DNA of 64,000 bases from an uncultured candidate division Zixibacteria bacterium (GCA_963713865.1 OY970208.1:2528001-2592000); one strand, 5' to 3'; numbered from the stretch's first letter, positions 1 through 64,000 are shown. Notes: generated by a model not told the origin, from the letters alone. Made by a program: numbers and translations.

Positions 1-1133
1 TCTTCGGTTGGCACAAATTTAAAAGAAATCCCCGGCTCAAAGATTTCAACTTTCATCTCTTGAAGCATATTTTCTATATTTTTCACCGCGCCGCCTGACC
101 AGCCAAAAGATCCAAAAGCTCCTCCAACTTTATTCTTGGGTTTCAGCCCTTTTAAGTTACCTAACAAAGTGAATACCTCTGGCAGCATATCGTTATCCAC
201 AGTAGACGAACCCACTAATAGACCTTTTGCTTCCAAAATCTCTTTTATCACATCGCTTCTATCAGAAACCGAAAGTTTATAAATATCCGCTTCAACTTTT
301 CCTTCTTTTATCCCTTCTGCTATAGCTCGGGCCATTTTCCCGGTAGAATCATACATCGAATCGAAAACGATTATTACCTTTTCTTTAGTTTCTCCTTTTC
401 CCCATCTGAGGTAAGCATCTATTATTTTTTGTGGATTTTTTCTCCAGATCAGCCCATGGCTGGGACCAACCATTTTTATTTTCCAGCCTGATTTCTGTAT
501 CTCCTCGATTTTCTTGACAGCTATAGAACCAAAAGGCATAAGGATATTAGCATAATATTTTTCTGCTTCATCCATAATCCTGCACTCTTCGATTTCATCA
601 TCAAACCTCTCTGAAGATGCCAGATGCTGGCCAAAAGCATCATTAGGCAAAAGGAACTGATCTTCCTCGATATAGGTGAACATACTATCCGGCCAGTGAA
701 GCATCGGCGCCTCAAGAAAACTCAGGCTCTTTTTGCCTAAACTTATTTTATCCCCGGTTTTGACTATCTGAAAATCCCAGTTGGTAAAATAATGTTTGAG
801 CAACCCTTCTTTGCATCTGACATTACAAAACAATTTAGCGCCGGGTACAAGGCTCATTATTTTCGGGAGTGAACCAGAATGATCAGTTTCAACATGATTG
901 GCGATAACATAATCGATTTTCTGCGGGTCAATAATCTGCCTTATTCTTTCAATCATTTCCTCTGCAAAAGGAGCATAAACAGTATCCACCAATGCGATTT
1001 TCTCATCTATAACCAGATAAGCATTATAAGTCGTCCCGTGATGAGTCGAAAAAGTGTGCCCGTGAAAATATCTGGTATCCCAGTCAATAGCACCAACCCA
1101 GAAAACACCTTCAGTTAATTTGACAGGTTTCAT
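1..1133 (-). CDS. fprA: Flavodiiron protein (FprA/A-type flavoprotein), runs off window start
   Basis: Manual translation from ATG 1133: MKPVKLTEGVFWVGAIDW..HGTTYNAYL..NHVETDHSGS..HWPDS..SNDAFGQH metallo-beta-lactamase motifs, then flavodoxin domain (DSMYDSTGKMA, AFGSFGWSGGA). Confidence 0.93.
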   Translation of the reverse strand, partial: MKPVKLTEGVFWVGAIDWDTRYFHGHTFSTHHGTTYNAYLVIDEKIALVDTVYAPFAEEMIERIRQIIDPQKIDYVIANHVETDHSGSLPKIMSLVPGAKLFCNVRCKEGLLKHYFTNWDFQIVKTGDKISLGKKSLSFLEAPMLHWPDSMFTYIEEDQFLLPNDAFGQHLASSERFDDEIEECRIMDEAEKYYANILMPFGSIAVKKIEEIQKSGWKIKMVGPSHGLIWRKNPQKIIDAYLRWGKGETKEKVIIVFDSMYDSTGKMARAIAEGIKEGKVEADIYKLSVSDRSDVIKEILEAKGLLVGSSTVDNDMLPEVFTLLGNLKGLKPKNKVGGAFGSFGWSGGAVKNIENMLQEMKVEIFEPGISFKFVPTE

Positions 1134-1167
1134 TTTTAATACCTCAGTCTTATCCAAGTTTGTTTTA

Positions 1168-1304
1168 CGTAGCGCAACTAAGCATGTCCCGCTATCGGCG
1201 GGATCCGGTTCGCTTTGCGAGGCTAAAGCCTCGCACTACGATTTTCCCGTCGGGTCAGGGGACCCGACGGCACGTGGGTAAGGGCCGGCGCGCCGCACCC
1301 CTAT
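1168..1304. repeat. Cluster of REP-like palindromes
   Basis: tcccgctatcggcggga; gcgaggctaaagcctcgcactac; gtcgggtcaggggacccgac; degenerate copy of the 35169 palindrome. Confidence 0.8.
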
Positions 1305-1307
1305 AGA

Positions 1308-2633
1308 TCATAAAATCGGCAGATATTTATCTATCTCATACTGGCTCACGTGCACCCGGTAATCATCCCATTCCACTTTCTTGTTGGCAATAAGAGACTC
1401 GAAAATATGCTCACCTAAAGTCTCCTTGGCTAACTCACTTTTTTTAAATTCGCAGATAGCTTCTTCTAAGGTCCCGGGCAAACAACCAATTTTGTATTTT
1501 TCCCTTTCTTCCTCTGACATATGGAATATATCCTTTTCCACTGGAGGAAGAAGTTCTAATTTTTCCTCCATCCCCTTTAAGCCCGAAGCAAGCATCAGGG
1601 CAAAGACTAAATAAGGATTACAAGAAGGGTCAGCTGAGCGAAGCTCTAACCGGGTGGTTTTCTCTTTGCCTGGTTTATATTCGGGTATTCTTACTAAAGC
1701 TGAGCGATTGCGTGTCCCCCAGGAGATATAGACTGGCGCTTCATATCCTGGAACAAGCCTCTTATAAGAGTTAACCCATTGGCTTAGGACCAGAGTAATC
1801 TCCCTGATGTATTTAAAAATCCCGGCGATATAATGTTTGGCTAAAGGGGTCAGATGATACTTTTTCTCGTTTGGATCGAAGAAGATATTCCTTTCACCTT
1901 CAAATATAGACTGATGAGTATGCATCCCTGAACCGTTCTGTCCGAATAAGGGCTTAGGCATAAAGGTAGCATAATAACCATTCCTTAAAGCTAATTCCTT
2001 AACGGTTAGTCTGTAGAACATAACAAAATCAGCCATAATCAAAGCTTCCTGATACCTCAAATCGATCTCATGCTGTGAGGGCGCTACCTCGTGATGAGTG
2101 CATTCAACCTGGATACCCATTTTTTCAAGAGCTGTAGCAGCTGCTTTCCTCATACCCGTTCCTGGACTTACCGTGCTGTAGTCAAAATACCCACCCTCGT
2201 CAATTGGCTCAGGCTTATCCTTGGAGGGGAAATAGAAATACTCTATCTCCGGACCACAGTAGAAGGTCCAGCCTTTCTTTTTAATCTTATCTAAAATCCT
2301 TTTTAGAGCATAGCGACTATCCCCGGCAAAGGGGGAGCCGTCCGGATTCAAGACATCGCAGATCATCAAAGCCACTTTTTCATCGTTCACCGACCAGGGT
2401 AGTATCCTGAAGGTCTGAGGATCTGGCATCGCCACTAAATCGCTTTCCTCAATTCTCACGAACCCTTCCACTGAGGAGCCGTCAAAACCCTGCCCTTCTT
2501 CTAAGATCTCTTCCATCTCCCTTGGGGTAACAGACATCCCTTTTAGAGCCCCTAATATATCTGAAAACCAGAGCCGGATATAATTGATCTTATTCTCTTT
2601 TATTAACTCTAAAACTTCCTGTTTGGTCTTCAA
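1308..2633 (-). CDS. glnA: Glutamine synthetase type I (alpha-like, short form)
   Basis: FDGSS, HHEVAPSQHE, NGSGMHTHQS, PGYEAP, NRSALVRIP motifs; start moved to TTG 2633 behind AAGGAGG. Confidence 0.92.
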   Translation of the reverse strand: MKTKQEVLELIKENKINYIRLWFSDILGALKGMSVTPREMEEILEEGQGFDGSSVEGFVRIEESDLVAMPDPQTFRILPWSVNDEKVALMICDVLNPDGSPFAGDSRYALKRILDKIKKKGWTFYCGPEIEYFYFPSKDKPEPIDEGGYFDYSTVSPGTGMRKAAATALEKMGIQVECTHHEVAPSQHEIDLRYQEALIMADFVMFYRLTVKELALRNGYYATFMPKPLFGQNGSGMHTHQSIFEGERNIFFDPNEKKYHLTPLAKHYIAGIFKYIREITLVLSQWVNSYKRLVPGYEAPVYISWGTRNRSALVRIPEYKPGKEKTTRLELRSADPSCNPYLVFALMLASGLKGMEEKLELLPPVEKDIFHMSEEEREKYKIGCLPGTLEEAICEFKKSELAKETLGEHIFESLIANKKVEWDDYRVHVSQYEIDKYLPIL

Positions 2634-2712
2634 TTTATTTTCCTCCTTCTTTGAAGATTGGAAATTAGTCATAGATTCAGCGGGCAAAGGTGTCCGCTCT
2701 ACGAAAGATGAA

Positions 2713-2803
2713 AGGGTCAGCATTCGTAGGCAGGGCTCCCAGCCCTGCAATACTTGTTTTTCTCAGAGTTCTTTCTGTCAGGTCAGCCAGAGCTGACCCT
2801 GCA
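2713..2803. repeat. REP-like hairpins between the glnA paralogues
   Basis: gtaggcagggctcccagccctgc and ggtcagccagagctgacc. Confidence 0.6.
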
Positions 2804-2835
2804 AGAAAATCATCATAAGCTCTTCTCTCGTAAAT

Positions 2836-4272
2836 TTAAACGTCATAATATAAACTGATCTCATACGGATGAGGTCTGTTTCTTACCTCGTTATATTCAC
2901 GATTTAATTTATAATCTATCCAGGTTTCCAATAAGTCCTCGCTAAAAACTCCGGTAGAAAGGAGAAAATCGAAATCCTTGGTTAATGCATCTAATGCCTC
3001 TTTTAAAGAAGAAGGCAAATTTTTTATCCTGGCTTTTTCTTTTGATGAGAGAAGAAAGATATTCTTATCCATTGGACCAAAACCGGCTTTGGTCGGGTCG
3101 ATCATCTTTTTTATCCCATCCAGGCCCGCTAAAAGTTGAGCCACAACTGCTAAGTAAACATTACAGGAGGCATCTGCCGGACGAAACTCAATTCTCTTCT
3201 CCATCGGATCATTATAGGCATATTTTGGTATCCTGATTGCCGCACTTCGATTGGCCAAGGAGAAGAAAAGCTTGACTGGTGCTTCAAATCCCGGGACTAA
3301 TCTTTTATAGGAATTGGTACTGGGATTGGTGAAGGCTAAAAGAGCAGGTCCATGCGTCAAAAGTCCACCAATATAATACAGGGCTAACTTGCTTAATCCT
3401 CCATATCCGTTTTTATCGTAGAATAATGGCTTTCCTTTTTTAAAAAGATGCTGATGAAAATGCATCCCGTTTCCGGCTTCATTATACAAAGGCTTGGGCA
3501 TAAAGGTAACGGTGTGATTATGCCTTTTTGCTACCATTTTTATAAGATATTTAATCCACATACTTATATCGCCGATCCGGACGAGATCATCCAGTATAAT
3601 CTCTATCTCGGATTGTCCGGGTCCTCCCACCTCATGGTGATGGTACCTTATCTTTATCCCACTTTCTTCAATAAGCTTAACCATTTCAGAACGCACATTA
3701 AAAAGGTCATCTAAGGGAGGAATAGCCTCGTACCCACCATGCGGAGGAATTTTATGTCCCAAATTTTTGCCTACCATCAAGCCTGAGTTCCAGTCCGCCT
3801 CGTTGGAATCTATGATATAAGACGACATATTAATATCGTTCTTACAACTTACACTGTCGAATATATAAAACTCAAATTCCGGTCCCCATAAACTTTTATC
3901 CGCTATCCCGCTACTCAGAAGATACTTCTGCGCCTTTTGGACAATATACCTGGGTTCTCTGGGAAATAAAGTCATGTTATCAGCTTCAGCCGAACTGCAG
4001 ATAAAGCTCAAAGTTGGCACCTCCCAGAAAGGGTCAAGTTGAGCAGTGGAAATATCTGGAAGCAAGACCATATCTCCAGACTCTAAGGATTTGAAACCTG
4101 GAGTGCTGGAGCCGTCATAGGGAACTCCTGATGCAAACATCTTCCGATTCAACTGGCTTGCAGGCAAAGAGAGATGATGCCATTTACCAAAAAGGTCACC
4201 ATACTTCAAGTCAACCATCTCTATCTTTTCTTTCCTGGCAAAGGCTAAAACCTCTTTTATACTCTTAAACAA
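2836..4272 (-). CDS. glnA: Glutamine synthetase type I (beta-like, long form)
   Basis: YDGSS, GPEFEFYIFD plus beta-type insertion, HHHEVG, GNGMHFHQH, PGFEAP, NRSAAIRIP, RPHPYE; TTG start 4272 behind AAGGAGG. Confidence 0.92.
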   Translation of the reverse strand: MFKSIKEVLAFARKEKIEMVDLKYGDLFGKWHHLSLPASQLNRKMFASGVPYDGSSTPGFKSLESGDMVLLPDISTAQLDPFWEVPTLSFICSSAEADNMTLFPREPRYIVQKAQKYLLSSGIADKSLWGPEFEFYIFDSVSCKNDINMSSYIIDSNEADWNSGLMVGKNLGHKIPPHGGYEAIPPLDDLFNVRSEMVKLIEESGIKIRYHHHEVGGPGQSEIEIILDDLVRIGDISMWIKYLIKMVAKRHNHTVTFMPKPLYNEAGNGMHFHQHLFKKGKPLFYDKNGYGGLSKLALYYIGGLLTHGPALLAFTNPSTNSYKRLVPGFEAPVKLFFSLANRSAAIRIPKYAYNDPMEKRIEFRPADASCNVYLAVVAQLLAGLDGIKKMIDPTKAGFGPMDKNIFLLSSKEKARIKNLPSSLKEALDALTKDFDFLLSTGVFSEDLLETWIDYKLNREYNEVRNRPHPYEISLYYDV

Positions 4273-4470
4273 TTCAACCTCCTTAAAAACAAACATACTG
4301 AATAAACCAGTGCTTGACATCCGCCTTTGGCGGATTGACCTAGCTCACCTATGGGGAATCGGGTCGGGGGACCCGAAGGATACATCACCTCGTCTGTTTT
4401 CTTAAACAATTAACCTTTTAAAAATAAAAAAACTGAACTACTTTATTTATTAAGTTCAATTTAAATCAAT

Positions 4471-4499
4471 TATATAACATTAAAATTTTTAAAAGTCAA
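4471..4499 (-). promoter_or_regulatory. Putative sigma70 promoter for the glnA pair
   Basis: TTGACT-17 nt-TATATA with TG extended -10 on the minus strand. Confidence 0.55.
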
Positions 4500-4515
4500 G
4501 CAAATTAAAAAATGT

Positions 4516-4798
4516 TGTTATAGCAAGATTAAAATGTCCTGTCTTACCGATCCATTTCTCGGATTATCAGGCTTTAGCACGTACTCTGTGTCTTGAGATT
4601 GACAGGAGCTTTTTTTATTTTTGTTCATTATGTGCAAATTGTGGATTAATCTTATCCGCCTCAGGCGGACCGCCAGGGATGATCCGCTGGAGGTATCCAC
4701 GCCTTTTTAAGTGTAAATACGTATGGTTTTGTCGCTTCTTCCACCCTTTTAGGCCTAGTGATAATCTCTTTTCCTGTGGATCCAAATAATGATTTCAT
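4516..4798 (-). mobile_element. Remnant right end of an ISNCY/IS1202-like element (transposase C-terminus plus terminal IR)
   Basis: 45-aa ORF 4798-4661 ends KKAWIPPADHPWR; terminus TGTTATAGCAAGATTAAAATGTCC at 4516 resembles TGT...AAATGTCC IS ends. Confidence 0.6.
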
Positions 4799-4827
4799 AT
4801 TACCATCCTTATATTTCTTATTCTATC

Positions 4828-5397
4828 TTATAATTTTTTTAAATCAATTTTTTTATTCTTTACGTTTTCTGGATTTTCGGAATCCAGTTCCCATTTAAGG
4901 AGGTTATTAACAATATATTCCCGAATCTGCTTTAAATCATCTTCGTTTCTGATTATATGCTCATAATAATTACGTTGCCAAACAGACAAACCGGGTGTTT
5001 GACGAATTTGATTGATTTGTTTGGTTGTTGCAGATTTGAACAATCGAACAATAGTGGGTATTGAATTTGATACGGGCTTCCCAAATTGTTCAATCGGAGG
5101 GGCACGTTGCAACGTGCCCCTACCATCATCCATGATCATAATTATACCATGTAAATGATTCGGCATTATAACAAATTCATCTATTATTAAATTTAAACGT
5201 ATTTCCGATGCTCTTAACCACTCTTTCCTGACGATAATACCATATTTATTTAACTTCATCTCGCCGTTTGAAATATTTCCAAATATACACTTCCAGCCAT
5301 AGGTACAAATAGTAATAAAATATCCTCCATTCTGTGAATAATCATATTCTTTTAACCGGATGGAACGCCGATGGTGTTCTTTTGAATTATCTTTCAT
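4828..5397 (-). mobile_element. REP-associated tyrosine transposase (RAYT, HUH/Y1) #1
   Basis: RRSIRLKEYDYS..YFITICT, IMPNHLHGI (HUH), WQRNYYEHIIR, YIVNN catalytic Tyr; internal REP at 5096-5123. Confidence 0.9.
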
Positions 5398-5418
5398 TCT
5401 CCTTTTTAATCTATAAAC

Positions 5419-5958
5419 CTATTGTGCTTTCCTTATTAATCTGATAAACGTTCTTAAATAGACCGCAGTAGTGATCAAAATGACTACAATCCCCATTCCT
5501 AAAAATACCCTTTTAATAAAATCCAGCTCTAAGATATAGAACAAAATGGTAAAACTCCAGACGCAGGCATTAAGCTTACCCCAGAAGGCAGAGACCGGAA
5601 CGATTTTTCTTTTTCTGATCACCAATAATCCAGCCAAAAGATTCAGTATTTCTTTAGTGACAACCAGAACACAAGCCCATACTGGAAAACCTTTATATAT
5701 GGTGGTATAGAGGATAAAAATGCCGATCCCTAATTTGTCCACAAAGGGGTCTAAGATTTTACCTAAATCTGAAATCTGATTCAGGGTGCGGGCAAGGAAA
5801 CCATCTAAGACGTCTGTGATACCTGCAACTGCTATAAAAAAGACTGCGAGGAATAAATTGTCTTCTTTGAGAAAATAGAAGATAAAAGGGTAAGAAAAAA
5901 ATCTAATGAAGGTAAGCAGATTTGGAATTAAGAAAAAGTCAGTTTTTTTAATCTCCAT
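5419..5958 (-). CDS. CDP-alcohol phosphatidyltransferase (PgsA-like)
   Basis: PNLLTFIR, DVLDGFLAR..GKILDPFVDK signature; hydrophobic. Confidence 0.88.
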   Translation of the reverse strand: MEIKKTDFFLIPNLLTFIRFFSYPFIFYFLKEDNLFLAVFFIAVAGITDVLDGFLARTLNQISDLGKILDPFVDKLGIGIFILYTTIYKGFPVWACVLVVTKEILNLLAGLLVIRKRKIVPVSAFWGKLNACVWSFTILFYILELDFIKRVFLGMGIVVILITTAVYLRTFIRLIRKAQ

Positions 5959-6004
5959 TTAATTGATTTCTGTGGAGGTAACTTCGCTTTGATCACCCGC
6001 AATT

Positions 6005-6060
6005 GTAGGGGCGAGGTCCCCTCGCCCTCTGTGGAATGGGCGGGGAAACCCTGCCCCTAC
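6005..6060. repeat. Inverted REP doublet (REPIN-like)
   Basis: GTAGGGGCGAGGTCCCCTCGCCC ... GGGCGGGGAAACCCTGCCCCTAC. Confidence 0.85.
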
Positions 6061-6071
6061 AAAAATATTTA

Positions 6072-7769
6072 TTACTCTTCAATCATCTCCGCCGCATGTT
6101 CCAGGGTCAAATCACTTATCCTTTTGCCTGACATCATCCGTGCGATCTCTTGTATCCTTTCATCTCTGGAAAGAAGCTTTATTTTAGTTATAGTCCTGTT
6201 CTTGGAAACCTCTTTATAAACCTTAAAATGATAATCTGCCTGGGAAGCGATCTGCTGAAGATGGGTTATACAGATGATCTGGTGATTTGAAGAAAGTGCC
6301 TTCATCCTTTTGCCCACAGCTTCAGCCATCTCCCCTCCAATCCCCACATCCACCTCATCGAAAATCATACTTGGTACCTGGTCTGACTTAGCTAAAACTG
6401 ATTTTAAAGCCAGCATAATCCTGGAGATCTCACCACCTGAAGCTATCTTGGCTAAGGGCTTTAACTCCTCACCCGGATTGGGTGAAACGTAAAACTCTAC
6501 CTGATCTAATCCTTTCTCATCCACATAATATTTCTTACCATTTAATTCCAGAAGACCATCCTCTGCTTCCCGGTAGAAAATCTTTGTTTCAAAATCACAC
6601 CTCTCCATCCCCAGAAAAGAAAGCTCTTTTTTAATCTTTTTGGCTAACTCAACCCCTTTTTCTTTTCTTTTACTTGAAAGGAGTAAGGCATCTTTCTTAA
6701 GTACCTGTTTTAAATCATTGATCTCCGTATCAGTTTTTTGAATCAGCTCATCCCGGTTTTCAATTTTATCCAGCTCATTTTTAATCCGGTCTGCATAATT
6801 TAAGATTTCTGAAACAGTTTGACCATATTTCTTTTTCAGGGTATTATTCAGGTTCAACCTCTCCCTTATCTTCTCCAATCTATCCGGCTCGAAGTTCAAA
6901 CTATCCTTATACCCTTGCAAAAATCTGGAGGTTTCATCTAACTGCAGGGCAGCAGAATTTAGGGCTTCGATATGCTCTTTTAACCTGAGGTCATACTCTC
7001 CCCCTTTTTCCAGCTCCTTTTTCAAGCAGGATAGTCTTTCTAAAATAGACCCATCCTTTTCATAAAGCTCCTGAAAGATTACAGATGTAATCTGGAAAAG
7101 AGTCTCTGAATTTTCTAAGATTATTTTCTGAGAGTAAAGCTCCTCCTCTTCTCCAGCTGAAAGATTAGCACTTAAAATCTCCTTGAGCTGAAATTGATAA
7201 AGCTCCTTTTTCTCTTTTGAAATTTTATCTATTTTTTTCAGCTCCTCTAAATCCTCTATTGTTTTCTTCAGTTTATAATAACTATCGCTGACCCTGTTCA
7301 GGAGGTCTTTAGCCTCCGCATAATTATCTAAATAGGTAAGATGTTCATCCGGATTCAAAAGAGACTGGTGTTCGTGCTGGCCGTGAAGGTCTGCTAACTG
7401 ATCGCCTAAAAGTTTGAGATTCGCCAGGGTAACTAAGCGGTCATTCAGAAAACATCTGCTTACCCCTTTACTGGAAAGCTCCCTGCGGATAATCAACTGG
7501 TTTTCCGGGTAAATTATATCAAGTCCAGATAAAAGTTTCTCAATCAGACCTTTTGGCTTGATCTCAAAAACCGCCTCAACTATGGCAGAGTCAGCCCCGC
7601 TGCGAATCATCTCTGAGGAAGCTCTTTCCCCTAAGGCTAAATTCAAAGCCCCGATGATGATCGATTTACCCGCTCCCGTAGCACCGGTCAGAACATTCAA
7701 CCCCTGAAAAAACTCAACCTCTAAATTCTCGACAATGGCAAAATTTTTAATTCGCAGATTTTTGAGCAT
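6072..7769 (-). CDS. recN: DNA repair protein RecN
   Basis: TGATGAGKS Walker A, HGQHEHQSL, ASGGEISR, FDEVD, CITHL. Confidence 0.96.
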   Translation of the reverse strand: MLKNLRIKNFAIVENLEVEFFQGLNVLTGATGAGKSIIIGALNLALGERASSEMIRSGADSAIVEAVFEIKPKGLIEKLLSGLDIIYPENQLIIRRELSSKGVSRCFLNDRLVTLANLKLLGDQLADLHGQHEHQSLLNPDEHLTYLDNYAEAKDLLNRVSDSYYKLKKTIEDLEELKKIDKISKEKKELYQFQLKEILSANLSAGEEEELYSQKIILENSETLFQITSVIFQELYEKDGSILERLSCLKKELEKGGEYDLRLKEHIEALNSAALQLDETSRFLQGYKDSLNFEPDRLEKIRERLNLNNTLKKKYGQTVSEILNYADRIKNELDKIENRDELIQKTDTEINDLKQVLKKDALLLSSKRKEKGVELAKKIKKELSFLGMERCDFETKIFYREAEDGLLELNGKKYYVDEKGLDQVEFYVSPNPGEELKPLAKIASGGEISRIMLALKSVLAKSDQVPSMIFDEVDVGIGGEMAEAVGKRMKALSSNHQIICITHLQQIASQADYHFKVYKEVSKNRTITKIKLLSRDERIQEIARMMSGKRISDLTLEHAAEMIEE

Positions 7770-7809
7770 TTAAACCTTTGAGCCTTTAAACAAATGAATT
7801 ATTAAAATC

Positions 7810-8676
7810 TTATTTCCCCATTTTCGGTCTTGCTCCCCAGTGAAGCTTTGTTCTTAAAACCTCGTAAAAAGATCTGTGCTGAAATTTTATCAGGTTAATC
7901 CGATGTTTAGCTTTATGAACAAAGATAGTGCTGGGCGAGCTTAACTTAAGAGAGACCTGTCCATCCAGGGTTAACATCGCTTCTTTATGCTCCGATTCCA
8001 TCACTATTTTCAAAAAATCATTTCCGGAAAAAACCATCGGTCTTAAGGCTAAGGTAAACGGACAGATGGGAGATGCTATGATGGCATTTATCCTGGGATT
8101 GATGATTGGTCCATTAGCCGACATGGAGTATGCAGTTGAGCCAGTGGTCGTGGCTAAGATCAGGCCATCCGCAGAATAAGAACAAACGAATTCTTTATTG
8201 TCGTATAGATGAAGATGAATTAAACGTGCAACTTTTCCTTTATCTATCACAATATCGTTCAAGGCAAAAAGGTTTTTCTCATTTAGACCCACTACCTCTG
8301 TTTGCAAACACATCCTCTTATCTATAACATATTCTTTTTTCTTGACCCGATCTAAAGTCTTTTCGATCCTATCAGAGGTGATCTCAGTCAAAAAACCGAT
8401 GCTTCCTAAATTAATCCCTAAAATAGGATTCTCTTTACTCCCCACCGCACGAGCAGAGGAAAGCATAGTTCCATCTCCCCCTAATGAGACCATAATCTGT
8501 GAGTACTCAGGAAGTTTTTCAAGCGGGACAGCTTTTTCCTTATGCCCAACTAACTTTGATAATTCCGGAATTAAATAGAAATCGATCTTATTCTTTTGAG
8601 CCCAGCGGATTATTCGATTGACTGTTGATTTCACTTTTGGCTTTTTAACATTCGCTACAATCCCAATGCTTTTCAT
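7810..8676 (-). CDS. nadK: NAD kinase
   Basis: LGGDGT, GINLGSIGFL, ALND, ADGLILAT.TGSTAYS. Confidence 0.95.
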   Translation of the reverse strand: MKSIGIVANVKKPKVKSTVNRIIRWAQKNKIDFYLIPELSKLVGHKEKAVPLEKLPEYSQIMVSLGGDGTMLSSARAVGSKENPILGINLGSIGFLTEITSDRIEKTLDRVKKKEYVIDKRMCLQTEVVGLNEKNLFALNDIVIDKGKVARLIHLHLYDNKEFVCSYSADGLILATTTGSTAYSMSANGPIINPRINAIIASPICPFTLALRPMVFSGNDFLKIVMESEHKEAMLTLDGQVSLKLSSPSTIFVHKAKHRINLIKFQHRSFYEVLRTKLHWGARPKMGK

Positions 8677-8686
8677 CTTACTTCCT

Positions 8687-11041
8687 CTACTGGTTATTTT
8701 TTAAAACTTTTGGAGATGTGAAAAGTCGATCAATATCTTCCACAGTTAAGTCCAATTTGCTTATTAAATCTGGGTATGCCTTTAAAAAAGTCTCACAAAA
8801 CATATAAACAACTTTCTGCTCAAGGTAAATGGGATGACCGATATAGCTTGACTGAGTTAGTTCCTGGGTTAATTTCCTCTTTCTCGATTTCGGAGCAACA
8901 ATAACTAATCTTTTATCTAATCCAATGTGAGGTTCAACCTCCAAAAGAGAATGAAAACGTTCTAAGGCACTTAAAATAGATGTAGTTTCCTCAACCTCAA
9001 AGGCAAACATAGGGGTATTATCTCTGTAAAACCAGATACAATCTATTTGTTCAATCCTTTTTCCAAGTGCAGGATTTAGGTTTCTAAATGGTAGCTCCTT
9101 CAAATAACTTATCTCCTTAAAAACATTCTCACCTGAAATAATTCTTTCCTTTTTTCCTAAGTGGGGCAAAAATCCCAACTTCTTCCCTAAAACGAGTAGG
9201 CGATAAATCATCTGGTCATGAATTGAGCCTTTAGAAGTTGGAGCTTCCATCATCTCACCCTCTTTTAAATCAAACTCTTGTTGTATAACCAATTCATCCG
9301 GGCGTTTTAATTCCCATAATCTACCATTTCGGGAAACAGCTATTTCTCCTAAGACCTCTAAAATGTCTTTCTTAGGGGGAGGTTGATGACTATTAACTAA
9401 TAATTGAAGCATGGTGGTTACTATTCTATCAAAATCCGCTTTCTTCTCACGCCTTAAAAAGCTAATCATATAGTATCGAATACGGTCTTTTGCATTAATG
9501 TAGTCACCTATCTTTTTCTCATTGGCTTTTTTAATATGCCATCTGTCATCCGGACCAAGAAAGAATTCTTTTACCAAAAGGTCTGTAATATCACCCGTAG
9601 TTTTTAAAGCAACTTTGTCAATTAACTTAGCCTCAAAGAGCTCTGGTACAACCGCCCGCATAATTTCTTCTAAAGTTGCTCCTCCGCTTCTTACAATCTC
9701 TCTTTCAGCAGCATTCAAAATCACTTTAACTGCAGACATTGCTGGAGGTTCAAATGAAGGATACATCCCCTTGGATTTCCGAAAATTAATTATCAGTTGT
9801 TCGCCTAACACTCTGAGAGGATTTTTCTTTTTATGTATGGATGTGGTATGAGTAGGTTGAGATACTGTATTAACATATTCAAAACCAGCATTTTTAGCAC
9901 CATCTCTTATTGCATACCAAAGCCCAGCATCTTTATGATGAAAAACTAAAGATAGCCAAGCATCTTTCTTTAAGACCTTACACATTTCTTCCATTGATTG
10001 TTGTAGTAAGTTCAGATATTCTTCTTTCGTATGCTTTTGATCTCCACCCTCAATTACTTCTAAATCCTTATCTTTCTGGGTAACCTTAAAACCAAGCCAG
10101 GCATCCCACATAGTGGTTAAATCAAGATAGGCAATATGTGCTCCGTAAGGAGGATCTGTATATATGTAGTCAATAGATTTTTCTTTAACAAATTTAGATA
10201 AATTAGTGGTAGATTCAATGAAAGCTTTAAAAGTATCCCCCTCTCTGAAAAAATTACCGATATTCGTATTCGATCCTTCTTTTGCTTTCTTTACACAATA
10301 AAATCTATATTTGAATCTATCCCAAACATCCAGGACAATTCTTTTTTTTGGTTTCCAATATCGATATTGAGCAAAAACACTACTCCCTCCATCCCCTAAT
10401 TTATTCTCACCTCTGGTTGTACTGAGATTATAGGTCAGATTTGCTCTGGCAATTGTTCCAGAGAAAACTAATTTCATTAAATCTCTTATTACCTTGTCTT
10501 TAATACTATTTATCTCCTCCCATAGCTCTGCATATACTATTAACTGCCGTTTATCAAATAGGTGCTCAACCAATTCAAAATCTGAATTGGATGGTAGCAT
10601 TACTCCTTTTGGATACCAGCTTTTTATCTTATATTTTTCAATTTCTTTATCCCTTGTTTTTCTGGCAAATTCGACTTTCTCTCTCATCCTCTTTTCTAAT
10701 CTATTAAAAGCTATTGAAAATTTAGTTAAATCCACAGGAGCAGTACAGGTCTGCCTTGTCAAGAAAATTGCTAATGGTGCAATATCTACATTTATAGTTT
10801 TTCTCCTCAAAGTCAGTGATTCTATAGCAGTAACACCAGTTCCACAGAATGCATCCAGGACAATATCGCCTTTTTTTGAAAAATGTTCTATATAAGCTCT
10901 AACGATGTTAGCTGGTTGTTTAGTAAAATAAGGATGTATTTTGAAATGCCATTGTTTTGCTTTTTCCGGCGGTAATATAGGCTTTTCAATCGGTCTAAAT
11001 TCTTCCACTCTAACCTCTTTATAATTGCTTGAGTTCTTCAA
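8687..11041 (-). CDS. Amino-DNA methyltransferase fused to a putative C-terminal PD-(D/E)XK-like nuclease domain
   Basis: HPYFTKQP, DAFCGTG (motif I), YTDPPY (motif IV); C-terminal IDCIWF..FAFEVE; TTG start abuts the dxs stop. Confidence 0.75.
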   Translation of the reverse strand: MKNSSNYKEVRVEEFRPIEKPILPPEKAKQWHFKIHPYFTKQPANIVRAYIEHFSKKGDIVLDAFCGTGVTAIESLTLRRKTINVDIAPLAIFLTRQTCTAPVDLTKFSIAFNRLEKRMREKVEFARKTRDKEIEKYKIKSWYPKGVMLPSNSDFELVEHLFDKRQLIVYAELWEEINSIKDKVIRDLMKLVFSGTIARANLTYNLSTTRGENKLGDGGSSVFAQYRYWKPKKRIVLDVWDRFKYRFYCVKKAKEGSNTNIGNFFREGDTFKAFIESTTNLSKFVKEKSIDYIYTDPPYGAHIAYLDLTTMWDAWLGFKVTQKDKDLEVIEGGDQKHTKEEYLNLLQQSMEEMCKVLKKDAWLSLVFHHKDAGLWYAIRDGAKNAGFEYVNTVSQPTHTTSIHKKKNPLRVLGEQLIINFRKSKGMYPSFEPPAMSAVKVILNAAEREIVRSGGATLEEIMRAVVPELFEAKLIDKVALKTTGDITDLLVKEFFLGPDDRWHIKKANEKKIGDYINAKDRIRYYMISFLRREKKADFDRIVTTMLQLLVNSHQPPPKKDILEVLGEIAVSRNGRLWELKRPDELVIQQEFDLKEGEMMEAPTSKGSIHDQMIYRLLVLGKKLGFLPHLGKKERIISGENVFKEISYLKELPFRNLNPALGKRIEQIDCIWFYRDNTPMFAFEVEETTSILSALERFHSLLEVEPHIGLDKRLVIVAPKSRKRKLTQELTQSSYIGHPIYLEQKVVYMFCETFLKAYPDLISKLDLTVEDIDRLFTSPKVLKNNQ

Positions 11042-12950
11042 TCATAAAATATCCAACTGAGTCGAAGGGGTTTTTTCTTTTATCTTGATCATCTGTTTAA
11101 CTGCCTTAGCTATTCCTTCCTTATCCAGCCCCAATAGATTTAAAAGCTCTTTCCGGCTTCCGTGCTCGATAAACTTATCCGGGATCCCTAATCTTTTCAG
11201 GTCTATTTTCTGAATCCCTTTCTCAAAGATAAACTCAGCTATTGAACTACCGAAGCCACCGGAAAGAACGTTCTCCTCAATCGTCAGAACTTTATCAAAC
11301 CCTTTGAGAGAAGACAAAAGAAGCTTTTCATCTAAAGGTTTTATGATCCGGCAGTTGATAACTTCTGCTTCTATACCTTCCGTGGAAAGCTCGAAAGCCG
11401 CATCTATGGCGGGATAGACCATTGAGCCTACTGCTAAGATCAAAAGGTCCTTCCCTTTCCTCAGGATCTCCCATTTATCTAAAGGCAGGAGATTAAACTC
11501 CTGTTTGATCTCTTTATCTGGAATGGCAGTTCGCGGATAACGGATTGCAACTGGAGATTTCCCCCAGTTTACTGCGGTATATAACATATCTTTTAATTCA
11601 TTTCCATCCTTGGGTGCCATTACAACAATATTTGGTATCTGCCTTAAATAGGAAAGATCAAAGGCTCCATGATGAGTGGGCCCATCCTCACCTACTAAAC
11701 CAGCTCTATCAATGGCTAATATAACCGGAAGGTTCTGCAAAGCCATATCGTGGATCATCTGATCAAAAGCCCTCTGTAGAAAAGTGGAATAAACTGCAAA
11801 AACCGGCTTCAAGCCTGACACGGCTAAGCCGCAGGCAAATGTGGTCCCGTGCTGTTCTGCAATCCCTACATCGTAAAATCTCCTGGGAAATTTTAAAGAG
11901 AAATCCAGGAGTCCGGTGCCCCAAACACATAGCTGCGGTGATAACCACCAGCTCCTGGTCCATCTCTGCTAATTTAACCATGGTCTGACCAAAAATATCC
12001 GTATAAGCTTTTTTACCGACAGCATTCGATTTTCCGGTCACCTTGTCAAACTTACCTATCCCGTGAAATTTAGGAGCATCCTCCTCCGCGAATTTATATC
12101 CTTTCCCCTTTTGAGTCAAAATATGTAAAAGCTTAGGTCCCTTAAAATTCTTGAGATGTTCCAAGGTTTTTATAAGTTGATTTATATCGTGGCCATCTAT
12201 TGGACCAAAATACCTGAAACCTAATTTCTCGAAGATTATCCCCGGCACTAAGAACCCTTTTATACTTTCCTCTGCCTGGGCCACCATAGCCCTAATCTTA
12301 TCCCTTCTTTTAAACCTGCCCACCATCTCCCAGATCTCAGCTTTGAGCTTATTATATTTCTCATCTGTCAAAAGGTCTGTCAGGTATTTGGAAACAGCTC
12401 CAACATTTTTAGAGATGGACATGGCGTTATCATTCAAGACCACTAAAAGGTCTTTCCCCTGCGAACCTGTATTATTCAGTCCCTCAAAGGAGATCCCCCC
12501 GCTTAATGCTCCATCTCCAATAACCGCTATAATTCTATAATCTTCACCTTTCTGGTCACGGGCACAAGCCATCCCTAAAGCAGCGGAAATAGAAGTTGAT
12601 GCATGCCCGGCTCCAAAGGAGTCATATTCGCTTTCTATCCTTTTGGTGAATCCACTTATACCCTGATACTGCCTCAAGCTCTCGAATCTATCTTTCCTTC
12701 CAGTTAAAAGCTTATGGGTATAACATTGATGGCTCACGTCCCAGATGAGCTTGTCCCTGGGCAGATCGAAAACGTAATGCAGAGCCAAGGTTAGCTCCAC
12801 CACTCCCAAGTTTGAAGCCAAGTGCCCGCCGGTTTTGGATACTACAGTGATAATTTTTTCCCTGACCTCCTGGGCTAATTGAGGGAGCTTTTCCAGGGGG
12901 ATTTTTTTAAGATCAGCCGGTGAGTTAATTTTATCTAAAAGGCTTTCCAT
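11042..12950 (-). CDS. dxs: 1-deoxy-D-xylulose-5-phosphate synthase, +1 frameshift at ~11919-11922
   Basis: GGHLASNLG, GHASTSIS, GDGALSGG, GEDGPTHHG; removing one C of the C4 run restores MCLGTGLLDF..DVGIAEQH. Confidence 0.93.
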
Positions 12951-13052
12951 CTTTTATCCTATTGATATTACTTAAGATTTTCAAAAGAACTTTGAAAAAA
13001 CGTTGTACTTGACTATTCCATCGCTGATGGATACGATGATGAATTGGTATCC

Positions 13053-13106
13053 GTAGCGTTCTCACTCTTGTGAGGACGTTCGTTGCCACAGGAGTGGCAA
13101 CGCTAC
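13053..13106. repeat. Inverted REP doublet
   Basis: GTAGCGTTCTCACTCTTGTGAGGACG ... CGTTGCCACAGGAGTGGCAACGCTAC. Confidence 0.8.
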
Positions 13107-13123
13107 TTTAACCGTACTCCAAT

Positions 13124-14020
13124 CTACTCAATCCTTTCATAAATATAATCAGCCAACTTCTCAAAAATCCAGCTTTTCTGTCTTAATATTTTCAACTTTT
13201 CTTTAGACTGTTTTAAAAGATTCTTTGCTAAAATTTTTGATTTCTCTAATCCTACAACTTCAGGATAAGTTGCCTTTGAATTAGCTTTGTCCGAGCCCCT
13301 TTTCTTCCCGATCTCCTCCTCTTTGCCCACCACATCCAGGATATCATCCACAATCTGAAAAGCCAATCCAAATCTCTCCGCATAATAAGTAAGAGCCAGA
13401 AGAGTCTTTTTATCTGACCCTCCCAGGATCGCCCCTGCCCTGATAGATGCCCTTAATAGTTTTCCGGTCTTATGAGTATGGATGTATTCCACTTGTTTTA
13501 AAGAGACTTTCTTACCTTCAGCTTCCAAGTCTTTAACTTGTCCACCGATCATCCCCTCTGTCCCTATAGCTTTAGCCACTTCTAAGACTACTTGAGGATT
13601 CCCCGCTTTCAGTAAAAGCTCAAAGGCTAAAGCATGCAAAGCATCCCCGGCTAAGACCGCCATCCCCTCACCATAGACTTTATGCAGGGTAGGTTTCCCC
13701 CTTCTCAGATCATCATTATCCATACATGGCAGATCATCGTGGATTAAGGAATAAGTATGGATCATTTCTAAGGCACAAGCAACCGGAAGAATTTTTTTAC
13801 CCTTCCCACCAACTGATTCATAAGAGGCAATGGCTAAAATTGGACGCAGCCTTTTCCCTCCAGCGAAAACCGAATAGCGCATCGCCTTATGCAAGCTTTT
13901 GGGCTCAACCTTTTCCTCCGGAAGAAAACTATCCAGCGCCCGTTCTATGATAGCTCTTTTCTTTTGCAGATATTCTTTGAAATCCTCTTTTCTATTTATT
14001 TCCACCATCTCTCTTTTCAT
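13124..14020 (-). CDS. ispA: Polyprenyl (farnesyl) diphosphate synthase
   Basis: GGKRLRP, LIHDDLPCMD..RRG, KTG, FQIVDDILD. Confidence 0.93.
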   Translation of the reverse strand: MKREMVEINRKEDFKEYLQKKRAIIERALDSFLPEEKVEPKSLHKAMRYSVFAGGKRLRPILAIASYESVGGKGKKILPVACALEMIHTYSLIHDDLPCMDNDDLRRGKPTLHKVYGEGMAVLAGDALHALAFELLLKAGNPQVVLEVAKAIGTEGMIGGQVKDLEAEGKKVSLKQVEYIHTHKTGKLLRASIRAGAILGGSDKKTLLALTYYAERFGLAFQIVDDILDVVGKEEEIGKKRGSDKANSKATYPEVVGLEKSKILAKNLLKQSKEKLKILRQKSWIFEKLADYIYERIE

Positions 14021-14028
14021 ATCTTTAA

Positions 14029-14068
14029 TCTTACGTCTTACATCTTACGCTTCACTTCTTGCTCCTTA
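14029..14068. repeat. Degenerate heptamer tandem repeat
   Basis: tcttacg/tcttaca/tcttacg/cttcact/tcttgct. Confidence 0.65.
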
Positions 14069-14314
14069 CTCCTCCTCTTCTTCTTTTTCCTCTGCTTCCA
14101 GGGGCTCCGTTTTGAACTCTTTCTCACCTGACTTAATCAATTTCTCAACTTTACTCTCCGCTTCAGAGAGTTTCTTGGTACATAGGCGGGAAAGTTCAAT
14201 CCCTTCCTCGAAAAGTTTAAGAGACTCATCCAGAGACAACTCCCCCATCTCCAGTCTCTGAACGATCTCCTCTAATCTTTTCAATGCGCTCTCAAAGCTA
14301 TTTTTCTTTGACAT
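14066..14314 (-). CDS. xseB: Exodeoxyribonuclease VII small subunit
   Basis: [25 protein letters not shown]. Confidence 0.95.
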
Positions 14315-14470
14315 AACAGTTTAATATATATGGAAGATATTTACTTGCAAATAGTTTTATTGTTAATTAACCCACCTTGGGGGCAAGGTGGGATTACCAA
14401 CAAAGTCACATATCTCGTATACTCACAGCTTGCCCGTATTGGTTGTCCTGAACGTGGATATTCACGTTAA

Positions 14471-15670
14471 TTATTCTTCTATTTTCTTGACTTCTGCCTC
14501 TATCTTTCCTTTAAAGAATTTTATCTCGACTCGATTTTTTAACTGTAGAGTTTCCGCATCTCTTATGATCTCCATCCCTGGTAGCTTTCTGGTCAGGGAA
14601 AACCCTCTTTCCAAAACTGCCAGAGGGGAAAGGGCATTTAATTTTCCCAGGATTAAAGATAAACTTTTCTTTTTGAATTCAAAATAGTTTTTTATCTCCT
14701 TTAAAAGTCCTTTCAAAAGCTCGTCTGCTCTTTGAGCCTTCTGGGAAATTAAATCAACCGTTTTTTTAAACCCATAGCTTTCCTTAGCTAAGATTATTCT
14801 GGACTTATAATCATCTATTATGAACCTCTGGGTTGTGATCAAGGTTTTGAACAAATTTTTTACCTCACTTATAACTTCAGCTCTGTTTTTAACTGCCAGC
14901 TCAGCTGCAGCTGATGGTGTAGGGGCTCTTAAATCAGCTACGAAATCTGCAATGGTAAAATCCACCTCATGACCGACTGCGGAGATGATAGGAATTTTAG
15001 AATTGTAAATTGCCCGGGCAACGATTTCCTCATTGAAAGCCCACAAATCCTCCAGTGAGCCGCCGCCTCTTCCCACAATTAAAAGATCAGCCTTTTTATA
15101 TTCATTGAAATCCTTAATCGCCTGTGAAATTTCATCTGCCGCACCTTCACCCTGAACCCTGACCGGATACAAGATAATTTTCACACCGGGTGCTCTGCGG
15201 TGAATGATTTTTATAATATCCCGGATAGCCGCACCAGTTGGCGAGGTAACAACTCCAATTATCTCAGGATATTCCGGGATTGGTTTTTTATGATCCTCAT
15301 CGAATAAACCTTCGTTATATAATTTTTCCTTCAACTGTTGAAAGGCTAATTCAAGCTCTCCAATCCCGACTGGATGAAGCCGGATAACATTCAGTTGATA
15401 TTGACCGCTTTTCTCATAGACCGTTATACTCCCTAAGGCGAAAACCTTCATCCCATCCTGCGGCTCAAAGACAAGCCTTTTCCCCTCCCAGCGAAAAAGG
15501 ACACACCTGATCTGAGCATTTTCATCTTTCAGGGAGAAATATCTGTGACCGGAAGAATGCAGAGTATAATTGGAGATTTCCCCTTCTACCCACAGGATAG
15601 GAAAACTCTGTTCCATGAGATTTTTAATCTCCCTGGTTATCTCCGAGACTTTGTAGATTTTAGCCTGCAT
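14471..15670 (-). CDS. xseA: Exodeoxyribonuclease VII large subunit
   Basis: VEGEISN..SGHRYFSLKD, RGGGSLEDLWAFN, GHEVDFT, RAPTPSAAA; start reset to ATG 15670 because the ORF extension is repeat DNA. Confidence 0.95.
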   Translation of the reverse strand: MQAKIYKVSEITREIKNLMEQSFPILWVEGEISNYTLHSSGHRYFSLKDENAQIRCVLFRWEGKRLVFEPQDGMKVFALGSITVYEKSGQYQLNVIRLHPVGIGELELAFQQLKEKLYNEGLFDEDHKKPIPEYPEIIGVVTSPTGAAIRDIIKIIHRRAPGVKIILYPVRVQGEGAADEISQAIKDFNEYKKADLLIVGRGGGSLEDLWAFNEEIVARAIYNSKIPIISAVGHEVDFTIADFVADLRAPTPSAAAELAVKNRAEVISEVKNLFKTLITTQRFIIDDYKSRIILAKESYGFKKTVDLISQKAQRADELLKGLLKEIKNYFEFKKKSLSLILGKLNALSPLAVLERGFSLTRKLPGMEIIRDAETLQLKNRVEIKFFKGKIEAEVKKIEE

Positions 15671-15695
15671 ATATTTGATTTTCGTAGTGCTTTTC

Positions 15696-15760
15696 GTAGT
15701 GCGACCCTTTTCCTGATAACGGAGACTACGTCTGGCGTAGCCACCGTAGGACAGGGTCGC
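15696..15760. repeat. REP interrupted by a 41-nt hairpin insert
   Basis: Deleting 15711-15751 gives GTAGTGCGACCCTTTCAGGGTCGC, identical to the reverse complement of 27059-27082. Confidence 0.85.
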
Positions 15761-15763
15761 TTT

Positions 15764-15903
15764 TGTCATTCTGAGTCCCGCTTTTAGCGGGACGAAGAAT
15801 CTATAGATTCTTCAGTCGCCTCGCCAAATGCGGACTCCTTCAGAATGACAGATAATACAATCCGCTTTAAAAATCAGCTTAATCCGCTCCATCAGCTGTG
15901 AAT
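15764..15903. repeat. ~135-bp direct repeat, copy A (GTCATTCTGA palindrome doublet plus tail)
   Basis: Aligns with 17277-17407; first 39 nt identical. Confidence 0.9.
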
Positions 15904-15907
15904 ATAT

Positions 15908-17173
15908 TTACTCCACCAACCTTTTAAAATCCTCATCCTCCCACAGATTCTTGAAAGACTCATCCTTTTTTGCTTTTTTCTTATATTTAGGGTCAAGCTC
16001 AATAGCTTTCTTGAGATTTTCTAATGCTTCTTTTTTCTTATTTTGTAAGGAATAAACACAAGCTATACTATACCAAACACTTCCATCATTCGGCTCTATA
16101 TCTAATGCCTCCTTACACTTCTCTATCGCCTTCTCGTATGTACCTAATCGACATAAAGCTACACCCCAACTAAAATAAGCCTTTGCATAATCCTGCCTTA
16201 GTGTTATAGCCTTCTTAAACTTTTCTATAGCATCCTTATCACTGCCTAAGTCTCCTAAAGCTAAGCCCCAGTTTAAATGAGCTTCTGGCATATCTGGTTT
16301 CAGTTCCACTGCTTTCTTTAACTTATCTATAGCTTCCTTAGGCTTACCTAAGTCTCTTAAAGCTAATCCCCAGTTATTATAAGAACCTGCATCATCACAT
16401 TTGAACTCTATCGCCTTTTTATATTTTTCAATTGCATCCTCAAACCTACCTAACTTTCCTAATACAACACCCCAACTGAAATAGGCAGTGTAGTCATTAG
16501 GATTTAGCTTTATAACTTTTTTGAGTTCACCTATAGACTCATCATATTTTTTCTCAATATAATAGTTATAAGCCATCGTGTAATAAACCTCTTCATCAAA
16601 AATCTTATTCATTATTCTTTCATAATCTTCTATCGCTGTTTTGGAATCCTTTTTTACCAACCCAGAAACATCTTTTGAAAAATCAGGAGGAATATCTTTT
16701 TGTTGTTCCTTGATAATCTCCTTGAATTTTTTTATTTCGGCAACCTCCCTTTCTGCAACTTGTCGGCTTCCTTTTAACTCTTCACATATTTCTTTAATAT
16801 CTTTCTTATATTCCTTTACTCTTTCTAAATCTTCTTCAAAACCTCTTTTAAGTTCTGCTTTTGTTTCCTTATAGTCTGCTTTTATTTCCCTAATTCTCAG
16901 AACTCCAAAAATACCTACTGCTATAGCAATTAAAGTCACAAGGATAATCACTAAAGTTGAAATAAAGATGCTCTTGTTTGCTCCTTCAATCGCCTTTTCA
17001 TAACTTTCTTTTTTGACTTCCTCAAATCCCATTTTAAGAGTATCATTCTGAGCTTTCAGTTTCAAAATCTCTTGAGCAACCTGAGAAGTATCCTTAGAAA
17101 TAGTTTGAGCACTAACCGAAACCGAGGATAAAAGAATTAAACTCAAGACCCAGATAAAAATAATTTTTTTCAT
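15908..17173 (-). CDS. Membrane-anchored coiled-coil/TPR-repeat protein
   Basis: Signal peptide, TM helix, coiled coil, about six TPRs (AYFSWGVVLGKLG..EDAI..YKKAI). Confidence 0.88.
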   Translation of the reverse strand: MKKIIFIWVLSLILLSSVSVSAQTISKDTSQVAQEILKLKAQNDTLKMGFEEVKKESYEKAIEGANKSIFISTLVIILVTLIAIAVGIFGVLRIREIKADYKETKAELKRGFEEDLERVKEYKKDIKEICEELKGSRQVAEREVAEIKKFKEIIKEQQKDIPPDFSKDVSGLVKKDSKTAIEDYERIMNKIFDEEVYYTMAYNYYIEKKYDESIGELKKVIKLNPNDYTAYFSWGVVLGKLGRFEDAIEKYKKAIEFKCDDAGSYNNWGLALRDLGKPKEAIDKLKKAVELKPDMPEAHLNWGLALGDLGSDKDAIEKFKKAITLRQDYAKAYFSWGVALCRLGTYEKAIEKCKEALDIEPNDGSVWYSIACVYSLQNKKKEALENLKKAIELDPKYKKKAKKDESFKNLWEDEDFKRLVE

Positions 17174-17276
17174 AAGCCCTTTTTAGTTAGAGTTTTTAGT
17201 TATCATTTACGTGGCAGTTAGGTTCCCTGACCTGACTGCATTTTTACCCTTTCTTTTCCACTACATTCTACTCTCC

Positions 17277-17407
17277 TGTCATTCTGAGTCCCGCTTTTAG
17301 CGGGACGAAGAATCTGTACAGATTCTTCAGTCGCTACGCTCCTTCAGAATGACAGATAATACAATCCGTTTCAAAAATCAGCTTCTTCCATTCTATCAGC
17401 TGTGAAT
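17277..17407. repeat. ~135-bp direct repeat, copy B
   Basis: Aligns with 15764-15903. Confidence 0.9.
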
Positions 17408-17542
17408 TCATTCATCTCCCCTATCCTTATAAATCAGGAAACTACAAAATTTTATAACCAGTTGAAATAAATAATATGCACCAGCAGAAGAATTGTCAAT
17501 CAATATAATCAAAAAAGAAATGACGGATGACGGATAAAAAAA

Positions 17543-17763
17543 TGCAGGGGCTGGGTTACCCAAGCCCTGCATTACGTCATTGCGAGGAGGTCAGCCTTTG
17601 GCGGACGACGAAGTCCCGCTTAAAGCGGGACTTCGTCCCTTACGGGGACTCGCAAAGACAATCACAAGTAGAAATTAATCCGGTAAACCCATCTTGCCCT
17701 CAAGATGGTTTATTCTTACTGATTACAGATTCTTCCCCCGCCAACGGCGGGGTCAGAATGACA
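17543..17763. repeat. Cluster of nested palindromes (GTCATTGCGAG and AGATTCTTC..CAGAATGAC types)
   Basis: gacgaagtcccgcttaaagcgggacttcgtc; ccatcttgccctcaagatgg; ccccgccaacggcgggg. Confidence 0.8.
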
Positions 17764-17776
17764 ATTAAGTGATCCT

Positions 17777-18952
17777 CTACACTACCTCTAAGATCGCGCA
17801 TTTCAGATATTCCGTCTCCGGCATAGACAAAAGGATCGGATGGTCCTTTGCCTGGGTGCGAAATTCGATCAGGCGAAGATTTTTATGGGCATCTTTCGCG
17901 GATGATTTAATCATCTCCATAAAAAGATCCCTGGATAGATTATGAGAACAGGAACAGGTAATCAAAACACCCCCTTTATCCAAAAGCTTCAAAGCCTGAA
18001 GATTAATCTCCTTATAACCTTTTAATCCTTCAACTAGTTTACTTTTGCTTTTCACAAAAGCAGGAGGGTCAAGGATAACCATATCGAATTTTTCACCCTT
18101 TTGAACCAGCCCTCTTAAGATTTCAAATGCATCCCCCTTCACAAAAGTGCAGAGCTTTTCCACTTCATTCAGTTTCGCATTTTTCTGAGCAAGCTCTAAA
18201 CTTTTACCTGAACTATCAACTCCCAAAACCCCCTTTGCTCCATTCCTGGCTGAAGCTATACCCCAGGCGCCAGTGTAGCAGAAACAGTCCAAGACCTTTT
18301 TATTTTTAGCATAGATAGCCCCAAGTAGTCTATTTTCCTTCTGGTCAAAGAAAAAACCGGTCTTCTGTCCCTCTTTCAAATCTACAAAATATTTCAACCC
18401 GAACTCCTCGATCAGGGCAGGATTCTCAATGTCCCCTTTCAAAATCTTCACGCCCTGAACCAGTCCCTCTAATTCCCGGAAGGAGGTATCGTTTCGTAAA
18501 ACTATCCGTGCGGGAGAGAATAAATTTTCACAAGCTTGAATCAAGTCCTGCCCAAATCTTTCCATCCCTGAGGTTAAAATCTGCAGGACTAAATTTTTCT
18601 CATATTTATCTATGACCAATCCAGGGAGAAAATCACCTTCAGAATAGACCACCCGGTAAGAGGAAAGCTGGGGATAAATCCTCTGCCTGTATTTCAAAGC
18701 CTGTTCCATCCGTTTGAAAAAGAAACCCTGGTCTATTGTTTCATCTTTATCGCAGCTCAGAACTCTTACCGCAATCAAAGAATGGCGATTATAATAACCT
18801 TTGGCTAAAAAATTCCCCTTGAAATCCTCAAGCTCTACTATCTCCCCTTCCCCTTTTGCCTCTGAAGACTCATCTATCTCATTGGAGAAGATCCACAGAT
18901 GCCCCTCTTTAATTCTTTTGTCCTCATTCTTTTTTAATCTAATCTTGTCCAA
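17777..18952 (-). CDS. rlmI: RlmI-family class I SAM-dependent rRNA methyltransferase
   Basis: GHLWIFSNE PUA domain, SEGDFLPGL, GQKTGFFFDQ, LDPPAF, YLK. Confidence 0.85.
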   Translation of the reverse strand: MDKIRLKKNEDKRIKEGHLWIFSNEIDESSEAKGEGEIVELEDFKGNFLAKGYYNRHSLIAVRVLSCDKDETIDQGFFFKRMEQALKYRQRIYPQLSSYRVVYSEGDFLPGLVIDKYEKNLVLQILTSGMERFGQDLIQACENLFSPARIVLRNDTSFRELEGLVQGVKILKGDIENPALIEEFGLKYFVDLKEGQKTGFFFDQKENRLLGAIYAKNKKVLDCFCYTGAWGIASARNGAKGVLGVDSSGKSLELAQKNAKLNEVEKLCTFVKGDAFEILRGLVQKGEKFDMVILDPPAFVKSKSKLVEGLKGYKEINLQALKLLDKGGVLITCSCSHNLSRDLFMEMIKSSAKDAHKNLRLIEFRTQAKDHPILLSMPETEYLKCAILEVV

Positions 18953-18979
18953 AATATTTTCCTTATATTCTTTGTCTTT

Positions 18980-19007
18980 GTAGGGACAGAATATTATTCT
19001 GTCCTAC
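18980..19007. repeat. 28-nt GTAG...CTAC palindrome
   Basis: GTAGGGACAGAATATTATTCTGTCCTAC. Confidence 0.8.
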
Positions 19008-19008
19008 C

Positions 19009-20166
19009 TTAAAACCGGAAACTTTTTTCTACCTTTCGATAAACCTCTTTCAGGGGTATTTTATTTTTCTCTGCTAAAATTTTACAATCCTCAAATTCAG
19101 GAGAGATATAGGTTTTTTCACCATCCCGCACTACTTTGACTCTTACATTACCAAATTTAGTTCTAACCACCTCGATTTTTCGAGGAAGTTTTTTTCTAAG
19201 ATGAAATTGAGTCCGCAGACCAATAGTTCCGGTTTCAGAGAAGATAATGGAGGAGAGTAGATTTAACTTTTCAGGATTACACAAAACCGACAGAAGAGTT
19301 CCAGGCCTTCCTTTTTTCATGAATACAGGGATAAAGAAAACATCCAGAGCACCTTTTTCTAAAAGCTTTTCAGAAAGATACCCTAAAATTTCAGGAGTAG
19401 TATTGTCAATATTGGTCTCCAGAACTAAAATCTCATCCTGCTCTAAACTTTGTTCTTTATGACCAATTATCACTCTTAATAGATTAGGGATTTCTTTCAA
19501 ATCCATAGAACCGGCACCATATCCGATATTTTCAACTTTGAAATCCAGCCGGGGCGAGAACTCTGCCAAAGTGGTTATAATCGCCGCCCCAGTGGGGGTA
19601 ACCAATTCTCCTTCTATGTCAGGAAATCTCACTGGAATATTTTTACACAATTCAAGAGTGGCTGGAGCAGGAACCGGGAATTTCCCATGTGAAAATTTGA
19701 CAAAACCTCTCCCCAGGGAAAGCGGTGAGCTATAGATTTTATCCACTTTTAAAATATTCAATCCAATGACTGCACCCACGATATCGATTATCGCATCTAC
19801 ACTGCCAACCTCGTGAAAATGAATCTTGTCGATATCAATTCCGTGCACTAAAGCTTCCGCCTTAGCTAACCTTTTAAATATCTTTTTAGAATCATTTTTA
19901 ATCTTTTCATCCAGGGAACTTTTGTCGATTATTTTGAATATATCTTTCAAATTGCGGTGAGTTTTTTCTTTAGGAACTTTAACCTCGAATTTCGTTCCCT
20001 TGATTCCCATTTTATTAGTCTTGGAAACTTTAATCTCATAACCTCTCAAAGACAGTTTCCTCAGCTCTTTCTTCAGGTCATCAATCTTTAACCCAGAATC
20101 CAACAAAGCCCCCAAAATCATATCCCCGGCAATGCCGGAGAAGCAGTCAAAATAAGCAATTCTCAT
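19009..20166 (-). CDS. larC: Nickel-pincer cofactor biosynthesis protein LarC
   Basis: MRIAYFDCFSGIAGDM, HFHEVG..DAIIDI, ELVTPTGAA, MKKGRPG, PEFED; start reset to ATG 20166. Confidence 0.93.
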   Translation of the reverse strand: MRIAYFDCFSGIAGDMILGALLDSGLKIDDLKKELRKLSLRGYEIKVSKTNKMGIKGTKFEVKVPKEKTHRNLKDIFKIIDKSSLDEKIKNDSKKIFKRLAKAEALVHGIDIDKIHFHEVGSVDAIIDIVGAVIGLNILKVDKIYSSPLSLGRGFVKFSHGKFPVPAPATLELCKNIPVRFPDIEGELVTPTGAAIITTLAEFSPRLDFKVENIGYGAGSMDLKEIPNLLRVIIGHKEQSLEQDEILVLETNIDNTTPEILGYLSEKLLEKGALDVFFIPVFMKKGRPGTLLSVLCNPEKLNLLSSIIFSETGTIGLRTQFHLRKKLPRKIEVVRTKFGNVRVKVVRDGEKTYISPEFEDCKILAEKNKIPLKEVYRKVEKSFRF

Positions 20167-20185
20167 AATATTTTTATTCCTGGTA

Positions 20186-20273
20186 AAACAGACATTCTTG
20201 TCTGTTTGAATTTGGTAGAACAGGTATCTTGCCTGTTCCACTGAAATTGTCAGACAGGAATGTCTGACCTACC
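20186..20273. repeat. REP cluster at the 3' flank of RAYT #2 (ACAGGC-ATCTT-GCCTGT family)
   Basis: aaacagacattcttgtctgttt; ggtagaacaggtatcttgcctgttc; tcagacaggaatgtctgacctacc. Confidence 0.88.
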
Positions 20274-20918
20274 TGCTACCTGTTTCTTACAAAGAGGTGG
20301 CATATGCATCCCTGCCTGTGATTTATCATCTAACCAGCCTTTCACATAAAGCCATTTGTAATCTTTAGGATTTCTTGCTAAATCTTTTCTTATGGGGTTA
20401 TTAACAATATAATTCATCTTTTCAAAAAGCTCATTTTCATCCTTTATAATTCTATCAAAACTCTCATCCAACCATATCTTTGGTGATACAGGCATCTTAC
20501 TTATGTTTGGTAGGACAGGCATTTTGCCTGTATTTTTAAAAAGCTTAATTATCTCTTTACCAGAATAGCTTTTTATATTATGCATAATCTCTGCAATGCT
20601 GTAAAAAGTATATCTTGCTTTTTCTAAAGGTCGAATAACCAAATGAATATGGTCAGGCATAATAACATAAGCATAAAGTTTGTAATCTTTGCCATCATAA
20701 AACTTTATGCCATTAACAACAATATTTCTTGCTTCTATAGGGAGTATAGTATTTTGGGTTGTTCTAAAGGTAATAAAATAAAAGTTTCCTGGTTGTTCCC
20801 AGTGAGGTAGATTTCTTCTATAAATCCTGAATTCTTTCACAGGCTGGAAGCCTGTGATACCAGAAACTTGTCCCGTAAAATTTCTATTATTGGTTTGATT
20901 TTTTGATTTCAATTTCAT
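20250..20918 (-). mobile_element. REP-associated tyrosine transposase (RAYT, HUH/Y1) #2
   Basis: YRRNLPHW..YFITFRT, VIMPDHIHL (HUH), WLDESFDRII, YIVNNP; likely start ATG 20918; flanked by REPs. Confidence 0.88.
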
Positions 20919-20934
20919 TTCAGTCAAAATCCAC

Positions 20935-20990
20935 AGAACAGGCAAGGATGCCTGTTCTACCTGAGGGCAAGCACAGGAGCCTGCCTCTAC
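20935..20990. repeat. REP pair at the 5' flank of RAYT #2
   Basis: agaacaggcaaggatgcctgttctacc; ggcaagcacaggagcctgcctctac. Confidence 0.85.
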
Positions 20991-20992
20991 AC

Positions 20993-21745
20993 CTACAATT
21001 GATTTATCAAACTTGCTGCGCATCCAGCTCCAAAGCCGTTATCTATATTCACCACTACCACTCCGGAGGCACAGGAATTAAGCATGGCTAAAAGTGGAGC
21101 TACCCCTCCAAAGCTGGCTCCATAACCAATACTCGTAGGAACTGCAATCACCGGCTTATCCACAAGACCACTAACAACTGAGGGTAAAGCTCCCTCCATT
21201 CCAGCAACTACTATTATCACTTTAGCTTTTTTCAGCTTATCTAAATGATAGAAAAACCGGTGAATACCAGCCACGCCCACATCATACAGCCTTTCCACTC
21301 TATTCCCCATTACCTCACAGGTTAAAGCTGCTTCTTCAGCCACGGGAATATCTGAAGTTCCGGCAGAGACAACTAAAACATTACCTTTGAGCTTGAGTTT
21401 TTTTCTTCTATCAGTTTCAATCACAAAAATCTTAGCCTGTGGAAAATATTCAGCTTCAGGAAGATAAATTTTAAGCTTATCAAATACCTCTTCTTCTAAT
21501 CTGGTCCCCAGCACCACAGAGCCAGATTTTCTAATTTCTTGAGCAATTTTAACTATCTGCTCAACAGTTTTACCGGAACAATAGATAACCTCCGGGAACC
21601 CTTTTCGCAGGTGCCGGTGAAGGTCAACTCGCGCAAACCCCAAATCTTCAAAAGGCAAGGTCTTCAGAGCTTCCAGGGCTTTCTTCGGAGAAAGCTTTTT
21701 ATCTTTCACCTTATTCAACAGCCCTAATATTCTTTCAGGATTCAT
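20993..21745 (-). CDS. larB: Nickel-pincer cofactor biosynthesis protein LarB
   Basis: GFPEVIY, AGTSDIPVAEEA, DVGVAGIHR, AGMEGALPSV, VNIDNGFGA. Confidence 0.95.
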   Translation of the reverse strand: MNPERILGLLNKVKDKKLSPKKALEALKTLPFEDLGFARVDLHRHLRKGFPEVIYCSGKTVEQIVKIAQEIRKSGSVVLGTRLEEEVFDKLKIYLPEAEYFPQAKIFVIETDRRKKLKLKGNVLVVSAGTSDIPVAEEAALTCEVMGNRVERLYDVGVAGIHRFFYHLDKLKKAKVIIVVAGMEGALPSVVSGLVDKPVIAVPTSIGYGASFGGVAPLLAMLNSCASGVVVVNIDNGFGAGCAASLINQL

Positions 21746-21765
21746 CTGTTTTTATATTTTGGTTT

Positions 21766-22749
21766 CTACTGTTCCACCCTTGAAGGTACACCTGAAGATA
21801 AGTAAAGCTCAAATCCTCTTTTTAGCTCTTCATATTTCTCCGCTGAAATGATTCTCTTTCTTAACTCCTGATTATGGGAAAGATTTCTTATATACCAGAG
21901 TAAATGTTTTCTCATCTTTAAAATCCCATAGTATTCGCCACTTTCCTGAATAGAAAGGCTTAAGTGCCTTAAAGCTATCTCGACAACCTCTTTCTCAGAG
22001 GGTTCAGGTAGCAGCTCATTTTTCTCCAGATAATGATTCGCCCGATTAAAGATCCAGGGATTTCCCAGAGCACCCCTGCCGATCATAACTCCGTCACAGC
22101 CTGTTTGGTCTAACATCTCCTTGACATCCTGAGGAGAAAAAATATCGCCTGAGCCAAAAATAGTTAGATTGACTTTGGATTTTACCTCTTTAATTATCCC
22201 CCAGTTTGCTTTACCTTTAAATAATGATTTGCCGGTTCGAGGATGGATAGCTAAAGCACTAACCCCACAATCTGAGGCTATTTTAGCCACCTCTAAAGCC
22301 ACGATATTTTCAGCATCCCACCCACTTCTGATCTTCAGGGTTACCGGAAGGCTGACTGATTTTACCACAGAAGAGACAATCTTTTTCAGAAGCCCTAAAT
22401 CCTTTAAAACTGCTGCCCCTCCGTTTTTCCTGGTAACTTTTTTAACCGGACAGGCGAAGTTCAAATCTATAAGATCCGGTTTTAGTTTTTCAACCAACTT
22501 TGCCGCCAGGGTAAGTTTCTCCGGATCTGACCCGTAAAGCTGGACCCCAATCGGTCTTTCCTCCGGCTTGAAGTAAAGCAATCTTAAAGAGTTGGTGTTC
22601 TGGCGGATTAATCCGTCCGCTGAAATCATCTCCGTATAAGTCAAAACTGCACCAAAACTGCGGGCTAATATCCGGAAAGGTGAATCGGTCACCCCCGCCA
22701 TAGGAGCTAAAATCACTCTGCTGGGAAGATTTAAGTTTCCCAATTTCAT
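21766..22749 (-). CDS. dusB: tRNA-dihydrouridine synthase B
   Basis: LAPMAGVTD, IDLNFACP, KIRSGWD, GVMIGRGALGNPW. Confidence 0.93.
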   Translation of the reverse strand: MKLGNLNLPSRVILAPMAGVTDSPFRILARSFGAVLTYTEMISADGLIRQNTNSLRLLYFKPEERPIGVQLYGSDPEKLTLAAKLVEKLKPDLIDLNFACPVKKVTRKNGGAAVLKDLGLLKKIVSSVVKSVSLPVTLKIRSGWDAENIVALEVAKIASDCGVSALAIHPRTGKSLFKGKANWGIIKEVKSKVNLTIFGSGDIFSPQDVKEMLDQTGCDGVMIGRGALGNPWIFNRANHYLEKNELLPEPSEKEVVEIALRHLSLSIQESGEYYGILKMRKHLLWYIRNLSHNQELRKRIISAEKYEELKRGFELYLSSGVPSRVEQ

Positions 22750-22862
22750 GACGACAATATAATTGAAGAAGACTTATAGGCAAGTCTTTTTTGGTAAAGA
22801 TATTTTTGTAAATATGTTGACAAATCAAAAGAAAGATATTTTTTAGCTGAAGGAGGAAGGCT

Positions 22863-23555
22863 ATGCCGGAGATAATCGTAAAATACGAGGACAAGATCAT
22901 CGAAAGGGTGGTTACCGAGAAAAAAAGGCTCAGCATCGGCAGGACCCAGGATAATGACATTGTTCTGGATAACCGGGGGGTCTCAAGAAAACATGCCCTG
23001 ATAGAACTAAACCCTAATGGAGCGGTGATCATCGACAATGAAAGCTTGAATGGAACCTTTATCAATAACCGCAGGATAAATGAGGAATTCCTTAAGGATA
23101 ACGATGAGATAACCATAGGGAAATATAATCTAATCTACCACCAGGCTATAAGCCGTGATCCACGTCTCTCGGATCTGGATGGCACTATGGTTCTGCAGAC
23201 CAAAAAACATAAAGACCTTCTGTCCAAAGATAAAAAAGAATCAGAGATCACTCAGAAGGTCGGATGTTCAGTCCTTTTAGGAGAACTTAACGTAGATAAA
23301 AAAGAGTACCCTTTAGACAAGGAAATCATCACCCTGGGTAAAGGTGATTTCGTCAATATAAAAGCACGGGGGTTCTTCCTCCCCAAACTCCAGTCAAAGA
23401 TAATAAAGGAGAAAGATGAGCTGATACTGGTAAACCTGGGAAGAAAAGGGATGACCAAGGTAAATGGCGAAGATGTACAAAGACACCGGCTCAGAAATGA
23501 CGATCTGATCCAGATAGGCAAATCGGTTTTTCGATTCATTCAAAGGAAAGGTTAA
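22863..23555 (+). CDS. Tandem FHA-domain protein
   Basis: IGR..DNDIVL....VSRKHA..SLNGTFIN; second degenerate FHA (TKVNG..LRNDDLIQIGK). Confidence 0.88.
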   Translation: MPEIIVKYEDKIIERVVTEKKRLSIGRTQDNDIVLDNRGVSRKHALIELNPNGAVIIDNESLNGTFINNRRINEEFLKDNDEITIGKYNLIYHQAISRDPRLSDLDGTMVLQTKKHKDLLSKDKKESEITQKVGCSVLLGELNVDKKEYPLDKEIITLGKGDFVNIKARGFFLPKLQSKIIKEKDELILVNLGRKGMTKVNGEDVQRHRLRNDDLIQIGKSVFRFIQRKG

Positions 23556-24284
23556 ATGCGTTTTGCTTTTTTCTCTGACGTACATGCTAATTTGGAAGCT
23601 TTAAAAAGTGTAATCCGAGACTTTGAGATAGAGAAAATAGACAAGTTTTTTTTCCTGGGGGATGCGGTTGGATATGGTCCTGAGCCGAATGAATGTCTGA
23701 GTTTAATCCAGAAAACCTCAGAGGTTCGACTGATGGGGAATCACGATTACGCCGCCTTGGGGCTTTTAGATATCAGCTATTTCAATCCCTATGCTAAAGA
23801 GGCCATCGAATGGACCCGTAAGAAGCTTAGCGAAAAAAGTATAGAGACTATCTCCAGCTATAAGATCGACCATCGTTTTGATATATTTCATCTGGTTCAT
23901 TCTACCCCTAAGGAGCCCTTAAACTGGGATTACGTTTTCTATCTGGAGGAAGCCGAGGAAAACTTCTCATATTTCAATGCTCAGATCTGCCTGATCGGAC
24001 ATTCCCATTCTCCTTTCATCATAGAAAAATATAAGGAAAAACGATGTTTTATACACGACGAGCCAGAAACAAAGATCCAGGATGGGTTCAAATACCTTAT
24101 AAATATCGGCTCAGTTGGGCAGCCCCGGGACGGGAACAATAACTCCTGCTATCTGATCTATGACACCGGGGAGAAAAGAGCCTGGCTTAAAAGGGTTCCC
24201 TATGATGTTAAGCGCACTCAGCAGAAGATGAAGAAAGCCAATTTACCTGCCTATCTCATCGAAAGGTTAGCCTTAGGAAAATAA
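23556..24284 (+). CDS. Calcineurin-like metallophosphoesterase
   Basis: SDVHAN, LGDAVGYG, GNHD, GHSH, NIGSVGQPRDG. Confidence 0.9.
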   Translation: MRFAFFSDVHANLEALKSVIRDFEIEKIDKFFFLGDAVGYGPEPNECLSLIQKTSEVRLMGNHDYAALGLLDISYFNPYAKEAIEWTRKKLSEKSIETISSYKIDHRFDIFHLVHSTPKEPLNWDYVFYLEEAEENFSYFNAQICLIGHSHSPFIIEKYKEKRCFIHDEPETKIQDGFKYLINIGSVGQPRDGNNNSCYLIYDTGEKRAWLKRVPYDVKRTQQKMKKANLPAYLIERLALGK

Positions 24285-24297
24285 TTTCGGGGGAAAA

Positions 24298-26639
24298 ATG
24301 GGGTTAAAAGATTTTTTTCAGATAAATACTAAAAGCGCCTTCTCCGATTGGACCAAAAGATTTTCCGGCGTAATCCTCTATATCCTGATCACCTTTCTGG
24401 TAATGGTTTTGTATCTGGACCAGCAGGGCTGGTTAGAGAAATTCAACTTGAAATTCCAGGACTTAGGTTACAAGTTTAGAGGAAAAACCGACACCGGAAA
24501 TGAACTGGTCATCTTAGCTTTGGACCGGAAGAGCACGGACCAGTATGGCCGCTGGCCCTGGTCCAGAGATAAAATCGCTTTGCTGGTAAATAAACTCTCT
24601 GCTGCTGGACCCAAGGTAGTCCTTCTCGATTTCTATCTACCTCAGGATATAGTTGAGGATACCTCTGGCAGAACAAAAATCCTGTCAGAATCCATTAAAA
24701 AAGCCAAAAATGTGGTGCTGCCTTTATATTTCAATTTTGCAGAGGTCGGCTTGACCCCTACCCGTTATCCGGATGTGCTTTTGAGCTCTACTCTGATCAA
24801 TATCCAGGATCAGGAAGAGATCCGCTACCGGTATCCTTTTAAAGCCAAGGAAGTTTACTATCCCAGCCAGAACTCTGGCTGAAGCCGCTTATGCTTTAGG
24901 CCATGTGAACCAAACCCGGGACCTGGATAACAAAATCCGCTATGAATCACTTCTCATAGGATATGATGAAAATTATTATCCCTCAGTAGGTTTGCAGATA
25001 GCACGAAAATATTACAATTTGAAGATGGAAGACTTGAAAATCGAGTCGGGAGGAAAAATCTATTTAGGAGATACTTATATTCCGACAGATAATAAATGGA
25101 GGTTTTTGATAAATTACGCTGGGACTAAAGGCAGTTTCAAATATTATTCTGCCTCCTCCTTACTGGACGGCTCTTTAAATCCAGAGCTTTTTTTCCGTAA
25201 GATAGTGCTGGTAGGCTTAACTGACCTTTCCACCTCTCAGCTAAAAACCCCGGTTTCCTCTCATCTTCCTTCAGTAGAGAAAACTGCCAATTTAGTGGAA
25301 AACATAATCCACAAAAACTTCTTGAAAGATACTGGACTTTTTTCAATTTTAGACCTTTTAGTCCTGATCTTAATCGGATGTTTCTGTGCCTTTGTTTTAC
25401 CTAATGTTAATCTGGTTCAAAGGCTGGTTATCCTCTTTGTTTTCCTTTTCGTAATTTTGAATCTTAGCTTTATCCTCTTTTCCTCTTTTCATATCATCAC
25501 CAAACCTTTTTACCCTCTTTTGGAGCTTTTCCTTTTCCTTCTGGTTTCACCAGGGATAAAACCGCAGAAAGCCCTGGCACCAAAAAAGAAAATAGAAGAA
25601 GAAAGAAAAGAGTCAGAAGAGATAAAAGAAAGGTTTATCCCGGTTGAACCGGAACCGGAGAAAACCATGCAGATTGACCTGCCAGAACAGGTCAGAGAAA
25701 AAACACCCGCTCCCGTAATCTTTTCCTCTACTCCAAAACCTCTGGAGGAAACACCTTCACGCAGAGTGGAGAAAAGCACTTCTTCTATTCCCGTAGAACA
25801 GTTCGGCAGATACAAAGTGATAGAGATAATCGGTAAAGGAGCTATGGGCACGGTCTATAAAGGGGTAGATCCAGCTATCGACCGCTTAGTAGCATTGAAA
25901 ACAATCAGAGTTGACACTATCGGGTCACCGGATGAGCTGGATGAACTGGAGGACCGGTTGATCAAGGAGGCTCAAGCCGCCGGCAAATTATCCCACCCTA
26001 ACATTGTCACTATATATGATGTGGGTCAGGAGGGAGACCTGTATTACATTGCCATGGAGTATTTACAGGGATATACCCTGGACAAGATGATCCAGAAAAA
26101 ATCTGAGCTTAACTATAAACTTGTGGCCAAGATTATGATCCAGGCCTGCCAGGCTTTAAGTTATGCCCATGAAAAAGGGATAGTCCATCGTGATATTAAG
26201 CCCGCCAATATTATGATCCTGGATAACTTCGATATAAAAGTGATGGATTTCGGGATCGCCAGATTCGGCGGTTCCTCAATGACCCAGAACCGGCTTAGCC
26301 ATGGGTACCCCCAGCTATATTGCGCCAGAGGTTCTGCAGGGAAAACGCGCAGACAAAAGATCAGATATCTTCTCTCTGGGAGTAGTCCTGTACGAGATTT
26401 TAGTTGGGCAGAAACCTTTTAAAGGAGAATCTATCAGTGCTTTAATCTACTGCATTTTGAATGACCAACCTCCTATGCCCTCGACTATAAATGATAAAAC
26501 ACCCACTTTATTCGACCGCGTTGTAGGCAAAGCCCTGGTGAAAAACCCGGAGGAAAGATTCCAGAACGCTTCCGAGATGGAAGTTCAGTTGAAAGAGTTC
26601 GTCGCTTCCTTTGTGGTCACCCGTAGTTTTAAAATTTAA
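24298..26639 (+). CDS. CHASE2-domain transmembrane Ser/Thr protein kinase (two +1 frameshifts, ~24863 and ~26288)
   Basis: GRWPWSR CHASE2, 3 TM, GKGAMG, VALK, HRDIKPAN, DFGIAR, GTPSYIAPE; single-base removals join the three ORFs. Confidence 0.88.
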
Positions 26640-26654
26640 CAACATTTATTCTAT

Positions 26655-27082
26655 GTAGAGGCACAACATGTTGTGCCTCCTATTTTTTCAAGTTATGTAG
26701 TGGAGGTCTTCAGACCTCCATAAATAAAAAATGTTGGAGTGCATCAGCTTGTCAATGTTGACCTTGAGGCTGATGCTTCTCAAAAATAATAAAAACGCAA
26801 GAGCAAGCTCTTGCACTCCAAAAGACTCCAAAAAAGAAGTGGAATACAATTTCACTTACGCGGGATGGGGCTGATGAGAGGGAAGTTGATTGTAGAGTAG
26901 TGTTGTTAGGTAGAACAGGCATCTTGCCTGTTCCTTTTGGTCAGACCCTACGGATCCGCAGGACAGGATGCCTGACCCACCAGAATCCAGTATCCCCGCC
27001 TTACCCACAAGGTGGGATAAGATAAAAACCAGTGATGTCTGCTACACTTCTCTAACAAGCGACCCTGAAAGGGTCGCACTAC
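26655..27082. repeat. Dense mixed REP cluster
   Basis: At least seven palindromes, including a GGAGTGC doublet (26734-26821), a RAYT#2-type doublet (26909-26981) and gcgaccctgaaagggtcgcactac. Confidence 0.88.
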
Positions 27083-27228
27083 GAACTTAAGAATCAATCT
27101 TAACAATTCTTCTACGTAAAAGAAATCGAAGGGAACAAATCTGCTTGACTAAAGGTAAAATAGTAATATATTAGCCTTCGTATTAAAAAGTAGAATTAAA
27201 TGAAAATAACGTAAACGGAGGAAATTAA

Positions 27229-27560
27229 ATGTATGCCATAATGGAAAGCGGAGGGTTACAGTTCAAGATCGAGGAAGGCGCAAGATAAAAATACCCAAGC
27301 TAAAAGCCAAGCCCGGGGATGAGGTTGTCTTCGACAAAGTCCTTTTGATCTCCCAGGAGGAAAAAGAACCCCTCATCGGTATGCCCTATCTTGAGAATGC
27401 AAAGATAACCGCAGAGGTTTTATCCACCAGCAAGGGAAAGAAAGCCCTGATCTATAAGTTCAAAAAACGGGTAAAATACAGAAGGAAAAGAGGGCACCGG
27501 CAGGAGTACACTGAAATAAAAATCAACAAGATAAACCTGTCCAAAAAGTCGAAATCTTAA
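27229..27560 (+). CDS. rplU: 50S ribosomal protein L21 (one base missing at ~27292)
   Basis: MYAIMESGGLQFKIEEG then, shifted, KIKIPKL..IYKFKKRVKYRRKRGHRQEYT; GGAGG RBS. Confidence 0.93.
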
Positions 27561-27567
27561 AAAATTT

Positions 27568-29853
27568 ATGCTTAAAAAAACATCCTTCATAATTTTTCTT
27601 TTAGTTCTTTTTACCTGTTCATTTTCATCCTCTCAGAACCTGACTGTCTCCCGAATAGAAGTAGAGGGTAATAAATCCGCAGACAAATCCTTAATCCTTT
27701 TAGCCTCTGGATTCACTAAAGGCTCTCCTTTAGAGCTGCCCAGTATTCAGAGAGCCATAAAAAGGATTTATGCCTTAGACCTTTTCTCCGATGTAAAGCT
27801 TTTAGCTTCCCAGACCCCGGAAGGGGTTATCCTCACCATTAAGGTTAAGGAGTATCCTAAACTGGTGGAGCTGAATATAGAGGGCAACAAGAAATTCAAG
27901 CAAAAAGAGATGGAAGAGAAATTAAATCTTAAAGTCGGAATGCAGATAAGCCCACAGCAGGTGCAGGAGGGTATAAATATCATCCAGGCACTTTATAAAG
28001 AGAAAGGTTATCTGACAACTAAGGTGGAATCAGAGTTAAAGCTAAAAGAAACGGAAGAAGAAATAGTACTGGTATATAAAATAGACGAAGGCAAAAAAGT
28101 AAAAATAAAGAAGATCTATGTTCAGGGGACTAAGGACTTCACTGAAGGCAAAATCAAAAAACAGATGAAAAACAAAGAGGACAACTGGATCAGAAGCGGA
28201 GAATTCAACTCGGAAAAATATCAAGAGGATAAGGAGAAGATTATAGAATTCTATAAGAAGAACGGATATTTGGAAGCTGAGATCTTAAAAGACTCGATCT
28301 GGTTTGACCCTTCGGGAAAAGATATGTATATAAAGCTTTTCCTGTCTGAAGGAGAAAGGTGTAAATTCGGGGAGATAAGTTTTCAGGGGAATAATATCTA
28401 TTCTGGCGAAAAACTGAAAAAAGTAGTGAAGTTCAGATCAGGTGAGTTTTTCGATCAGAAAAAATACGAGGAGACCTTAACTGAGATCTACAATCTGTAT
28501 CAGGAAGAAGGGTATATCTATGTACAGATCTCCGATGTTACCTCCACCCAGGGGAATGTGGTTGATATCGACTATCAGATAACTGAAGGAGTTCCAGCCA
28601 ATGTTCATTTTGTGAAGATCGAAGGGAATACCAAGACCAAGGAGAAGGTTATCCGCCGGGAGCTTTCGATTTTACCCGGCCAGAGATTCCGTCGCTCAAT
28701 CCTTATGAGGAGCATTCGGGACGTGATGTATCTGAACTATTTCTCTAATGCAACCCCGGACCTTGAAGTCTTACCTAACGGAGATATAGACCTTATAATC
28801 AAAGTTGAGGAAAAACCAACTGGCTCCATAAATTTTGGAGCAGGGTACAGCGAAAGTGATAAGTTGGTAGGTTCCGTCGGGCTGGGTATACCCAATCTTT
28901 TCGGGAATGGTCAGAATGTTGATTTGAGCTGGGAATTCGGAAAAACGACGAACACTGTTCAGCTCAGCTTCACCGAGCCCTGGTTCAGAGATACACCGAC
29001 CTCTGTGGGAGTAGACCTTTATCAGACTAACCGGAGATGGTATGATTATTATACTGAGGGTAGAACCGGGGTTGGGTTAAGATTGGGTAGAAGGCTTAGC
29101 TGGCCAGATAATTACTGCAGACTCTATGCCAAGTACAGGTTAGAAAATGTGCGATACTTTGATTTCTCTGATAGTTACCTGGAAGCCTACAAAGATAGCC
29201 CTTACAACCTGCAATTAATAGATTGGCCTCAGAGGACCTCCAGTTTTGATTTCACACTGACCAGGGATTCCAGGGACCTGCCCCAGTTTGCAACTTCAGG
29301 GTCCATTATATCCTGGAACTCCGAGTTTGCTGGAGGTATTTTAGGAGGGAACTGGTCTTATCATAAACATGTATTTGAGTTTTCCAAGTATAAAAAAACT
29401 TTCTGGAAATTCGTACTGGTAGCAAAAGTTCGAGCCGGGTTAATCGATGGATATAACCGTAAATCCAATGTCCCCTATAGTGAAAGGTTTGCCCCAGGTG
29501 GAACAGACCCGGATGGGATGGTAAGGGGTTATCCAGATGGATGGATCGGGCCTAGAGATTCTGATGGCAATCTTATCAGAGGTAGAAGCATTCTGGTCTA
29601 TAACTTAGAATATCAGTACCCCATTATGGAGCAGCAGATCTACGGGCTATTTTTTGCAGATGCGGGGAATGCCTGGCTTAGTGGCAGACAGATCTCTCCT
29701 CTTTCCTTCAGACATCTTTACAAATCAGTCGGTTTCGGTTTCAGGATGATTGTGCCTAACCTGGGAATGATCGGTTTCGATTTTGGTTATGGGTTCGACT
29801 ATCCAGGGGGAAACAAGTGGAGACCTCACTTCCAGTTCGGTAGATCTTTTTAA
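27568..29853 (+). CDS. bamA: Outer-membrane protein assembly factor BamA
   Basis: POTRA repeats, GNTKTKEKVIRRE, VRGY, terminal Phe. Confidence 0.95.
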   Translation: MLKKTSFIIFLLVLFTCSFSSSQNLTVSRIEVEGNKSADKSLILLASGFTKGSPLELPSIQRAIKRIYALDLFSDVKLLASQTPEGVILTIKVKEYPKLVELNIEGNKKFKQKEMEEKLNLKVGMQISPQQVQEGINIIQALYKEKGYLTTKVESELKLKETEEEIVLVYKIDEGKKVKIKKIYVQGTKDFTEGKIKKQMKNKEDNWIRSGEFNSEKYQEDKEKIIEFYKKNGYLEAEILKDSIWFDPSGKDMYIKLFLSEGERCKFGEISFQGNNIYSGEKLKKVVKFRSGEFFDQKKYEETLTEIYNLYQEEGYIYVQISDVTSTQGNVVDIDYQITEGVPANVHFVKIEGNTKTKEKVIRRELSILPGQRFRRSILMRSIRDVMYLNYFSNATPDLEVLPNGDIDLIIKVEEKPTGSINFGAGYSESDKLVGSVGLGIPNLFGNGQNVDLSWEFGKTTNTVQLSFTEPWFRDTPTSVGVDLYQTNRRWYDYYTEGRTGVGLRLGRRLSWPDNYCRLYAKYRLENVRYFDFSDSYLEAYKDSPYNLQLIDWPQRTSSFDFTLTRDSRDLPQFATSGSIISWNSEFAGGILGGNWSYHKHVFEFSKYKKTFWKFVLVAKVRAGLIDGYNRKSNVPYSERFAPGGTDPDGMVRGYPDGWIGPRDSDGNLIRGRSILVYNLEYQYPIMEQQIYGLFFADAGNAWLSGRQISPLSFRHLYKSVGFGFRMIVPNLGMIGFDFGYGFDYPGGNKWRPHFQFGRSF

Positions 29854-29868
29854 GTAACGGAGGGAAAA

Positions 29869-30411
29869 ATGTCAAAGCTGAGTATTAAAAACAGGGCTTA
29901 TTTTTTATTTTTGCTCATCTTTTTAGTTTTATTTACCAACAAAGCCCTTCCCCAGGAAGGTAAAATCGGTTATATCGACTCGATGAGACTCAAAACCGAT
30001 TATAAGGAGTTCGCTGACGTTCAGGCTAAATTTGACCAGCAATTAGCTGGGTGGCAGAGCCAGGCAGATAGCTTGAAAAAAACCGTGGATAGTCTGCAGT
30101 CAGATTTCGATAATCAAAGCTTGCTTTTAAGCGAGGAGAAGAAAAAGGAGAAAGAGAATCTTATCGAGCAAAAGAAGAGTGAATATACCAGCTTCGTCAA
30201 TCAAGCCTTTGGTCCCGGGGGAAAGATGGAAAAGCTGAATGCAGAGCTGACCAAACCGATCCTGGATAAGATTAATACTGTTCTGGAAAAGATTGCTTTA
30301 GAGAACAATTATATAGTGATCTTCGATGCGGTTAATGGAAATATCGCCTGGGCAAAGAAAGGGCTGGACTTAACTGAGATGGTGCTGGAAGAATTGAATA
30401 AGATGCAATAA
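29869..30411 (+). CDS. skp: OmpH/Skp chaperone
   Basis: Signal peptide, KIGYID, coiled coils, DLTEMVL; follows bamA. Confidence 0.9.
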   Translation: MSKLSIKNRAYFLFLLIFLVLFTNKALPQEGKIGYIDSMRLKTDYKEFADVQAKFDQQLAGWQSQADSLKKTVDSLQSDFDNQSLLLSEEKKKEKENLIEQKKSEYTSFVNQAFGPGGKMEKLNAELTKPILDKINTVLEKIALENNYIVIFDAVNGNIAWAKKGLDLTEMVLEELNKMQ

Positions 30412-30470
30412 TTTTAAATTTGATCGAATTTATCCGGAATAAATCCAATTAGAAATCCTTGGGAAACTTA

Positions 30471-31505
30471 ATGGAAAGAACCTTAGAGGAAATAGCTGCT
30501 CTACTTCAAGGAGAGCTTATCGGGGATGGTTCGGTTAAGATCAGAGGAATGGCTGGAATTGAAGAAGCCCAGCCCGGGGAGCTAACTTTTATGGTAAATC
30601 CTAAATATCAGGTATATCTAAAGAATACTAAAGCCTCCGGGGTAATAGTGGGCAAGGAGATTGAAAAATTAAAAATCCCTGTAATCCGTCATAATAATCC
30701 CTATTATGCTTTTTGCAAAGCCTTAGAGCTTTTCGCCATAAAAAAAGACTATCCGGAAAAGATTCATAAAAGCGCTATATTAGGTGAAGAGGTTAAAATC
30801 GGGAAGGGTGTGCACATAGGACCAATTGTAATCATTGGCGATAGAGTAAAAATAGAAGATAAGGTGGTGATTTTAGCAGGAAGTTTTATAGGGAATGACT
30901 CAACTATAGGTGAAGAAAGTTTCATCTATCCCCGGGTAACTATCCGGGAAGGATGCTTAATTGGCAGAAAGGTTATTCTTCATAGTGGTGCAGTGATTGG
31001 AAGCGATGGATTTGGTTATGCTAAACAGGATGGAGTTTACCATAAGATACCCCAGATCGGGAAAGTGGTTTTAGAAGACGACGTGGAAATTGGAGCAAAT
31101 ACTACCATCGATCGAGCCACCTTAGGTGAGACCAGAATAGGGAAAGGAACAAAAATCGATAATCTGGTTCAGATAGGACATAATGTAACCATTGGAGAGA
31201 ATTCGATCTTAGCCGGACAGGTTGGGATCTCCGGAAGCACAAAAATTGGTAAAAATGTGACTATGGGTGGGCAGGTAGGAGTAGCCGGTCATATAAAGAT
31301 CGGAGATAATGTTATGGTTGGTGCCCAGACCGGCGTTACTAAATCTATCCCTTCAAATATTATAGTGTCAGGTTATCCTGTCAGAGAGCACGGTAAAGCC
31401 AAAAAGATAGAAGCCTGTATTACCCTTTTACCTCTTTATGTTAAGAAGATCAGAGAGCTGGAGAAAAAAATAAAAGATTTGGAAAAGAAGATAAAAGAAA
31501 GATAA
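30471..31505 (+). CDS. lpxD: UDP-3-O-acylglucosamine N-acyltransferase
   Basis: Hexapeptide repeats, [24 protein letters not shown]. Confidence 0.95.
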
Positions 31506-31604
31506 AGAAAAATTTTGACTTTGAAGAACGTAAACTTAATGGATCTTTATTCAGTTTGTAAGAAATAATCGTAATGATTTGTGTAAAGAGATTTGGAGGT
31601 AAAG

Positions 31605-32081
31605 ATGGCATATAAAGTTTTCATAAGCCATAGCACCCGAGATCAAGGCCTGGTAATATCGCTGGCTAAACTACTTTCAGAGTTTGGAGTTGATACATTT
31701 GTTGCGGAGTGGTATCTCACGCCCGGCAAAAGACTTGATGAAAAAGTGGTTAAGCAAATTAGAAATTCAAATTGCCTAGTTGTTTTGTTAACAAAAAATG
31801 GCGTAAGGTCAAATTGGGTTCAGCAAGAAATAGGAGTTGCATTGAATTCCGAAATTCCTCTAATCCCGTTAGTTGAGAAGGGAATTGACCCAAAAGATTT
31901 GGGATCATTACAGGGGAAGGAGTATATCGAATATGACCCATTTCAATCTCAGAAGGCTCTGGTAAAAGCATCTACCTATGTGAGATCGCTGAAGTTGAAG
32001 AAAGAAGAACGAGAAAAGGCTTTACTGGTTGCAGGTGGAATTCTTGCTTTTCTACTTTTGCTTTACGGAGGAGAAAGATGA
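31605..32081 (+). CDS. TIR-domain protein with C-terminal hydrophobic anchor
   Basis: KVFISHS..D, VVLLT....SNWVQQEIG (catalytic Glu), LIPL; tail ALLVAGGILAFLLLLYG; GGAGG RBS before ATG 31605. Confidence 0.88.
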   Translation: MAYKVFISHSTRDQGLVISLAKLLSEFGVDTFVAEWYLTPGKRLDEKVVKQIRNSNCLVVLLTKNGVRSNWVQQEIGVALNSEIPLIPLVEKGIDPKDLGSLQGKEYIEYDPFQSQKALVKASTYVRSLKLKKEEREKALLVAGGILAFLLLLYGGER

Positions 32082-32362
32082 AAAAAATTTCGTATGTCCC
32101 CTCCAAAGACGAGATGTTAGTAGAATTTGGTCCTATAAAAAGAGAACCAACAAAAAAAATAGGGCGATTCAGGTTATGGTTGGATAAAAAAGGGGATGTT
32201 CGTGCTCTTGCTATTATGCCGTATGAAGAAGAGTTAATGGAATTTAGTAAAAATATACATAAGATAAAATTGGGTGGTATCTGGAGAGGGGTAAGGATTA
32301 CAGAGGAAGATATTAAGGAAGCACGCCTGGACCTGTTAAAGAAACTTGAGGAGAAATGGTAA
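32078..32362 (+). CDS. Putative antitoxin (DUF2283-like N-terminus, VapB-like tail)
   Basis: ISY....DEMLVEF...LWLDKKGDVRALAI; tail KLGGIWRGVRITEEDIKEAR; overlaps both neighbours. Confidence 0.55.
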   Translation: MKKISYVPSKDEMLVEFGPIKREPTKKIGRFRLWLDKKGDVRALAIMPYEEELMEFSKNIHKIKLGGIWRGVRITEEDIKEARLDLLKKLEEKW

Positions 32363-32751
32363 AGCCATACGTTACCGATACTCATTCTTTAGTCTGGTAT
32401 ATGACCGACGACCGTAGGCTTTCTAAAAAAGCAAAATGGATTTTTGTAAGTGCTGATATTTCCCAAAACACAATTTACATCCCCTGTATTGTCTTTTTTG
32501 AGTTACTATATCTCATTAAAAAGAAAAAAATCAATGTTGATTTTGATTGCTTCATCAAGCTGGTATCTTCATCTAAGAATTACAGAGTAGAACCATTATG
32601 TTTGCCTATAATTGAGAATAGTAGAAAAATCCATAAGAAGGTGGTAGACCCCTGGGATAGATTAATAGCTGCTACTTCAATGCATCTGAATGCCCCTCTA
32701 ATCAGTAAAGATAGGTTATTGAGAGGAATTGGATTAGAAGTAATATGGTAA
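32356..32751 (+). CDS. PIN-domain (VapC-like) ribonuclease toxin
   Basis: YVTDTHSLVW, FFEL, DPWDRLIAAT, LISKD acidic tetrad. Confidence 0.9.
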   Translation: MVKPYVTDTHSLVWYMTDDRRLSKKAKWIFVSADISQNTIYIPCIVFFELLYLIKKKKINVDFDCFIKLVSSSKNYRVEPLCLPIIENSRKIHKKVVDPWDRLIAATSMHLNAPLISKDRLLRGIGLEVIW

Positions 32752-32781
32752 TATGGCTAGTATAGATTTAAATTAGAAGTT

Positions 32782-33126
32782 ATGACTGAGTTGACTGATA
32801 TAAATCTCGATTCTGAGGTTTTAAATTCAAAGGACATCTATTTAGTGGATTTCTGGGCAGAATGGTGCAGACCCTGTAAGAGTATCTTCTCTATTCTGGA
32901 GAAGATATCTATTGAATACAAAGGGATACTAAAAGTTGGGAAACTGGATGTAGGCAAATACCCGGGAATCGCTGTAAAATTTAATATACTGAGTATGCCT
33001 AACCTTCTTTTTTTCAAAGATGGCAAGGTCATTGAGCAGGTAATTGGAACGGAAAGTGAAGGGAAATTATCGAAAATAATCAATGATATCATGAAGGAGC
33101 ATAATATAATGAAGGAGAAAAGATGA
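32782..33126 (+). CDS. Divergent thioredoxin paralogue (WCRPC)
   Basis: LVDFWAEWCRPC, GKLDV, SMPNLLFFK. Confidence 0.85.
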   Translation: MTELTDINLDSEVLNSKDIYLVDFWAEWCRPCKSIFSILEKISIEYKGILKVGKLDVGKYPGIAVKFNILSMPNLLFFKDGKVIEQVIGTESEGKLSKIINDIMKEHNIMKEKR

Positions 33127-33449
33127 GCGAGCCGATTGAACTCACAGACGATAATTTTGAGCAGGAGGTTTTGAACTCGGATCTTCCGGTTTTGGTTGAT
33201 TTCTGGGCTACCTGGTGCGGTCCTTGCAGGATGGTCGGTCCGATCGTAGACGAGCTGGCAAAGGAATATGTCAGTAAAGTTAAAGTTGGGAAACTAAATG
33301 TGGATAGCAATGGAAAAATCCCGATCAAATATGGAATAATGAGCATCCCCAGTCTCCTTTTCTTCAAAAAGGGACAGGTGGTGGAGCAAATAGTCGGAGC
33401 AGTACCCAAAAAAAATCTTGTGGAAACAATAGAGAAAATCTTAGTCTAA
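33123..33449 (+). CDS. trxA: Thioredoxin
   Basis: PVLVDFWATWCGPC, SIPSLLFFK. Confidence 0.95.
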   Translation: MSEPIELTDDNFEQEVLNSDLPVLVDFWATWCGPCRMVGPIVDELAKEYVSKVKVGKLNVDSNGKIPIKYGIMSIPSLLFFKKGQVVEQIVGAVPKKNLVETIEKILV

Positions 33450-33588
33450 TAGGTTTATAAAAGCTCCGGTTGAGACTTGTAGGTTTGGCATATCCACTGA
33501 ACTGATTGACAAAAAATGTCTGATAGTAGATACTGGAGTGTAAAGCTTTAGCTTTACTTTTTACTTAAAAGTTAAATCGAGGGATTGT

Positions 33589-33999
33589 ATGCAGGTAGAG
33601 ATAAAATGGGTTGGGAAACGAGAATTTATTGGAGAAACTGAATCCGGTAATAAAATAAGAATAGATATCGCTATTGAAAAAGGAGGAGAAAATACCGGAC
33701 CAGCTCCGATGGAGCTTATTCTCTTAGCCTTAGGCGGGTGTACCGGATTGGATGTGGTCTCGATCCTGGAAAAGAAAAGGGTAAAATTAGAAGGGATGGA
33801 GATTAAAATCGAAGCTGAAAAAACTGAAAATCATCCCAGAGTCTTCAGTAAAATAAAAATTGAATATCTCTTTCGGGGAAAAGATTTAAAAGAATCCGAT
33901 CTGAAAAATGCCATAGAACTCTCCCAGGAGAAATACTGCTCCGTCAGCGCAATGTTAAATAAAACTGCGGAACTGAGCTATACCTGGAAAATCCTCTAA
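33589..33999 (+). CDS. OsmC-family protein (YhfA-like)
   Basis: PMELILLALGGC, KYCSV. Confidence 0.9.
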   Translation: MQVEIKWVGKREFIGETESGNKIRIDIAIEKGGENTGPAPMELILLALGGCTGLDVVSILEKKRVKLEGMEIKIEAEKTENHPRVFSKIKIEYLFRGKDLKESDLKNAIELSQEKYCSVSAMLNKTAELSYTWKIL

Positions 34000-34140
34000 T
34001 TTAGCAGGTCAAGCATGTCTCTTAGACTGCTTGATAAATCATCTTTTTGTTTGTAGCGGAAGGTTTTAACCTTCCATTTTTCATTTATCTTGACAAAATA
34101 AAGTCTTCAGTTTAAATATGAAAGAGTAAAAGGAAAAAAG

Positions 34141-34623
34141 ATGCTAAAATATCATATGAACCGGAAAGAAAAACAGATAACTGATCCGGTAGTATTAAAC
34201 GAAATATTGAAACAGGGAAAATATGTTACGATAGCAATGTGCCGGGCGAAAGAACCCTACATAGTTGCGCTAAATTATGGATATGATGAAAATAAAAATT
34301 CCTTATATTTTCACTGTTCCCTTAAAGGCTTGAAACTCGATTTCATCAAGCATAATTCAGCAGTCTGTGCCACCGTAATAGAGGACAGGGGGTATAAAAT
34401 TGGAGATTGTTCGCAGGCTTATCGCTCAGTAGTCTTCTGGGGAAAAATGTACATCATAGAAGATTTAGAGGAGAAAAAACATGGAATAAATATCCTTTTG
34501 AATCATCTGGAAGATAATCCGGGTGAAATCAAAGAAAAAAGTTTGAAATCGGATGATATATATAAAGAAGTAGGAATCTTGAGATTGGATATAACCGAGA
34601 TAAGCGGGAAACAAGGGAACTAA
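34141..34623 (+). CDS. Pyridoxamine 5'-phosphate oxidase-like (NimA-like) flavin-binding protein
   Basis: [33 protein letters not shown]. Confidence 0.85.
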
Positions 34624-34720
34624 GATAGGTAAGAGCGACCTGCTCTCTGGCTTTGCTCAGAGCAGTAAGTTAATTGAACTGCCGGGTCGCTCCTGCACTC
34701 TGAAAACAAGGAGGAGTTCT

Positions 34721-35164
34721 ATGCTCAAGGAGTTCAAAGAATTTGCCATGAAAGGGAATGTGCTGGATATGGCAATCGGGATCATCATTGGTGCGGCGTT
34801 TGGGAAAATCGTTTCCTCGCTGGTGGGTGATGTCATAATGCCGCCTATCGGCTTACTCCTGGGTAAATTCGATTTTTCTACCCTGTTCATCAATCTGTCC
34901 GGTCAGCCCTATGCCTCTCTGGCACAGGCTAAAGCCGCAGGTGCCGCCACCATCAATTATGGAACGTTCATTAATACGGTGATCGATTTCATCATTGTGG
35001 CTTTTGTGATCTTCTTGTTGATCCGGCAGGTCAACAAATTGAAACGCCAGCCAGAACCAGTACCGGCTATTCCCACGACCAAAGAGTGTCCCTATTGTTT
35101 ATCCGCTGTTCCGCTCAAGGCCATACGTTGCCCACATTGTACCTCAGAACTCAAGACTGTGTGA
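34721..35164 (+). CDS. mscL: Large-conductance mechanosensitive channel with C-terminal Zn ribbon
   Basis: [36 protein letters not shown] tail. Confidence 0.95.
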
Positions 35165-35168
35165 AATT

Positions 35169-35395
35169 GTAGGGGCACGGCGCGCCGTGCCCCTACCAAA
35201 TTATTTTTTGTTCAGTCAGGTCTTATGCCTGATAGAATTTTATCTACAGGTAAAGATAAGATTCTTCTCCTGCCATAGGCTGGATCAGAATGACAGATAA
35301 GGAAAATAAACGTCGGGCATAAAACCCGACGCTACGAATTCGTAGGATCCGTAGGGCTTGAACAATGGGAAACAAGCAAGGATGCCTGTTCTACC
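35169..35395. repeat. REP cluster between convergent mscL and cupredoxin genes
   Basis: Perfect 28-nt palindrome 35169-35196; cgtcgggcataaaacccgacgctac; RAYT#2-type aacaagcaaggatgcctgttctacc. Confidence 0.88.
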
Positions 35396-35403
35396 AAACA
35401 ATA

Positions 35404-35778
35404 CTACTCCACAATCAACTTCCCCCTCATCATCCCCATCCCACAGGTGAAAACATATTCGCCTGGTTTTTCGGGAGTGAACTCAATGGAGGTGGTTTTA
35501 TAGGCAGGCAAACTTTTTCTTATATTGAAATCCCCGAAAACAATCTCCTCAGAGCAGTCTGCGGTCTCATCACGGTAGAAATCTATCTTGACCGGAAGCC
35601 CCTTTTTCACTACAATCACATCCGGATCATAACCGCCTTTAACGATAACCTTTATCTCCTGGACATTGCCTACCTTTACCGAGGCTTTTACTTTCTCCCT
35701 TCTTGAAAAGAAGAAATACCAATTCACAAAAACAATCAAGAGAATCCCTATAATTGTGACAATAATTTTTGATTCCAT
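35404..35778 (-). CDS. Membrane-anchored cupredoxin-fold copper chaperone (CupA-like)
   Basis: N-terminal TM, GGYDPDVI, FTCGMGMMRG; downstream of copA. Confidence 0.88.
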   Translation of the reverse strand: MESKIIVTIIGILLIVFVNWYFFFSRREKVKASVKVGNVQEIKVIVKGGYDPDVIVVKKGLPVKIDFYRDETADCSEEIVFGDFNIRKSLPAYKTTSIEFTPEKPGEYVFTCGMGMMRGKLIVE

Positions 35779-35793
35779 ATTTTCCTCTTTTTC

Positions 35794-35882
35794 GTAGCGT
35801 CTGGGTTTATCCCAGACGTTTTTTCGTCGGGCGTAAAGCCCGACGCTACTTTATGTAGGGGCGTATTGCAATACGCCCCTAC
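35794..35882. repeat. REP doublet plus 28-nt palindrome
   Basis: gtagcgtctgggtttatcccagacg..cgtcgggcgtaaagcccgacgctac; gtaggggcgtattgcaatacgcccctac. Confidence 0.88.
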
Positions 35883-35884
35883 CG

Positions 35885-38497
35885 TCAAAACCTTCTTAAC
35901 CTCAAAGAATTTGAAACTACTGAGACTGAGCTGAAAGCCATAGCCGCTGAGGCGATCATAGGGTTTAGCAAAATCCCTATGAAAGGATAAAGTAAGCCTG
36001 CAGCAATTGGAATGCCTAAAACGTTATAGATAAAAGCCCAGAAAAGGTTCTGCTTGATTATCTTTATGGTTCTTTTACTCAACTTAATTGCGGTAACCAC
36101 TCCGGAAAGGTCTCCTTTTATCAGGGTAATATCTGAAGCCTCCATTGCCACGTCTGTTCCTGTGCCTATTGCTATTCCTATATCTGCCTGGGCTAAAGCC
36201 GGGGCATCATTTATCCCATCACCGACCATCGCCACAATCTTCCCTTCCTCCTGTAGTTTCTTAATCTCACTCACCTTATCCTCGGGTAGAACCTCGGAAA
36301 TCACTCTATCGATTCCGGCTTTTCTGGCAATTGCCTCAGCCGTCTTTTTATTATCCCCGGTCAGCATAACTACTTCTAAACCTAACTTATGAAGCTCTTC
36401 CACTGCCTTCTTTGAATTTTCTTTTAAAGTATCTGCAACTGCTATGATTGCTGATATTTTTCCATCTATGGAAAGATAGATCGGAGTTTTCCCATCTTGA
36501 GCTAATTCTTCACCTCTGGGGATTAAATCTTTTATCTCAAGTTTCTTTTCTTCTAACAGTTTTTGATTACCCAAGAGTATTTTTTTGTTATCTATTTTCG
36601 CCTCTATACCAAAACCGGATATAGCATTAAATTCCTCAGGCTCTTTAAGCTCGATATTCTCCTGAATAGCTTTTCTCACTATGGCCTCGCCTAAGGGGTG
36701 CTCTGAATTTTTTTCTGCGCTTCCAGCATAAAATAAAATATCTTTTGAGACTGACTTATCGAAAAGAATTATATCCGTTACCTCCGGCTCACCTTTGGTC
36801 AAAGTCCCGGTCTTATCGAAGACGATAGAGTTAATCTTATGAGCAGTTTCGAGAGTCTCTCCTCCTTTTATTAAAATCCCCTTTTCCGCTCCTTTACCTG
36901 TGCCCACCATAATCGCAGTGGGTGTAGCAAGCCCGAGGGCGCAGGGACAAGCGATGATCATAACTGCCACAAAATTCAAAAGGGCATAGGTCAGAGACGG
37001 GCCGGGACCAAAAATAAACCATAAGATAAAAGTAAAAATGGCAATGGAGATCACTACCGGCACAAAATATCCGGCAATCACGTCAGCTAATCTCTGAATG
37101 GGAGCTTTACTGCCTTGAGCTTCCTGTACTAATCTGATGATCTGGGCTAAAGCGGTATCCTTTCCCACTTTTGTGGCTTCGAACTTGAAACTCCCGCTCT
37201 TGTTAATCGTAGCACCGATAACCTCATCCCCGGCTTTCTTCTCCGCCGGAACACTCTCACCGGTTATCATCGATTCATCCACATAAGATTTACCTTCTTT
37301 GACTATACCATCCACCGGAATCTTCTCACCCGGGCGGACAATAACTACATCGCCGACTAATACCTCCTCCACCGGAATATCCAGTTCTTTTCCATTTCGA
37401 ATCACCCTGGCAGTTTTCGGTCGCAAGCCGATCAGCTTTTTTATAGCTTCAGAGGTTTGCCCTTTAGCCCTGGCCTCAAGCAGCCTCCCCAAGAGTATCA
37501 GGGTAATTATTACCACCGAAGTATCGAAGTAAACCCTGGGCTCAATTCCTGAAGCTCTGAAAAAAGAAGGGAAGATGGTGGCAATTATACTGTATAAATA
37601 GGCGGCTGAGGTTCCCACAGCAATTAAAGTATTCATATCTGCATTCCTGTGTCTGAATGCACCCCAGGCGCCGCGGTAGAACTGCCATCCAGCCCAGAAC
37701 TGAACCGGGGTAGCTAAAAACCAGAGAAGATAACGATTAGTTAGTATCCGGGGGAGTCCAGATATCCATTCCAGACTTCCTATCAAAACTATTATGCTCA
37801 AGACTAAACTGAAGAGGAATTTCTTTTTCAGTTTTATGTATTCCTTTTCACGGATTACCCTTTCATAATCCTCAACTTCTCCTTTTCCAATCCCCAGGAC
37901 CTTATACCCAGTAGATTCGATTGCTTTTTTCAGTTCGGACAAATTTGTCTCTGATGGAAGGTATTCCACCTTAGCCTTATCCGTTGCTAAATTCACCACT
38001 GCCTTTGTCACCCCATCAGTTTCAAGTAATGCCTGTTCGATTTTCTGGACACAGGAGGCACAGTCTATTCCCTGGATCGGGATTTCAACGGAAACCGTCC
38101 CTACATCATACCCGCTTCCGCGGATAGAATGGATGAATCCATCTACTCCGACTTTTTCAGAATCATAAAAGATGGTTGCCCGCTGGGTAGCTAAATTCAC
38201 CGAAGCTTTTTCTACTCCCGGAAGCCTGGACAACCCCTTCTGAATCGTCTGAGCACAGGAAGCGCAGGTCATCCCCAGGATGGGTAGATCGATTCTCTCA
38301 CTTTTTTTATCTTTAGGTTCATATTTAAAAGTAAGTTTTTCAGAAACAGGTTTTTCCTGGAGGAATTTCACCGGATCTTTGTCGAATTCCTCTTTGCAAT
38401 GCTGGGAACAGAAATAATAGACCACACCCTTATAAGTAGAGCTTCCAGCGGCTTCCTTCTCCTCGATTTCCATCCCGCAAACTGGATCTATATGCAT
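35885..38497 (-). CDS. copA: Cu(I)-translocating P1B-type ATPase (YHS plus 2 HMA domains)
   Basis: DPVCGM, two CASC motifs, TGES, CPC, DKTGT, GDGIND, YN..IP, MAFSS. Confidence 0.95.
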
Positions 38498-38593
38498 TTT
38501 TTCCTCTTCTTATATAGCATAGCTTATTATAGCAGTACGAAAAAGTTTACAGCAGCCTTAGGGCAAAGCTTCAACCTTGCATTGAACATCTTC

Positions 38594-38818
38594 TTAGGTA
38601 CTTGAAATATCCCTTTTCTTTTGCTCAAACTCCTCTTTGTTTATCTCTCCTTTAACATATCTTTTCTTCAAGATATCTAAGGCACTTTCTTCCTGAGCAG
38701 GAGGCCTGGTTTCAGTTTTCCCCTGCTGAAAGAGCCATTTGACCACAAGAACGATGACCACTATAAAAGCAATCCAGAAAAGAATCATCCCCAGCCATCC
38801 AAATCCCCACATATACAT
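38594..38818 (-). CDS. SHOCT-domain small membrane protein
   Basis: TM helix, ALDILKKRYVKGEINKEEF. Confidence 0.85.
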   Translation of the reverse strand: MYMWGFGWLGMILFWIAFIVVIVLVVKWLFQQGKTETRPPAQEESALDILKKRYVKGEINKEEFEQKKRDISST

Positions 38819-38888
38819 ATTTTCCTCCTTAGATAATTTATCTTTTTAATAGCCGGACAGGAGTTGCACTCCTGTCTGCAAAATCCCT

Positions 38889-39743
38889 TTAATCTAAAAT
38901 ATTTATTAATCCCAATACGAAATTAGCCGAATTATCTGCGGCTACTTTAAAGAAATCTTTAATCTCCATAGCCGCAGTAGCAGAGCCTGAACCACCAGCC
39001 AAATCTGAACAGCTTCTCACCACTAAAACCGGAACTCCATTTATATTTGCCACCTGCACCACCGCCGCAGATTCCATATCCACAATTTCGGCGCCAAATT
39101 TATCCTTCAAATAGTCTCTTTTCTCCTTCTGATCGATAAACGAGTTACCGGACACTCCTTTACCTCCGGTTTTAACCTGAGGAATGCGTTCCTGAACCGG
39201 TTTTAATTTAAGAGACTGACCGGCTGATTTTGCTTTATCTAAAAGGTTCTTGTCCACTTCGAAATAAAGAACCCCAGCCTCTCTTTCATTGCCGGGCAGG
39301 ACCACATACACAGAGTCAGGTAAAAATCCCTCTTTGCCATAGTAGCCATAGTCATGCGTTGCCCAGCTCTCCGGGATCACGATATCGCCTATATGGTTTG
39401 AAGAATCAATGCCTCCACATATACCGGTGAAGATTATCTCTTTAGGATTATATTTGTCAATTAAAAGCTGGGTGGTCATCGCTGCATTGGTCATTCCCAC
39501 CCCGGAGTTGACAATGATAACCTCTTTGCCTTCTTCATCTGATCCGGCTGACAATTTACCAATCCAGAAAACTCTTCCTTTAACGAAAAGGCTATCCTGC
39601 AGATTTAGCCTGCTTCGTAGAAGCGTTCCTTCATCATCAAAGGCGTACATCAAGGCGATTTTACTTTTAGTTCCAGCAGATGATTGAATAAAAAAGATAC
39701 AGATAAAAAACAAAGCGGTGATAAGAATTAGCTTTCTTTTCAT
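38889..39743 (-). CDS. 5'-methylthioadenosine/SAH nucleosidase family, with signal peptide
   Basis: SGVGMTNAA, IFTGICGG, VDMESAA, VRSCSDLAG. Confidence 0.85.
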   Translation of the reverse strand: MKRKLILITALFFICIFFIQSSAGTKSKIALMYAFDDEGTLLRSRLNLQDSLFVKGRVFWIGKLSAGSDEEGKEVIIVNSGVGMTNAAMTTQLLIDKYNPKEIIFTGICGGIDSSNHIGDIVIPESWATHDYGYYGKEGFLPDSVYVVLPGNEREAGVLYFEVDKNLLDKAKSAGQSLKLKPVQERIPQVKTGGKGVSGNSFIDQKEKRDYLKDKFGAEIVDMESAAVVQVANINGVPVLVVRSCSDLAGGSGSATAAMEIKDFFKVAADNSANFVLGLINILD

Positions 39744-39799
39744 TTCTTTAAAACCTCCTCTAAAGTTAATAGGTTTATTTTCAGTCTTAACTTGGATTT

Positions 39800-39940
39800 A
39801 CCTCACCCTTTCCCTGCGGGAGAGGGTGAGGTTATGACAAAATATTTTTCTATTTACTTAGCAATCCAGAAAAGGTTGTACTAAAATTAACTAAGGGTAA
39901 AAGGATTGCTTCGTCTCGCCTTCGGCGGACCCGCAATGAC
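39800..39940. repeat. Palindromes of the CCTCACCC and GATTGCTTCG..GCAATGAC types
   Basis: acctcaccctttccctgcgggagagggtgaggt; gattgcttcgtctcgccttcggcggacccgcaatgac. Confidence 0.75.
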
Positions 39941-39945
39941 AGTGC

Positions 39946-40227
39946 TTATGTAACTACCCTCATCGGGTAGGTATAGAGATTCATCCTTTTACCTCTAGCG
40001 AAACCAATTACGGTAATTCCTAATCTTTGAGCTAACTCCAGGGCTGAACAGTAGATGATTAGATTAATTTTGGCTCTCCCGGCTTTTAACAATATATCAG
40101 AAGAGACTCTGCCACTGGAGATCAATAATTTATCCTGCAAGGGGATATTTTCGATTAAGCTTTCTCCTAATATCTTATCCACCGCATTATATCTTCCGAT
40201 ATCCTCTTTGAAAAGCCACTTTAATTT
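39946..40227 (-). pseudogene. fdhD: 5'-truncated formate dehydrogenase accessory sulfurtransferase fragment
   Basis: EDIGRYNAVDK..G, SSGRVSSDI, ITVIGFARG..MNLY; no N-terminal two thirds, in-frame stop upstream. Confidence 0.8.
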
Positions 40228-40376
40228 TTATCCTTAGTCACCTAATAAAATTTAACTAATCAATAAGTCTTGAGTGATAAACCAATTGAATTTTGATAGC
40301 CGTAGTGGCTGCCAGAATTAGTAATGCCTGTGACATGACAATATACTCCTTTGTTAAACTGAACCTGTGAATATAT

Positions 40377-41063
40377 TCATTTCCGTTTAGGCGCTCTCTT
40401 TTTTGCTTTAAGATGGTATTCTTCAACCAGCCATTCAAGCCAGTTTTTAAAACCCTCACCTGTTTTAGCTGAGAGCTTGATGGATGAAAGCCCTGGATTG
40501 ACTTTCCTGCTGTTTTGTAAAAGTGATTTCAGATTAATCTCCAGATAAGGCATAAGGTCAAGTTTGTTGATCAGCAGAAGATCTGAGTTCCGGAAAGCTA
40601 CGGGATATTTGCTGGGTTTATCTTCACCCTCAGTTAAACTCAAGACGATAATTTTTTTGTCCTCACCTAAATCGAATTCTGCCGGACAGATCAGATTACC
40701 AATATTTTCGATGAAGAGGATCTGCACCCCGGACAAATCCAGGCTCTCCACAGCTTTTTTCACCATATTGGCATCTAAATGGCATGCCCCTCCAAACGAT
40801 TCAGTGGTTATCTGAACTACCGGAATATCGTATCGGGCTAATCTCTCCGCATCTTTGGAAGTAGCCACATCTCCTTCAATCACCGCAAAATTAAAATCCT
40901 TTTTCAGTTTTTCTACGGTCCTCTCCAGGATCAAGGTTTTACCGGCGCCAGGGGAACTCATAAAATTCAATACCAGAATTCGCTTTTCATCGAAAACCTT
41001 TTTATTCCCTAAAGCGATGGTTTGGTTAGCTTTCAAAACATCAGTCAAGACTTGAACCTTCAT
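40377..41063 (-). CDS. hypB: Hydrogenase nickel-insertion GTPase
   Basis: SSPGAGKT, CHLDA, ENIGNLICP, EGEDKP.KYP, NKLD. Confidence 0.95.
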   Translation of the reverse strand: MKVQVLTDVLKANQTIALGNKKVFDEKRILVLNFMSSPGAGKTLILERTVEKLKKDFNFAVIEGDVATSKDAERLARYDIPVVQITTESFGGACHLDANMVKKAVESLDLSGVQILFIENIGNLICPAEFDLGEDKKIIVLSLTEGEDKPSKYPVAFRNSDLLLINKLDLMPYLEINLKSLLQNSRKVNPGLSSIKLSAKTGEGFKNWLEWLVEEYHLKAKKRAPKRK

Positions 41064-41093
41064 TTTTTCTCCTTTAGGCTGGGTAAATTTCCC

Positions 41094-41438
41094 CTACTCG
41101 ATTTCAAATGACTCTATGAAAAGCTCTCTCCCTGTCTTAATCTCTATCCTGAACGAACCACAAAAGGGGCAGGTGAAATCCATGACCTCAAGGCTGAGTT
41201 TTTTCTTACAATCTTTGCATTTCCCGGTTATTGGGACTGAATCAATCATAAGGGATGCTTTTTCTAAAGAGGACTCTTTTGATATAACTTCAAAAGATAA
41301 TCTCAATGCCTCGGGTTCCACGCTGGTAAGCTTCCCGATTTTCAGATTGATCCTGGTTACCTTCCCTTTATGGTTTTTTTTAGTCAATTTCTCTTCAATC
41401 ACTTTTATGATATTTTCCGCTACTGCCATCTCGTGCAT
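41094..41438 (-). CDS. hypA: Hydrogenase nickel chaperone
   Basis: MHE start, two CxxC, GRE. Confidence 0.95.
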   Translation of the reverse strand: MHEMAVAENIIKVIEEKLTKKNHKGKVTRINLKIGKLTSVEPEALRLSFEVISKESSLEKASLMIDSVPITGKCKDCKKKLSLEVMDFTCPFCGSFRIEIKTGRELFIESFEIE

Positions 41439-41448
41439 ACGATTTCCT

Positions 41449-42474
41449 TTAACAGATGCGCGGGAACTGCTCCCCTATGAGCATATCCACCACTCTGGTA
41501 CCGCCATATCTGGTCTTTAAACCCACCATCCCTATAAATTTGTCTGTTATCTCGCCGATGATTTCCGCCTTTTTCCCCAAAGGGTTCTTTCTTAGAATGT
41601 TCAGGATTTTTTCAGCTATTTGAGGTGCAATCACCATTATTACTTTCCCCTCATTCGCCAGATATAATGGGTCATACCCTAAAAGCTCGCAGAATCCTTT
41701 CACCTCCTCCCTGACCGGGATTTTCTCCTCAGATAAAAGGATCCCAAAATTTCCACCAGATACCATCTCATTTAACACCGTAGCTAAGCCGCCGCGAGTG
41801 GGATCTCGCATAAACTTTATCTTATCTTTGAATTTCAGGATTGAACCGATTAAATCCGAAAGGAAAGCGCAATCGCTTTTTACTTTGGTTTGAAATTCCA
41901 GGCCCGCTCTGGAGGAAAGAACGGCAGTGGCATGATCACCTATGGTCCCGTTGATTATGATTTTATCCCCGACTTTTATCTTCTCTTTGCTTAAATCAAT
42001 TCCCTTTGAAATTATTCCTATTCCTGAGGTATTTATAAAAATTTTATCCGCGCTTCCTTTTTCCACCACTTTAGTATCACCAGTTACAATTTGAACTCTG
42101 GCTTTTTGAGCAGTTTTTTTCATCGATAAAACGATTTTCTTTAAGATGCTTTTATCCAGCCCCTCCTCGATAATCAGAGAGCAAGATAAAAATAAAGGTT
42201 TTGCGCCCATTACCGAAAGGTCGTTTATGGTTCCGCAAACTGCCAATTTGCCAATATCCCCGCCCGGGAAAAAGATGGGCTGGATCACATAGGAATCTGT
42301 GGTGAAAGCTATTCTTTGTTCATTTAGACTAAAGACCGCCGAATCCTCCAATCTATTCAGGATTTTGTTTTTAAAGTTCTCTTTAAATAGATGAGAGATC
42401 AGTTCCAGGGAAAGCTTACCACCGGCACCATGGGAGAGGCTTATTTTTTCACCAGAATTGGACTTGGTAATCAT
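41449..42474 (-). CDS. hypE: Hydrogenase maturation protein
   Basis: HGAGG, TTDSYV, GDTKVV, RDPTRGG, terminal PRIC. Confidence 0.96.
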   Translation of the reverse strand: MITKSNSGEKISLSHGAGGKLSLELISHLFKENFKNKILNRLEDSAVFSLNEQRIAFTTDSYVIQPIFFPGGDIGKLAVCGTINDLSVMGAKPLFLSCSLIIEEGLDKSILKKIVLSMKKTAQKARVQIVTGDTKVVEKGSADKIFINTSGIGIISKGIDLSKEKIKVGDKIIINGTIGDHATAVLSSRAGLEFQTKVKSDCAFLSDLIGSILKFKDKIKFMRDPTRGGLATVLNEMVSGGNFGILLSEEKIPVREEVKGFCELLGYDPLYLANEGKVIMVIAPQIAEKILNILRKNPLGKKAEIIGEITDKFIGMVGLKTRYGGTRVVDMLIGEQFPRIC

Positions 42475-42476
42475 TT

Positions 42477-43595
42477 TTATTTCCCCTTTGACGATTTTTT
42501 TGGCCCATACTTAAAATAAGCCTGACAGGAACCTTCAGATGAAACCATACAAGGCCCGATTGGAGATTGAGGGGTGCATTTCCTTGCAAAAAAAGGACAA
42601 TCTAAAGGAGAGCTCTTTCCCTGAATAACCAATCCGCACAAGCAACCTTTAGGTTCTTGGCTTTTCTCAACTTGTACCTCTATTTCTTCCTGGGCATCGA
42701 ATTCCCGGTATACATTTTTGATTTTTAAACCGGAATTGGGGATGACACCTATCCCTCGCCAGACTGAATCTTCCTGCTCAAACACTTCTTCCATCAAATT
42801 CAGAGCCACCGGATTCCCTTCTTTCTTCACCGCTCGCGAATATTGATTATCGATTCTTGCCTTTTTATTTTTTAATCGATCTAATAAGATGTATATGGAT
42901 TGGAATAGATCCAGAGGTTCAAATCCGGAAATGACGCAGGGGATTTTAAATTCGTCCACTAAAAACTCATAAGGTTTAGTTCCGATAATGGTGCTAACAT
43001 GACCGGGACATATAAATCCATTCACTTTCAGGTCGTTTGATCGGGCTAAGAATCTCAAAGCCGGAGGGATTAATTTATGAGCTGTTAGAACGTAAAAATT
43101 CTTGATACTTTTAGTTTTCGCCTCCTTTAAGGCAAAAGCAACCGTGGGCGCAGTGGTCTCAAAGCCAACTCCCAAAAAAACCACTTCTTTATCCGGATTT
43201 TCTTTGGCAATTTTAAAGGCATCCAGAATGGAATAGACCATCCTTATATCTTTTCCCCTGGTTTTCTCCTTTTCCAGAGACGAGGAAGAACCCGGGACTT
43301 TCATCATATCCCCAAAGGTGGTGAGGATAAGGTCATCTAATCTGGACAGCGCTATGGCTCTGTCCAGATATGTGTTTGGCGTAACGCAAACCGGACATCC
43401 TGGTCCGGAGATCAATTTCACATTCTTAGGTAGAATGCTCTTTATCCCGGACTTGAAGATAGCTACCGTATGGGTTCCGCAAACCTCCATCAAGGTAATC
43501 TCTTCTTCAATTTCTTGAGCAATCTTTTTGATTTTTTCCGCTAAAATACGGGTTTTCTTTGAGTCCGAAAACCCGTTCAATAAATCTTTACTCAT
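42477..43595 (-). CDS. hypD: Hydrogenase maturation protein
   Basis: MEVCGTHT, GPGCPVC, GFETT, PGHVS, CMVSSEG. Confidence 0.96.
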   Translation of the reverse strand: MSKDLLNGFSDSKKTRILAEKIKKIAQEIEEEITLMEVCGTHTVAIFKSGIKSILPKNVKLISGPGCPVCVTPNTYLDRAIALSRLDDLILTTFGDMMKVPGSSSSLEKEKTRGKDIRMVYSILDAFKIAKENPDKEVVFLGVGFETTAPTVAFALKEAKTKSIKNFYVLTAHKLIPPALRFLARSNDLKVNGFICPGHVSTIIGTKPYEFLVDEFKIPCVISGFEPLDLFQSIYILLDRLKNKKARIDNQYSRAVKKEGNPVALNLMEEVFEQEDSVWRGIGVIPNSGLKIKNVYREFDAQEEIEVQVEKSQEPKGCLCGLVIQGKSSPLDCPFFARKCTPQSPIGPCMVSSEGSCQAYFKYGPKKSSKGK

Positions 43596-43812
43596 TTCCA
43601 ATTGCTTCAAGCTCGTCAAATAGTTTTAAAGTCTTTAAAGCTTCTTTTCGATCTAATTTCTGAATGGCAAATCCTGCATGCAGGACCACATAATCCCCGA
43701 CTTTAACCTTATCCAGAAGCTCTAAGCTGATTTTTCTTTTAATCCCCTTAAACTCTGCTATTCCTTCCTTCTTATTTTTCTGAATGATTTTTACCGGAAC
43801 TCCTAAACACAT
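43588..43812 (-). CDS. hypC: Hydrogenase assembly chaperone
   Basis: MCLGVP start, VGDYVVLHAGFA. Confidence 0.95.
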   Translation of the reverse strand: MCLGVPVKIIQKNKKEGIAEFKGIKRKISLELLDKVKVGDYVVLHAGFAIQKLDRKEALKTLKLFDELEAIGNE

Positions 43813-43813
43813 A

Positions 43814-46081
43814 TCAAATCCTCTGATTTGCAATTACGGCTTGTCCCAAAGATATACCCCCGTCATTAGGGGGAACCTGGTGATGAGTGTAAACTTTGAA
43901 TTTGTTTTTGTTCAAAAGACCATGAGTTCGATCTAACATAAACATATTCTGAAAAACTCCGCCGGATAAGCATACCAGATTCAGGTTATGCTCTTTCCTT
44001 AATCTTAAACAAACCTCATTTATCATCCGAGCTACAGTATTATGGAACTTAGCAGCAATTATTGAATTTTCCTCTTTCTTTATTAAATCTCTTACGATCC
44101 CTTTTATAGTAAGCTCTGGGTCAATAATAAATATATCCTTTTCCTTCGTTATTTCAAAGAGGTATTTCCCTTTAACCTTTTCATCTGACATCATCTCCAG
44201 CTCAACGGCTGGCTGACCTTCATAGTTAGTCCTCTCCCTCCATCTCAATAGAACTGAAACCGCATCGAATAGCCTGCCGGCGCTGGAGGTAGGGTAAAGG
44301 TTAATTCTCTGGTCTAACATCTTCTTTATTACTGCCCATTTGTTTAGGTTGATTTTTTTAACAAATTCTAAATCCAGATTCAAAAAATCTGCTCCATAGC
44401 AAGCATATAAATAGGATACAGCCATCCTCCAGGGTTTTTTAATAGCCATTTCTCCTCCAGGCATAGGAACATATTTGAGATGAGCCACCCTCTGGTAACC
44501 TTTCAAATCTGTTAAAAGGAACTCTCCACCCCAAACAGCTTTATCCTCTCCATAACCAGTTCCGTCAAAGGCAACACCGATCACTTTCTGGCTGATTTTG
44601 TTTTCAGCCATACAGCTTACGATATGAGCATGATGATGCTGAACCGGAATTTTTTTGACATTACCTAAAGACAGAGCGTATTTGGTGGAGAGATATTCCG
44701 GGTGCAAATCATAGACTATAATTTCTGGTTTAACTGAACAGAGCTTTTTAAACCTCTCGATCTCTTTAATATAAAAGTCTAAAGTCTCATAGTTTTCCAG
44801 ATCCCCTATATGAGTACTCAGGAAGGCTAAATTGTTCCTGGCTAAGCAGAAAGTGTTTTTGAGCTGGGCACCCAAGGCTAAAACATGTTTTCGAAAATCA
44901 AAATCCACTTTTAGGGGAGAAGGGACATATCCCCTTGCTCTTCGTAAAAGTATCTCCTCTCCCTTCCAGACTTTGCTCACCGAATCATCACAGCGTCTAT
45001 AAATCTCTCGATTGTGAATTAGAAAATAATCAGCGATAGTATTCAATCTTTGAAAAACATCGTCGTTTTCGAAACAGATAGGTTCGTCCGATTGATTTCC
45101 TGAAGTCATAACCAGAATCAGATTCGACTTTTTAAGCAGGAGATGATGCAGGGGGGAATAAGGAAGCATCACTCCCCAGTATTTTTGAAGAGGTGCGACC
45201 TCTGGTGCGATTATTTTTACGTTTTTCTTTTTCAAGAGTAAAATTGGACGGATAACAGATTGCAGTAGTCTTTCTTCCGCTGGATTAACCTTACAAAATC
45301 TCCGGATAGTTTCTAAATCTTTAGCCATCATCGCAAAGGGCTTGTCCTCTCTATATTTTCTTTTTCTTAAATTGGAAACTGCATCCTCATTGGCAGCGTC
45401 GCAGGTTAAATGATACCCGCCGATCCCTTTTATAGCTACGATATGACCTCTCTTGAGAAGTTCAATCGTGGAGACTACTGGGTCTTTGGTGGTTTGTAGC
45501 TTCTTCTTGTTATCCATCAAGGCCAAGTACGGTCCGCAAACCGGACAGGCATTGGGCTGGGCGTGAAATCTCCTGTCCTGAGGACTATGGTATTCGCTTT
45601 CACAATCCGGACACATTTTGAAAGCAGACATCGTGGTTTTATCTCTGTCATAGGGGATATCTTGAATGATGGTCACTCTGGGTCCGCAGTTAGTGCAGTT
45701 CAAAAAAGGGTAACCAAACCTTCGATCCTGAGGATTAAAAAGTTCATTTAGACAATCATCGCAGGTGGCTAAATCCGGGGATACAAAAACGGTTTTAATA
45801 TGCTTATTTACACTTTCCCGGATTACAAAATTCTGGTAATTATGATATGGGATTTTCCTGATTTTGACCTGTTCTATCCGGGACTGGGGAGGGGGCGAAG
45901 CTTTCACATGAAGCAAGAATTCATTAATAGCTTTCTTTTTACCCTCTACCTCAATCTCAACCCCCGCGGTATCATTCAAAACATAACCGCGTAGGTTATA
46001 CTTATGGGCTAAGTTATAAATAAAAGGTCTAAAACCCACCCCCTGAACAATCCCTTTTATTTCAATCCTTAAACCCTGCAT
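43814..46081 (-). CDS. hypF: Carbamoyltransferase
   Basis: GIVQGVGFRP, Zn fingers, KGIGGYHL, QHHHAH, PPNDGGISLGQ. Confidence 0.96.
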   Translation of the reverse strand: MQGLRIEIKGIVQGVGFRPFIYNLAHKYNLRGYVLNDTAGVEIEVEGKKKAINEFLLHVKASPPPQSRIEQVKIRKIPYHNYQNFVIRESVNKHIKTVFVSPDLATCDDCLNELFNPQDRRFGYPFLNCTNCGPRVTIIQDIPYDRDKTTMSAFKMCPDCESEYHSPQDRRFHAQPNACPVCGPYLALMDNKKKLQTTKDPVVSTIELLKRGHIVAIKGIGGYHLTCDAANEDAVSNLRKRKYREDKPFAMMAKDLETIRRFCKVNPAEERLLQSVIRPILLLKKKNVKIIAPEVAPLQKYWGVMLPYSPLHHLLLKKSNLILVMTSGNQSDEPICFENDDVFQRLNTIADYFLIHNREIYRRCDDSVSKVWKGEEILLRRARGYVPSPLKVDFDFRKHVLALGAQLKNTFCLARNNLAFLSTHIGDLENYETLDFYIKEIERFKKLCSVKPEIIVYDLHPEYLSTKYALSLGNVKKIPVQHHHAHIVSCMAENKISQKVIGVAFDGTGYGEDKAVWGGEFLLTDLKGYQRVAHLKYVPMPGGEMAIKKPWRMAVSYLYACYGADFLNLDLEFVKKINLNKWAVIKKMLDQRINLYPTSSAGRLFDAVSVLLRWRERTNYEGQPAVELEMMSDEKVKGKYLFEITKEKDIFIIDPELTIKGIVRDLIKKEENSIIAAKFHNTVARMINEVCLRLRKEHNLNLVCLSGGVFQNMFMLDRTHGLLNKNKFKVYTHHQVPPNDGGISLGQAVIANQRI

Positions 46082-46189
46082 TTGTCAAAGATTAAATATA
46101 CTTAGAAAAAAATCTCTATCGTTAATAAATCCCATTACAACCCTTTTCTATTTATAATATACATTATTGATACGATTTGTCCTAATATA

Positions 46190-46207
46190 TTGTTATTTTT
46201 TTCACAA
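46190..46207. promoter_or_regulatory. Degenerate Rex-like operator upstream of hypF
   Basis: TTGTTATTTTTTTCACAA, 2 mismatches to TTGTGAA-N4-TTCACAA. Confidence 0.5.
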
Positions 46208-46310
46208 TCTCAATTTCACAAACAGGACATTATAGATTATATAGCTCCTGTTTATCCTCGTTTTAATTAACAAAAAAAGACTATCTCGCTCATTTAACTT
46301 AAGATTTTTC

Positions 46311-46338
46311 TTGACAAGCTCTGAACGACATATATAAT
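46311..46338 (+). promoter_or_regulatory. sigma70 promoter of the hydrogenase operon
   Basis: TTGACA-16 nt-TATAAT. Confidence 0.7.
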
Positions 46339-46339
46339 A

Positions 46340-46357
46340 TTGTGAAATGATTCACAA
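46340..46357. promoter_or_regulatory. Rex-type operator (also fits the CRP/FNR-family box)
   Basis: TTGTGAAATGATTCACAA, exact TTGTGAA-N4-TTCACAA, directly after the -10. Confidence 0.75.
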
Positions 46358-46417
46358 TATGACTTTTGATTTTGTAGAATATTTTTAACAATTAAAACCA
46401 AACCTATGGAGGTCTTT

Positions 46418-47401
46418 ATGGATCTTTCCCGTCGGAAGTTCCTGAAGTTAGTCGGGGGGTCTGCAGTCGGTGTAGGTCTTTCCAATATCTGGCTGCCGAA
46501 GGTAGTTCAGGCACTGGTAGAAAAGTCCGGTAACCCGCCCGTTATCTGGCTTCAAGGACAAAGTTGTAGCGGTTGTTCTGTTTCAACACTGAATACGGTT
46601 TACCCTGATATTGCCAAAGTTCTAACTGAGATTATCAGCCTGGAATTTCACCCCACAGTAATGGCATCAGCCGGGGACCCGGCTTTGAAGATATTAGAGG
46701 ATGCTATGACCAATCAGGCAGGTAAATACTTCCTGGTGGTCGAAGGTTCTGTACCTACACTGGGTGGCGGAGCCTATTGCACTGTAGGCGAAAACTTAGA
46801 TAAACCCGTAACGGTTGAGGAATGGACCAAAAAGTTAGGATCACAAGCCAAAGCCATTTTGAATGTCGGAACCTGCTCTTCCTTTGGCGGCATACCAGCT
46901 GGCCAGCCAAACCCAACTGGTGCTAAAAAGGTAGGTGATATCCTTCCCGGTAAAACTATGATTAACCTGCCGGGTTGCCCGCCTCATCCTGACTGGATAA
47001 TTGGTACTATAGCCCATGTCCTTTTGTTCGGGATACCGGAACTGGATGAAAACCTCCGTCCCAAGGTCTTCTATTCCAAAGTAATCCATGAAAACTGCGA
47101 AAGGAGATCCTATTTCGAACAAGGGGTTTTTGCTTCCGATTACAGCGAAGAAGGTTGTATGTACCAGTTAGGCTGTAAAGGACCGGTAAGCCATTGCGAT
47201 GTCTCTATTAGAGGATGGAACAACGGAGTGAACTGGTGCGTCAGAAGCGGCAGCCCTTGTATCGGCTGTACTGAGCCCGATTATCCTGATTTCTCCGGTG
47301 GCGGACTTTACGGTGTTTTAGACAAATCCTCCATTTTGAACATCCCCTGGAACAAGGCAGATAAAGATAAAGCCAAACAAACCTCAACTCGTCTATCTTA
47401 A
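46418..47401 (+). CDS. Group 1 [NiFe] hydrogenase small subunit, Tat-exported
   Basis: SRRKFLK, CSGC, GTCSSFGG, PGCPP, HENC, GCKGP, WCV..PCIGC; no C-terminal TM. Confidence 0.95.
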   Translation: MDLSRRKFLKLVGGSAVGVGLSNIWLPKVVQALVEKSGNPPVIWLQGQSCSGCSVSTLNTVYPDIAKVLTEIISLEFHPTVMASAGDPALKILEDAMTNQAGKYFLVVEGSVPTLGGGAYCTVGENLDKPVTVEEWTKKLGSQAKAILNVGTCSSFGGIPAGQPNPTGAKKVGDILPGKTMINLPGCPPHPDWIIGTIAHVLLFGIPELDENLRPKVFYSKVIHENCERRSYFEQGVFASDYSEEGCMYQLGCKGPVSHCDVSIRGWNNGVNWCVRSGSPCIGCTEPDYPDFSGGGLYGVLDKSSILNIPWNKADKDKAKQTSTRLS

Positions 47402-47419
47402 TAGAAAGGAAGGAATAAA

Positions 47420-48979
47420 ATGTCAAATAAAAAAATCGTAATCGATCCCGTTACTCGAATAGAGGGTCACTTAAAGATAGAGGTAGAGGTAAATGACGGC
47501 AAGATCACCGATGCCAAAAGCTCAGGCGAGATGTTCCGGGGCTGGGAGGTGATCTTAAAAGGGAGAAATCCGGTCGACGCCCAGATGATTACCCAGAGGA
47601 TTTGCGGAGTCTGTCCCTCTGCTCACGCCCAGGCATCAACCCTGTGCCTGGATAATGCCTTCGGAATCAACCCACCTGAAAACGGCATGCTGATTCGAAA
47701 TCTGGTCTTCGGCGCAAATTTTATCCAGTCCCATATCCTGCATTTCTATCATTTAGCCGCTCTGGATTTTGTGGACATAACTGCCATACTGAAATATACC
47801 GGTAAAGATCCCGGCCTGAACAGGCTCAAAGACTGGGCTAAAAATGAGTTAGATTCACAGAGACCGACTGCGGTTGCCCCTTTCCTGCCCCGGTATAAAG
47901 GAGATTATATTGCGGATACAGATGCGAACATCCAGGCTATAGCTCATTACGTTAAAGCCCTGGATATGAGGAAAAAAGCTCATGAGATGCTCTGCATCTT
48001 CGGTGGAAGGATGCCCCATGAAATAGCGATTATGCCCGGTGGAGCTTGCGAAAAACCGACAGTGGACAAGATCACCGAATACCTTTACCGCATGAAAGAG
48101 ATACAGACTTTCATCGACAACTGCTATATCCCGGACGTAATTGCTGTGGCAAAGTCCCATCCCCAGTATTTTGAGATCGGCAAGGGATGTGGCAATCTCC
48201 TTGCTTACGGAGTGTTCGAGGAGAAGGTGGATGGAAGCAAAAAATACATATCCGCCGGAACCTACATCGATGGTAAGTTAGGGGAATTGAACCCTGATAA
48301 GATCGCAGAATTTGTGAAATACTCGAAATTCTCCTCAGGCACCGGACTTCACCCTTCAAAAGGTGAAACAATACCAGCCCCGGATAAGAAAAAAGCCTAT
48401 TCCTGGATAAAATCTCCCAGATATGATGGAAAACCGATGGAAGTGGGACCTATGGCCAGAATGGCTATAAACCATCTCCAGGGGGAAAATCCAAAACTTT
48501 CCAGGCTGGTAAACGATACCTTGAATACCTTCAACGCCCCGGTAACCGCCTTATTTTCCGTTTTAGGACGTCATGCTGCCAGAGCCCTGGAGTGCAAGTT
48601 AGTCGCAGATAAGTGTGCTGAGTTGGTGATGCAGCTCGACCCCTCCAAACCAGTTCACACTAAATTCGAAATACCAGAGCAAAGCATGGGTATGGGTCTA
48701 ACTGATGCAGCAAGAGGAGCGTTAGGTCACTGGATATCGATCAAAGGGAAAAAGATAGACAACTACCAGGCAGTAGTTCCCACTACCTGGAATGCCAGCC
48801 CCCGGGATGATAAGAACATACCCGGACCAATCGAACAGGCTCTGATCGGAACTCCTGTGGCTGATCCGGATAATCCGATTGAGCCTTTAAGAGTGGTCAG
48901 ATCCTTTGACCCCTGTCTTGCCTGTGCCATTCATATACTCGAACCCAAGAAGGACGTGAAGAAGTTCCGGGTTATATAG
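47420..48979 (+). CDS. Group 1 [NiFe] hydrogenase large subunit
   Basis: TRIEGH, L1 QRICGVCPSAH, L2 RSFDPCLACAIH plus cleavable tail. Confidence 0.95.
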   Translation: MSNKKIVIDPVTRIEGHLKIEVEVNDGKITDAKSSGEMFRGWEVILKGRNPVDAQMITQRICGVCPSAHAQASTLCLDNAFGINPPENGMLIRNLVFGANFIQSHILHFYHLAALDFVDITAILKYTGKDPGLNRLKDWAKNELDSQRPTAVAPFLPRYKGDYIADTDANIQAIAHYVKALDMRKKAHEMLCIFGGRMPHEIAIMPGGACEKPTVDKITEYLYRMKEIQTFIDNCYIPDVIAVAKSHPQYFEIGKGCGNLLAYGVFEEKVDGSKKYISAGTYIDGKLGELNPDKIAEFVKYSKFSSGTGLHPSKGETIPAPDKKKAYSWIKSPRYDGKPMEVGPMARMAINHLQGENPKLSRLVNDTLNTFNAPVTALFSVLGRHAARALECKLVADKCAELVMQLDPSKPVHTKFEIPEQSMGMGLTDAARGALGHWISIKGKKIDNYQAVVPTTWNASPRDDKNIPGPIEQALIGTPVADPDNPIEPLRVVRSFDPCLACAIHILEPKKDVKKFRVI

Positions 48980-48993
48980 TAGAAACTATCTGT

Positions 48994-49029
48994 AAACAGG
49001 GGATCTGAAATCAGATCCCCTGTTTTTTT
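48994..49029 (+). terminator. Rho-independent terminator/attenuator after the large subunit
   Basis: aaacaggggatctga-aa-tcagatcccctgttt followed by a T run. Confidence 0.8.
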
Positions 49030-49032
49030 CCT

Positions 49033-49494
49033 ATGAAAGTGAAAAAGAAAATTTTAATAGCCGGTGTGGGAAACCTTCTTTTTACGGATGAAGGTATAGG
49101 CGTTCATATCATAAAGGAGCTCTCTGAGATAGATTTGCCAGAATATGTAGAATTAGCCGAAATCGGAACAGCCACCTTCGAGCTTTTTAGATTTATGGAG
49201 GGGAAGGATAAAGTGATAATCATCGATGCTATCATCTCGAATGAGTTACCTGGAACTGTTTACAAACTTACCCCGGACGAGCTGAAAAAAGAGAAAACAA
49301 AATTTTTAACCTCCCTGCACCAATATGGAATACTGGATGCCCTAAAATCCTCCGCCCAGATAGGTAACAAGCCTGATACCATAATTTTCGGGATAACGCC
49401 AAAAGATTATAAAACCTTAGGCACCGAACTTACCCCCGAATTAAAGAGGTCGATTCAGAAGATTATCAAGATAATTTTGAAAGAAATAAAATAA
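49033..49494 (+). CDS. Hydrogenase maturation endopeptidase (HyaD/HybD family)
   Basis: GVGNLLFTDEGIG, IIIDA, SLHQ. Confidence 0.92.
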   Translation: MKVKKKILIAGVGNLLFTDEGIGVHIIKELSEIDLPEYVELAEIGTATFELFRFMEGKDKVIIIDAIISNELPGTVYKLTPDELKKEKTKFLTSLHQYGILDALKSSAQIGNKPDTIIFGITPKDYKTLGTELTPELKRSIQKIIKIILKEIK

Positions 49495-49862
49495 AAGCTT
49501 TCTTCCTGAAAATCCTTCTTTTCTACAGTGTAATTATTACTATCCTAAAAATAAAAAACAAAGAGGCTGGGATTCTTCTGTTAGCGTTCGTGTAAGTCTC
49601 TATCCGTCTTTCAATTATCTGATAACCTTTTGTTACACTTGAAGTTTCATTTTTTGTTTCTTTTTGTTTGTTTTTGTCTCTTTTTATCTATTTATACTTT
49701 GTTCGGTCACAAAATCTAAACAAAAATATATTCAACATCTATTTTATTAATCAGAACATAAAGAACCATTTATCTTCCTTGAACAACAGTTTCCCCTTCT
49801 TAATATACTTAACTAATAGGTACATATCTTAGAATGCAGCCAGTGCAGGACAGGGCTGTCTA

Positions 49863-49959
49863 AGATGGTAGGGATTCAAAATTTTGAATCCCTACCATCT
49901 CCAAACTCCAAACTGTTTTTCAGTCCCGCCTGCGGCGGGATTTCCCCGATTTATCGGGG
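49863..49959. repeat. Perfect 38-bp palindrome plus two GC-rich mini-palindromes
   Basis: agatggtagggattcaaaa|ttttgaatccctaccatct; tcccgcctgcggcggga; ccccgatttatcgggg. Confidence 0.88.
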
Positions 49960-49960
49960 C

Positions 49961-51932
49961 TCAATACGGCGGTGGTCCGCCTTTGAACAGGTAATTAATC
50001 AGATAAACTACATCAGAAACATTTAGTAAACCATCGCAATTAACATCTCCAACTGACAATTCAGGAACAGGAGAGAATCCACCTTTGAATAAATAGTTGA
50101 TCAGACAAACTACATCTGAAACGCTCAGTTTTTTATCACCATTCGCATCCCCCCGCATCACAGATAGAAACGTCCAGGTCTGGTTGGACCATTTTTCTAA
50201 AGAGTTATCATACGCTCTGACTTTCCAGTAATATCTTGCGATCTGGAGTGTTTCCGTAAACTGACTGGATAAAAGACTATCATAGACAACTGTGGAATCA
50301 AGCTGGAAAGCAGGAGAAGTGCTGACATATAAATCATATCTAAGCTGTTCCCCGGGGTTTGGGTCTGACCAATCAAAATTTATAATATAGGGAATAAAAA
50401 CACTGTCTTCAGGCGAAAGGAGGGAGAAGGCTGGAATAGGAGCATAAATATAGGCATACAGTCTATCACCCACAATGGAATCTACTCTGACGACTATACC
50501 TGAGGGACCGGAATAACCATCACTATTAGGATAAGTAGTTGGAGTGAAGCTCTCCTGATACTGGACATTGTTGGAAAAAGGTGCGGCTTTTCTGGTTTCA
50601 TAAGGATACCACCATTGAGCGCTGTCCGTAACATGTCCTTCAGGATTGTGAGAAGCACCCCTGGCTGGATTATAACCGGCATCTTCAACTGCAACACTGT
50701 AGTGCGGGTAATACGGCGTTCCGTCATTTGACCAAGAACGTGAGAACAGCGAGTCATCAATATGGGTAATTAGCAAACCCCTGTCCAGTGAATCCCCACC
50801 ATAGCTTAAATTAGGCCACAGATAACAGCTGAAGTCAGAATCTAATTTATCAAATTTAGCTGTCGAACCAGGATTCCGGTATTCTAAAAGAAAATATTCC
50901 CCTTCAAACGGATTTATAGGAAGTATATATATGGAACTGTCTTTTCTTGTCTCTATATTGTAAATTACAACATTGTTATGGGTTCCTGTTATTGCTATAG
51001 GATCAACCCATCCAAGTTGTTTTTTGCTCCATCCGCACAGATGAGATGGCACCTCAGAACCAATCGACATTAACCCATACCCGTAATATCCCATCAAGCA
51101 CCAGTCAACTAAGGGATGATCGTTACCGTCATTGGGCGTGTTGAAGGTTGAAATATCCAGCTTGTCATCATAATCATACAGGTCGGGTAATCCCAGATTA
51201 TGGGCTAACTCATGACAAAAAACCCGTATTTTGTTTAATTTATTCACGCCTGAAAACCCTGGTGGGTACAGAGAGTCGTGCAATGGTCGTGTTTCCGGAG
51301 AGGTATTCCACCTTGGGATCTGCATTCCATCGTAAGGTCCTGGACCAGAACCGGGTGCGTAGATATAGGCATACGACCAGATATCATCCCAATCCTGTGA
51401 ATCTTCCTTACCATTGCCAGAGCGGATAAAAACTACAGCATCGACATCGCCATCATGATTACCATCGAACTGCGAATAATCTATAACCGGATCAAGTATC
51501 GGGAATAGGGATTCAAAATCAAACCGAGACAACATAGTTTCCGGCATTATACCAATCTCTTACCTCGCCAACTACGTTTAGTTTTCCGTAGGAAACCTCA
51601 TAGAAATAGTCAGCCACAGAGCCTCCGGGAAAGACATCTCTGGAGAAAAGCAAGCTGTCCAGAGTCTCTCTGGAATATGTGCCACGTCGATCAGACCACT
51701 CGACCATAATGGCTAATACTTTGAGCGTATCACCGGTAAAACGGAATGAGGCAATCGCAAGGCTGTCCTGTCGGGTAAGCTGGGATACGGGGATTTTTCC
51801 AAACTGCGATTCAATTTCTTCACGAGGGACATCGAGTATTATGCCCCTGGAAAGATCAACCGCGGAGATAATACCATAAAACGCTATTATCATAAACCCG
51901 CATATAATTAAAACCTGGAGCAACCTTTTCAT
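49961..51932 (-). CDS. Secreted M6-family (immune inhibitor A-like) metalloprotease with C-terminal dockerin-like domain; frameshift ~51525-51545
   Basis: Signal peptide, SVADYFYEVSYG, HELAHNLGLPDLYD, EYFLLEYR, two GD.N.D..VSDVV.LINYLFKGG repeats. Confidence 0.85.
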
Positions 51933-52205
51933 AATTCCGCCTTTTTAAGGTTAGAGGTTTACTTTAATATTCTGACTAATCAGTAATATAATAACTCAAA
52001 AAAGGGGGAAAACGAGTGAATTATTTATAGAATTAAGATTGTAGAGATTGAACAGTTAGCTGAGCAAACATAGATATCTGCCTTCGCAAGCTCACCCCAA
52101 TGATAGGTCGATCTCTTGAACCTCTCCCTTGCTCTTGTAAAGGAGAGGGAATTGACCTCACCCTTGCCCTCTTCTTTTCAAGTAGAGGATCAGGGAGAGG
52201 TTTAA

Positions 52206-52306
52206 TTGGAGTGCATTAACTTGTCGAATTTGACCTTGAGGTTAATGCTTGCAAAAACAAACTTTTGCACTCCAACAAAAATGGGCAACCCACCGGGTCG
52301 CCCCTA
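52206..52306. repeat. GGAGTGC REP doublet with 18-nt loop insert, plus another REP
   Basis: Homologous to 26734-26821 and to the reverse complement of 61855-61980. Confidence 0.85.
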
Positions 52307-52345
52307 TCATCCGCTGACCACTAACAACTAACCACTGTTTTTTAC

Positions 52346-52418
52346 AGCCACCGACCCGAATCGAACGGGTGACCGGCTGATTACGAATCAGCTGCTCTGC
52401 CATCTGAGCTACGGTGGC
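52346..52418 (-). tRNA. tRNA-Thr(CGT)
   Basis: GCCACCG acceptor stem, anticodon arm GCTGA-TTCGTAA-TCAGC, GTTCGATTC; no encoded CCA. Confidence 0.93.
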
Positions 52419-52498
52419 GAAAACAGTTTGATCGTTTGTCCGTTTGGAGTTTGAAGAAACTTCGAACAAACTAACAAACTTACAAACGGTATTATAAA

Positions 52499-52571
52499 TG
52501 CCACCCCCCAGAATTGAACTGGGCACACACGGATTTTCAGTCCGTTGCTCTACCGACTGAGCTAGAGTGGC
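52499..52571 (-). tRNA. tRNA-Phe(GAA)
   Basis: Anticodon arm ACGGA-CTGAAAA-TCCGT, GTTCAATTC; no encoded CCA. Confidence 0.93.
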
Positions 52572-52761
52572 AAATAGAACTTATTAACTTTAAACTCTAC
52601 GCAATAATATAGAAATCAGCGAATTATTTCCCTTTATTAAAAGGGAAATCTATCTTTGTTAATCGGCAATTTATATTACATCCCCACTTTGTCAAGCGAA
52701 AAAAGACAATTTAACGCTTTGCAGGCAGGTTTTACTTGTAAATAATACACACCATTAGCAA

Positions 52762-53100
52762 TTAATTCAAAATTTTATAATTTAGAACCTCTAAAGGAGT
52801 GCCCTGCATACAGAAGGATGCTATAATTTTTATCTTACCTATTACCGTAATCTTTAATCCCTCTTTTTTAATTCCAATCGACCTTTCACCTACGAGTTCG
52901 TATGATATGCCTGAGTTTGAAACTAAAATCCAGCATTCATACTCTACACCTCTTTTCACTGTACCAGTTACTATTATAAGGTCACCTTCTCCTTCAGACT
53001 TGAAAGGATTCTCACAACCTGAAAAAAATAAAAATAACCAAATCAGCAAAATAATAACTGCGATTTCTTTCCCAGGTATTTTTGATTTCAGAATATTCAT
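52762..53100 (-). CDS. Small putative lipoprotein
   Basis: Hydrophobic leader with FSGC lipobox; GVEYECW..CMQG Cys pair; GGAGG RBS. Confidence 0.7.
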   Translation of the reverse strand: MNILKSKIPGKEIAVIILLIWLFLFFSGCENPFKSEGEGDLIIVTGTVKRGVEYECWILVSNSGISYELVGERSIGIKKEGLKITVIGKIKIIASFCMQGTPLEVLNYKILN

Positions 53101-53153
53101 TTAACCCTCCCTGAACTAACCACTCTCACTAATCACCAATCACTGTTTTTAAC

Positions 53154-53227
53154 TGCGCCCAGAGGGATTTGAACCCCCAACCATCTGATCCGTAGTCAGG
53201 CGCTCTATCCAGTTGAGCTATGGGCGC
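53154..53227 (-). tRNA. tRNA-Arg(ACG)
   Basis: GCGCCCA acceptor stem, CTGA-CTACGGA-TCAG, GGTTCAAATCC; no encoded CCA. Confidence 0.93.
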
Positions 53228-53497
53228 ATAGATATTAAAAATACGAAACTTATCCTCCATACCAATATAAATTTTATAGAAGCCCTGTCAAATATTTTTA
53301 TTTAAAAAATATACCCACGTTGGGGGCAATGTGGGTATACCGGTTTCACTATAACAAAGACAAAAGGTCAGTCAATTAAATAATTCGCGTAGCAGTCCCG
53401 CCTTTGGCGGGATTAGATCTCTGCTACTGAGCCCTGAAGGCTCAGCTACACGTTCTTTTTTCTCCAAATACCAAACGAACAAACTCCAAACTGTATT

Positions 53498-54664
53498 CTA
53501 TTCCCCGTTTTTTCTCAGGGTCCCTTCCTGTTTACGGAGATAAGCTGGTATTTCTAAGTCATCCTGAGAAAAAATAGTATCCCGGTTCTTGGGCATAAGA
53601 ATCTCCTGAGTGGGATTTTCTTTTTTGGGCAAACGGGGTTTTTCAAAGACCAGTTTACGGGTGGAGAAAAGATCCTGCTCTGATTCCTTTTCTTTTTTAC
53701 CAGTAGAATTACCAAAACCAGTCGCAATAACCGTAACCCTGATCTCATCCTTTAAGAAATCATCGATCACCGCACCCCAGATGATATTGGCCTCTGCCCC
53801 GGCTGCATCCATAATCACCGAAGAGGCTTCATTCACCTCAAATAAGGTCATATTCGTGCCGCCGGTTATATTGACCAAAACACCTTTGGCTCCAGAAATG
53901 GAAACATTTTCTAAAAGAGGACTGCAAATCGCCTTTTGAGCCGCCTCAACTGCTCTATTATCTCCAGTACCGTAGCCTGTTCCCATCAGAGCATCCCCCA
54001 TCTCTGACATAACTGTTTTCACGTCCGCAAAATCCAGGTTGATCAAACCCGGGACAGTAATCAGGTCAGATATCCCCTTGGTAGCTTGAAGTAGAACCTC
54101 ATCTGCATATCTGAAGGCTTCTAGAAGAGTAGTCTCTTTTTGCACTACTGATAAAAGTTTCTGGTTGGGTATTAAAATCAGAGTATCCACCCTTTGCTTC
54201 AGCTCCTCGACTCCTTGCAGGGCTTTAGACATCCGTTTCTTACCTTCGAAATCAAAAGGTTTGGTAACAACTGCAATGGTTAAAACACCCAATTCCTTAG
54301 CGATCTCAGCCACAATCGGCGCTGCACCGGTTCCAGTTCCACCGCCCATCCCTGCAGTAATAAAGACCATATCCGCACCATTCAATGCCTCAGCCACCAA
54401 TTCCCGGTCTTCTTCAATTGCCCTTCTGCCGACCTCCGGAATGGAACCTGCACCCAGCCCTTTGGTAAGCTTGGCTCCTATTTGAATCTTCTGGGAAGCG
54501 CGAGAATTATCTAAAGCTTGTGCATCCGTATTAATCGAGATAAACTCAACCCCGGAAAGTGCAGCATCAATCATCCGATTGATCGCATTTCCGCCTGCTC
54601 CCCCTACACCCACTACCTTCATCCGGGCGTATTCCTGTGCCCCCATGTCTAATTCAAAAAGCAT
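53498..54664 (-). CDS. ftsZ: Cell division protein FtsZ
   Basis: GGGTGTG, NLDFADV, C-terminal LEIPAYLR. Confidence 0.97.
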
Positions 54665-54699
54665 AACCGACCTCCTGTCTTAAAAATATTTTAAATAGT

Positions 54700-55933
54700 T
54701 TATAAATATTCTCCAAAAAATCCTTTTACTTTTTGAGCAACCCGACTGAAAAATTTACCATTACTCATCTTTCTAAGCTTTCCCTTCTGCCCACCCAGAC
54801 CATATATAACTAAACCGATACCGGTAGTATTTACTGGATTGACCGCAATATCTAAAAGACCTGATACCCCTTTTACCTCTCCTTTTTTGACCGGCATATC
54901 AAAAACCTGTTCCGCTAAGTCCTCAACTCCTTCTAAAAGTGAACCTCCTCCAGTAAGAACTACTCCTGTAGCTAAGACATCCGCAAAGCTGGTCTTTTTT
55001 ACCTCGCGAAGAGCTAAACTGAAAATTTCCTCCATCCGTGGTTCGATTATGGCGGCTAATATACTTCTGGAAACCTCTCTCGGTTCCCGGCTTCCAACTC
55101 CAGGCACCTTTATCATCTCCTCAGAATCAGTTAATGAAGCTAATGCACATCCATAACTTTTCTTTAATTCTTCAGCTTGCTCCACTGGTGTTCTAAGCCC
55201 TATGGCTAAATCGTTAGTTACATTCCTGCCACCTAAGCTGATAACTGCAGTATGCCTTATGCATCCATCATAAAAAATAGCTACATTGGTAGTTCCACCA
55301 CCTATATCTATAAGTGCGACACCTAACTCTATATCTTCCGGAGTAAGGAGAGCCTGACTACAGGCTAAGGGTTCTAAAACTAAATCCTGAAGTTCATACC
55401 CGGCTCGTTTTATACTCCGGTGAATATTCTGGGCAGAGGTAACTGAGCCAGTAACGATATGCACTTCTACTTCCAGTCTTGTTCCACCCATCCCCTTAGG
55501 GTCTTTTATTCCAGACTGGTCATCCACAGTGAATTCCTGGGGAAGAACATGGATTATCTCCCTGTCCATAGGGATTGCCACAGTTTTCGCCGCTTCTATG
55601 GCTCTGTCGATTTCTGCCTGGCTTATCTCCCGATCTGGTTCTGGTTACTGCTATTACACCTCGACTATTAATACTGCGAATATGATCTCCAGCTATCCCG
55701 GCATAAATTGATTCAACCTTTACTCCAGCCATTAGCTCTGCATCCTGCACTGCCTTGATAATCGAGTTTACCGTCTGTTCCAGGTTCACCACCACGCCCC
55801 GTTTCAAACCTTCAGCCGGAGCTGTTCCCAGCCCAACGATCTTTATCTCCCCTTCTTCTCCTATCTCTCCGATTACTGCAGCAATTTTAGTTGTGCCTAT
55901 ATCCAGACCTGCCACTATATCTTCTTTACCCAT
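54700..55933 (-). CDS. ftsA: Cell division protein FtsA (+1 frameshift at ~55639)
   Basis: LDIGTTK, IDIGGGTT, VLTGGGS; deleting one A restores VTRPDREISQAEIDRA. Confidence 0.93.
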
Positions 55934-56023
55934 AACCTACCTCTCTACGAGCCGAATCCCGCCTGAGGCGGATTATCGACTTCTTTTAAAGGCTTTTCTT
56001 TTTACCCTTAAGAATTTGTAAAT

Positions 56024-56755
56024 TTATCTAACCGGGTTTACTCCTTTGAAAATCACCTGGTCTTTAAATCTTAAATCTATACCTTTATACCCATCAAAAA
56101 CTAAATCTTTATTTAACCAGATAAATCTCTCAAACTTCTTTTGAAAATCACCTGCTCCAAAAAATATTTTAGTGCCAGTTTTTACTATGATGACCACTAA
56201 ATTATCTTTATCCTCTAAATTCATCTCCGAGATCTTCTCAAGAAATGAAGGTTTTTCTTTTTTAACGATTTTATAAAAAGTTAATGCTGTTCGGATCTCC
56301 GCATCCTCTATTCTGGCATAAGGCTTAAACCCTTGGGATTTAATCCCGTTGATCAGGGGCAGATCATAACTGTAACTATCTTTTAAGGGAATAATTTCTC
56401 CATTAACTGAAAGTCCATACAGCTTAGGTGAAAGTTTTAGATTCACCAACAGGTCCGGTTTTTTCTCCTGGACTCTTACCTGAATCTCTTGAGGAAAAAC
56501 TCTTTTGACTTCAACTGATTTTACCCTTTGATCTTTTTCAACCCTTTTTTCTATATCTTTCAAATTTATCCTGAAAATGTTCCTTTTTAATCTTACTCCA
56601 GAAAGCTTTAAAACCTCATCTTTGCTTAAATCTTCATTCCCGGATATATTAAGAACTTTAAGCTCAAACCAAGGTGAGCTGGTAAGGAAAAGCTCCATTG
56701 TCCTTACCCATAGAAAAACAAGCGCTAAAATCCCTATTAATGATATTTTTTTCAT
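56024..56755 (-). CDS. ftsQ: Cell division protein FtsQ/DivIB
   Basis: TM, POTRA, IDLRFKDQV; dcw position. Confidence 0.88.
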   Translation of the reverse strand: MKKISLIGILALVFLWVRTMELFLTSSPWFELKVLNISGNEDLSKDEVLKLSGVRLKRNIFRINLKDIEKRVEKDQRVKSVEVKRVFPQEIQVRVQEKKPDLLVNLKLSPKLYGLSVNGEIIPLKDSYSYDLPLINGIKSQGFKPYARIEDAEIRTALTFYKIVKKEKPSFLEKISEMNLEDKDNLVVIIVKTGTKIFFGAGDFQKKFERFIWLNKDLVFDGYKGIDLRFKDQVIFKGVNPVR

Positions 56756-58137
56756 TTCCCTTTCTTTTTTAAGGCTGAAATGAGATTTTCACCTACCTTG
56801 TAAATATCCCCGGCTCCAATAGTTATCACCAGATCGTTTTCCCTTAAGATTCTCGAAAGGAATGGAATTATTTCTTCTTTCCGGGGTATATAGAAAACCT
56901 CCTTATGTCCAAACTCCTTTGCCTTTGAGACAATCAACTCACCCGTAATTCCCGGGACAGGTTCTTCCCTGGCTGGATAGATATCGGTCACGATCAAAAG
57001 GTCCGAGTCAAAAAAAGATTTACCGAATTCTTTATAAAAATCTTTGGTCCGGGAATAAAGATGAGGCTGAAAGATAGCGATTATCCTTTTTTTATATCCA
57101 TCTCTTGCCGCCTTGAGTGTAGCCTTTATTTCTGTGGGATGATGAGCATAGTCATCCGCAATCATCACTCTGTCTATCTCCCCTTTAATCTCGAATCGCC
57201 GGCTAACCCCTTTGAATTCAGACAGAGCTTTCTTCATCTTCTCGAAAGGAATTTCGAGCTCCAACCCTACACAGAGTGCCGCTAAACAGTTTTTTACATT
57301 GTGAATTCCGGGAACCAGAAGCGAAATCTCTCCCAAATCTTTACCTCTATTTCTTACTCTGAAAAAGCTTTGATTTTCTGAGAACTGGATGGAATGAGCC
57401 ACCAGATCAGCCTGTGGTACAAGCCCGTAGGTAACTATAGGTCTTTCTATCCCTGGTATAATCTCCTGTATAGCCTCCTCATCTAAGCACAAAATTACAC
57501 TGCCATAAAATGGAACTTTATTGACAAACTCTGTAAAGACCGATTTTATCTCCTCTAAATCTTTGTAATAATCTAAATGTTCAGCCTCTAAGGTGGTAAC
57601 TACGGCGATAGTAGGTGTAAGGCGCAAAAAGGAGCGATCGAACTCATCTGCTTCAGCCACTAAGTATTCCCCTTGACCCAATTTCGCATTACTCCCCAGG
57701 CTTTTTACCCTTCCTCCCACGATAATAGTCGGGTCTAAACCTGCTTCTGTCAAAATATGCCCGATCATAGAAGTTGTAGTTGTTTTACCATGAGTTCCAG
57801 CAACCCCTATGCCGTATTTCATCCTCATCAATTCCCCTAACATCTCTGCCCTTCTTATCACCGGGATCTTATTCTCTTTAGCAAAGAGAACTTCAGGGTT
57901 TGAGTCTTTAACGGCTGAGGAGATCACTAAAACATCTGCATCCTTCACATTTTCTTTTTTGTGCTCTAAAAAGATTTCAATCCCCAGCTTTTCTAATCTC
58001 TCAGTCGATTCAGAACTCCTTATATCCGAGCCAGTAACTTCATACCCGAGATTCCATAGAATCTCTGCAATCCCGCACATCCCGGTTCCGCCTATTCCAA
58101 CGAAATGAAGTTTTTTTACCTTTTTGAATTTCACCAT
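56752..58137 (-). CDS. murC: UDP-N-acetylmuramate-L-alanine ligase
   Basis: GIGGTGM, GTHGKTTT, EADEFD, DDYAHHP, FQPHLYSR. Confidence 0.96.
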   Translation of the reverse strand: MVKFKKVKKLHFVGIGGTGMCGIAEILWNLGYEVTGSDIRSSESTERLEKLGIEIFLEHKKENVKDADVLVISSAVKDSNPEVLFAKENKIPVIRRAEMLGELMRMKYGIGVAGTHGKTTTTSMIGHILTEAGLDPTIIVGGRVKSLGSNAKLGQGEYLVAEADEFDRSFLRLTPTIAVVTTLEAEHLDYYKDLEEIKSVFTEFVNKVPFYGSVILCLDEEAIQEIIPGIERPIVTYGLVPQADLVAHSIQFSENQSFFRVRNRGKDLGEISLLVPGIHNVKNCLAALCVGLELEIPFEKMKKALSEFKGVSRRFEIKGEIDRVMIADDYAHHPTEIKATLKAARDGYKKRIIAIFQPHLYSRTKDFYKEFGKSFFDSDLLIVTDIYPAREEPVPGITGELIVSKAKEFGHKEVFYIPRKEEIIPFLSRILRENDLVITIGAGDIYKVGENLISALKKKGK

Positions 58138-58152
58138 ATATTAGTATTTTTC

Positions 58153-58213
58153 GTAGGGCGACCCTTTCAGGGTCGCTATTTTTTGTAGGAACGGGCTTAA
58201 AACCTGCCCCTAC
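58153..58213. repeat. Two REP palindromes inside the dcw operon
   Basis: gtagggcgaccctttcagggtcgc; gtaggaacgggcttaaaacctgcccctac. Confidence 0.8.
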
Positions 58214-58220
58214 ACATGTA

Positions 58221-59318
58221 CTATCTATTTAATAGCCTTACCATCTCATCCACGATTTGAGAAGTTGCCAGAGGTTTTGCTAACATCCTGGCTTTATCTG
58301 ATACCTTCTTTAACCTGTTATCATCTTTTATCAACTCTGCAATCAATCCTGCTAATTTTCCCCCATTAAGCTCTTTTTCCAAAATCACCTCAGCTGCCCC
58401 TTTTTCCTTTAAAGACAAAGCATTATATCTCTGATGATCAGCAGTGGCAAAAGGATAAGGGATCAAAATCACTGGTTTACCGCAGGCAGTTACCTCAGCC
58501 AGGGTTAAAGCCCCTGCCCGGCAAACTAAAAGATCAGACACCGCATAAGCAGAAGCCATATCCTGGATAAACGGCAGAACAGTTGAAGTCAAATTTATAC
58601 TTTTCATAAAATCTTTTATATCTTCAAAATCCTTGCTTCCAGTTTGCCAGAGAAACTGCAGGTTCTCATATTTCTTTAAATACTCCATCCCCTCTCTTAT
58701 TGCATTATTTATAGCTTTCGAACCCAGGCTGCCACCGAAGATAAAGACCGTTTTTTTATTTGGTTCCAAACTGAATTTTTTCAGCCCTTCTTCCCTATTT
58801 CCTGAAAATATCTCCTTCCTGATCGGGTTTCCTGTTATTCTAAGTTTTTTCTTAAAAAGAAAATATCTGGTTGAGTTCTGATAAGATAGAAAAACCTGAC
58901 CAGCTAACAGGGACAAAATCCTCGTAGATAAACCGGGATAGGAGTTCTGTTCCTGGATTACTGTCTTTTTACCCATAAGACTTGCCATTAATACAATTGG
59001 TAAACTAACATATCCGCCAGTTCCAATCACCATATCAGGATTGAATTTTTTAATAACCATCCTTGATTCTAAAAGACTTTTGACCAGGAATAAAGGTAAA
59101 ACCAAAAGCTCCTTTTTTAAAGATCGAGCCAGTCCTCTAACCGAGATAAATTCCAATTTGAAGTTGTTTTTTGGAACCAGCTCCTTTTCCAGGCCCTTCC
59201 TCGTTCCTACAAAAAGTATATCAGAGTTCGGAAACCTGAACTTAAATTCATTTGCTATAGCAATTGCCGGATAGATATGCCCTCCGGTACCTCCTCCAGC
59301 CAAAATCAATTTTACCAT
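58221..59318 (-). CDS. murG: Lipid II GlcNAc transferase
   Basis: GGGTGGH, GGYVS, EQNS, GGSLG, RAGA. Confidence 0.96.
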   Translation of the reverse strand: MVKLILAGGGTGGHIYPAIAIANEFKFRFPNSDILFVGTRKGLEKELVPKNNFKLEFISVRGLARSLKKELLVLPLFLVKSLLESRMVIKKFNPDMVIGTGGYVSLPIVLMASLMGKKTVIQEQNSYPGLSTRILSLLAGQVFLSYQNSTRYFLFKKKLRITGNPIRKEIFSGNREEGLKKFSLEPNKKTVFIFGGSLGSKAINNAIREGMEYLKKYENLQFLWQTGSKDFEDIKDFMKSINLTSTVLPFIQDMASAYAVSDLLVCRAGALTLAEVTACGKPVILIPYPFATADHQRYNALSLKEKGAAEVILEKELNGGKLAGLIAELIKDDNRLKKVSDKARMLAKPLATSQIVDEMVRLLNR

Positions 59319-60424
59319 AACCTCCGATAGATTTTAAAACCTCTTTGTCTGGATACATTCAGGATTATCCCCACGCCGGCCAGATTGAAAAGAAGAGAAG
59401 AACCTCCGTAGCTTAAAAATGGCATTGGTATGCCGGTAGTGGGTAATAAACCCAGGACCACTCCACTATTTATTAGAAAATTAACGAAAATGGTAAAGGT
59501 CAAGCCAAAGGCTAAATAATATCCCAAAAGGTCTGGTGCACGCTGGGCTATCTGAGCTCCTCTCCAGACTAAAAGGAAAAATAAGATTATAACTCCAGAG
59601 ACCCAGAAAAACCCTCCTTCTTCACCGATAGTTGCTAAGATAAAATCGGTATGAGGTTCCGGCAGGAAAAAGAGCTTCTGTCTCCCCTCACCCAACCCCA
59701 CCCCGATTAATCCGCCATTCCCTAAAGACAAAACTGCTTGCTTGAGCTGATAACTACCCTTGAGCGGGTCTCTAAGAGCTTTACCATAATCAATCAATCT
59801 ATCCTTTTCATACCCGGTAAAATGGACAAACAGAAGCCCCAAGATTAAAACTGGTAAAGTTATAGCTAAAAGATGTCTTAACTTTGTCCCAGAAAGGTAA
59901 AGTAGAACCAACGAGCTTAAGACTAAAGTAAAGACCCCTCCTAAATGTGGCTCTTTCAGGATAAGTAAAGTAGCGCTTCCTAAAACAATTAAAAAAGGCA
60001 CAGCTAGATGCTTGAACTGTTTAATCTTCTCCCCTTTCTTAACCAGGGTAAAAGCCATATAGATGATGAATGAAGGTCTGAAAAATTCACTGGGTTGAAA
60101 CCCGATTGGACCAATCCTGAACCATCTATGTACCCCCTTGGTTGCACTCTGGAAGAGGACCAGGACTAAAAAGGCTAAAGAGGAGAAAAGAAAAACATAC
60201 GAAATTTTTTCAAGCTTGTGATAATCTATCTTTAAAAACACGAAGAAAACAGCAGAGGAGATTATTATCCAGATGCACTGTCTGATCAAAAAAAATGTGC
60301 TATCTTTTTTCATTTTAAAATCAGCCAGAATAGCAGAGGCTGAATAGATCATCACCATCCCCAGGAAAACCAGTATCAGGATAATGAAAAGAAGCATAAA
60401 ATCTGGTTTGGAACGATCAGTCAT
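59312..60424 (-). CDS. ftsW: SEDS glycosyltransferase FtsW
   Basis: FQPSE, LPEPHTDFI..IGEE, PFLSYGGSS. Confidence 0.94.
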   Translation of the reverse strand: MTDRSKPDFMLLFIILILVFLGMVMIYSASAILADFKMKKDSTFFLIRQCIWIIISSAVFFVFLKIDYHKLEKISYVFLFSSLAFLVLVLFQSATKGVHRWFRIGPIGFQPSEFFRPSFIIYMAFTLVKKGEKIKQFKHLAVPFLIVLGSATLLILKEPHLGGVFTLVLSSLVLLYLSGTKLRHLLAITLPVLILGLLFVHFTGYEKDRLIDYGKALRDPLKGSYQLKQAVLSLGNGGLIGVGLGEGRQKLFFLPEPHTDFILATIGEEGGFFWVSGVIILFFLLVWRGAQIAQRAPDLLGYYLAFGLTFTIFVNFLINSGVVLGLLPTTGIPMPFLSYGGSSLLFNLAGVGIILNVSRQRGFKIYRRLW

Positions 60425-61791
60425 TATTTTTTACCTTTCAGATTCAAGACTGTGAGTTTAAATACTCTACCCCTATCCTCATAATCCTTAAACATATCAA
60501 AACTGGCGCAGGCAGGAGAAAGTAGAACACAATCACCTTTTTCCGCTTTCTGGAAACCCAATTCTACCCCCTCTTTCATAGAATCAACCAAATAAGTAGG
60601 GACCAGATCACCTAAGGCATCCTTTATCTTCTCCTTAGCCTGACCCAACAATATCAAACCTTTTACCTTTTTCTGAACCAGTTCCCTCAATTTACTGAAA
60701 TCCCCACCCTTGTCTTTACCACCAGCTATAAGGAATATTGGCTCCTTTATACTCTGCAGAGCATAAAAAACAGAATCTACATTCGTAGCCTTTGAATCGT
60801 TGACAAACCTTATCTGGTCGATTATCACCACCTCCTCCAAGCGGTGTTCCACTCCTTTGAAACTTCTTAAAGCTTTTTCCATTGACTCTTTCTTGACACC
60901 TAAAACCCCGCAGATTGCGCAGGCAGCTGCAGAATTAGCCAGGTTATGAGGACCTTTTATACCTATCTCCTCAACCGGTATTACTTCTTCGATTTTTCCA
61001 TTAAGCTGGAAAACCAGATTTCCGTTTTTTACATAAGAGCCTACTTTTAATTCGCTGTTAGTGCTGAAAAACAAACTTTTTGCTCTGGAAAGTGGTGCCA
61101 GCTTGGATGTTACCGGGTCGTCCCAGTTCAAAACTACAAAATCCTTTTCGGTTTGGTTCTCCAGGATTCTTAATTTTGCATCGGTATAACTTTTCAAATC
61201 AGGATAACGGTCTAAATGGTCCGGAGTAATATTTAAAATAGCAGAGACTTTAGGGCTGAACTCCTCAATCTTTTCTAACTGAAAACTGGAGATCTCTAAA
61301 ACGATTATACCTCCACTGGAGACCTCCTGCACCACGCTCGAAAAGGGAACTCCGATATTGCCCGCCACTTTGCATTCCCTGCCATCTTCTTTAAATATCT
61401 CACCTACCAGAGTAGTGGTAGTAGTTTTTCCATTCGAGCCAGTGATACCGACAACTTGTGCTTCCGTTAACCAGAAAGCTACTTCGATTTCTGAGAAGAT
61501 AGGAATCCCTTTTTCTTGAGCTTCAACTAATATGGGAAGATCCGCAGAGACGCCAGGACTTATAACCAGATAATCCTGGTAATCGATTGCCTTCTTTGTA
61601 TGCCCGCCTGTTTCATATTCTATACCTGATCTTTTCAACTCCAGAATCTCAGGGGACAGATTCTCCTCTTCTTTCTTTTCAGTAATAAAAACTTGAGCAT
61701 CTAAGCTCTTTAAAAGCTTAGCTATTGCCATCCCGGAACGAGCCATTCCAAAAATTGAGACTTTTTTACCTCTAACCCGATCCGCTCTCAC
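60424..61791 (-). CDS. murD: UDP-MurNAc-L-Ala-D-Glu ligase
   Basis: TGSNGKTTT, EISSFQL, NDSKATN, LSPACASFD; likely GTG start 61791. Confidence 0.95.
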   Translation of the reverse strand: MRADRVRGKKVSIFGMARSGMAIAKLLKSLDAQVFITEKKEEENLSPEILELKRSGIEYETGGHTKKAIDYQDYLVISPGVSADLPILVEAQEKGIPIFSEIEVAFWLTEAQVVGITGSNGKTTTTTLVGEIFKEDGRECKVAGNIGVPFSSVVQEVSSGGIIVLEISSFQLEKIEEFSPKVSAILNITPDHLDRYPDLKSYTDAKLRILENQTEKDFVVLNWDDPVTSKLAPLSRAKSLFFSTNSELKVGSYVKNGNLVFQLNGKIEEVIPVEEIGIKGPHNLANSAAACAICGVLGVKKESMEKALRSFKGVEHRLEEVVIIDQIRFVNDSKATNVDSVFYALQSIKEPIFLIAGGKDKGGDFSKLRELVQKKVKGLILLGQAKEKIKDALGDLVPTYLVDSMKEGVELGFQKAEKGDCVLLSPACASFDMFKDYEDRGRVFKLTVLNLKGKK

Positions 61792-61854
61792 ATAAACCTC
61801 TCTTCTATCACACAGAACTTTCAATTTCTCCCCGCAAACCCTTATCCTTTTTTC

Positions 61855-61980
61855 TGGAGTGCAAGAGCTTGTCGTAGCGAAGCGAAGATCCCGTTTTTTC
61901 GGGACTCTTGCTTTTTCAAAGCATCAGCCTCAAGGTCAAATTCGACCTCAAGGTCAAATTCGACAAGCTGATGCATTCCG
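61855..61980. repeat. GGAGTGC REP doublet with both loops carrying inserts (33 nt; 2 x 18 nt)
   Basis: Inserts 61872-61904 and 61928-61963 sit at the same loop position relative to the empty REP at 26797. Confidence 0.88.
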
Positions 61981-62003
61981 ATTTCATCCTTTGAACCCTT
62001 TTT

Positions 62004-63092
62004 TTATCTTATTTTTAACGTGCTCAAAGTTAAAAGTGCAAATATTGCACCTGCAATCCAGAATCTCACCACCACTTTTGGCTCTTTCCAGCCTGAAAGC
62101 TCAAAATGATGATGAAGTGGTGTCATTTTAAAAATTCTTTTACCTTTACTCCATTTAAAATAACTTACCTGCAAAATAACTGAAAGAGCTTCCGCCACAA
62201 ATACCCCTCCCACGATTACCAGGAGCAACTCCTTCTTCACCATTACAGCAATAATTCCTAAGGAGCCACCTAAGGCTAAAGCCCCGGTATCCCCCATAAA
62301 TACTTCTGCCGGATAGGAGTTGAACCATAAGAAGCCCAGAGCTGCCCCTATTAGAGTCCCGCAGAAAATGGTCAACTCTCCACTTCCTTCTAAATAGGTT
62401 ATACCTAAATATCTGGAGAAATCGGTTCTACCTGTGACATAGGCTATACCAGCAAAGGCAACCGCACATAGACCGGTTAAACCTATAGCTAACCCATCCA
62501 ATCCGTCTGTTAAATTAACCGCATTGGAAGAACCGGTTAAGACTAACATCACAAATGGGATATACAAAATCCCGAAGTCCAGGAAGTAGTTTTTAATGAA
62601 TGGAATCTCCGTGGCCGTATCGAAATTACGAGAGGGAGGGAAAAAATAAAGAAGAGCACCTAAGACCAATCCTAAACTTATTTGCCCGACTAACTTTTTC
62701 CTACCCACCAACCCCTTAGGTTGATGCTTTAGAGCTTTGAGATAATCATCCATAAACCCTATCAAACCCATCCAGATAGTGGTTAAAAGTATCATTTGAA
62801 TATAGCGATTAGTAAGGTCAGCCCAAAGGGCAGTGGGCAGCACAACTGAGAAAAGGATAATCAGTCCACCCATAGTTGGCGTCCCCTCCTTCGTCAGATG
62901 GGATGCTGGCCCCTCTGCCCTTATCTTCTCCTTAACCTGTTTCTCCTTCAGCTTGCGAATAAAATATGGTCCCAGAATCAAACTTAATAAAAGCGCGGTA
63001 ATAGTAGCATAGGCCGTGCGGAAGGTTATATATTTAAATAGATTAAAAAAACTGATATTTTGACTCAAAGGATATAACAGGTGATAAAACAT
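62004..63092 (-). CDS. mraY: Phospho-MurNAc-pentapeptide translocase
   Basis: GTPTMGG, DDYLK, NLTDGLDG, FMGDTG, HHHFE. Confidence 0.96.
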   Translation of the reverse strand: MFYHLLYPLSQNISFFNLFKYITFRTAYATITALLLSLILGPYFIRKLKEKQVKEKIRAEGPASHLTKEGTPTMGGLIILFSVVLPTALWADLTNRYIQMILLTTIWMGLIGFMDDYLKALKHQPKGLVGRKKLVGQISLGLVLGALLYFFPPSRNFDTATEIPFIKNYFLDFGILYIPFVMLVLTGSSNAVNLTDGLDGLAIGLTGLCAVAFAGIAYVTGRTDFSRYLGITYLEGSGELTIFCGTLIGAALGFLWFNSYPAEVFMGDTGALALGGSLGIIAVMVKKELLLVIVGGVFVAEALSVILQVSYFKWSKGKRIFKMTPLHHHFELSGWKEPKVVVRFWIAGAIFALLTLSTLKIR

Positions 63093-63100
63093 CTTACTTT

Positions 63101-64000
63101 TTAATCCTGCGGACGGATCCGTAGAACCGGAAAAAGTTTTTTCAAGCCATTTACTATCTCTTCCAATCCCATTTTCCTGGAACCTTTGAAAAGAATTAAG
63201 TCACCAGGTTTCATTATCTCTAAAAGATTTTCCAAAAGTCTTTTTTTATCCTGAAAAGAAAATACATTTTTCTTATCAAAACCTTTTTCTAAAGCCCCTT
63301 GAGCAATAGCTAAGGAAAGCTCTCCAAAGGTAAAAAGGTAGTCGATTCCATATTCTTTTACTTTCTCTCCGATATTTTTGTGAAACTCAAAAGATTTTTC
63401 ACCTAACTCCAGCATATCACCTAAGACTGCAATCTTTCTCCCATCTGTTTTAATCCCCCGTAGGGTCTCTAAAGCTTTTTCCATAGAGAAAGGGTTAGCA
63501 TTATAGGCATCATTTATGATTTTTATTCCATCTATCTCAGCAAATTCCATCCTCAGATCAAAAGGAGTATAATTTTCCAGGGTTTCTTTTATCTTTCCCT
63601 TTTCTACCCCTAAGATTGAACCTGCGGAGAATGCGGCTAAGGCATTATATAAATTATGCTTACCTAAAAGCTTAAGTTTAATCGGAACTGAGCTGTTAAC
63701 TGAAAAAGAGAAAAAGCCATTACCGTTTTGCATAATCTTTTCTGCAATAAAATCAGCTTTTCTTTCCAGACCAAAGGTATAGACTTTCTTCTCCTCTTTT
63801 TTAGCTCTTTCATAAAGATAGGGATCATCAACATTCAGAATTGCAGTTCCTTTTTCATCCATATTTTCTAAAAGTTCGAATTTTGCCCGAGCGATATTCT
63901 CTAAGCTTCCCATAAACTCTAAATGAGCTGGACCGATATTGGTGATCAGTCCAATATCCGGCTTCACCATTCTGGTAAGAATACCTATCTCTCCGGGCTG
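63101..64000 (-). CDS. murF: UDP-MurNAc-tripeptide-D-Ala-D-Ala ligase, 5'-partial
   Basis: TNIGPAHLE, NDAYNANP, LGDMLELG, KGSR. Confidence 0.94.
   Translation of the reverse strand, partial: QPGEIGILTRMVKPDIGLITNIGPAHLEFMGSLENIARAKFELLENMDEKGTAILNVDDPYLYERAKKEEKKVYTFGLERKADFIAEKIMQNGNGFFSFSVNSSVPIKLKLLGKHNLYNALAAFSAGSILGVEKGKIKETLENYTPFDLRMEFAEIDGIKIINDAYNANPFSMEKALETLRGIKTDGRKIAVLGDMLELGEKSFEFHKNIGEKVKEYGIDYLFTFGELSLAIAQGALEKGFDKKNVFSFQDKKRLLENLLEIMKPGDLILFKGSRKMGLEEIVNGLKKLFPVLRIRPQD

Follow-up and report, generated by a model that had tools for sequence, protein, structure and literature searches.

Ultra-small, cleanly inserted DNA modules nest in the hairpin repeats and genes of a Zixibacteria bacterium

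The genome of an uncultured candidate division Zixibacteria bacterium contains modules of about 16-43 nt, cleanly inserted at hairpin-repeat tips as well as in genes, that are among the smallest mobile DNA known. An initial annotation of a 64,000-nucleotide stretch of this genome (the window) had proposed a second, smaller mobile layer nested in REP hairpins and genes. Our analysis supports this proposal, as the insertions are precise, free of duplication and different between relatives. The modules are defined units with fixed TC...GA ends. Their insertion neither removes nor duplicates target bases; it favors positions before C-A and the single-stranded apexes of hairpin repeats, and also occurs in ordinary DNA. 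It is highly probable that these defined micro-elements are mobile, at a pace comparable to that of species divergence. We consider it plausible, if a little short of probable, that they form a lineage-specific set of ultra-small non-autonomous modules moved in trans by a chromosomal enzyme, the best guess for which is a RAYT-type HUH nuclease.

All five micro-inserts of the annotation, here (a) to (e), were located in the window at the positions given for them; each shows GA|CA on one strand and none shows a target duplication, as had been claimed. Insert (a) (15711-15751, plus strand, 41 nt) has as its host a GTAG-type REP (15696-15760, plus strand; GTAGTGCGACCCTTT^CAGGGTCGC), whose loop it occupies; its ends, TCC..AACGGA and CCGTAGGA, enclose an inner hairpin. 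Deleting the insert yields GTAGTGCGACCCTTTCAGGGTCGC, the exact reverse complement of the empty copy at 27059-27082 (minus strand), just as the annotation held. Across the genome this host REP has 27 empty copies (with at most one substitution) versus 5-12 filled ones, and (a) together with its host folds into a single extended hairpin (z -5.7). Insert (b) (26946-26963, 18 nt; CCCTACGGATCCGCAGGA) occupies the GTCAGA^CAGG spot of a REP, and its deletion leaves GGTCAGACAGGATGCCTGACC; the claimed copy of the 20249-20273 REP is thereby recovered, though with a few letters differing. The same spot holds a different insert of about 21 nt in G002, a genome of the same genus, and a third one in another REP copy at genome position 1269944, making three different inserts in all. 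Insert (c) (61872-61904, minus strand, 33 nt) combines a small hairpin with a tail, TTCGCTTCGCT, and sits within the loop of GCAAGAGCTTG^CTCTTGC; its removal restores exactly the palindrome that is present also at 26797-26819 (minus strand), in agreement with the annotation; a 33-base relative sits in a different host at genome position 1268006. Insert (e) (39534-39551, minus strand, 18 nt) adds six codons in frame to a phosphorylase gene assigned to PNP_UDP_1 by a Pfam match.

The annotation had also suggested a search for empty alleles in relatives, and these do exist. The orthologous place of (c) is an exact empty site in the same-genus genome G001. Insert (e) is found in the same-genus genomes G000, G001 and G002, and six genomes belonging to other genera lack it (another three loci stopped short of the site); it is a true six-codon insertion. 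Independent assemblies, in the form of contigs of other runs rather than raw reads, support (b) and (e): (b) is spanned by a contig from run X2 and (e) is covered by contigs from three runs, in each case without an 18-base gap.

While the annotation had counted five different insert sequences, they in fact fall into few families, at least three; one of these, F1, includes (b) and (e) as well as both ends of (a). The F1 module of 21/22 nt, TCCTACGGATCC-N-GGA, has the layout TCCTAC-GGATCC-about 7 variable bases-GGA and is roughly palindromic, with symmetric ends (TCC...GGA) and a palindromic core. Both (b) and (e) are shorter, decayed versions, whereas (a) represents a 41-base long form with a further central hairpin, of which there are about two dozen copies in the genome, in several host hairpins. 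Members measure 18-23 nt, with modes of 22 outside and 21 inside genes; 18 nt, the length of three of the inserts in the annotation, is no special length. Among the 394 GGATCC sites of the genome, 75 have both F1 arms as against about 7 expected, giving at least 75 copies. Across 151 genomes of the phylum, F1 was detected in 13 and a reversed control pattern had no matches, while 51 of the 54 F1-matching stretches in the genome collection come from four MAGs, of which one is titled Ignavibacteria and the other three Zixibacteria. The element is thus found almost only in one Zixibacteria family, and identical variants recur in several genomes. F1 is a real sequence family. Its freshest insertion is seen in G001, which alone has a perfect 21-mer, TCCGAATTTGGATCCGTAGGA, in the xseA/xseB gap (xseB being taken from the ORF list) where our window has an empty site (14387-14388); there is no CA at this junction. 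An F1-like 27-base stretch inside an open reading frame (63105-63131) shows no indel relative to G001.

Insert (d) represents a distinct 18-nt element, F3 (52224-52241; CCTCAAGGTCAAATTCGA on the minus strand), with 17 exact copies in the genome and 37 matches at up to three mismatches. A variant at 26752-26769 (minus strand), in a GCATCAG..CTGATGC hairpin, is a single copy here, where G002 has two in tandem at the orthologous position. The tandem pair at 61928-61963 (plus strand) is common to our genome and G001. The caveat of the annotation, that a single insertion carried along with its host REP might have given rise to these copies, captures only part of the picture: the matches are spread over about 8 different contexts, and several of these are non-REP. 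CAG often precedes F3, at about half of the distinct contexts.

A genome-wide test of the junctions had been advocated by the annotation, and we carried it out as an unbiased whole-genome scan for filled and empty pairs, in which 134 events of 12-60 bases were kept. GA|CA emerged as the commonest of the 256 four-letter junction words (13 events, the next word having 9), and TC...GA as the most frequent pair of insert ends (14/133, next 3). CA is found at 17 of the 57 independent contexts versus about 11% expected, a roughly 3-fold excess (p=6e-5). The GA|CA(A/G) junction said to be shared by the inserts holds for all five in its GA|CA part, but amounts to a preference only: GA is part of the conserved end of the element, and CA is a target preference. 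Boundaries are unambiguous (shift 0) in (c) and likewise in the F1 filled/empty pairs collected across the genome. F1 has no fixed 5' flank, and inserts both ways round relative to the CA side. Hairpin targets are preferred: 13 of the 44 intergenic F1 copies lie between perfect stems of at least 6 bp versus 3% of control positions, and F1 occurs in at least 12 different hairpin hosts in addition to genes.

The genic copies make up 31 of the 75 and lie in long open frames; at all three sites that were tested against outgroups the insertion was confirmed. Lengths divisible by 3 are found in 21/31 genic versus 12/44 intergenic copies (p=8e-4). The genic copies are under selection for frame, and those surviving comprise whole codons, which add short Ser/Gly- or Pro/Asp-rich loops to the protein.

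With regard to mechanism, we propose that a chromosomal enzyme acting in trans would cut exactly at the ends of the element and then join the excised piece into exposed single-stranded DNA; one of the approximately 13 RAYT-type HUH nucleases of the genome would be the best single guess for this enzyme. Such an agent stays in contention because two intact-looking RAYT genes lie in the window itself: RAYT1 (20250-21023, minus strand), a RAYT-like Y1 HUH gene with a PF01797 match, flanked by GGTAGAACAGGC.. REPs, and RAYT2 (4828-5397, minus strand), a second RAYT-like gene with an HLH motif, which shares 47% identity with another of the genome's Y1 genes and has seven paralogues there. The lack of target duplication, the conserved 3' end, the favoring of single-stranded hairpin targets and the many intact RAYT-like genes of the genome are all compatible with an HUH enzyme, and one study contains the proposal that a RAYT could pass the cleaved strand to any 3'-OH end (PMC3479197). 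However, the HUH/RAYT or IS91 mechanism put forward by the annotation was borne out by no test that we ran, the results being negative or neutral throughout. Orientation showed no bias relative to the replication strand (F1 12:7, F2 11:15, F3 10:11), in small numbers and with replichores set by a GC skew with an unclear plateau. Within 700 bases of 13 RAYT-like genes there were 2 F1 motifs against 2.8 expected, i.e. no enrichment; the F1-like 21-mer at 4772-4792, about 40 bases past the RAYT2 stop codon, is not above chance, since it is the sole one in this range bar one partial match. REPs themselves, in contrast, do flank their RAYTs. RAYT2-type genes occur in 59 of the 151 genomes of the phylum, far more widely than F1, and one genome with F1 (G004) has no RAYT2-type match. 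The E. coli RAYT, TnpA-REP, cleaves between C and T according to PMC3479197. Here the junctions are N^TCC and GGA^N, and just some 10% of flank readings have C before TCC (outward flank base G); C^T is thus the rarest junction and the E. coli rule does not apply, though other RAYT groups may differ. The 18-mers fold no better than shuffles (z ~0), and therefore an HUH hairpin handle is doubtful in the short forms. Nor was any longer element found that carries a gene between F1 ends. As for IS91, no Y2 transposase (PF04986) was matched in the genome, nor in the control genomes, and the CTTG that precedes (c) and (d) in their REP host is missing from the remaining contexts of F3 and F1. An HUH/RAYT agent remains our leading guess, and a tentative one.

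Only slightly less probable, though still on the unlikely side, is that a dedicated non-HUH enzyme moves the modules as a short duplex or hairpin. This could be a dimeric nuclease or recombinase that recognizes the GGATCC-centred palindrome and cuts symmetrically at the TCC/GGA ends, or a small GIY-YIG (Ssn-like) single-strand nuclease working with a ligase. The symmetry of the F1 ends around a palindromic core, insertion in either orientation relative to CA, the absent strand bias and the restriction of F1 to a single bacterial family, in contrast to the wide occurrence of RAYTs, would all fit such an enzyme. Yet neither F3 nor the 33-base element is palindromic, no candidate gene was identified, and none flanked by F1 copies was conspicuous. 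To a process of repair we assign a low probability. It would involve breaks at hairpin tips and similar places, e.g. by SbcCD-type cleavage, being sealed with short fragments of existing copies in the absence of any transposase. While the enrichment at hairpin apexes, the weak target sequence specificity, the tandem copies and the different inserts at one spot are in line with this, capture of this kind should leave ragged ends and random filler, as opposed to the constant TC...GA ends, base-exact on both sides and with intact target bases in many independent events.

Lower still do we place template switching or gene conversion among REP hairpins, with the inserts in the loops being variable REP loops. 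Many filled copies do share a common host and orientation (GCGACCC for F1, GCATCAG for F3), the composite of the REP with (a) is found again in four other genomes at 95-97% identity, and the intergenic REP content turns over quickly; such copying may well contribute to the spread within REP families. As the sole process it is largely refuted, failing to account for insertions in genes and non-repeat DNA without flanking homology and for the recurrence of one 21/22-mer across 12 or more unrelated hairpin hosts. That nothing has moved at all, the inserts being chance similarities or assembly artefacts in repeat-rich DNA, is very improbable indeed: short-read assembly can mis-join repeats and our support comes from contigs rather than raw reads, but against this stand the 10-fold excess over expectation, the failure of the control pattern to match even once, the sites kept across independently assembled genomes and contigs, and the frame-keeping lengths in genes.

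Returning to enzymatic movement in trans, we speculate that the 18-22-base modules could be the smallest autonomous-looking units of bacterial transposition, which a RAYT-type HUH or undescribed enzyme might cut out at the fixed TC...GA ends and paste into any exposed single strand, building up nested hairpin repeats layer by layer and writing 6-7-residue loops into proteins; we offer this bolder picture with considerable reserve. REPs were discovered about 40 years ago, and we know of no demonstration of how RAYT substrates spread; likewise, the small dispersed repeats (SDRs) of cyanobacteria remain, to our knowledge, without an explanation or a known mechanism. To this old question of how very short bacterial repeats spread, the Zixibacteria lineage brings an unusually clean system, with an exact-ended unit of 21/22 bases, inserts freshly gained or missing in one sister species relative to another, numerous independent targets of hairpin type and in-frame copies in conserved enzymes. 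The mechanism can therefore be tested using oligonucleotides and a few candidate enzymes. More generally, selfish DNA of this kind offers a route to short added protein loops, and annotation should reckon with micro-inserts that lengthen or fake open reading frames.

Among known systems, the Rickettsia palindromic elements and the mobile GC clusters of yeast mitochondria, of about 40-150 bases, are likewise selfish palindromic DNA that keeps the frame in protein genes or nests in hairpins; they belong to other lineages, and the genic insertions here measure 18-21 bases, or 6-7 residues. With the IS200/IS605 elements and their miniature derivatives (PMC6006769), the modules share the lack of target duplication, a conserved 3' end and a single-stranded or hairpin substrate. 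They differ in being at least ten times smaller and in lacking both subterminal hairpins at both ends and a lagging-strand bias, and F1 has no fixed 4-5 base 5' target. REP/REPIN-RAYT systems (PMC3116915, PMC3479197) resemble ours in their short hairpin-prone repeats, lack of target duplication and RAYT genes. F1 even contains a GTAG (..CCGTAGGA), but in its 3' arm and not at the 5' foot of the hairpin, a feature which the host REPs do have. Moreover, F1 copies are not restricted to extragenic positions like REPs, do not flank a RAYT gene and do not have C^T junctions, and the unit is 20 bases against about 100 for a REP doublet; lying inside REPs, the modules constitute a further layer.

The closest known kind are the SDRs of Nostoc. 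Elhai et al. are said to have described these in 2008 as SDR1-8 from Nostoc punctiforme and relatives. They are 21-27 bases long and nested in other repeats. Like them, the Zixibacteria modules are tiny (16-22 bases, along with longer nested forms), dispersed and gene-less. The likeness extends to duplication-free insertion at an exact position of another repeat or palindrome: PMC4390886 gives the insertion point of SDR5 as lying between the third and fourth bases of the HIP1 palindrome. PMC5861425 reports SDR-like repeats in no cyanobacteria outside Nostocaceae among those examined there, and the present elements come from a different phylum. Beyond the SDR pattern, the modules have confirmed insertions of whole codons in conserved genes, are present in some congeners and absent from others, and show a preference for hairpin tips that was measured here. 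Accordingly, the modules work like SDRs; we do not file them as members, because the comparison is one of descriptions and the host is not one of the Nostocaceae.

The initial annotation reported five micro-insertions in the window, at 15711-15751 (a), 26946-26963 (b), 61872-61904 (c), 52224 with variants elsewhere (d) and 39534-39551 (e); all five were recovered at these positions, and that observation as a whole is confirmed, with the interpretation placed on it being partly supported. Excision of (a) in silico leaves 24 bases that exactly match the empty copy of the REP, the GTAG-type host hairpin repeat, at 27059-27082; excision of (c) leaves a palindrome that also occurs at 26797, and the host of (b) is a diverged copy of the REP at 20249. 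GA|CA can be read on one strand at each of the five junctions, and a target duplication is present at none. In the genome, (a), (b), (c) and (e) each occur once and the 18-mer of (d) has 17 exact copies.

A genome-wide scan looked for stretches of 6-100 bases that, once deleted, leave behind a 24-mer present elsewhere; it yielded 161 events of 9-60 bases, each matched by an unfilled site somewhere else in the genome, and many of these events represent nested hairpin modules. The standout class among these, which we term F1, has the form TCC-N-GGATCC-N-GGA: both of its arms, TCC in front and GGA behind, each at a distance of 2-9 bases, accompany 75 of 394 GGATCC sites, as against ~7 expected. 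In its commonest orientation the 21- or 22-base unit reads TCCTACGGATCC followed by ~7 variable bases and GGA, and variants of the types ..GTTTCTCGGA and ..GTTAATAGGA recur across several genomes. This family also includes (b) and (e), as copies that are short or decayed. Insert (a) is a long form with both F1 ends, in which the central T is replaced by a 20-base hairpin; about two dozen copies of this form are found in several hosts, some of them enclosing a further 21-base element. The search for a longer, gene-carrying element with F1 ends returned only a single 35-base form, and none of the five pairs of F1 copies lying less than 3 kb apart brackets genes in a suggestive manner. The remaining inserts belong to other families. 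First, (d) represents F3, a separate, oriented 18-mer ending in ..TCGA, with C-A or C-T coming next in almost every good copy; it occurs in about eight different contexts, several of them non-REP. Second, (c) belongs to a family of 33-base elements, of which another host carries a second member.

These units are also nested. A 16-17-base module (GTCTCAAGACCTTGAKG) sits in hairpin loops and can itself carry F1. Such three-layer nesting, with the GTCTCAAGACCTTGAKG module inside a REP hairpin and F1 inside the module, is seen at two loci beyond the window (160468 and 1946614 in the genome). A further locus beyond the window, at genome position 767756, has an F3-like piece of 18 bases within F1, directly before the GGATCC core, implying that the families insert into each other too. 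The long F1 form has a 21-base GC-rich module (GCCC..GGGCGGGC..GGCT) nested in its inner hairpin at genome positions 32486, 986121 and 2625128, again beyond the window; this module occurs in either orientation and at two distinct points. The scan events also include a 27-base mini-element that sits in REP loops.

The insertion sites show a liking for hairpins. A perfect stem of at least 6 bp surrounds 13 of the 44 F1 copies outside long open frames, compared with 3% of control positions, and across genomes the unit is found at the hairpin tips of 12 or more families that are unrelated to one another; in the hosts tested, empty copies outnumber filled ones. The proposed GA|CA junction stands in part. 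GA|CA heads the junction words (13/134), and TC...GA the pairs of ends, in the unbiased list of events, and therefore the junction is real; the GA, however, is the element's own end, and the CA is only a preference. Among 57 non-redundant F1 contexts the first base of the outward flank is C in 37% and the second A in 54%, with CA on at least one side in 17 (~11% expected, p=6e-5). The fresh F1 insertion in the same-genus genome G001, located after window position 14387, has no CA flank. We also considered a CCT/AGG target matching the element ends; both occur in just 6 of 73 contexts, and the idea was dropped because the excess over hairpin-apex controls is weak.

Relatives retrieved by genome search, namely G001 and G002 of the same genus (87-93% identity) and several genomes of the same family, reveal turnover of the inserts between species. 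An alignment with G001 covering 41.5 kb of the window, in which indels of at least 5 bases were listed, includes (c) as an insert present only in the window: in G001 the site is precisely empty between flanks that are almost identical, and the neighboring tandem pair of (d) is common to both. Conversely, the insertion after 14387, a perfect 21-base F1 between xseA and xseB, is present only in G001; the other indels include a REP of 27 bases and a piece of 31 bases. G002 carries a different insert of ~21 bases in the same REP at the site of (b), and at 26752 it has two tandem 18-mers as against one in the window. For (a), a filled/empty comparison with G001 is precluded because other REPs occupy the counterpart intergenic region. 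Contigs (as opposed to raw reads) from other public runs span the sites of (b) and (e) with no 18-base gap, and one such run has a contig in which the GTCAGA^CAGG spot of (b) holds a further, different insert; portions of the 20-kb stretch left uncovered by the contigs of some runs are uninformative.

Insertion has also occurred within genes. Insert (e) is a true six-codon insertion in a PNP_UDP_1 phosphorylase gene, found in diverged form in the genome holding the window, G001 and G002 and missing in six genomes of other genera (three more loci ended short of the site). Two further genic sites checked against relatives are both true 21-base insertions, one of which is found in three same-genus genomes, is diverged in the further relative G005 and is absent in four others, with the second being confined to G001 and the genome holding the window and absent in ten. 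With coding status approximated by stop-to-stop frames of at least 150 codons rather than gene calls, long open frames contain 31 of the 75 F1 copies, of which some at frame ends are probably intergenic in fact. The length is divisible by 3 in 21 of these 31 (19 of the 21 being 21 bases long) as opposed to 12 of the 44 outside (Fisher p=8e-4), and the copies in frames encode S-x-x-G-S-x-G or P-x-D-P-like stretches.

Of the 151 genomes sampled from across the phylum, 13 have the F1 pattern and none has the reversed control pattern. There are 27 copies in the genome holding the window, 68 in G001, 33 and 9 in the further relatives G006 and G004, and 1-6 in a few others. A one-genome-per-species collection gave 54 matching stretches, against a chance expectation for 18 fixed bases of ~17 by our own arithmetic; 51 of them fall in four MAGs (three titled Zixibacteria and one Ignavibacteria), and the remaining three are single matches in other taxa.

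The genome itself is a single contig of 2.72 Mb with 40% G+C, in which REPs are abundant throughout. Its cumulative GC skew places the terminus near 1.92 Mb and is flat between ~0.35 and 0.85 Mb, a stretch that makes a sharp placement of the origin impossible. It has eight matches to the Pfam Y1_Tnp domain, besides an extra RAYT-like subfamily with seven paralogues. The two RAYT-like genes (Y1 HUH-type nuclease genes linked with REPs) noted in the window are indeed present, at 4828-5397 (RAYT2) and 20250-21023 (RAYT1), both on the minus strand. Window positions 1-5428 and 40234-49889 have no alignment of at least 300 bases to the G001 contig stretches compared, and RAYT2 lies at the edge of the first of these synteny breaks. 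The 3' part of the RAYT1 frame passes through REP-like sequence (20500-20540), where REP DNA is translated into a repeated KMPV(L/S)P stretch, and G001 and the contigs of two other public runs (X1 and X2) have an extra 27-base REP (9 codons) inside this frame. The xseA frame as listed (14471-15769) begins within the REP bearing (a), its first ~30 residues being repeat-encoded (15670-15769), and its true start probably lies further downstream. A cluster of three minus-strand tRNA genes (52346-53227) adjoins the F3-bearing hairpin at 52224, and tandem 8-base units of the ACAAACTT type (52474-52481 and genome-wide) differ in copy number between this genome and G001.

Taken together, the micro-elements are defined units with exact ends that insert without duplication, favor hairpin tips and turn over between species. 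As to the agent that moves them, the initial annotation pointed to the RAYTs, and a RAYT-type HUH nuclease is a candidate that would fit the lack of duplication and single-stranded targets; one study proposes that a RAYT could pass the cleaved strand to any 3'-OH (PMC3479197). The elements show no orientation bias relative to the replication strand, and F1 is not clustered near the 13 RAYT-like genes, which, by contrast, are flanked by REPs. Across the 151 genomes, the distribution of F1 does not match that of RAYT2-type genes, nor do its junctions follow the C^T rule given in that study for the enzyme of E. coli (PMC3479197). Taken alone, the 18-mers fold no better than shuffled sequences. 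Every test run was negative or neutral; we retain an HUH nuclease as the best single guess for the agent, and a doubtful one. Alternatively, a different dedicated enzyme might move the micro-elements, or the inserts might be produced by capture during break repair. A third possibility, copying among REPs, cannot account for the gene sites and non-repeat sites.

A literature search returned no relevant paper on Zixibacteria with REPs or such elements and nothing relevant on short palindromes inserted in loops without duplication; on nested RAYT/REP it returned known REPIN papers only. The defining features of REP/REPIN elements, when tested for, were absent from the elements described here, as was the strand-linked orientation bias of IS200/IS605 elements, and as regards IS91, a search of the genome for a Y2 transposase found none, its control being likewise silent. 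Among elements already described, the closest are the small dispersed repeats (SDRs) of Nostoc, reportedly described by Elhai and colleagues in 2008, and the micro-elements work alike. According to citing papers, SDR5 inserts into the HIP1 palindrome exactly between its bases 3 and 4 (PMC4390886), and SDR-like repeats were not found outside Nostocaceae among the cyanobacteria examined (PMC5861425). Set against the SDRs, the elements here belong to another phylum, are smaller, are confirmed to have inserted in frame in genes, and differ between sister species. We regard them as a variation on a kind that is known, if little studied.
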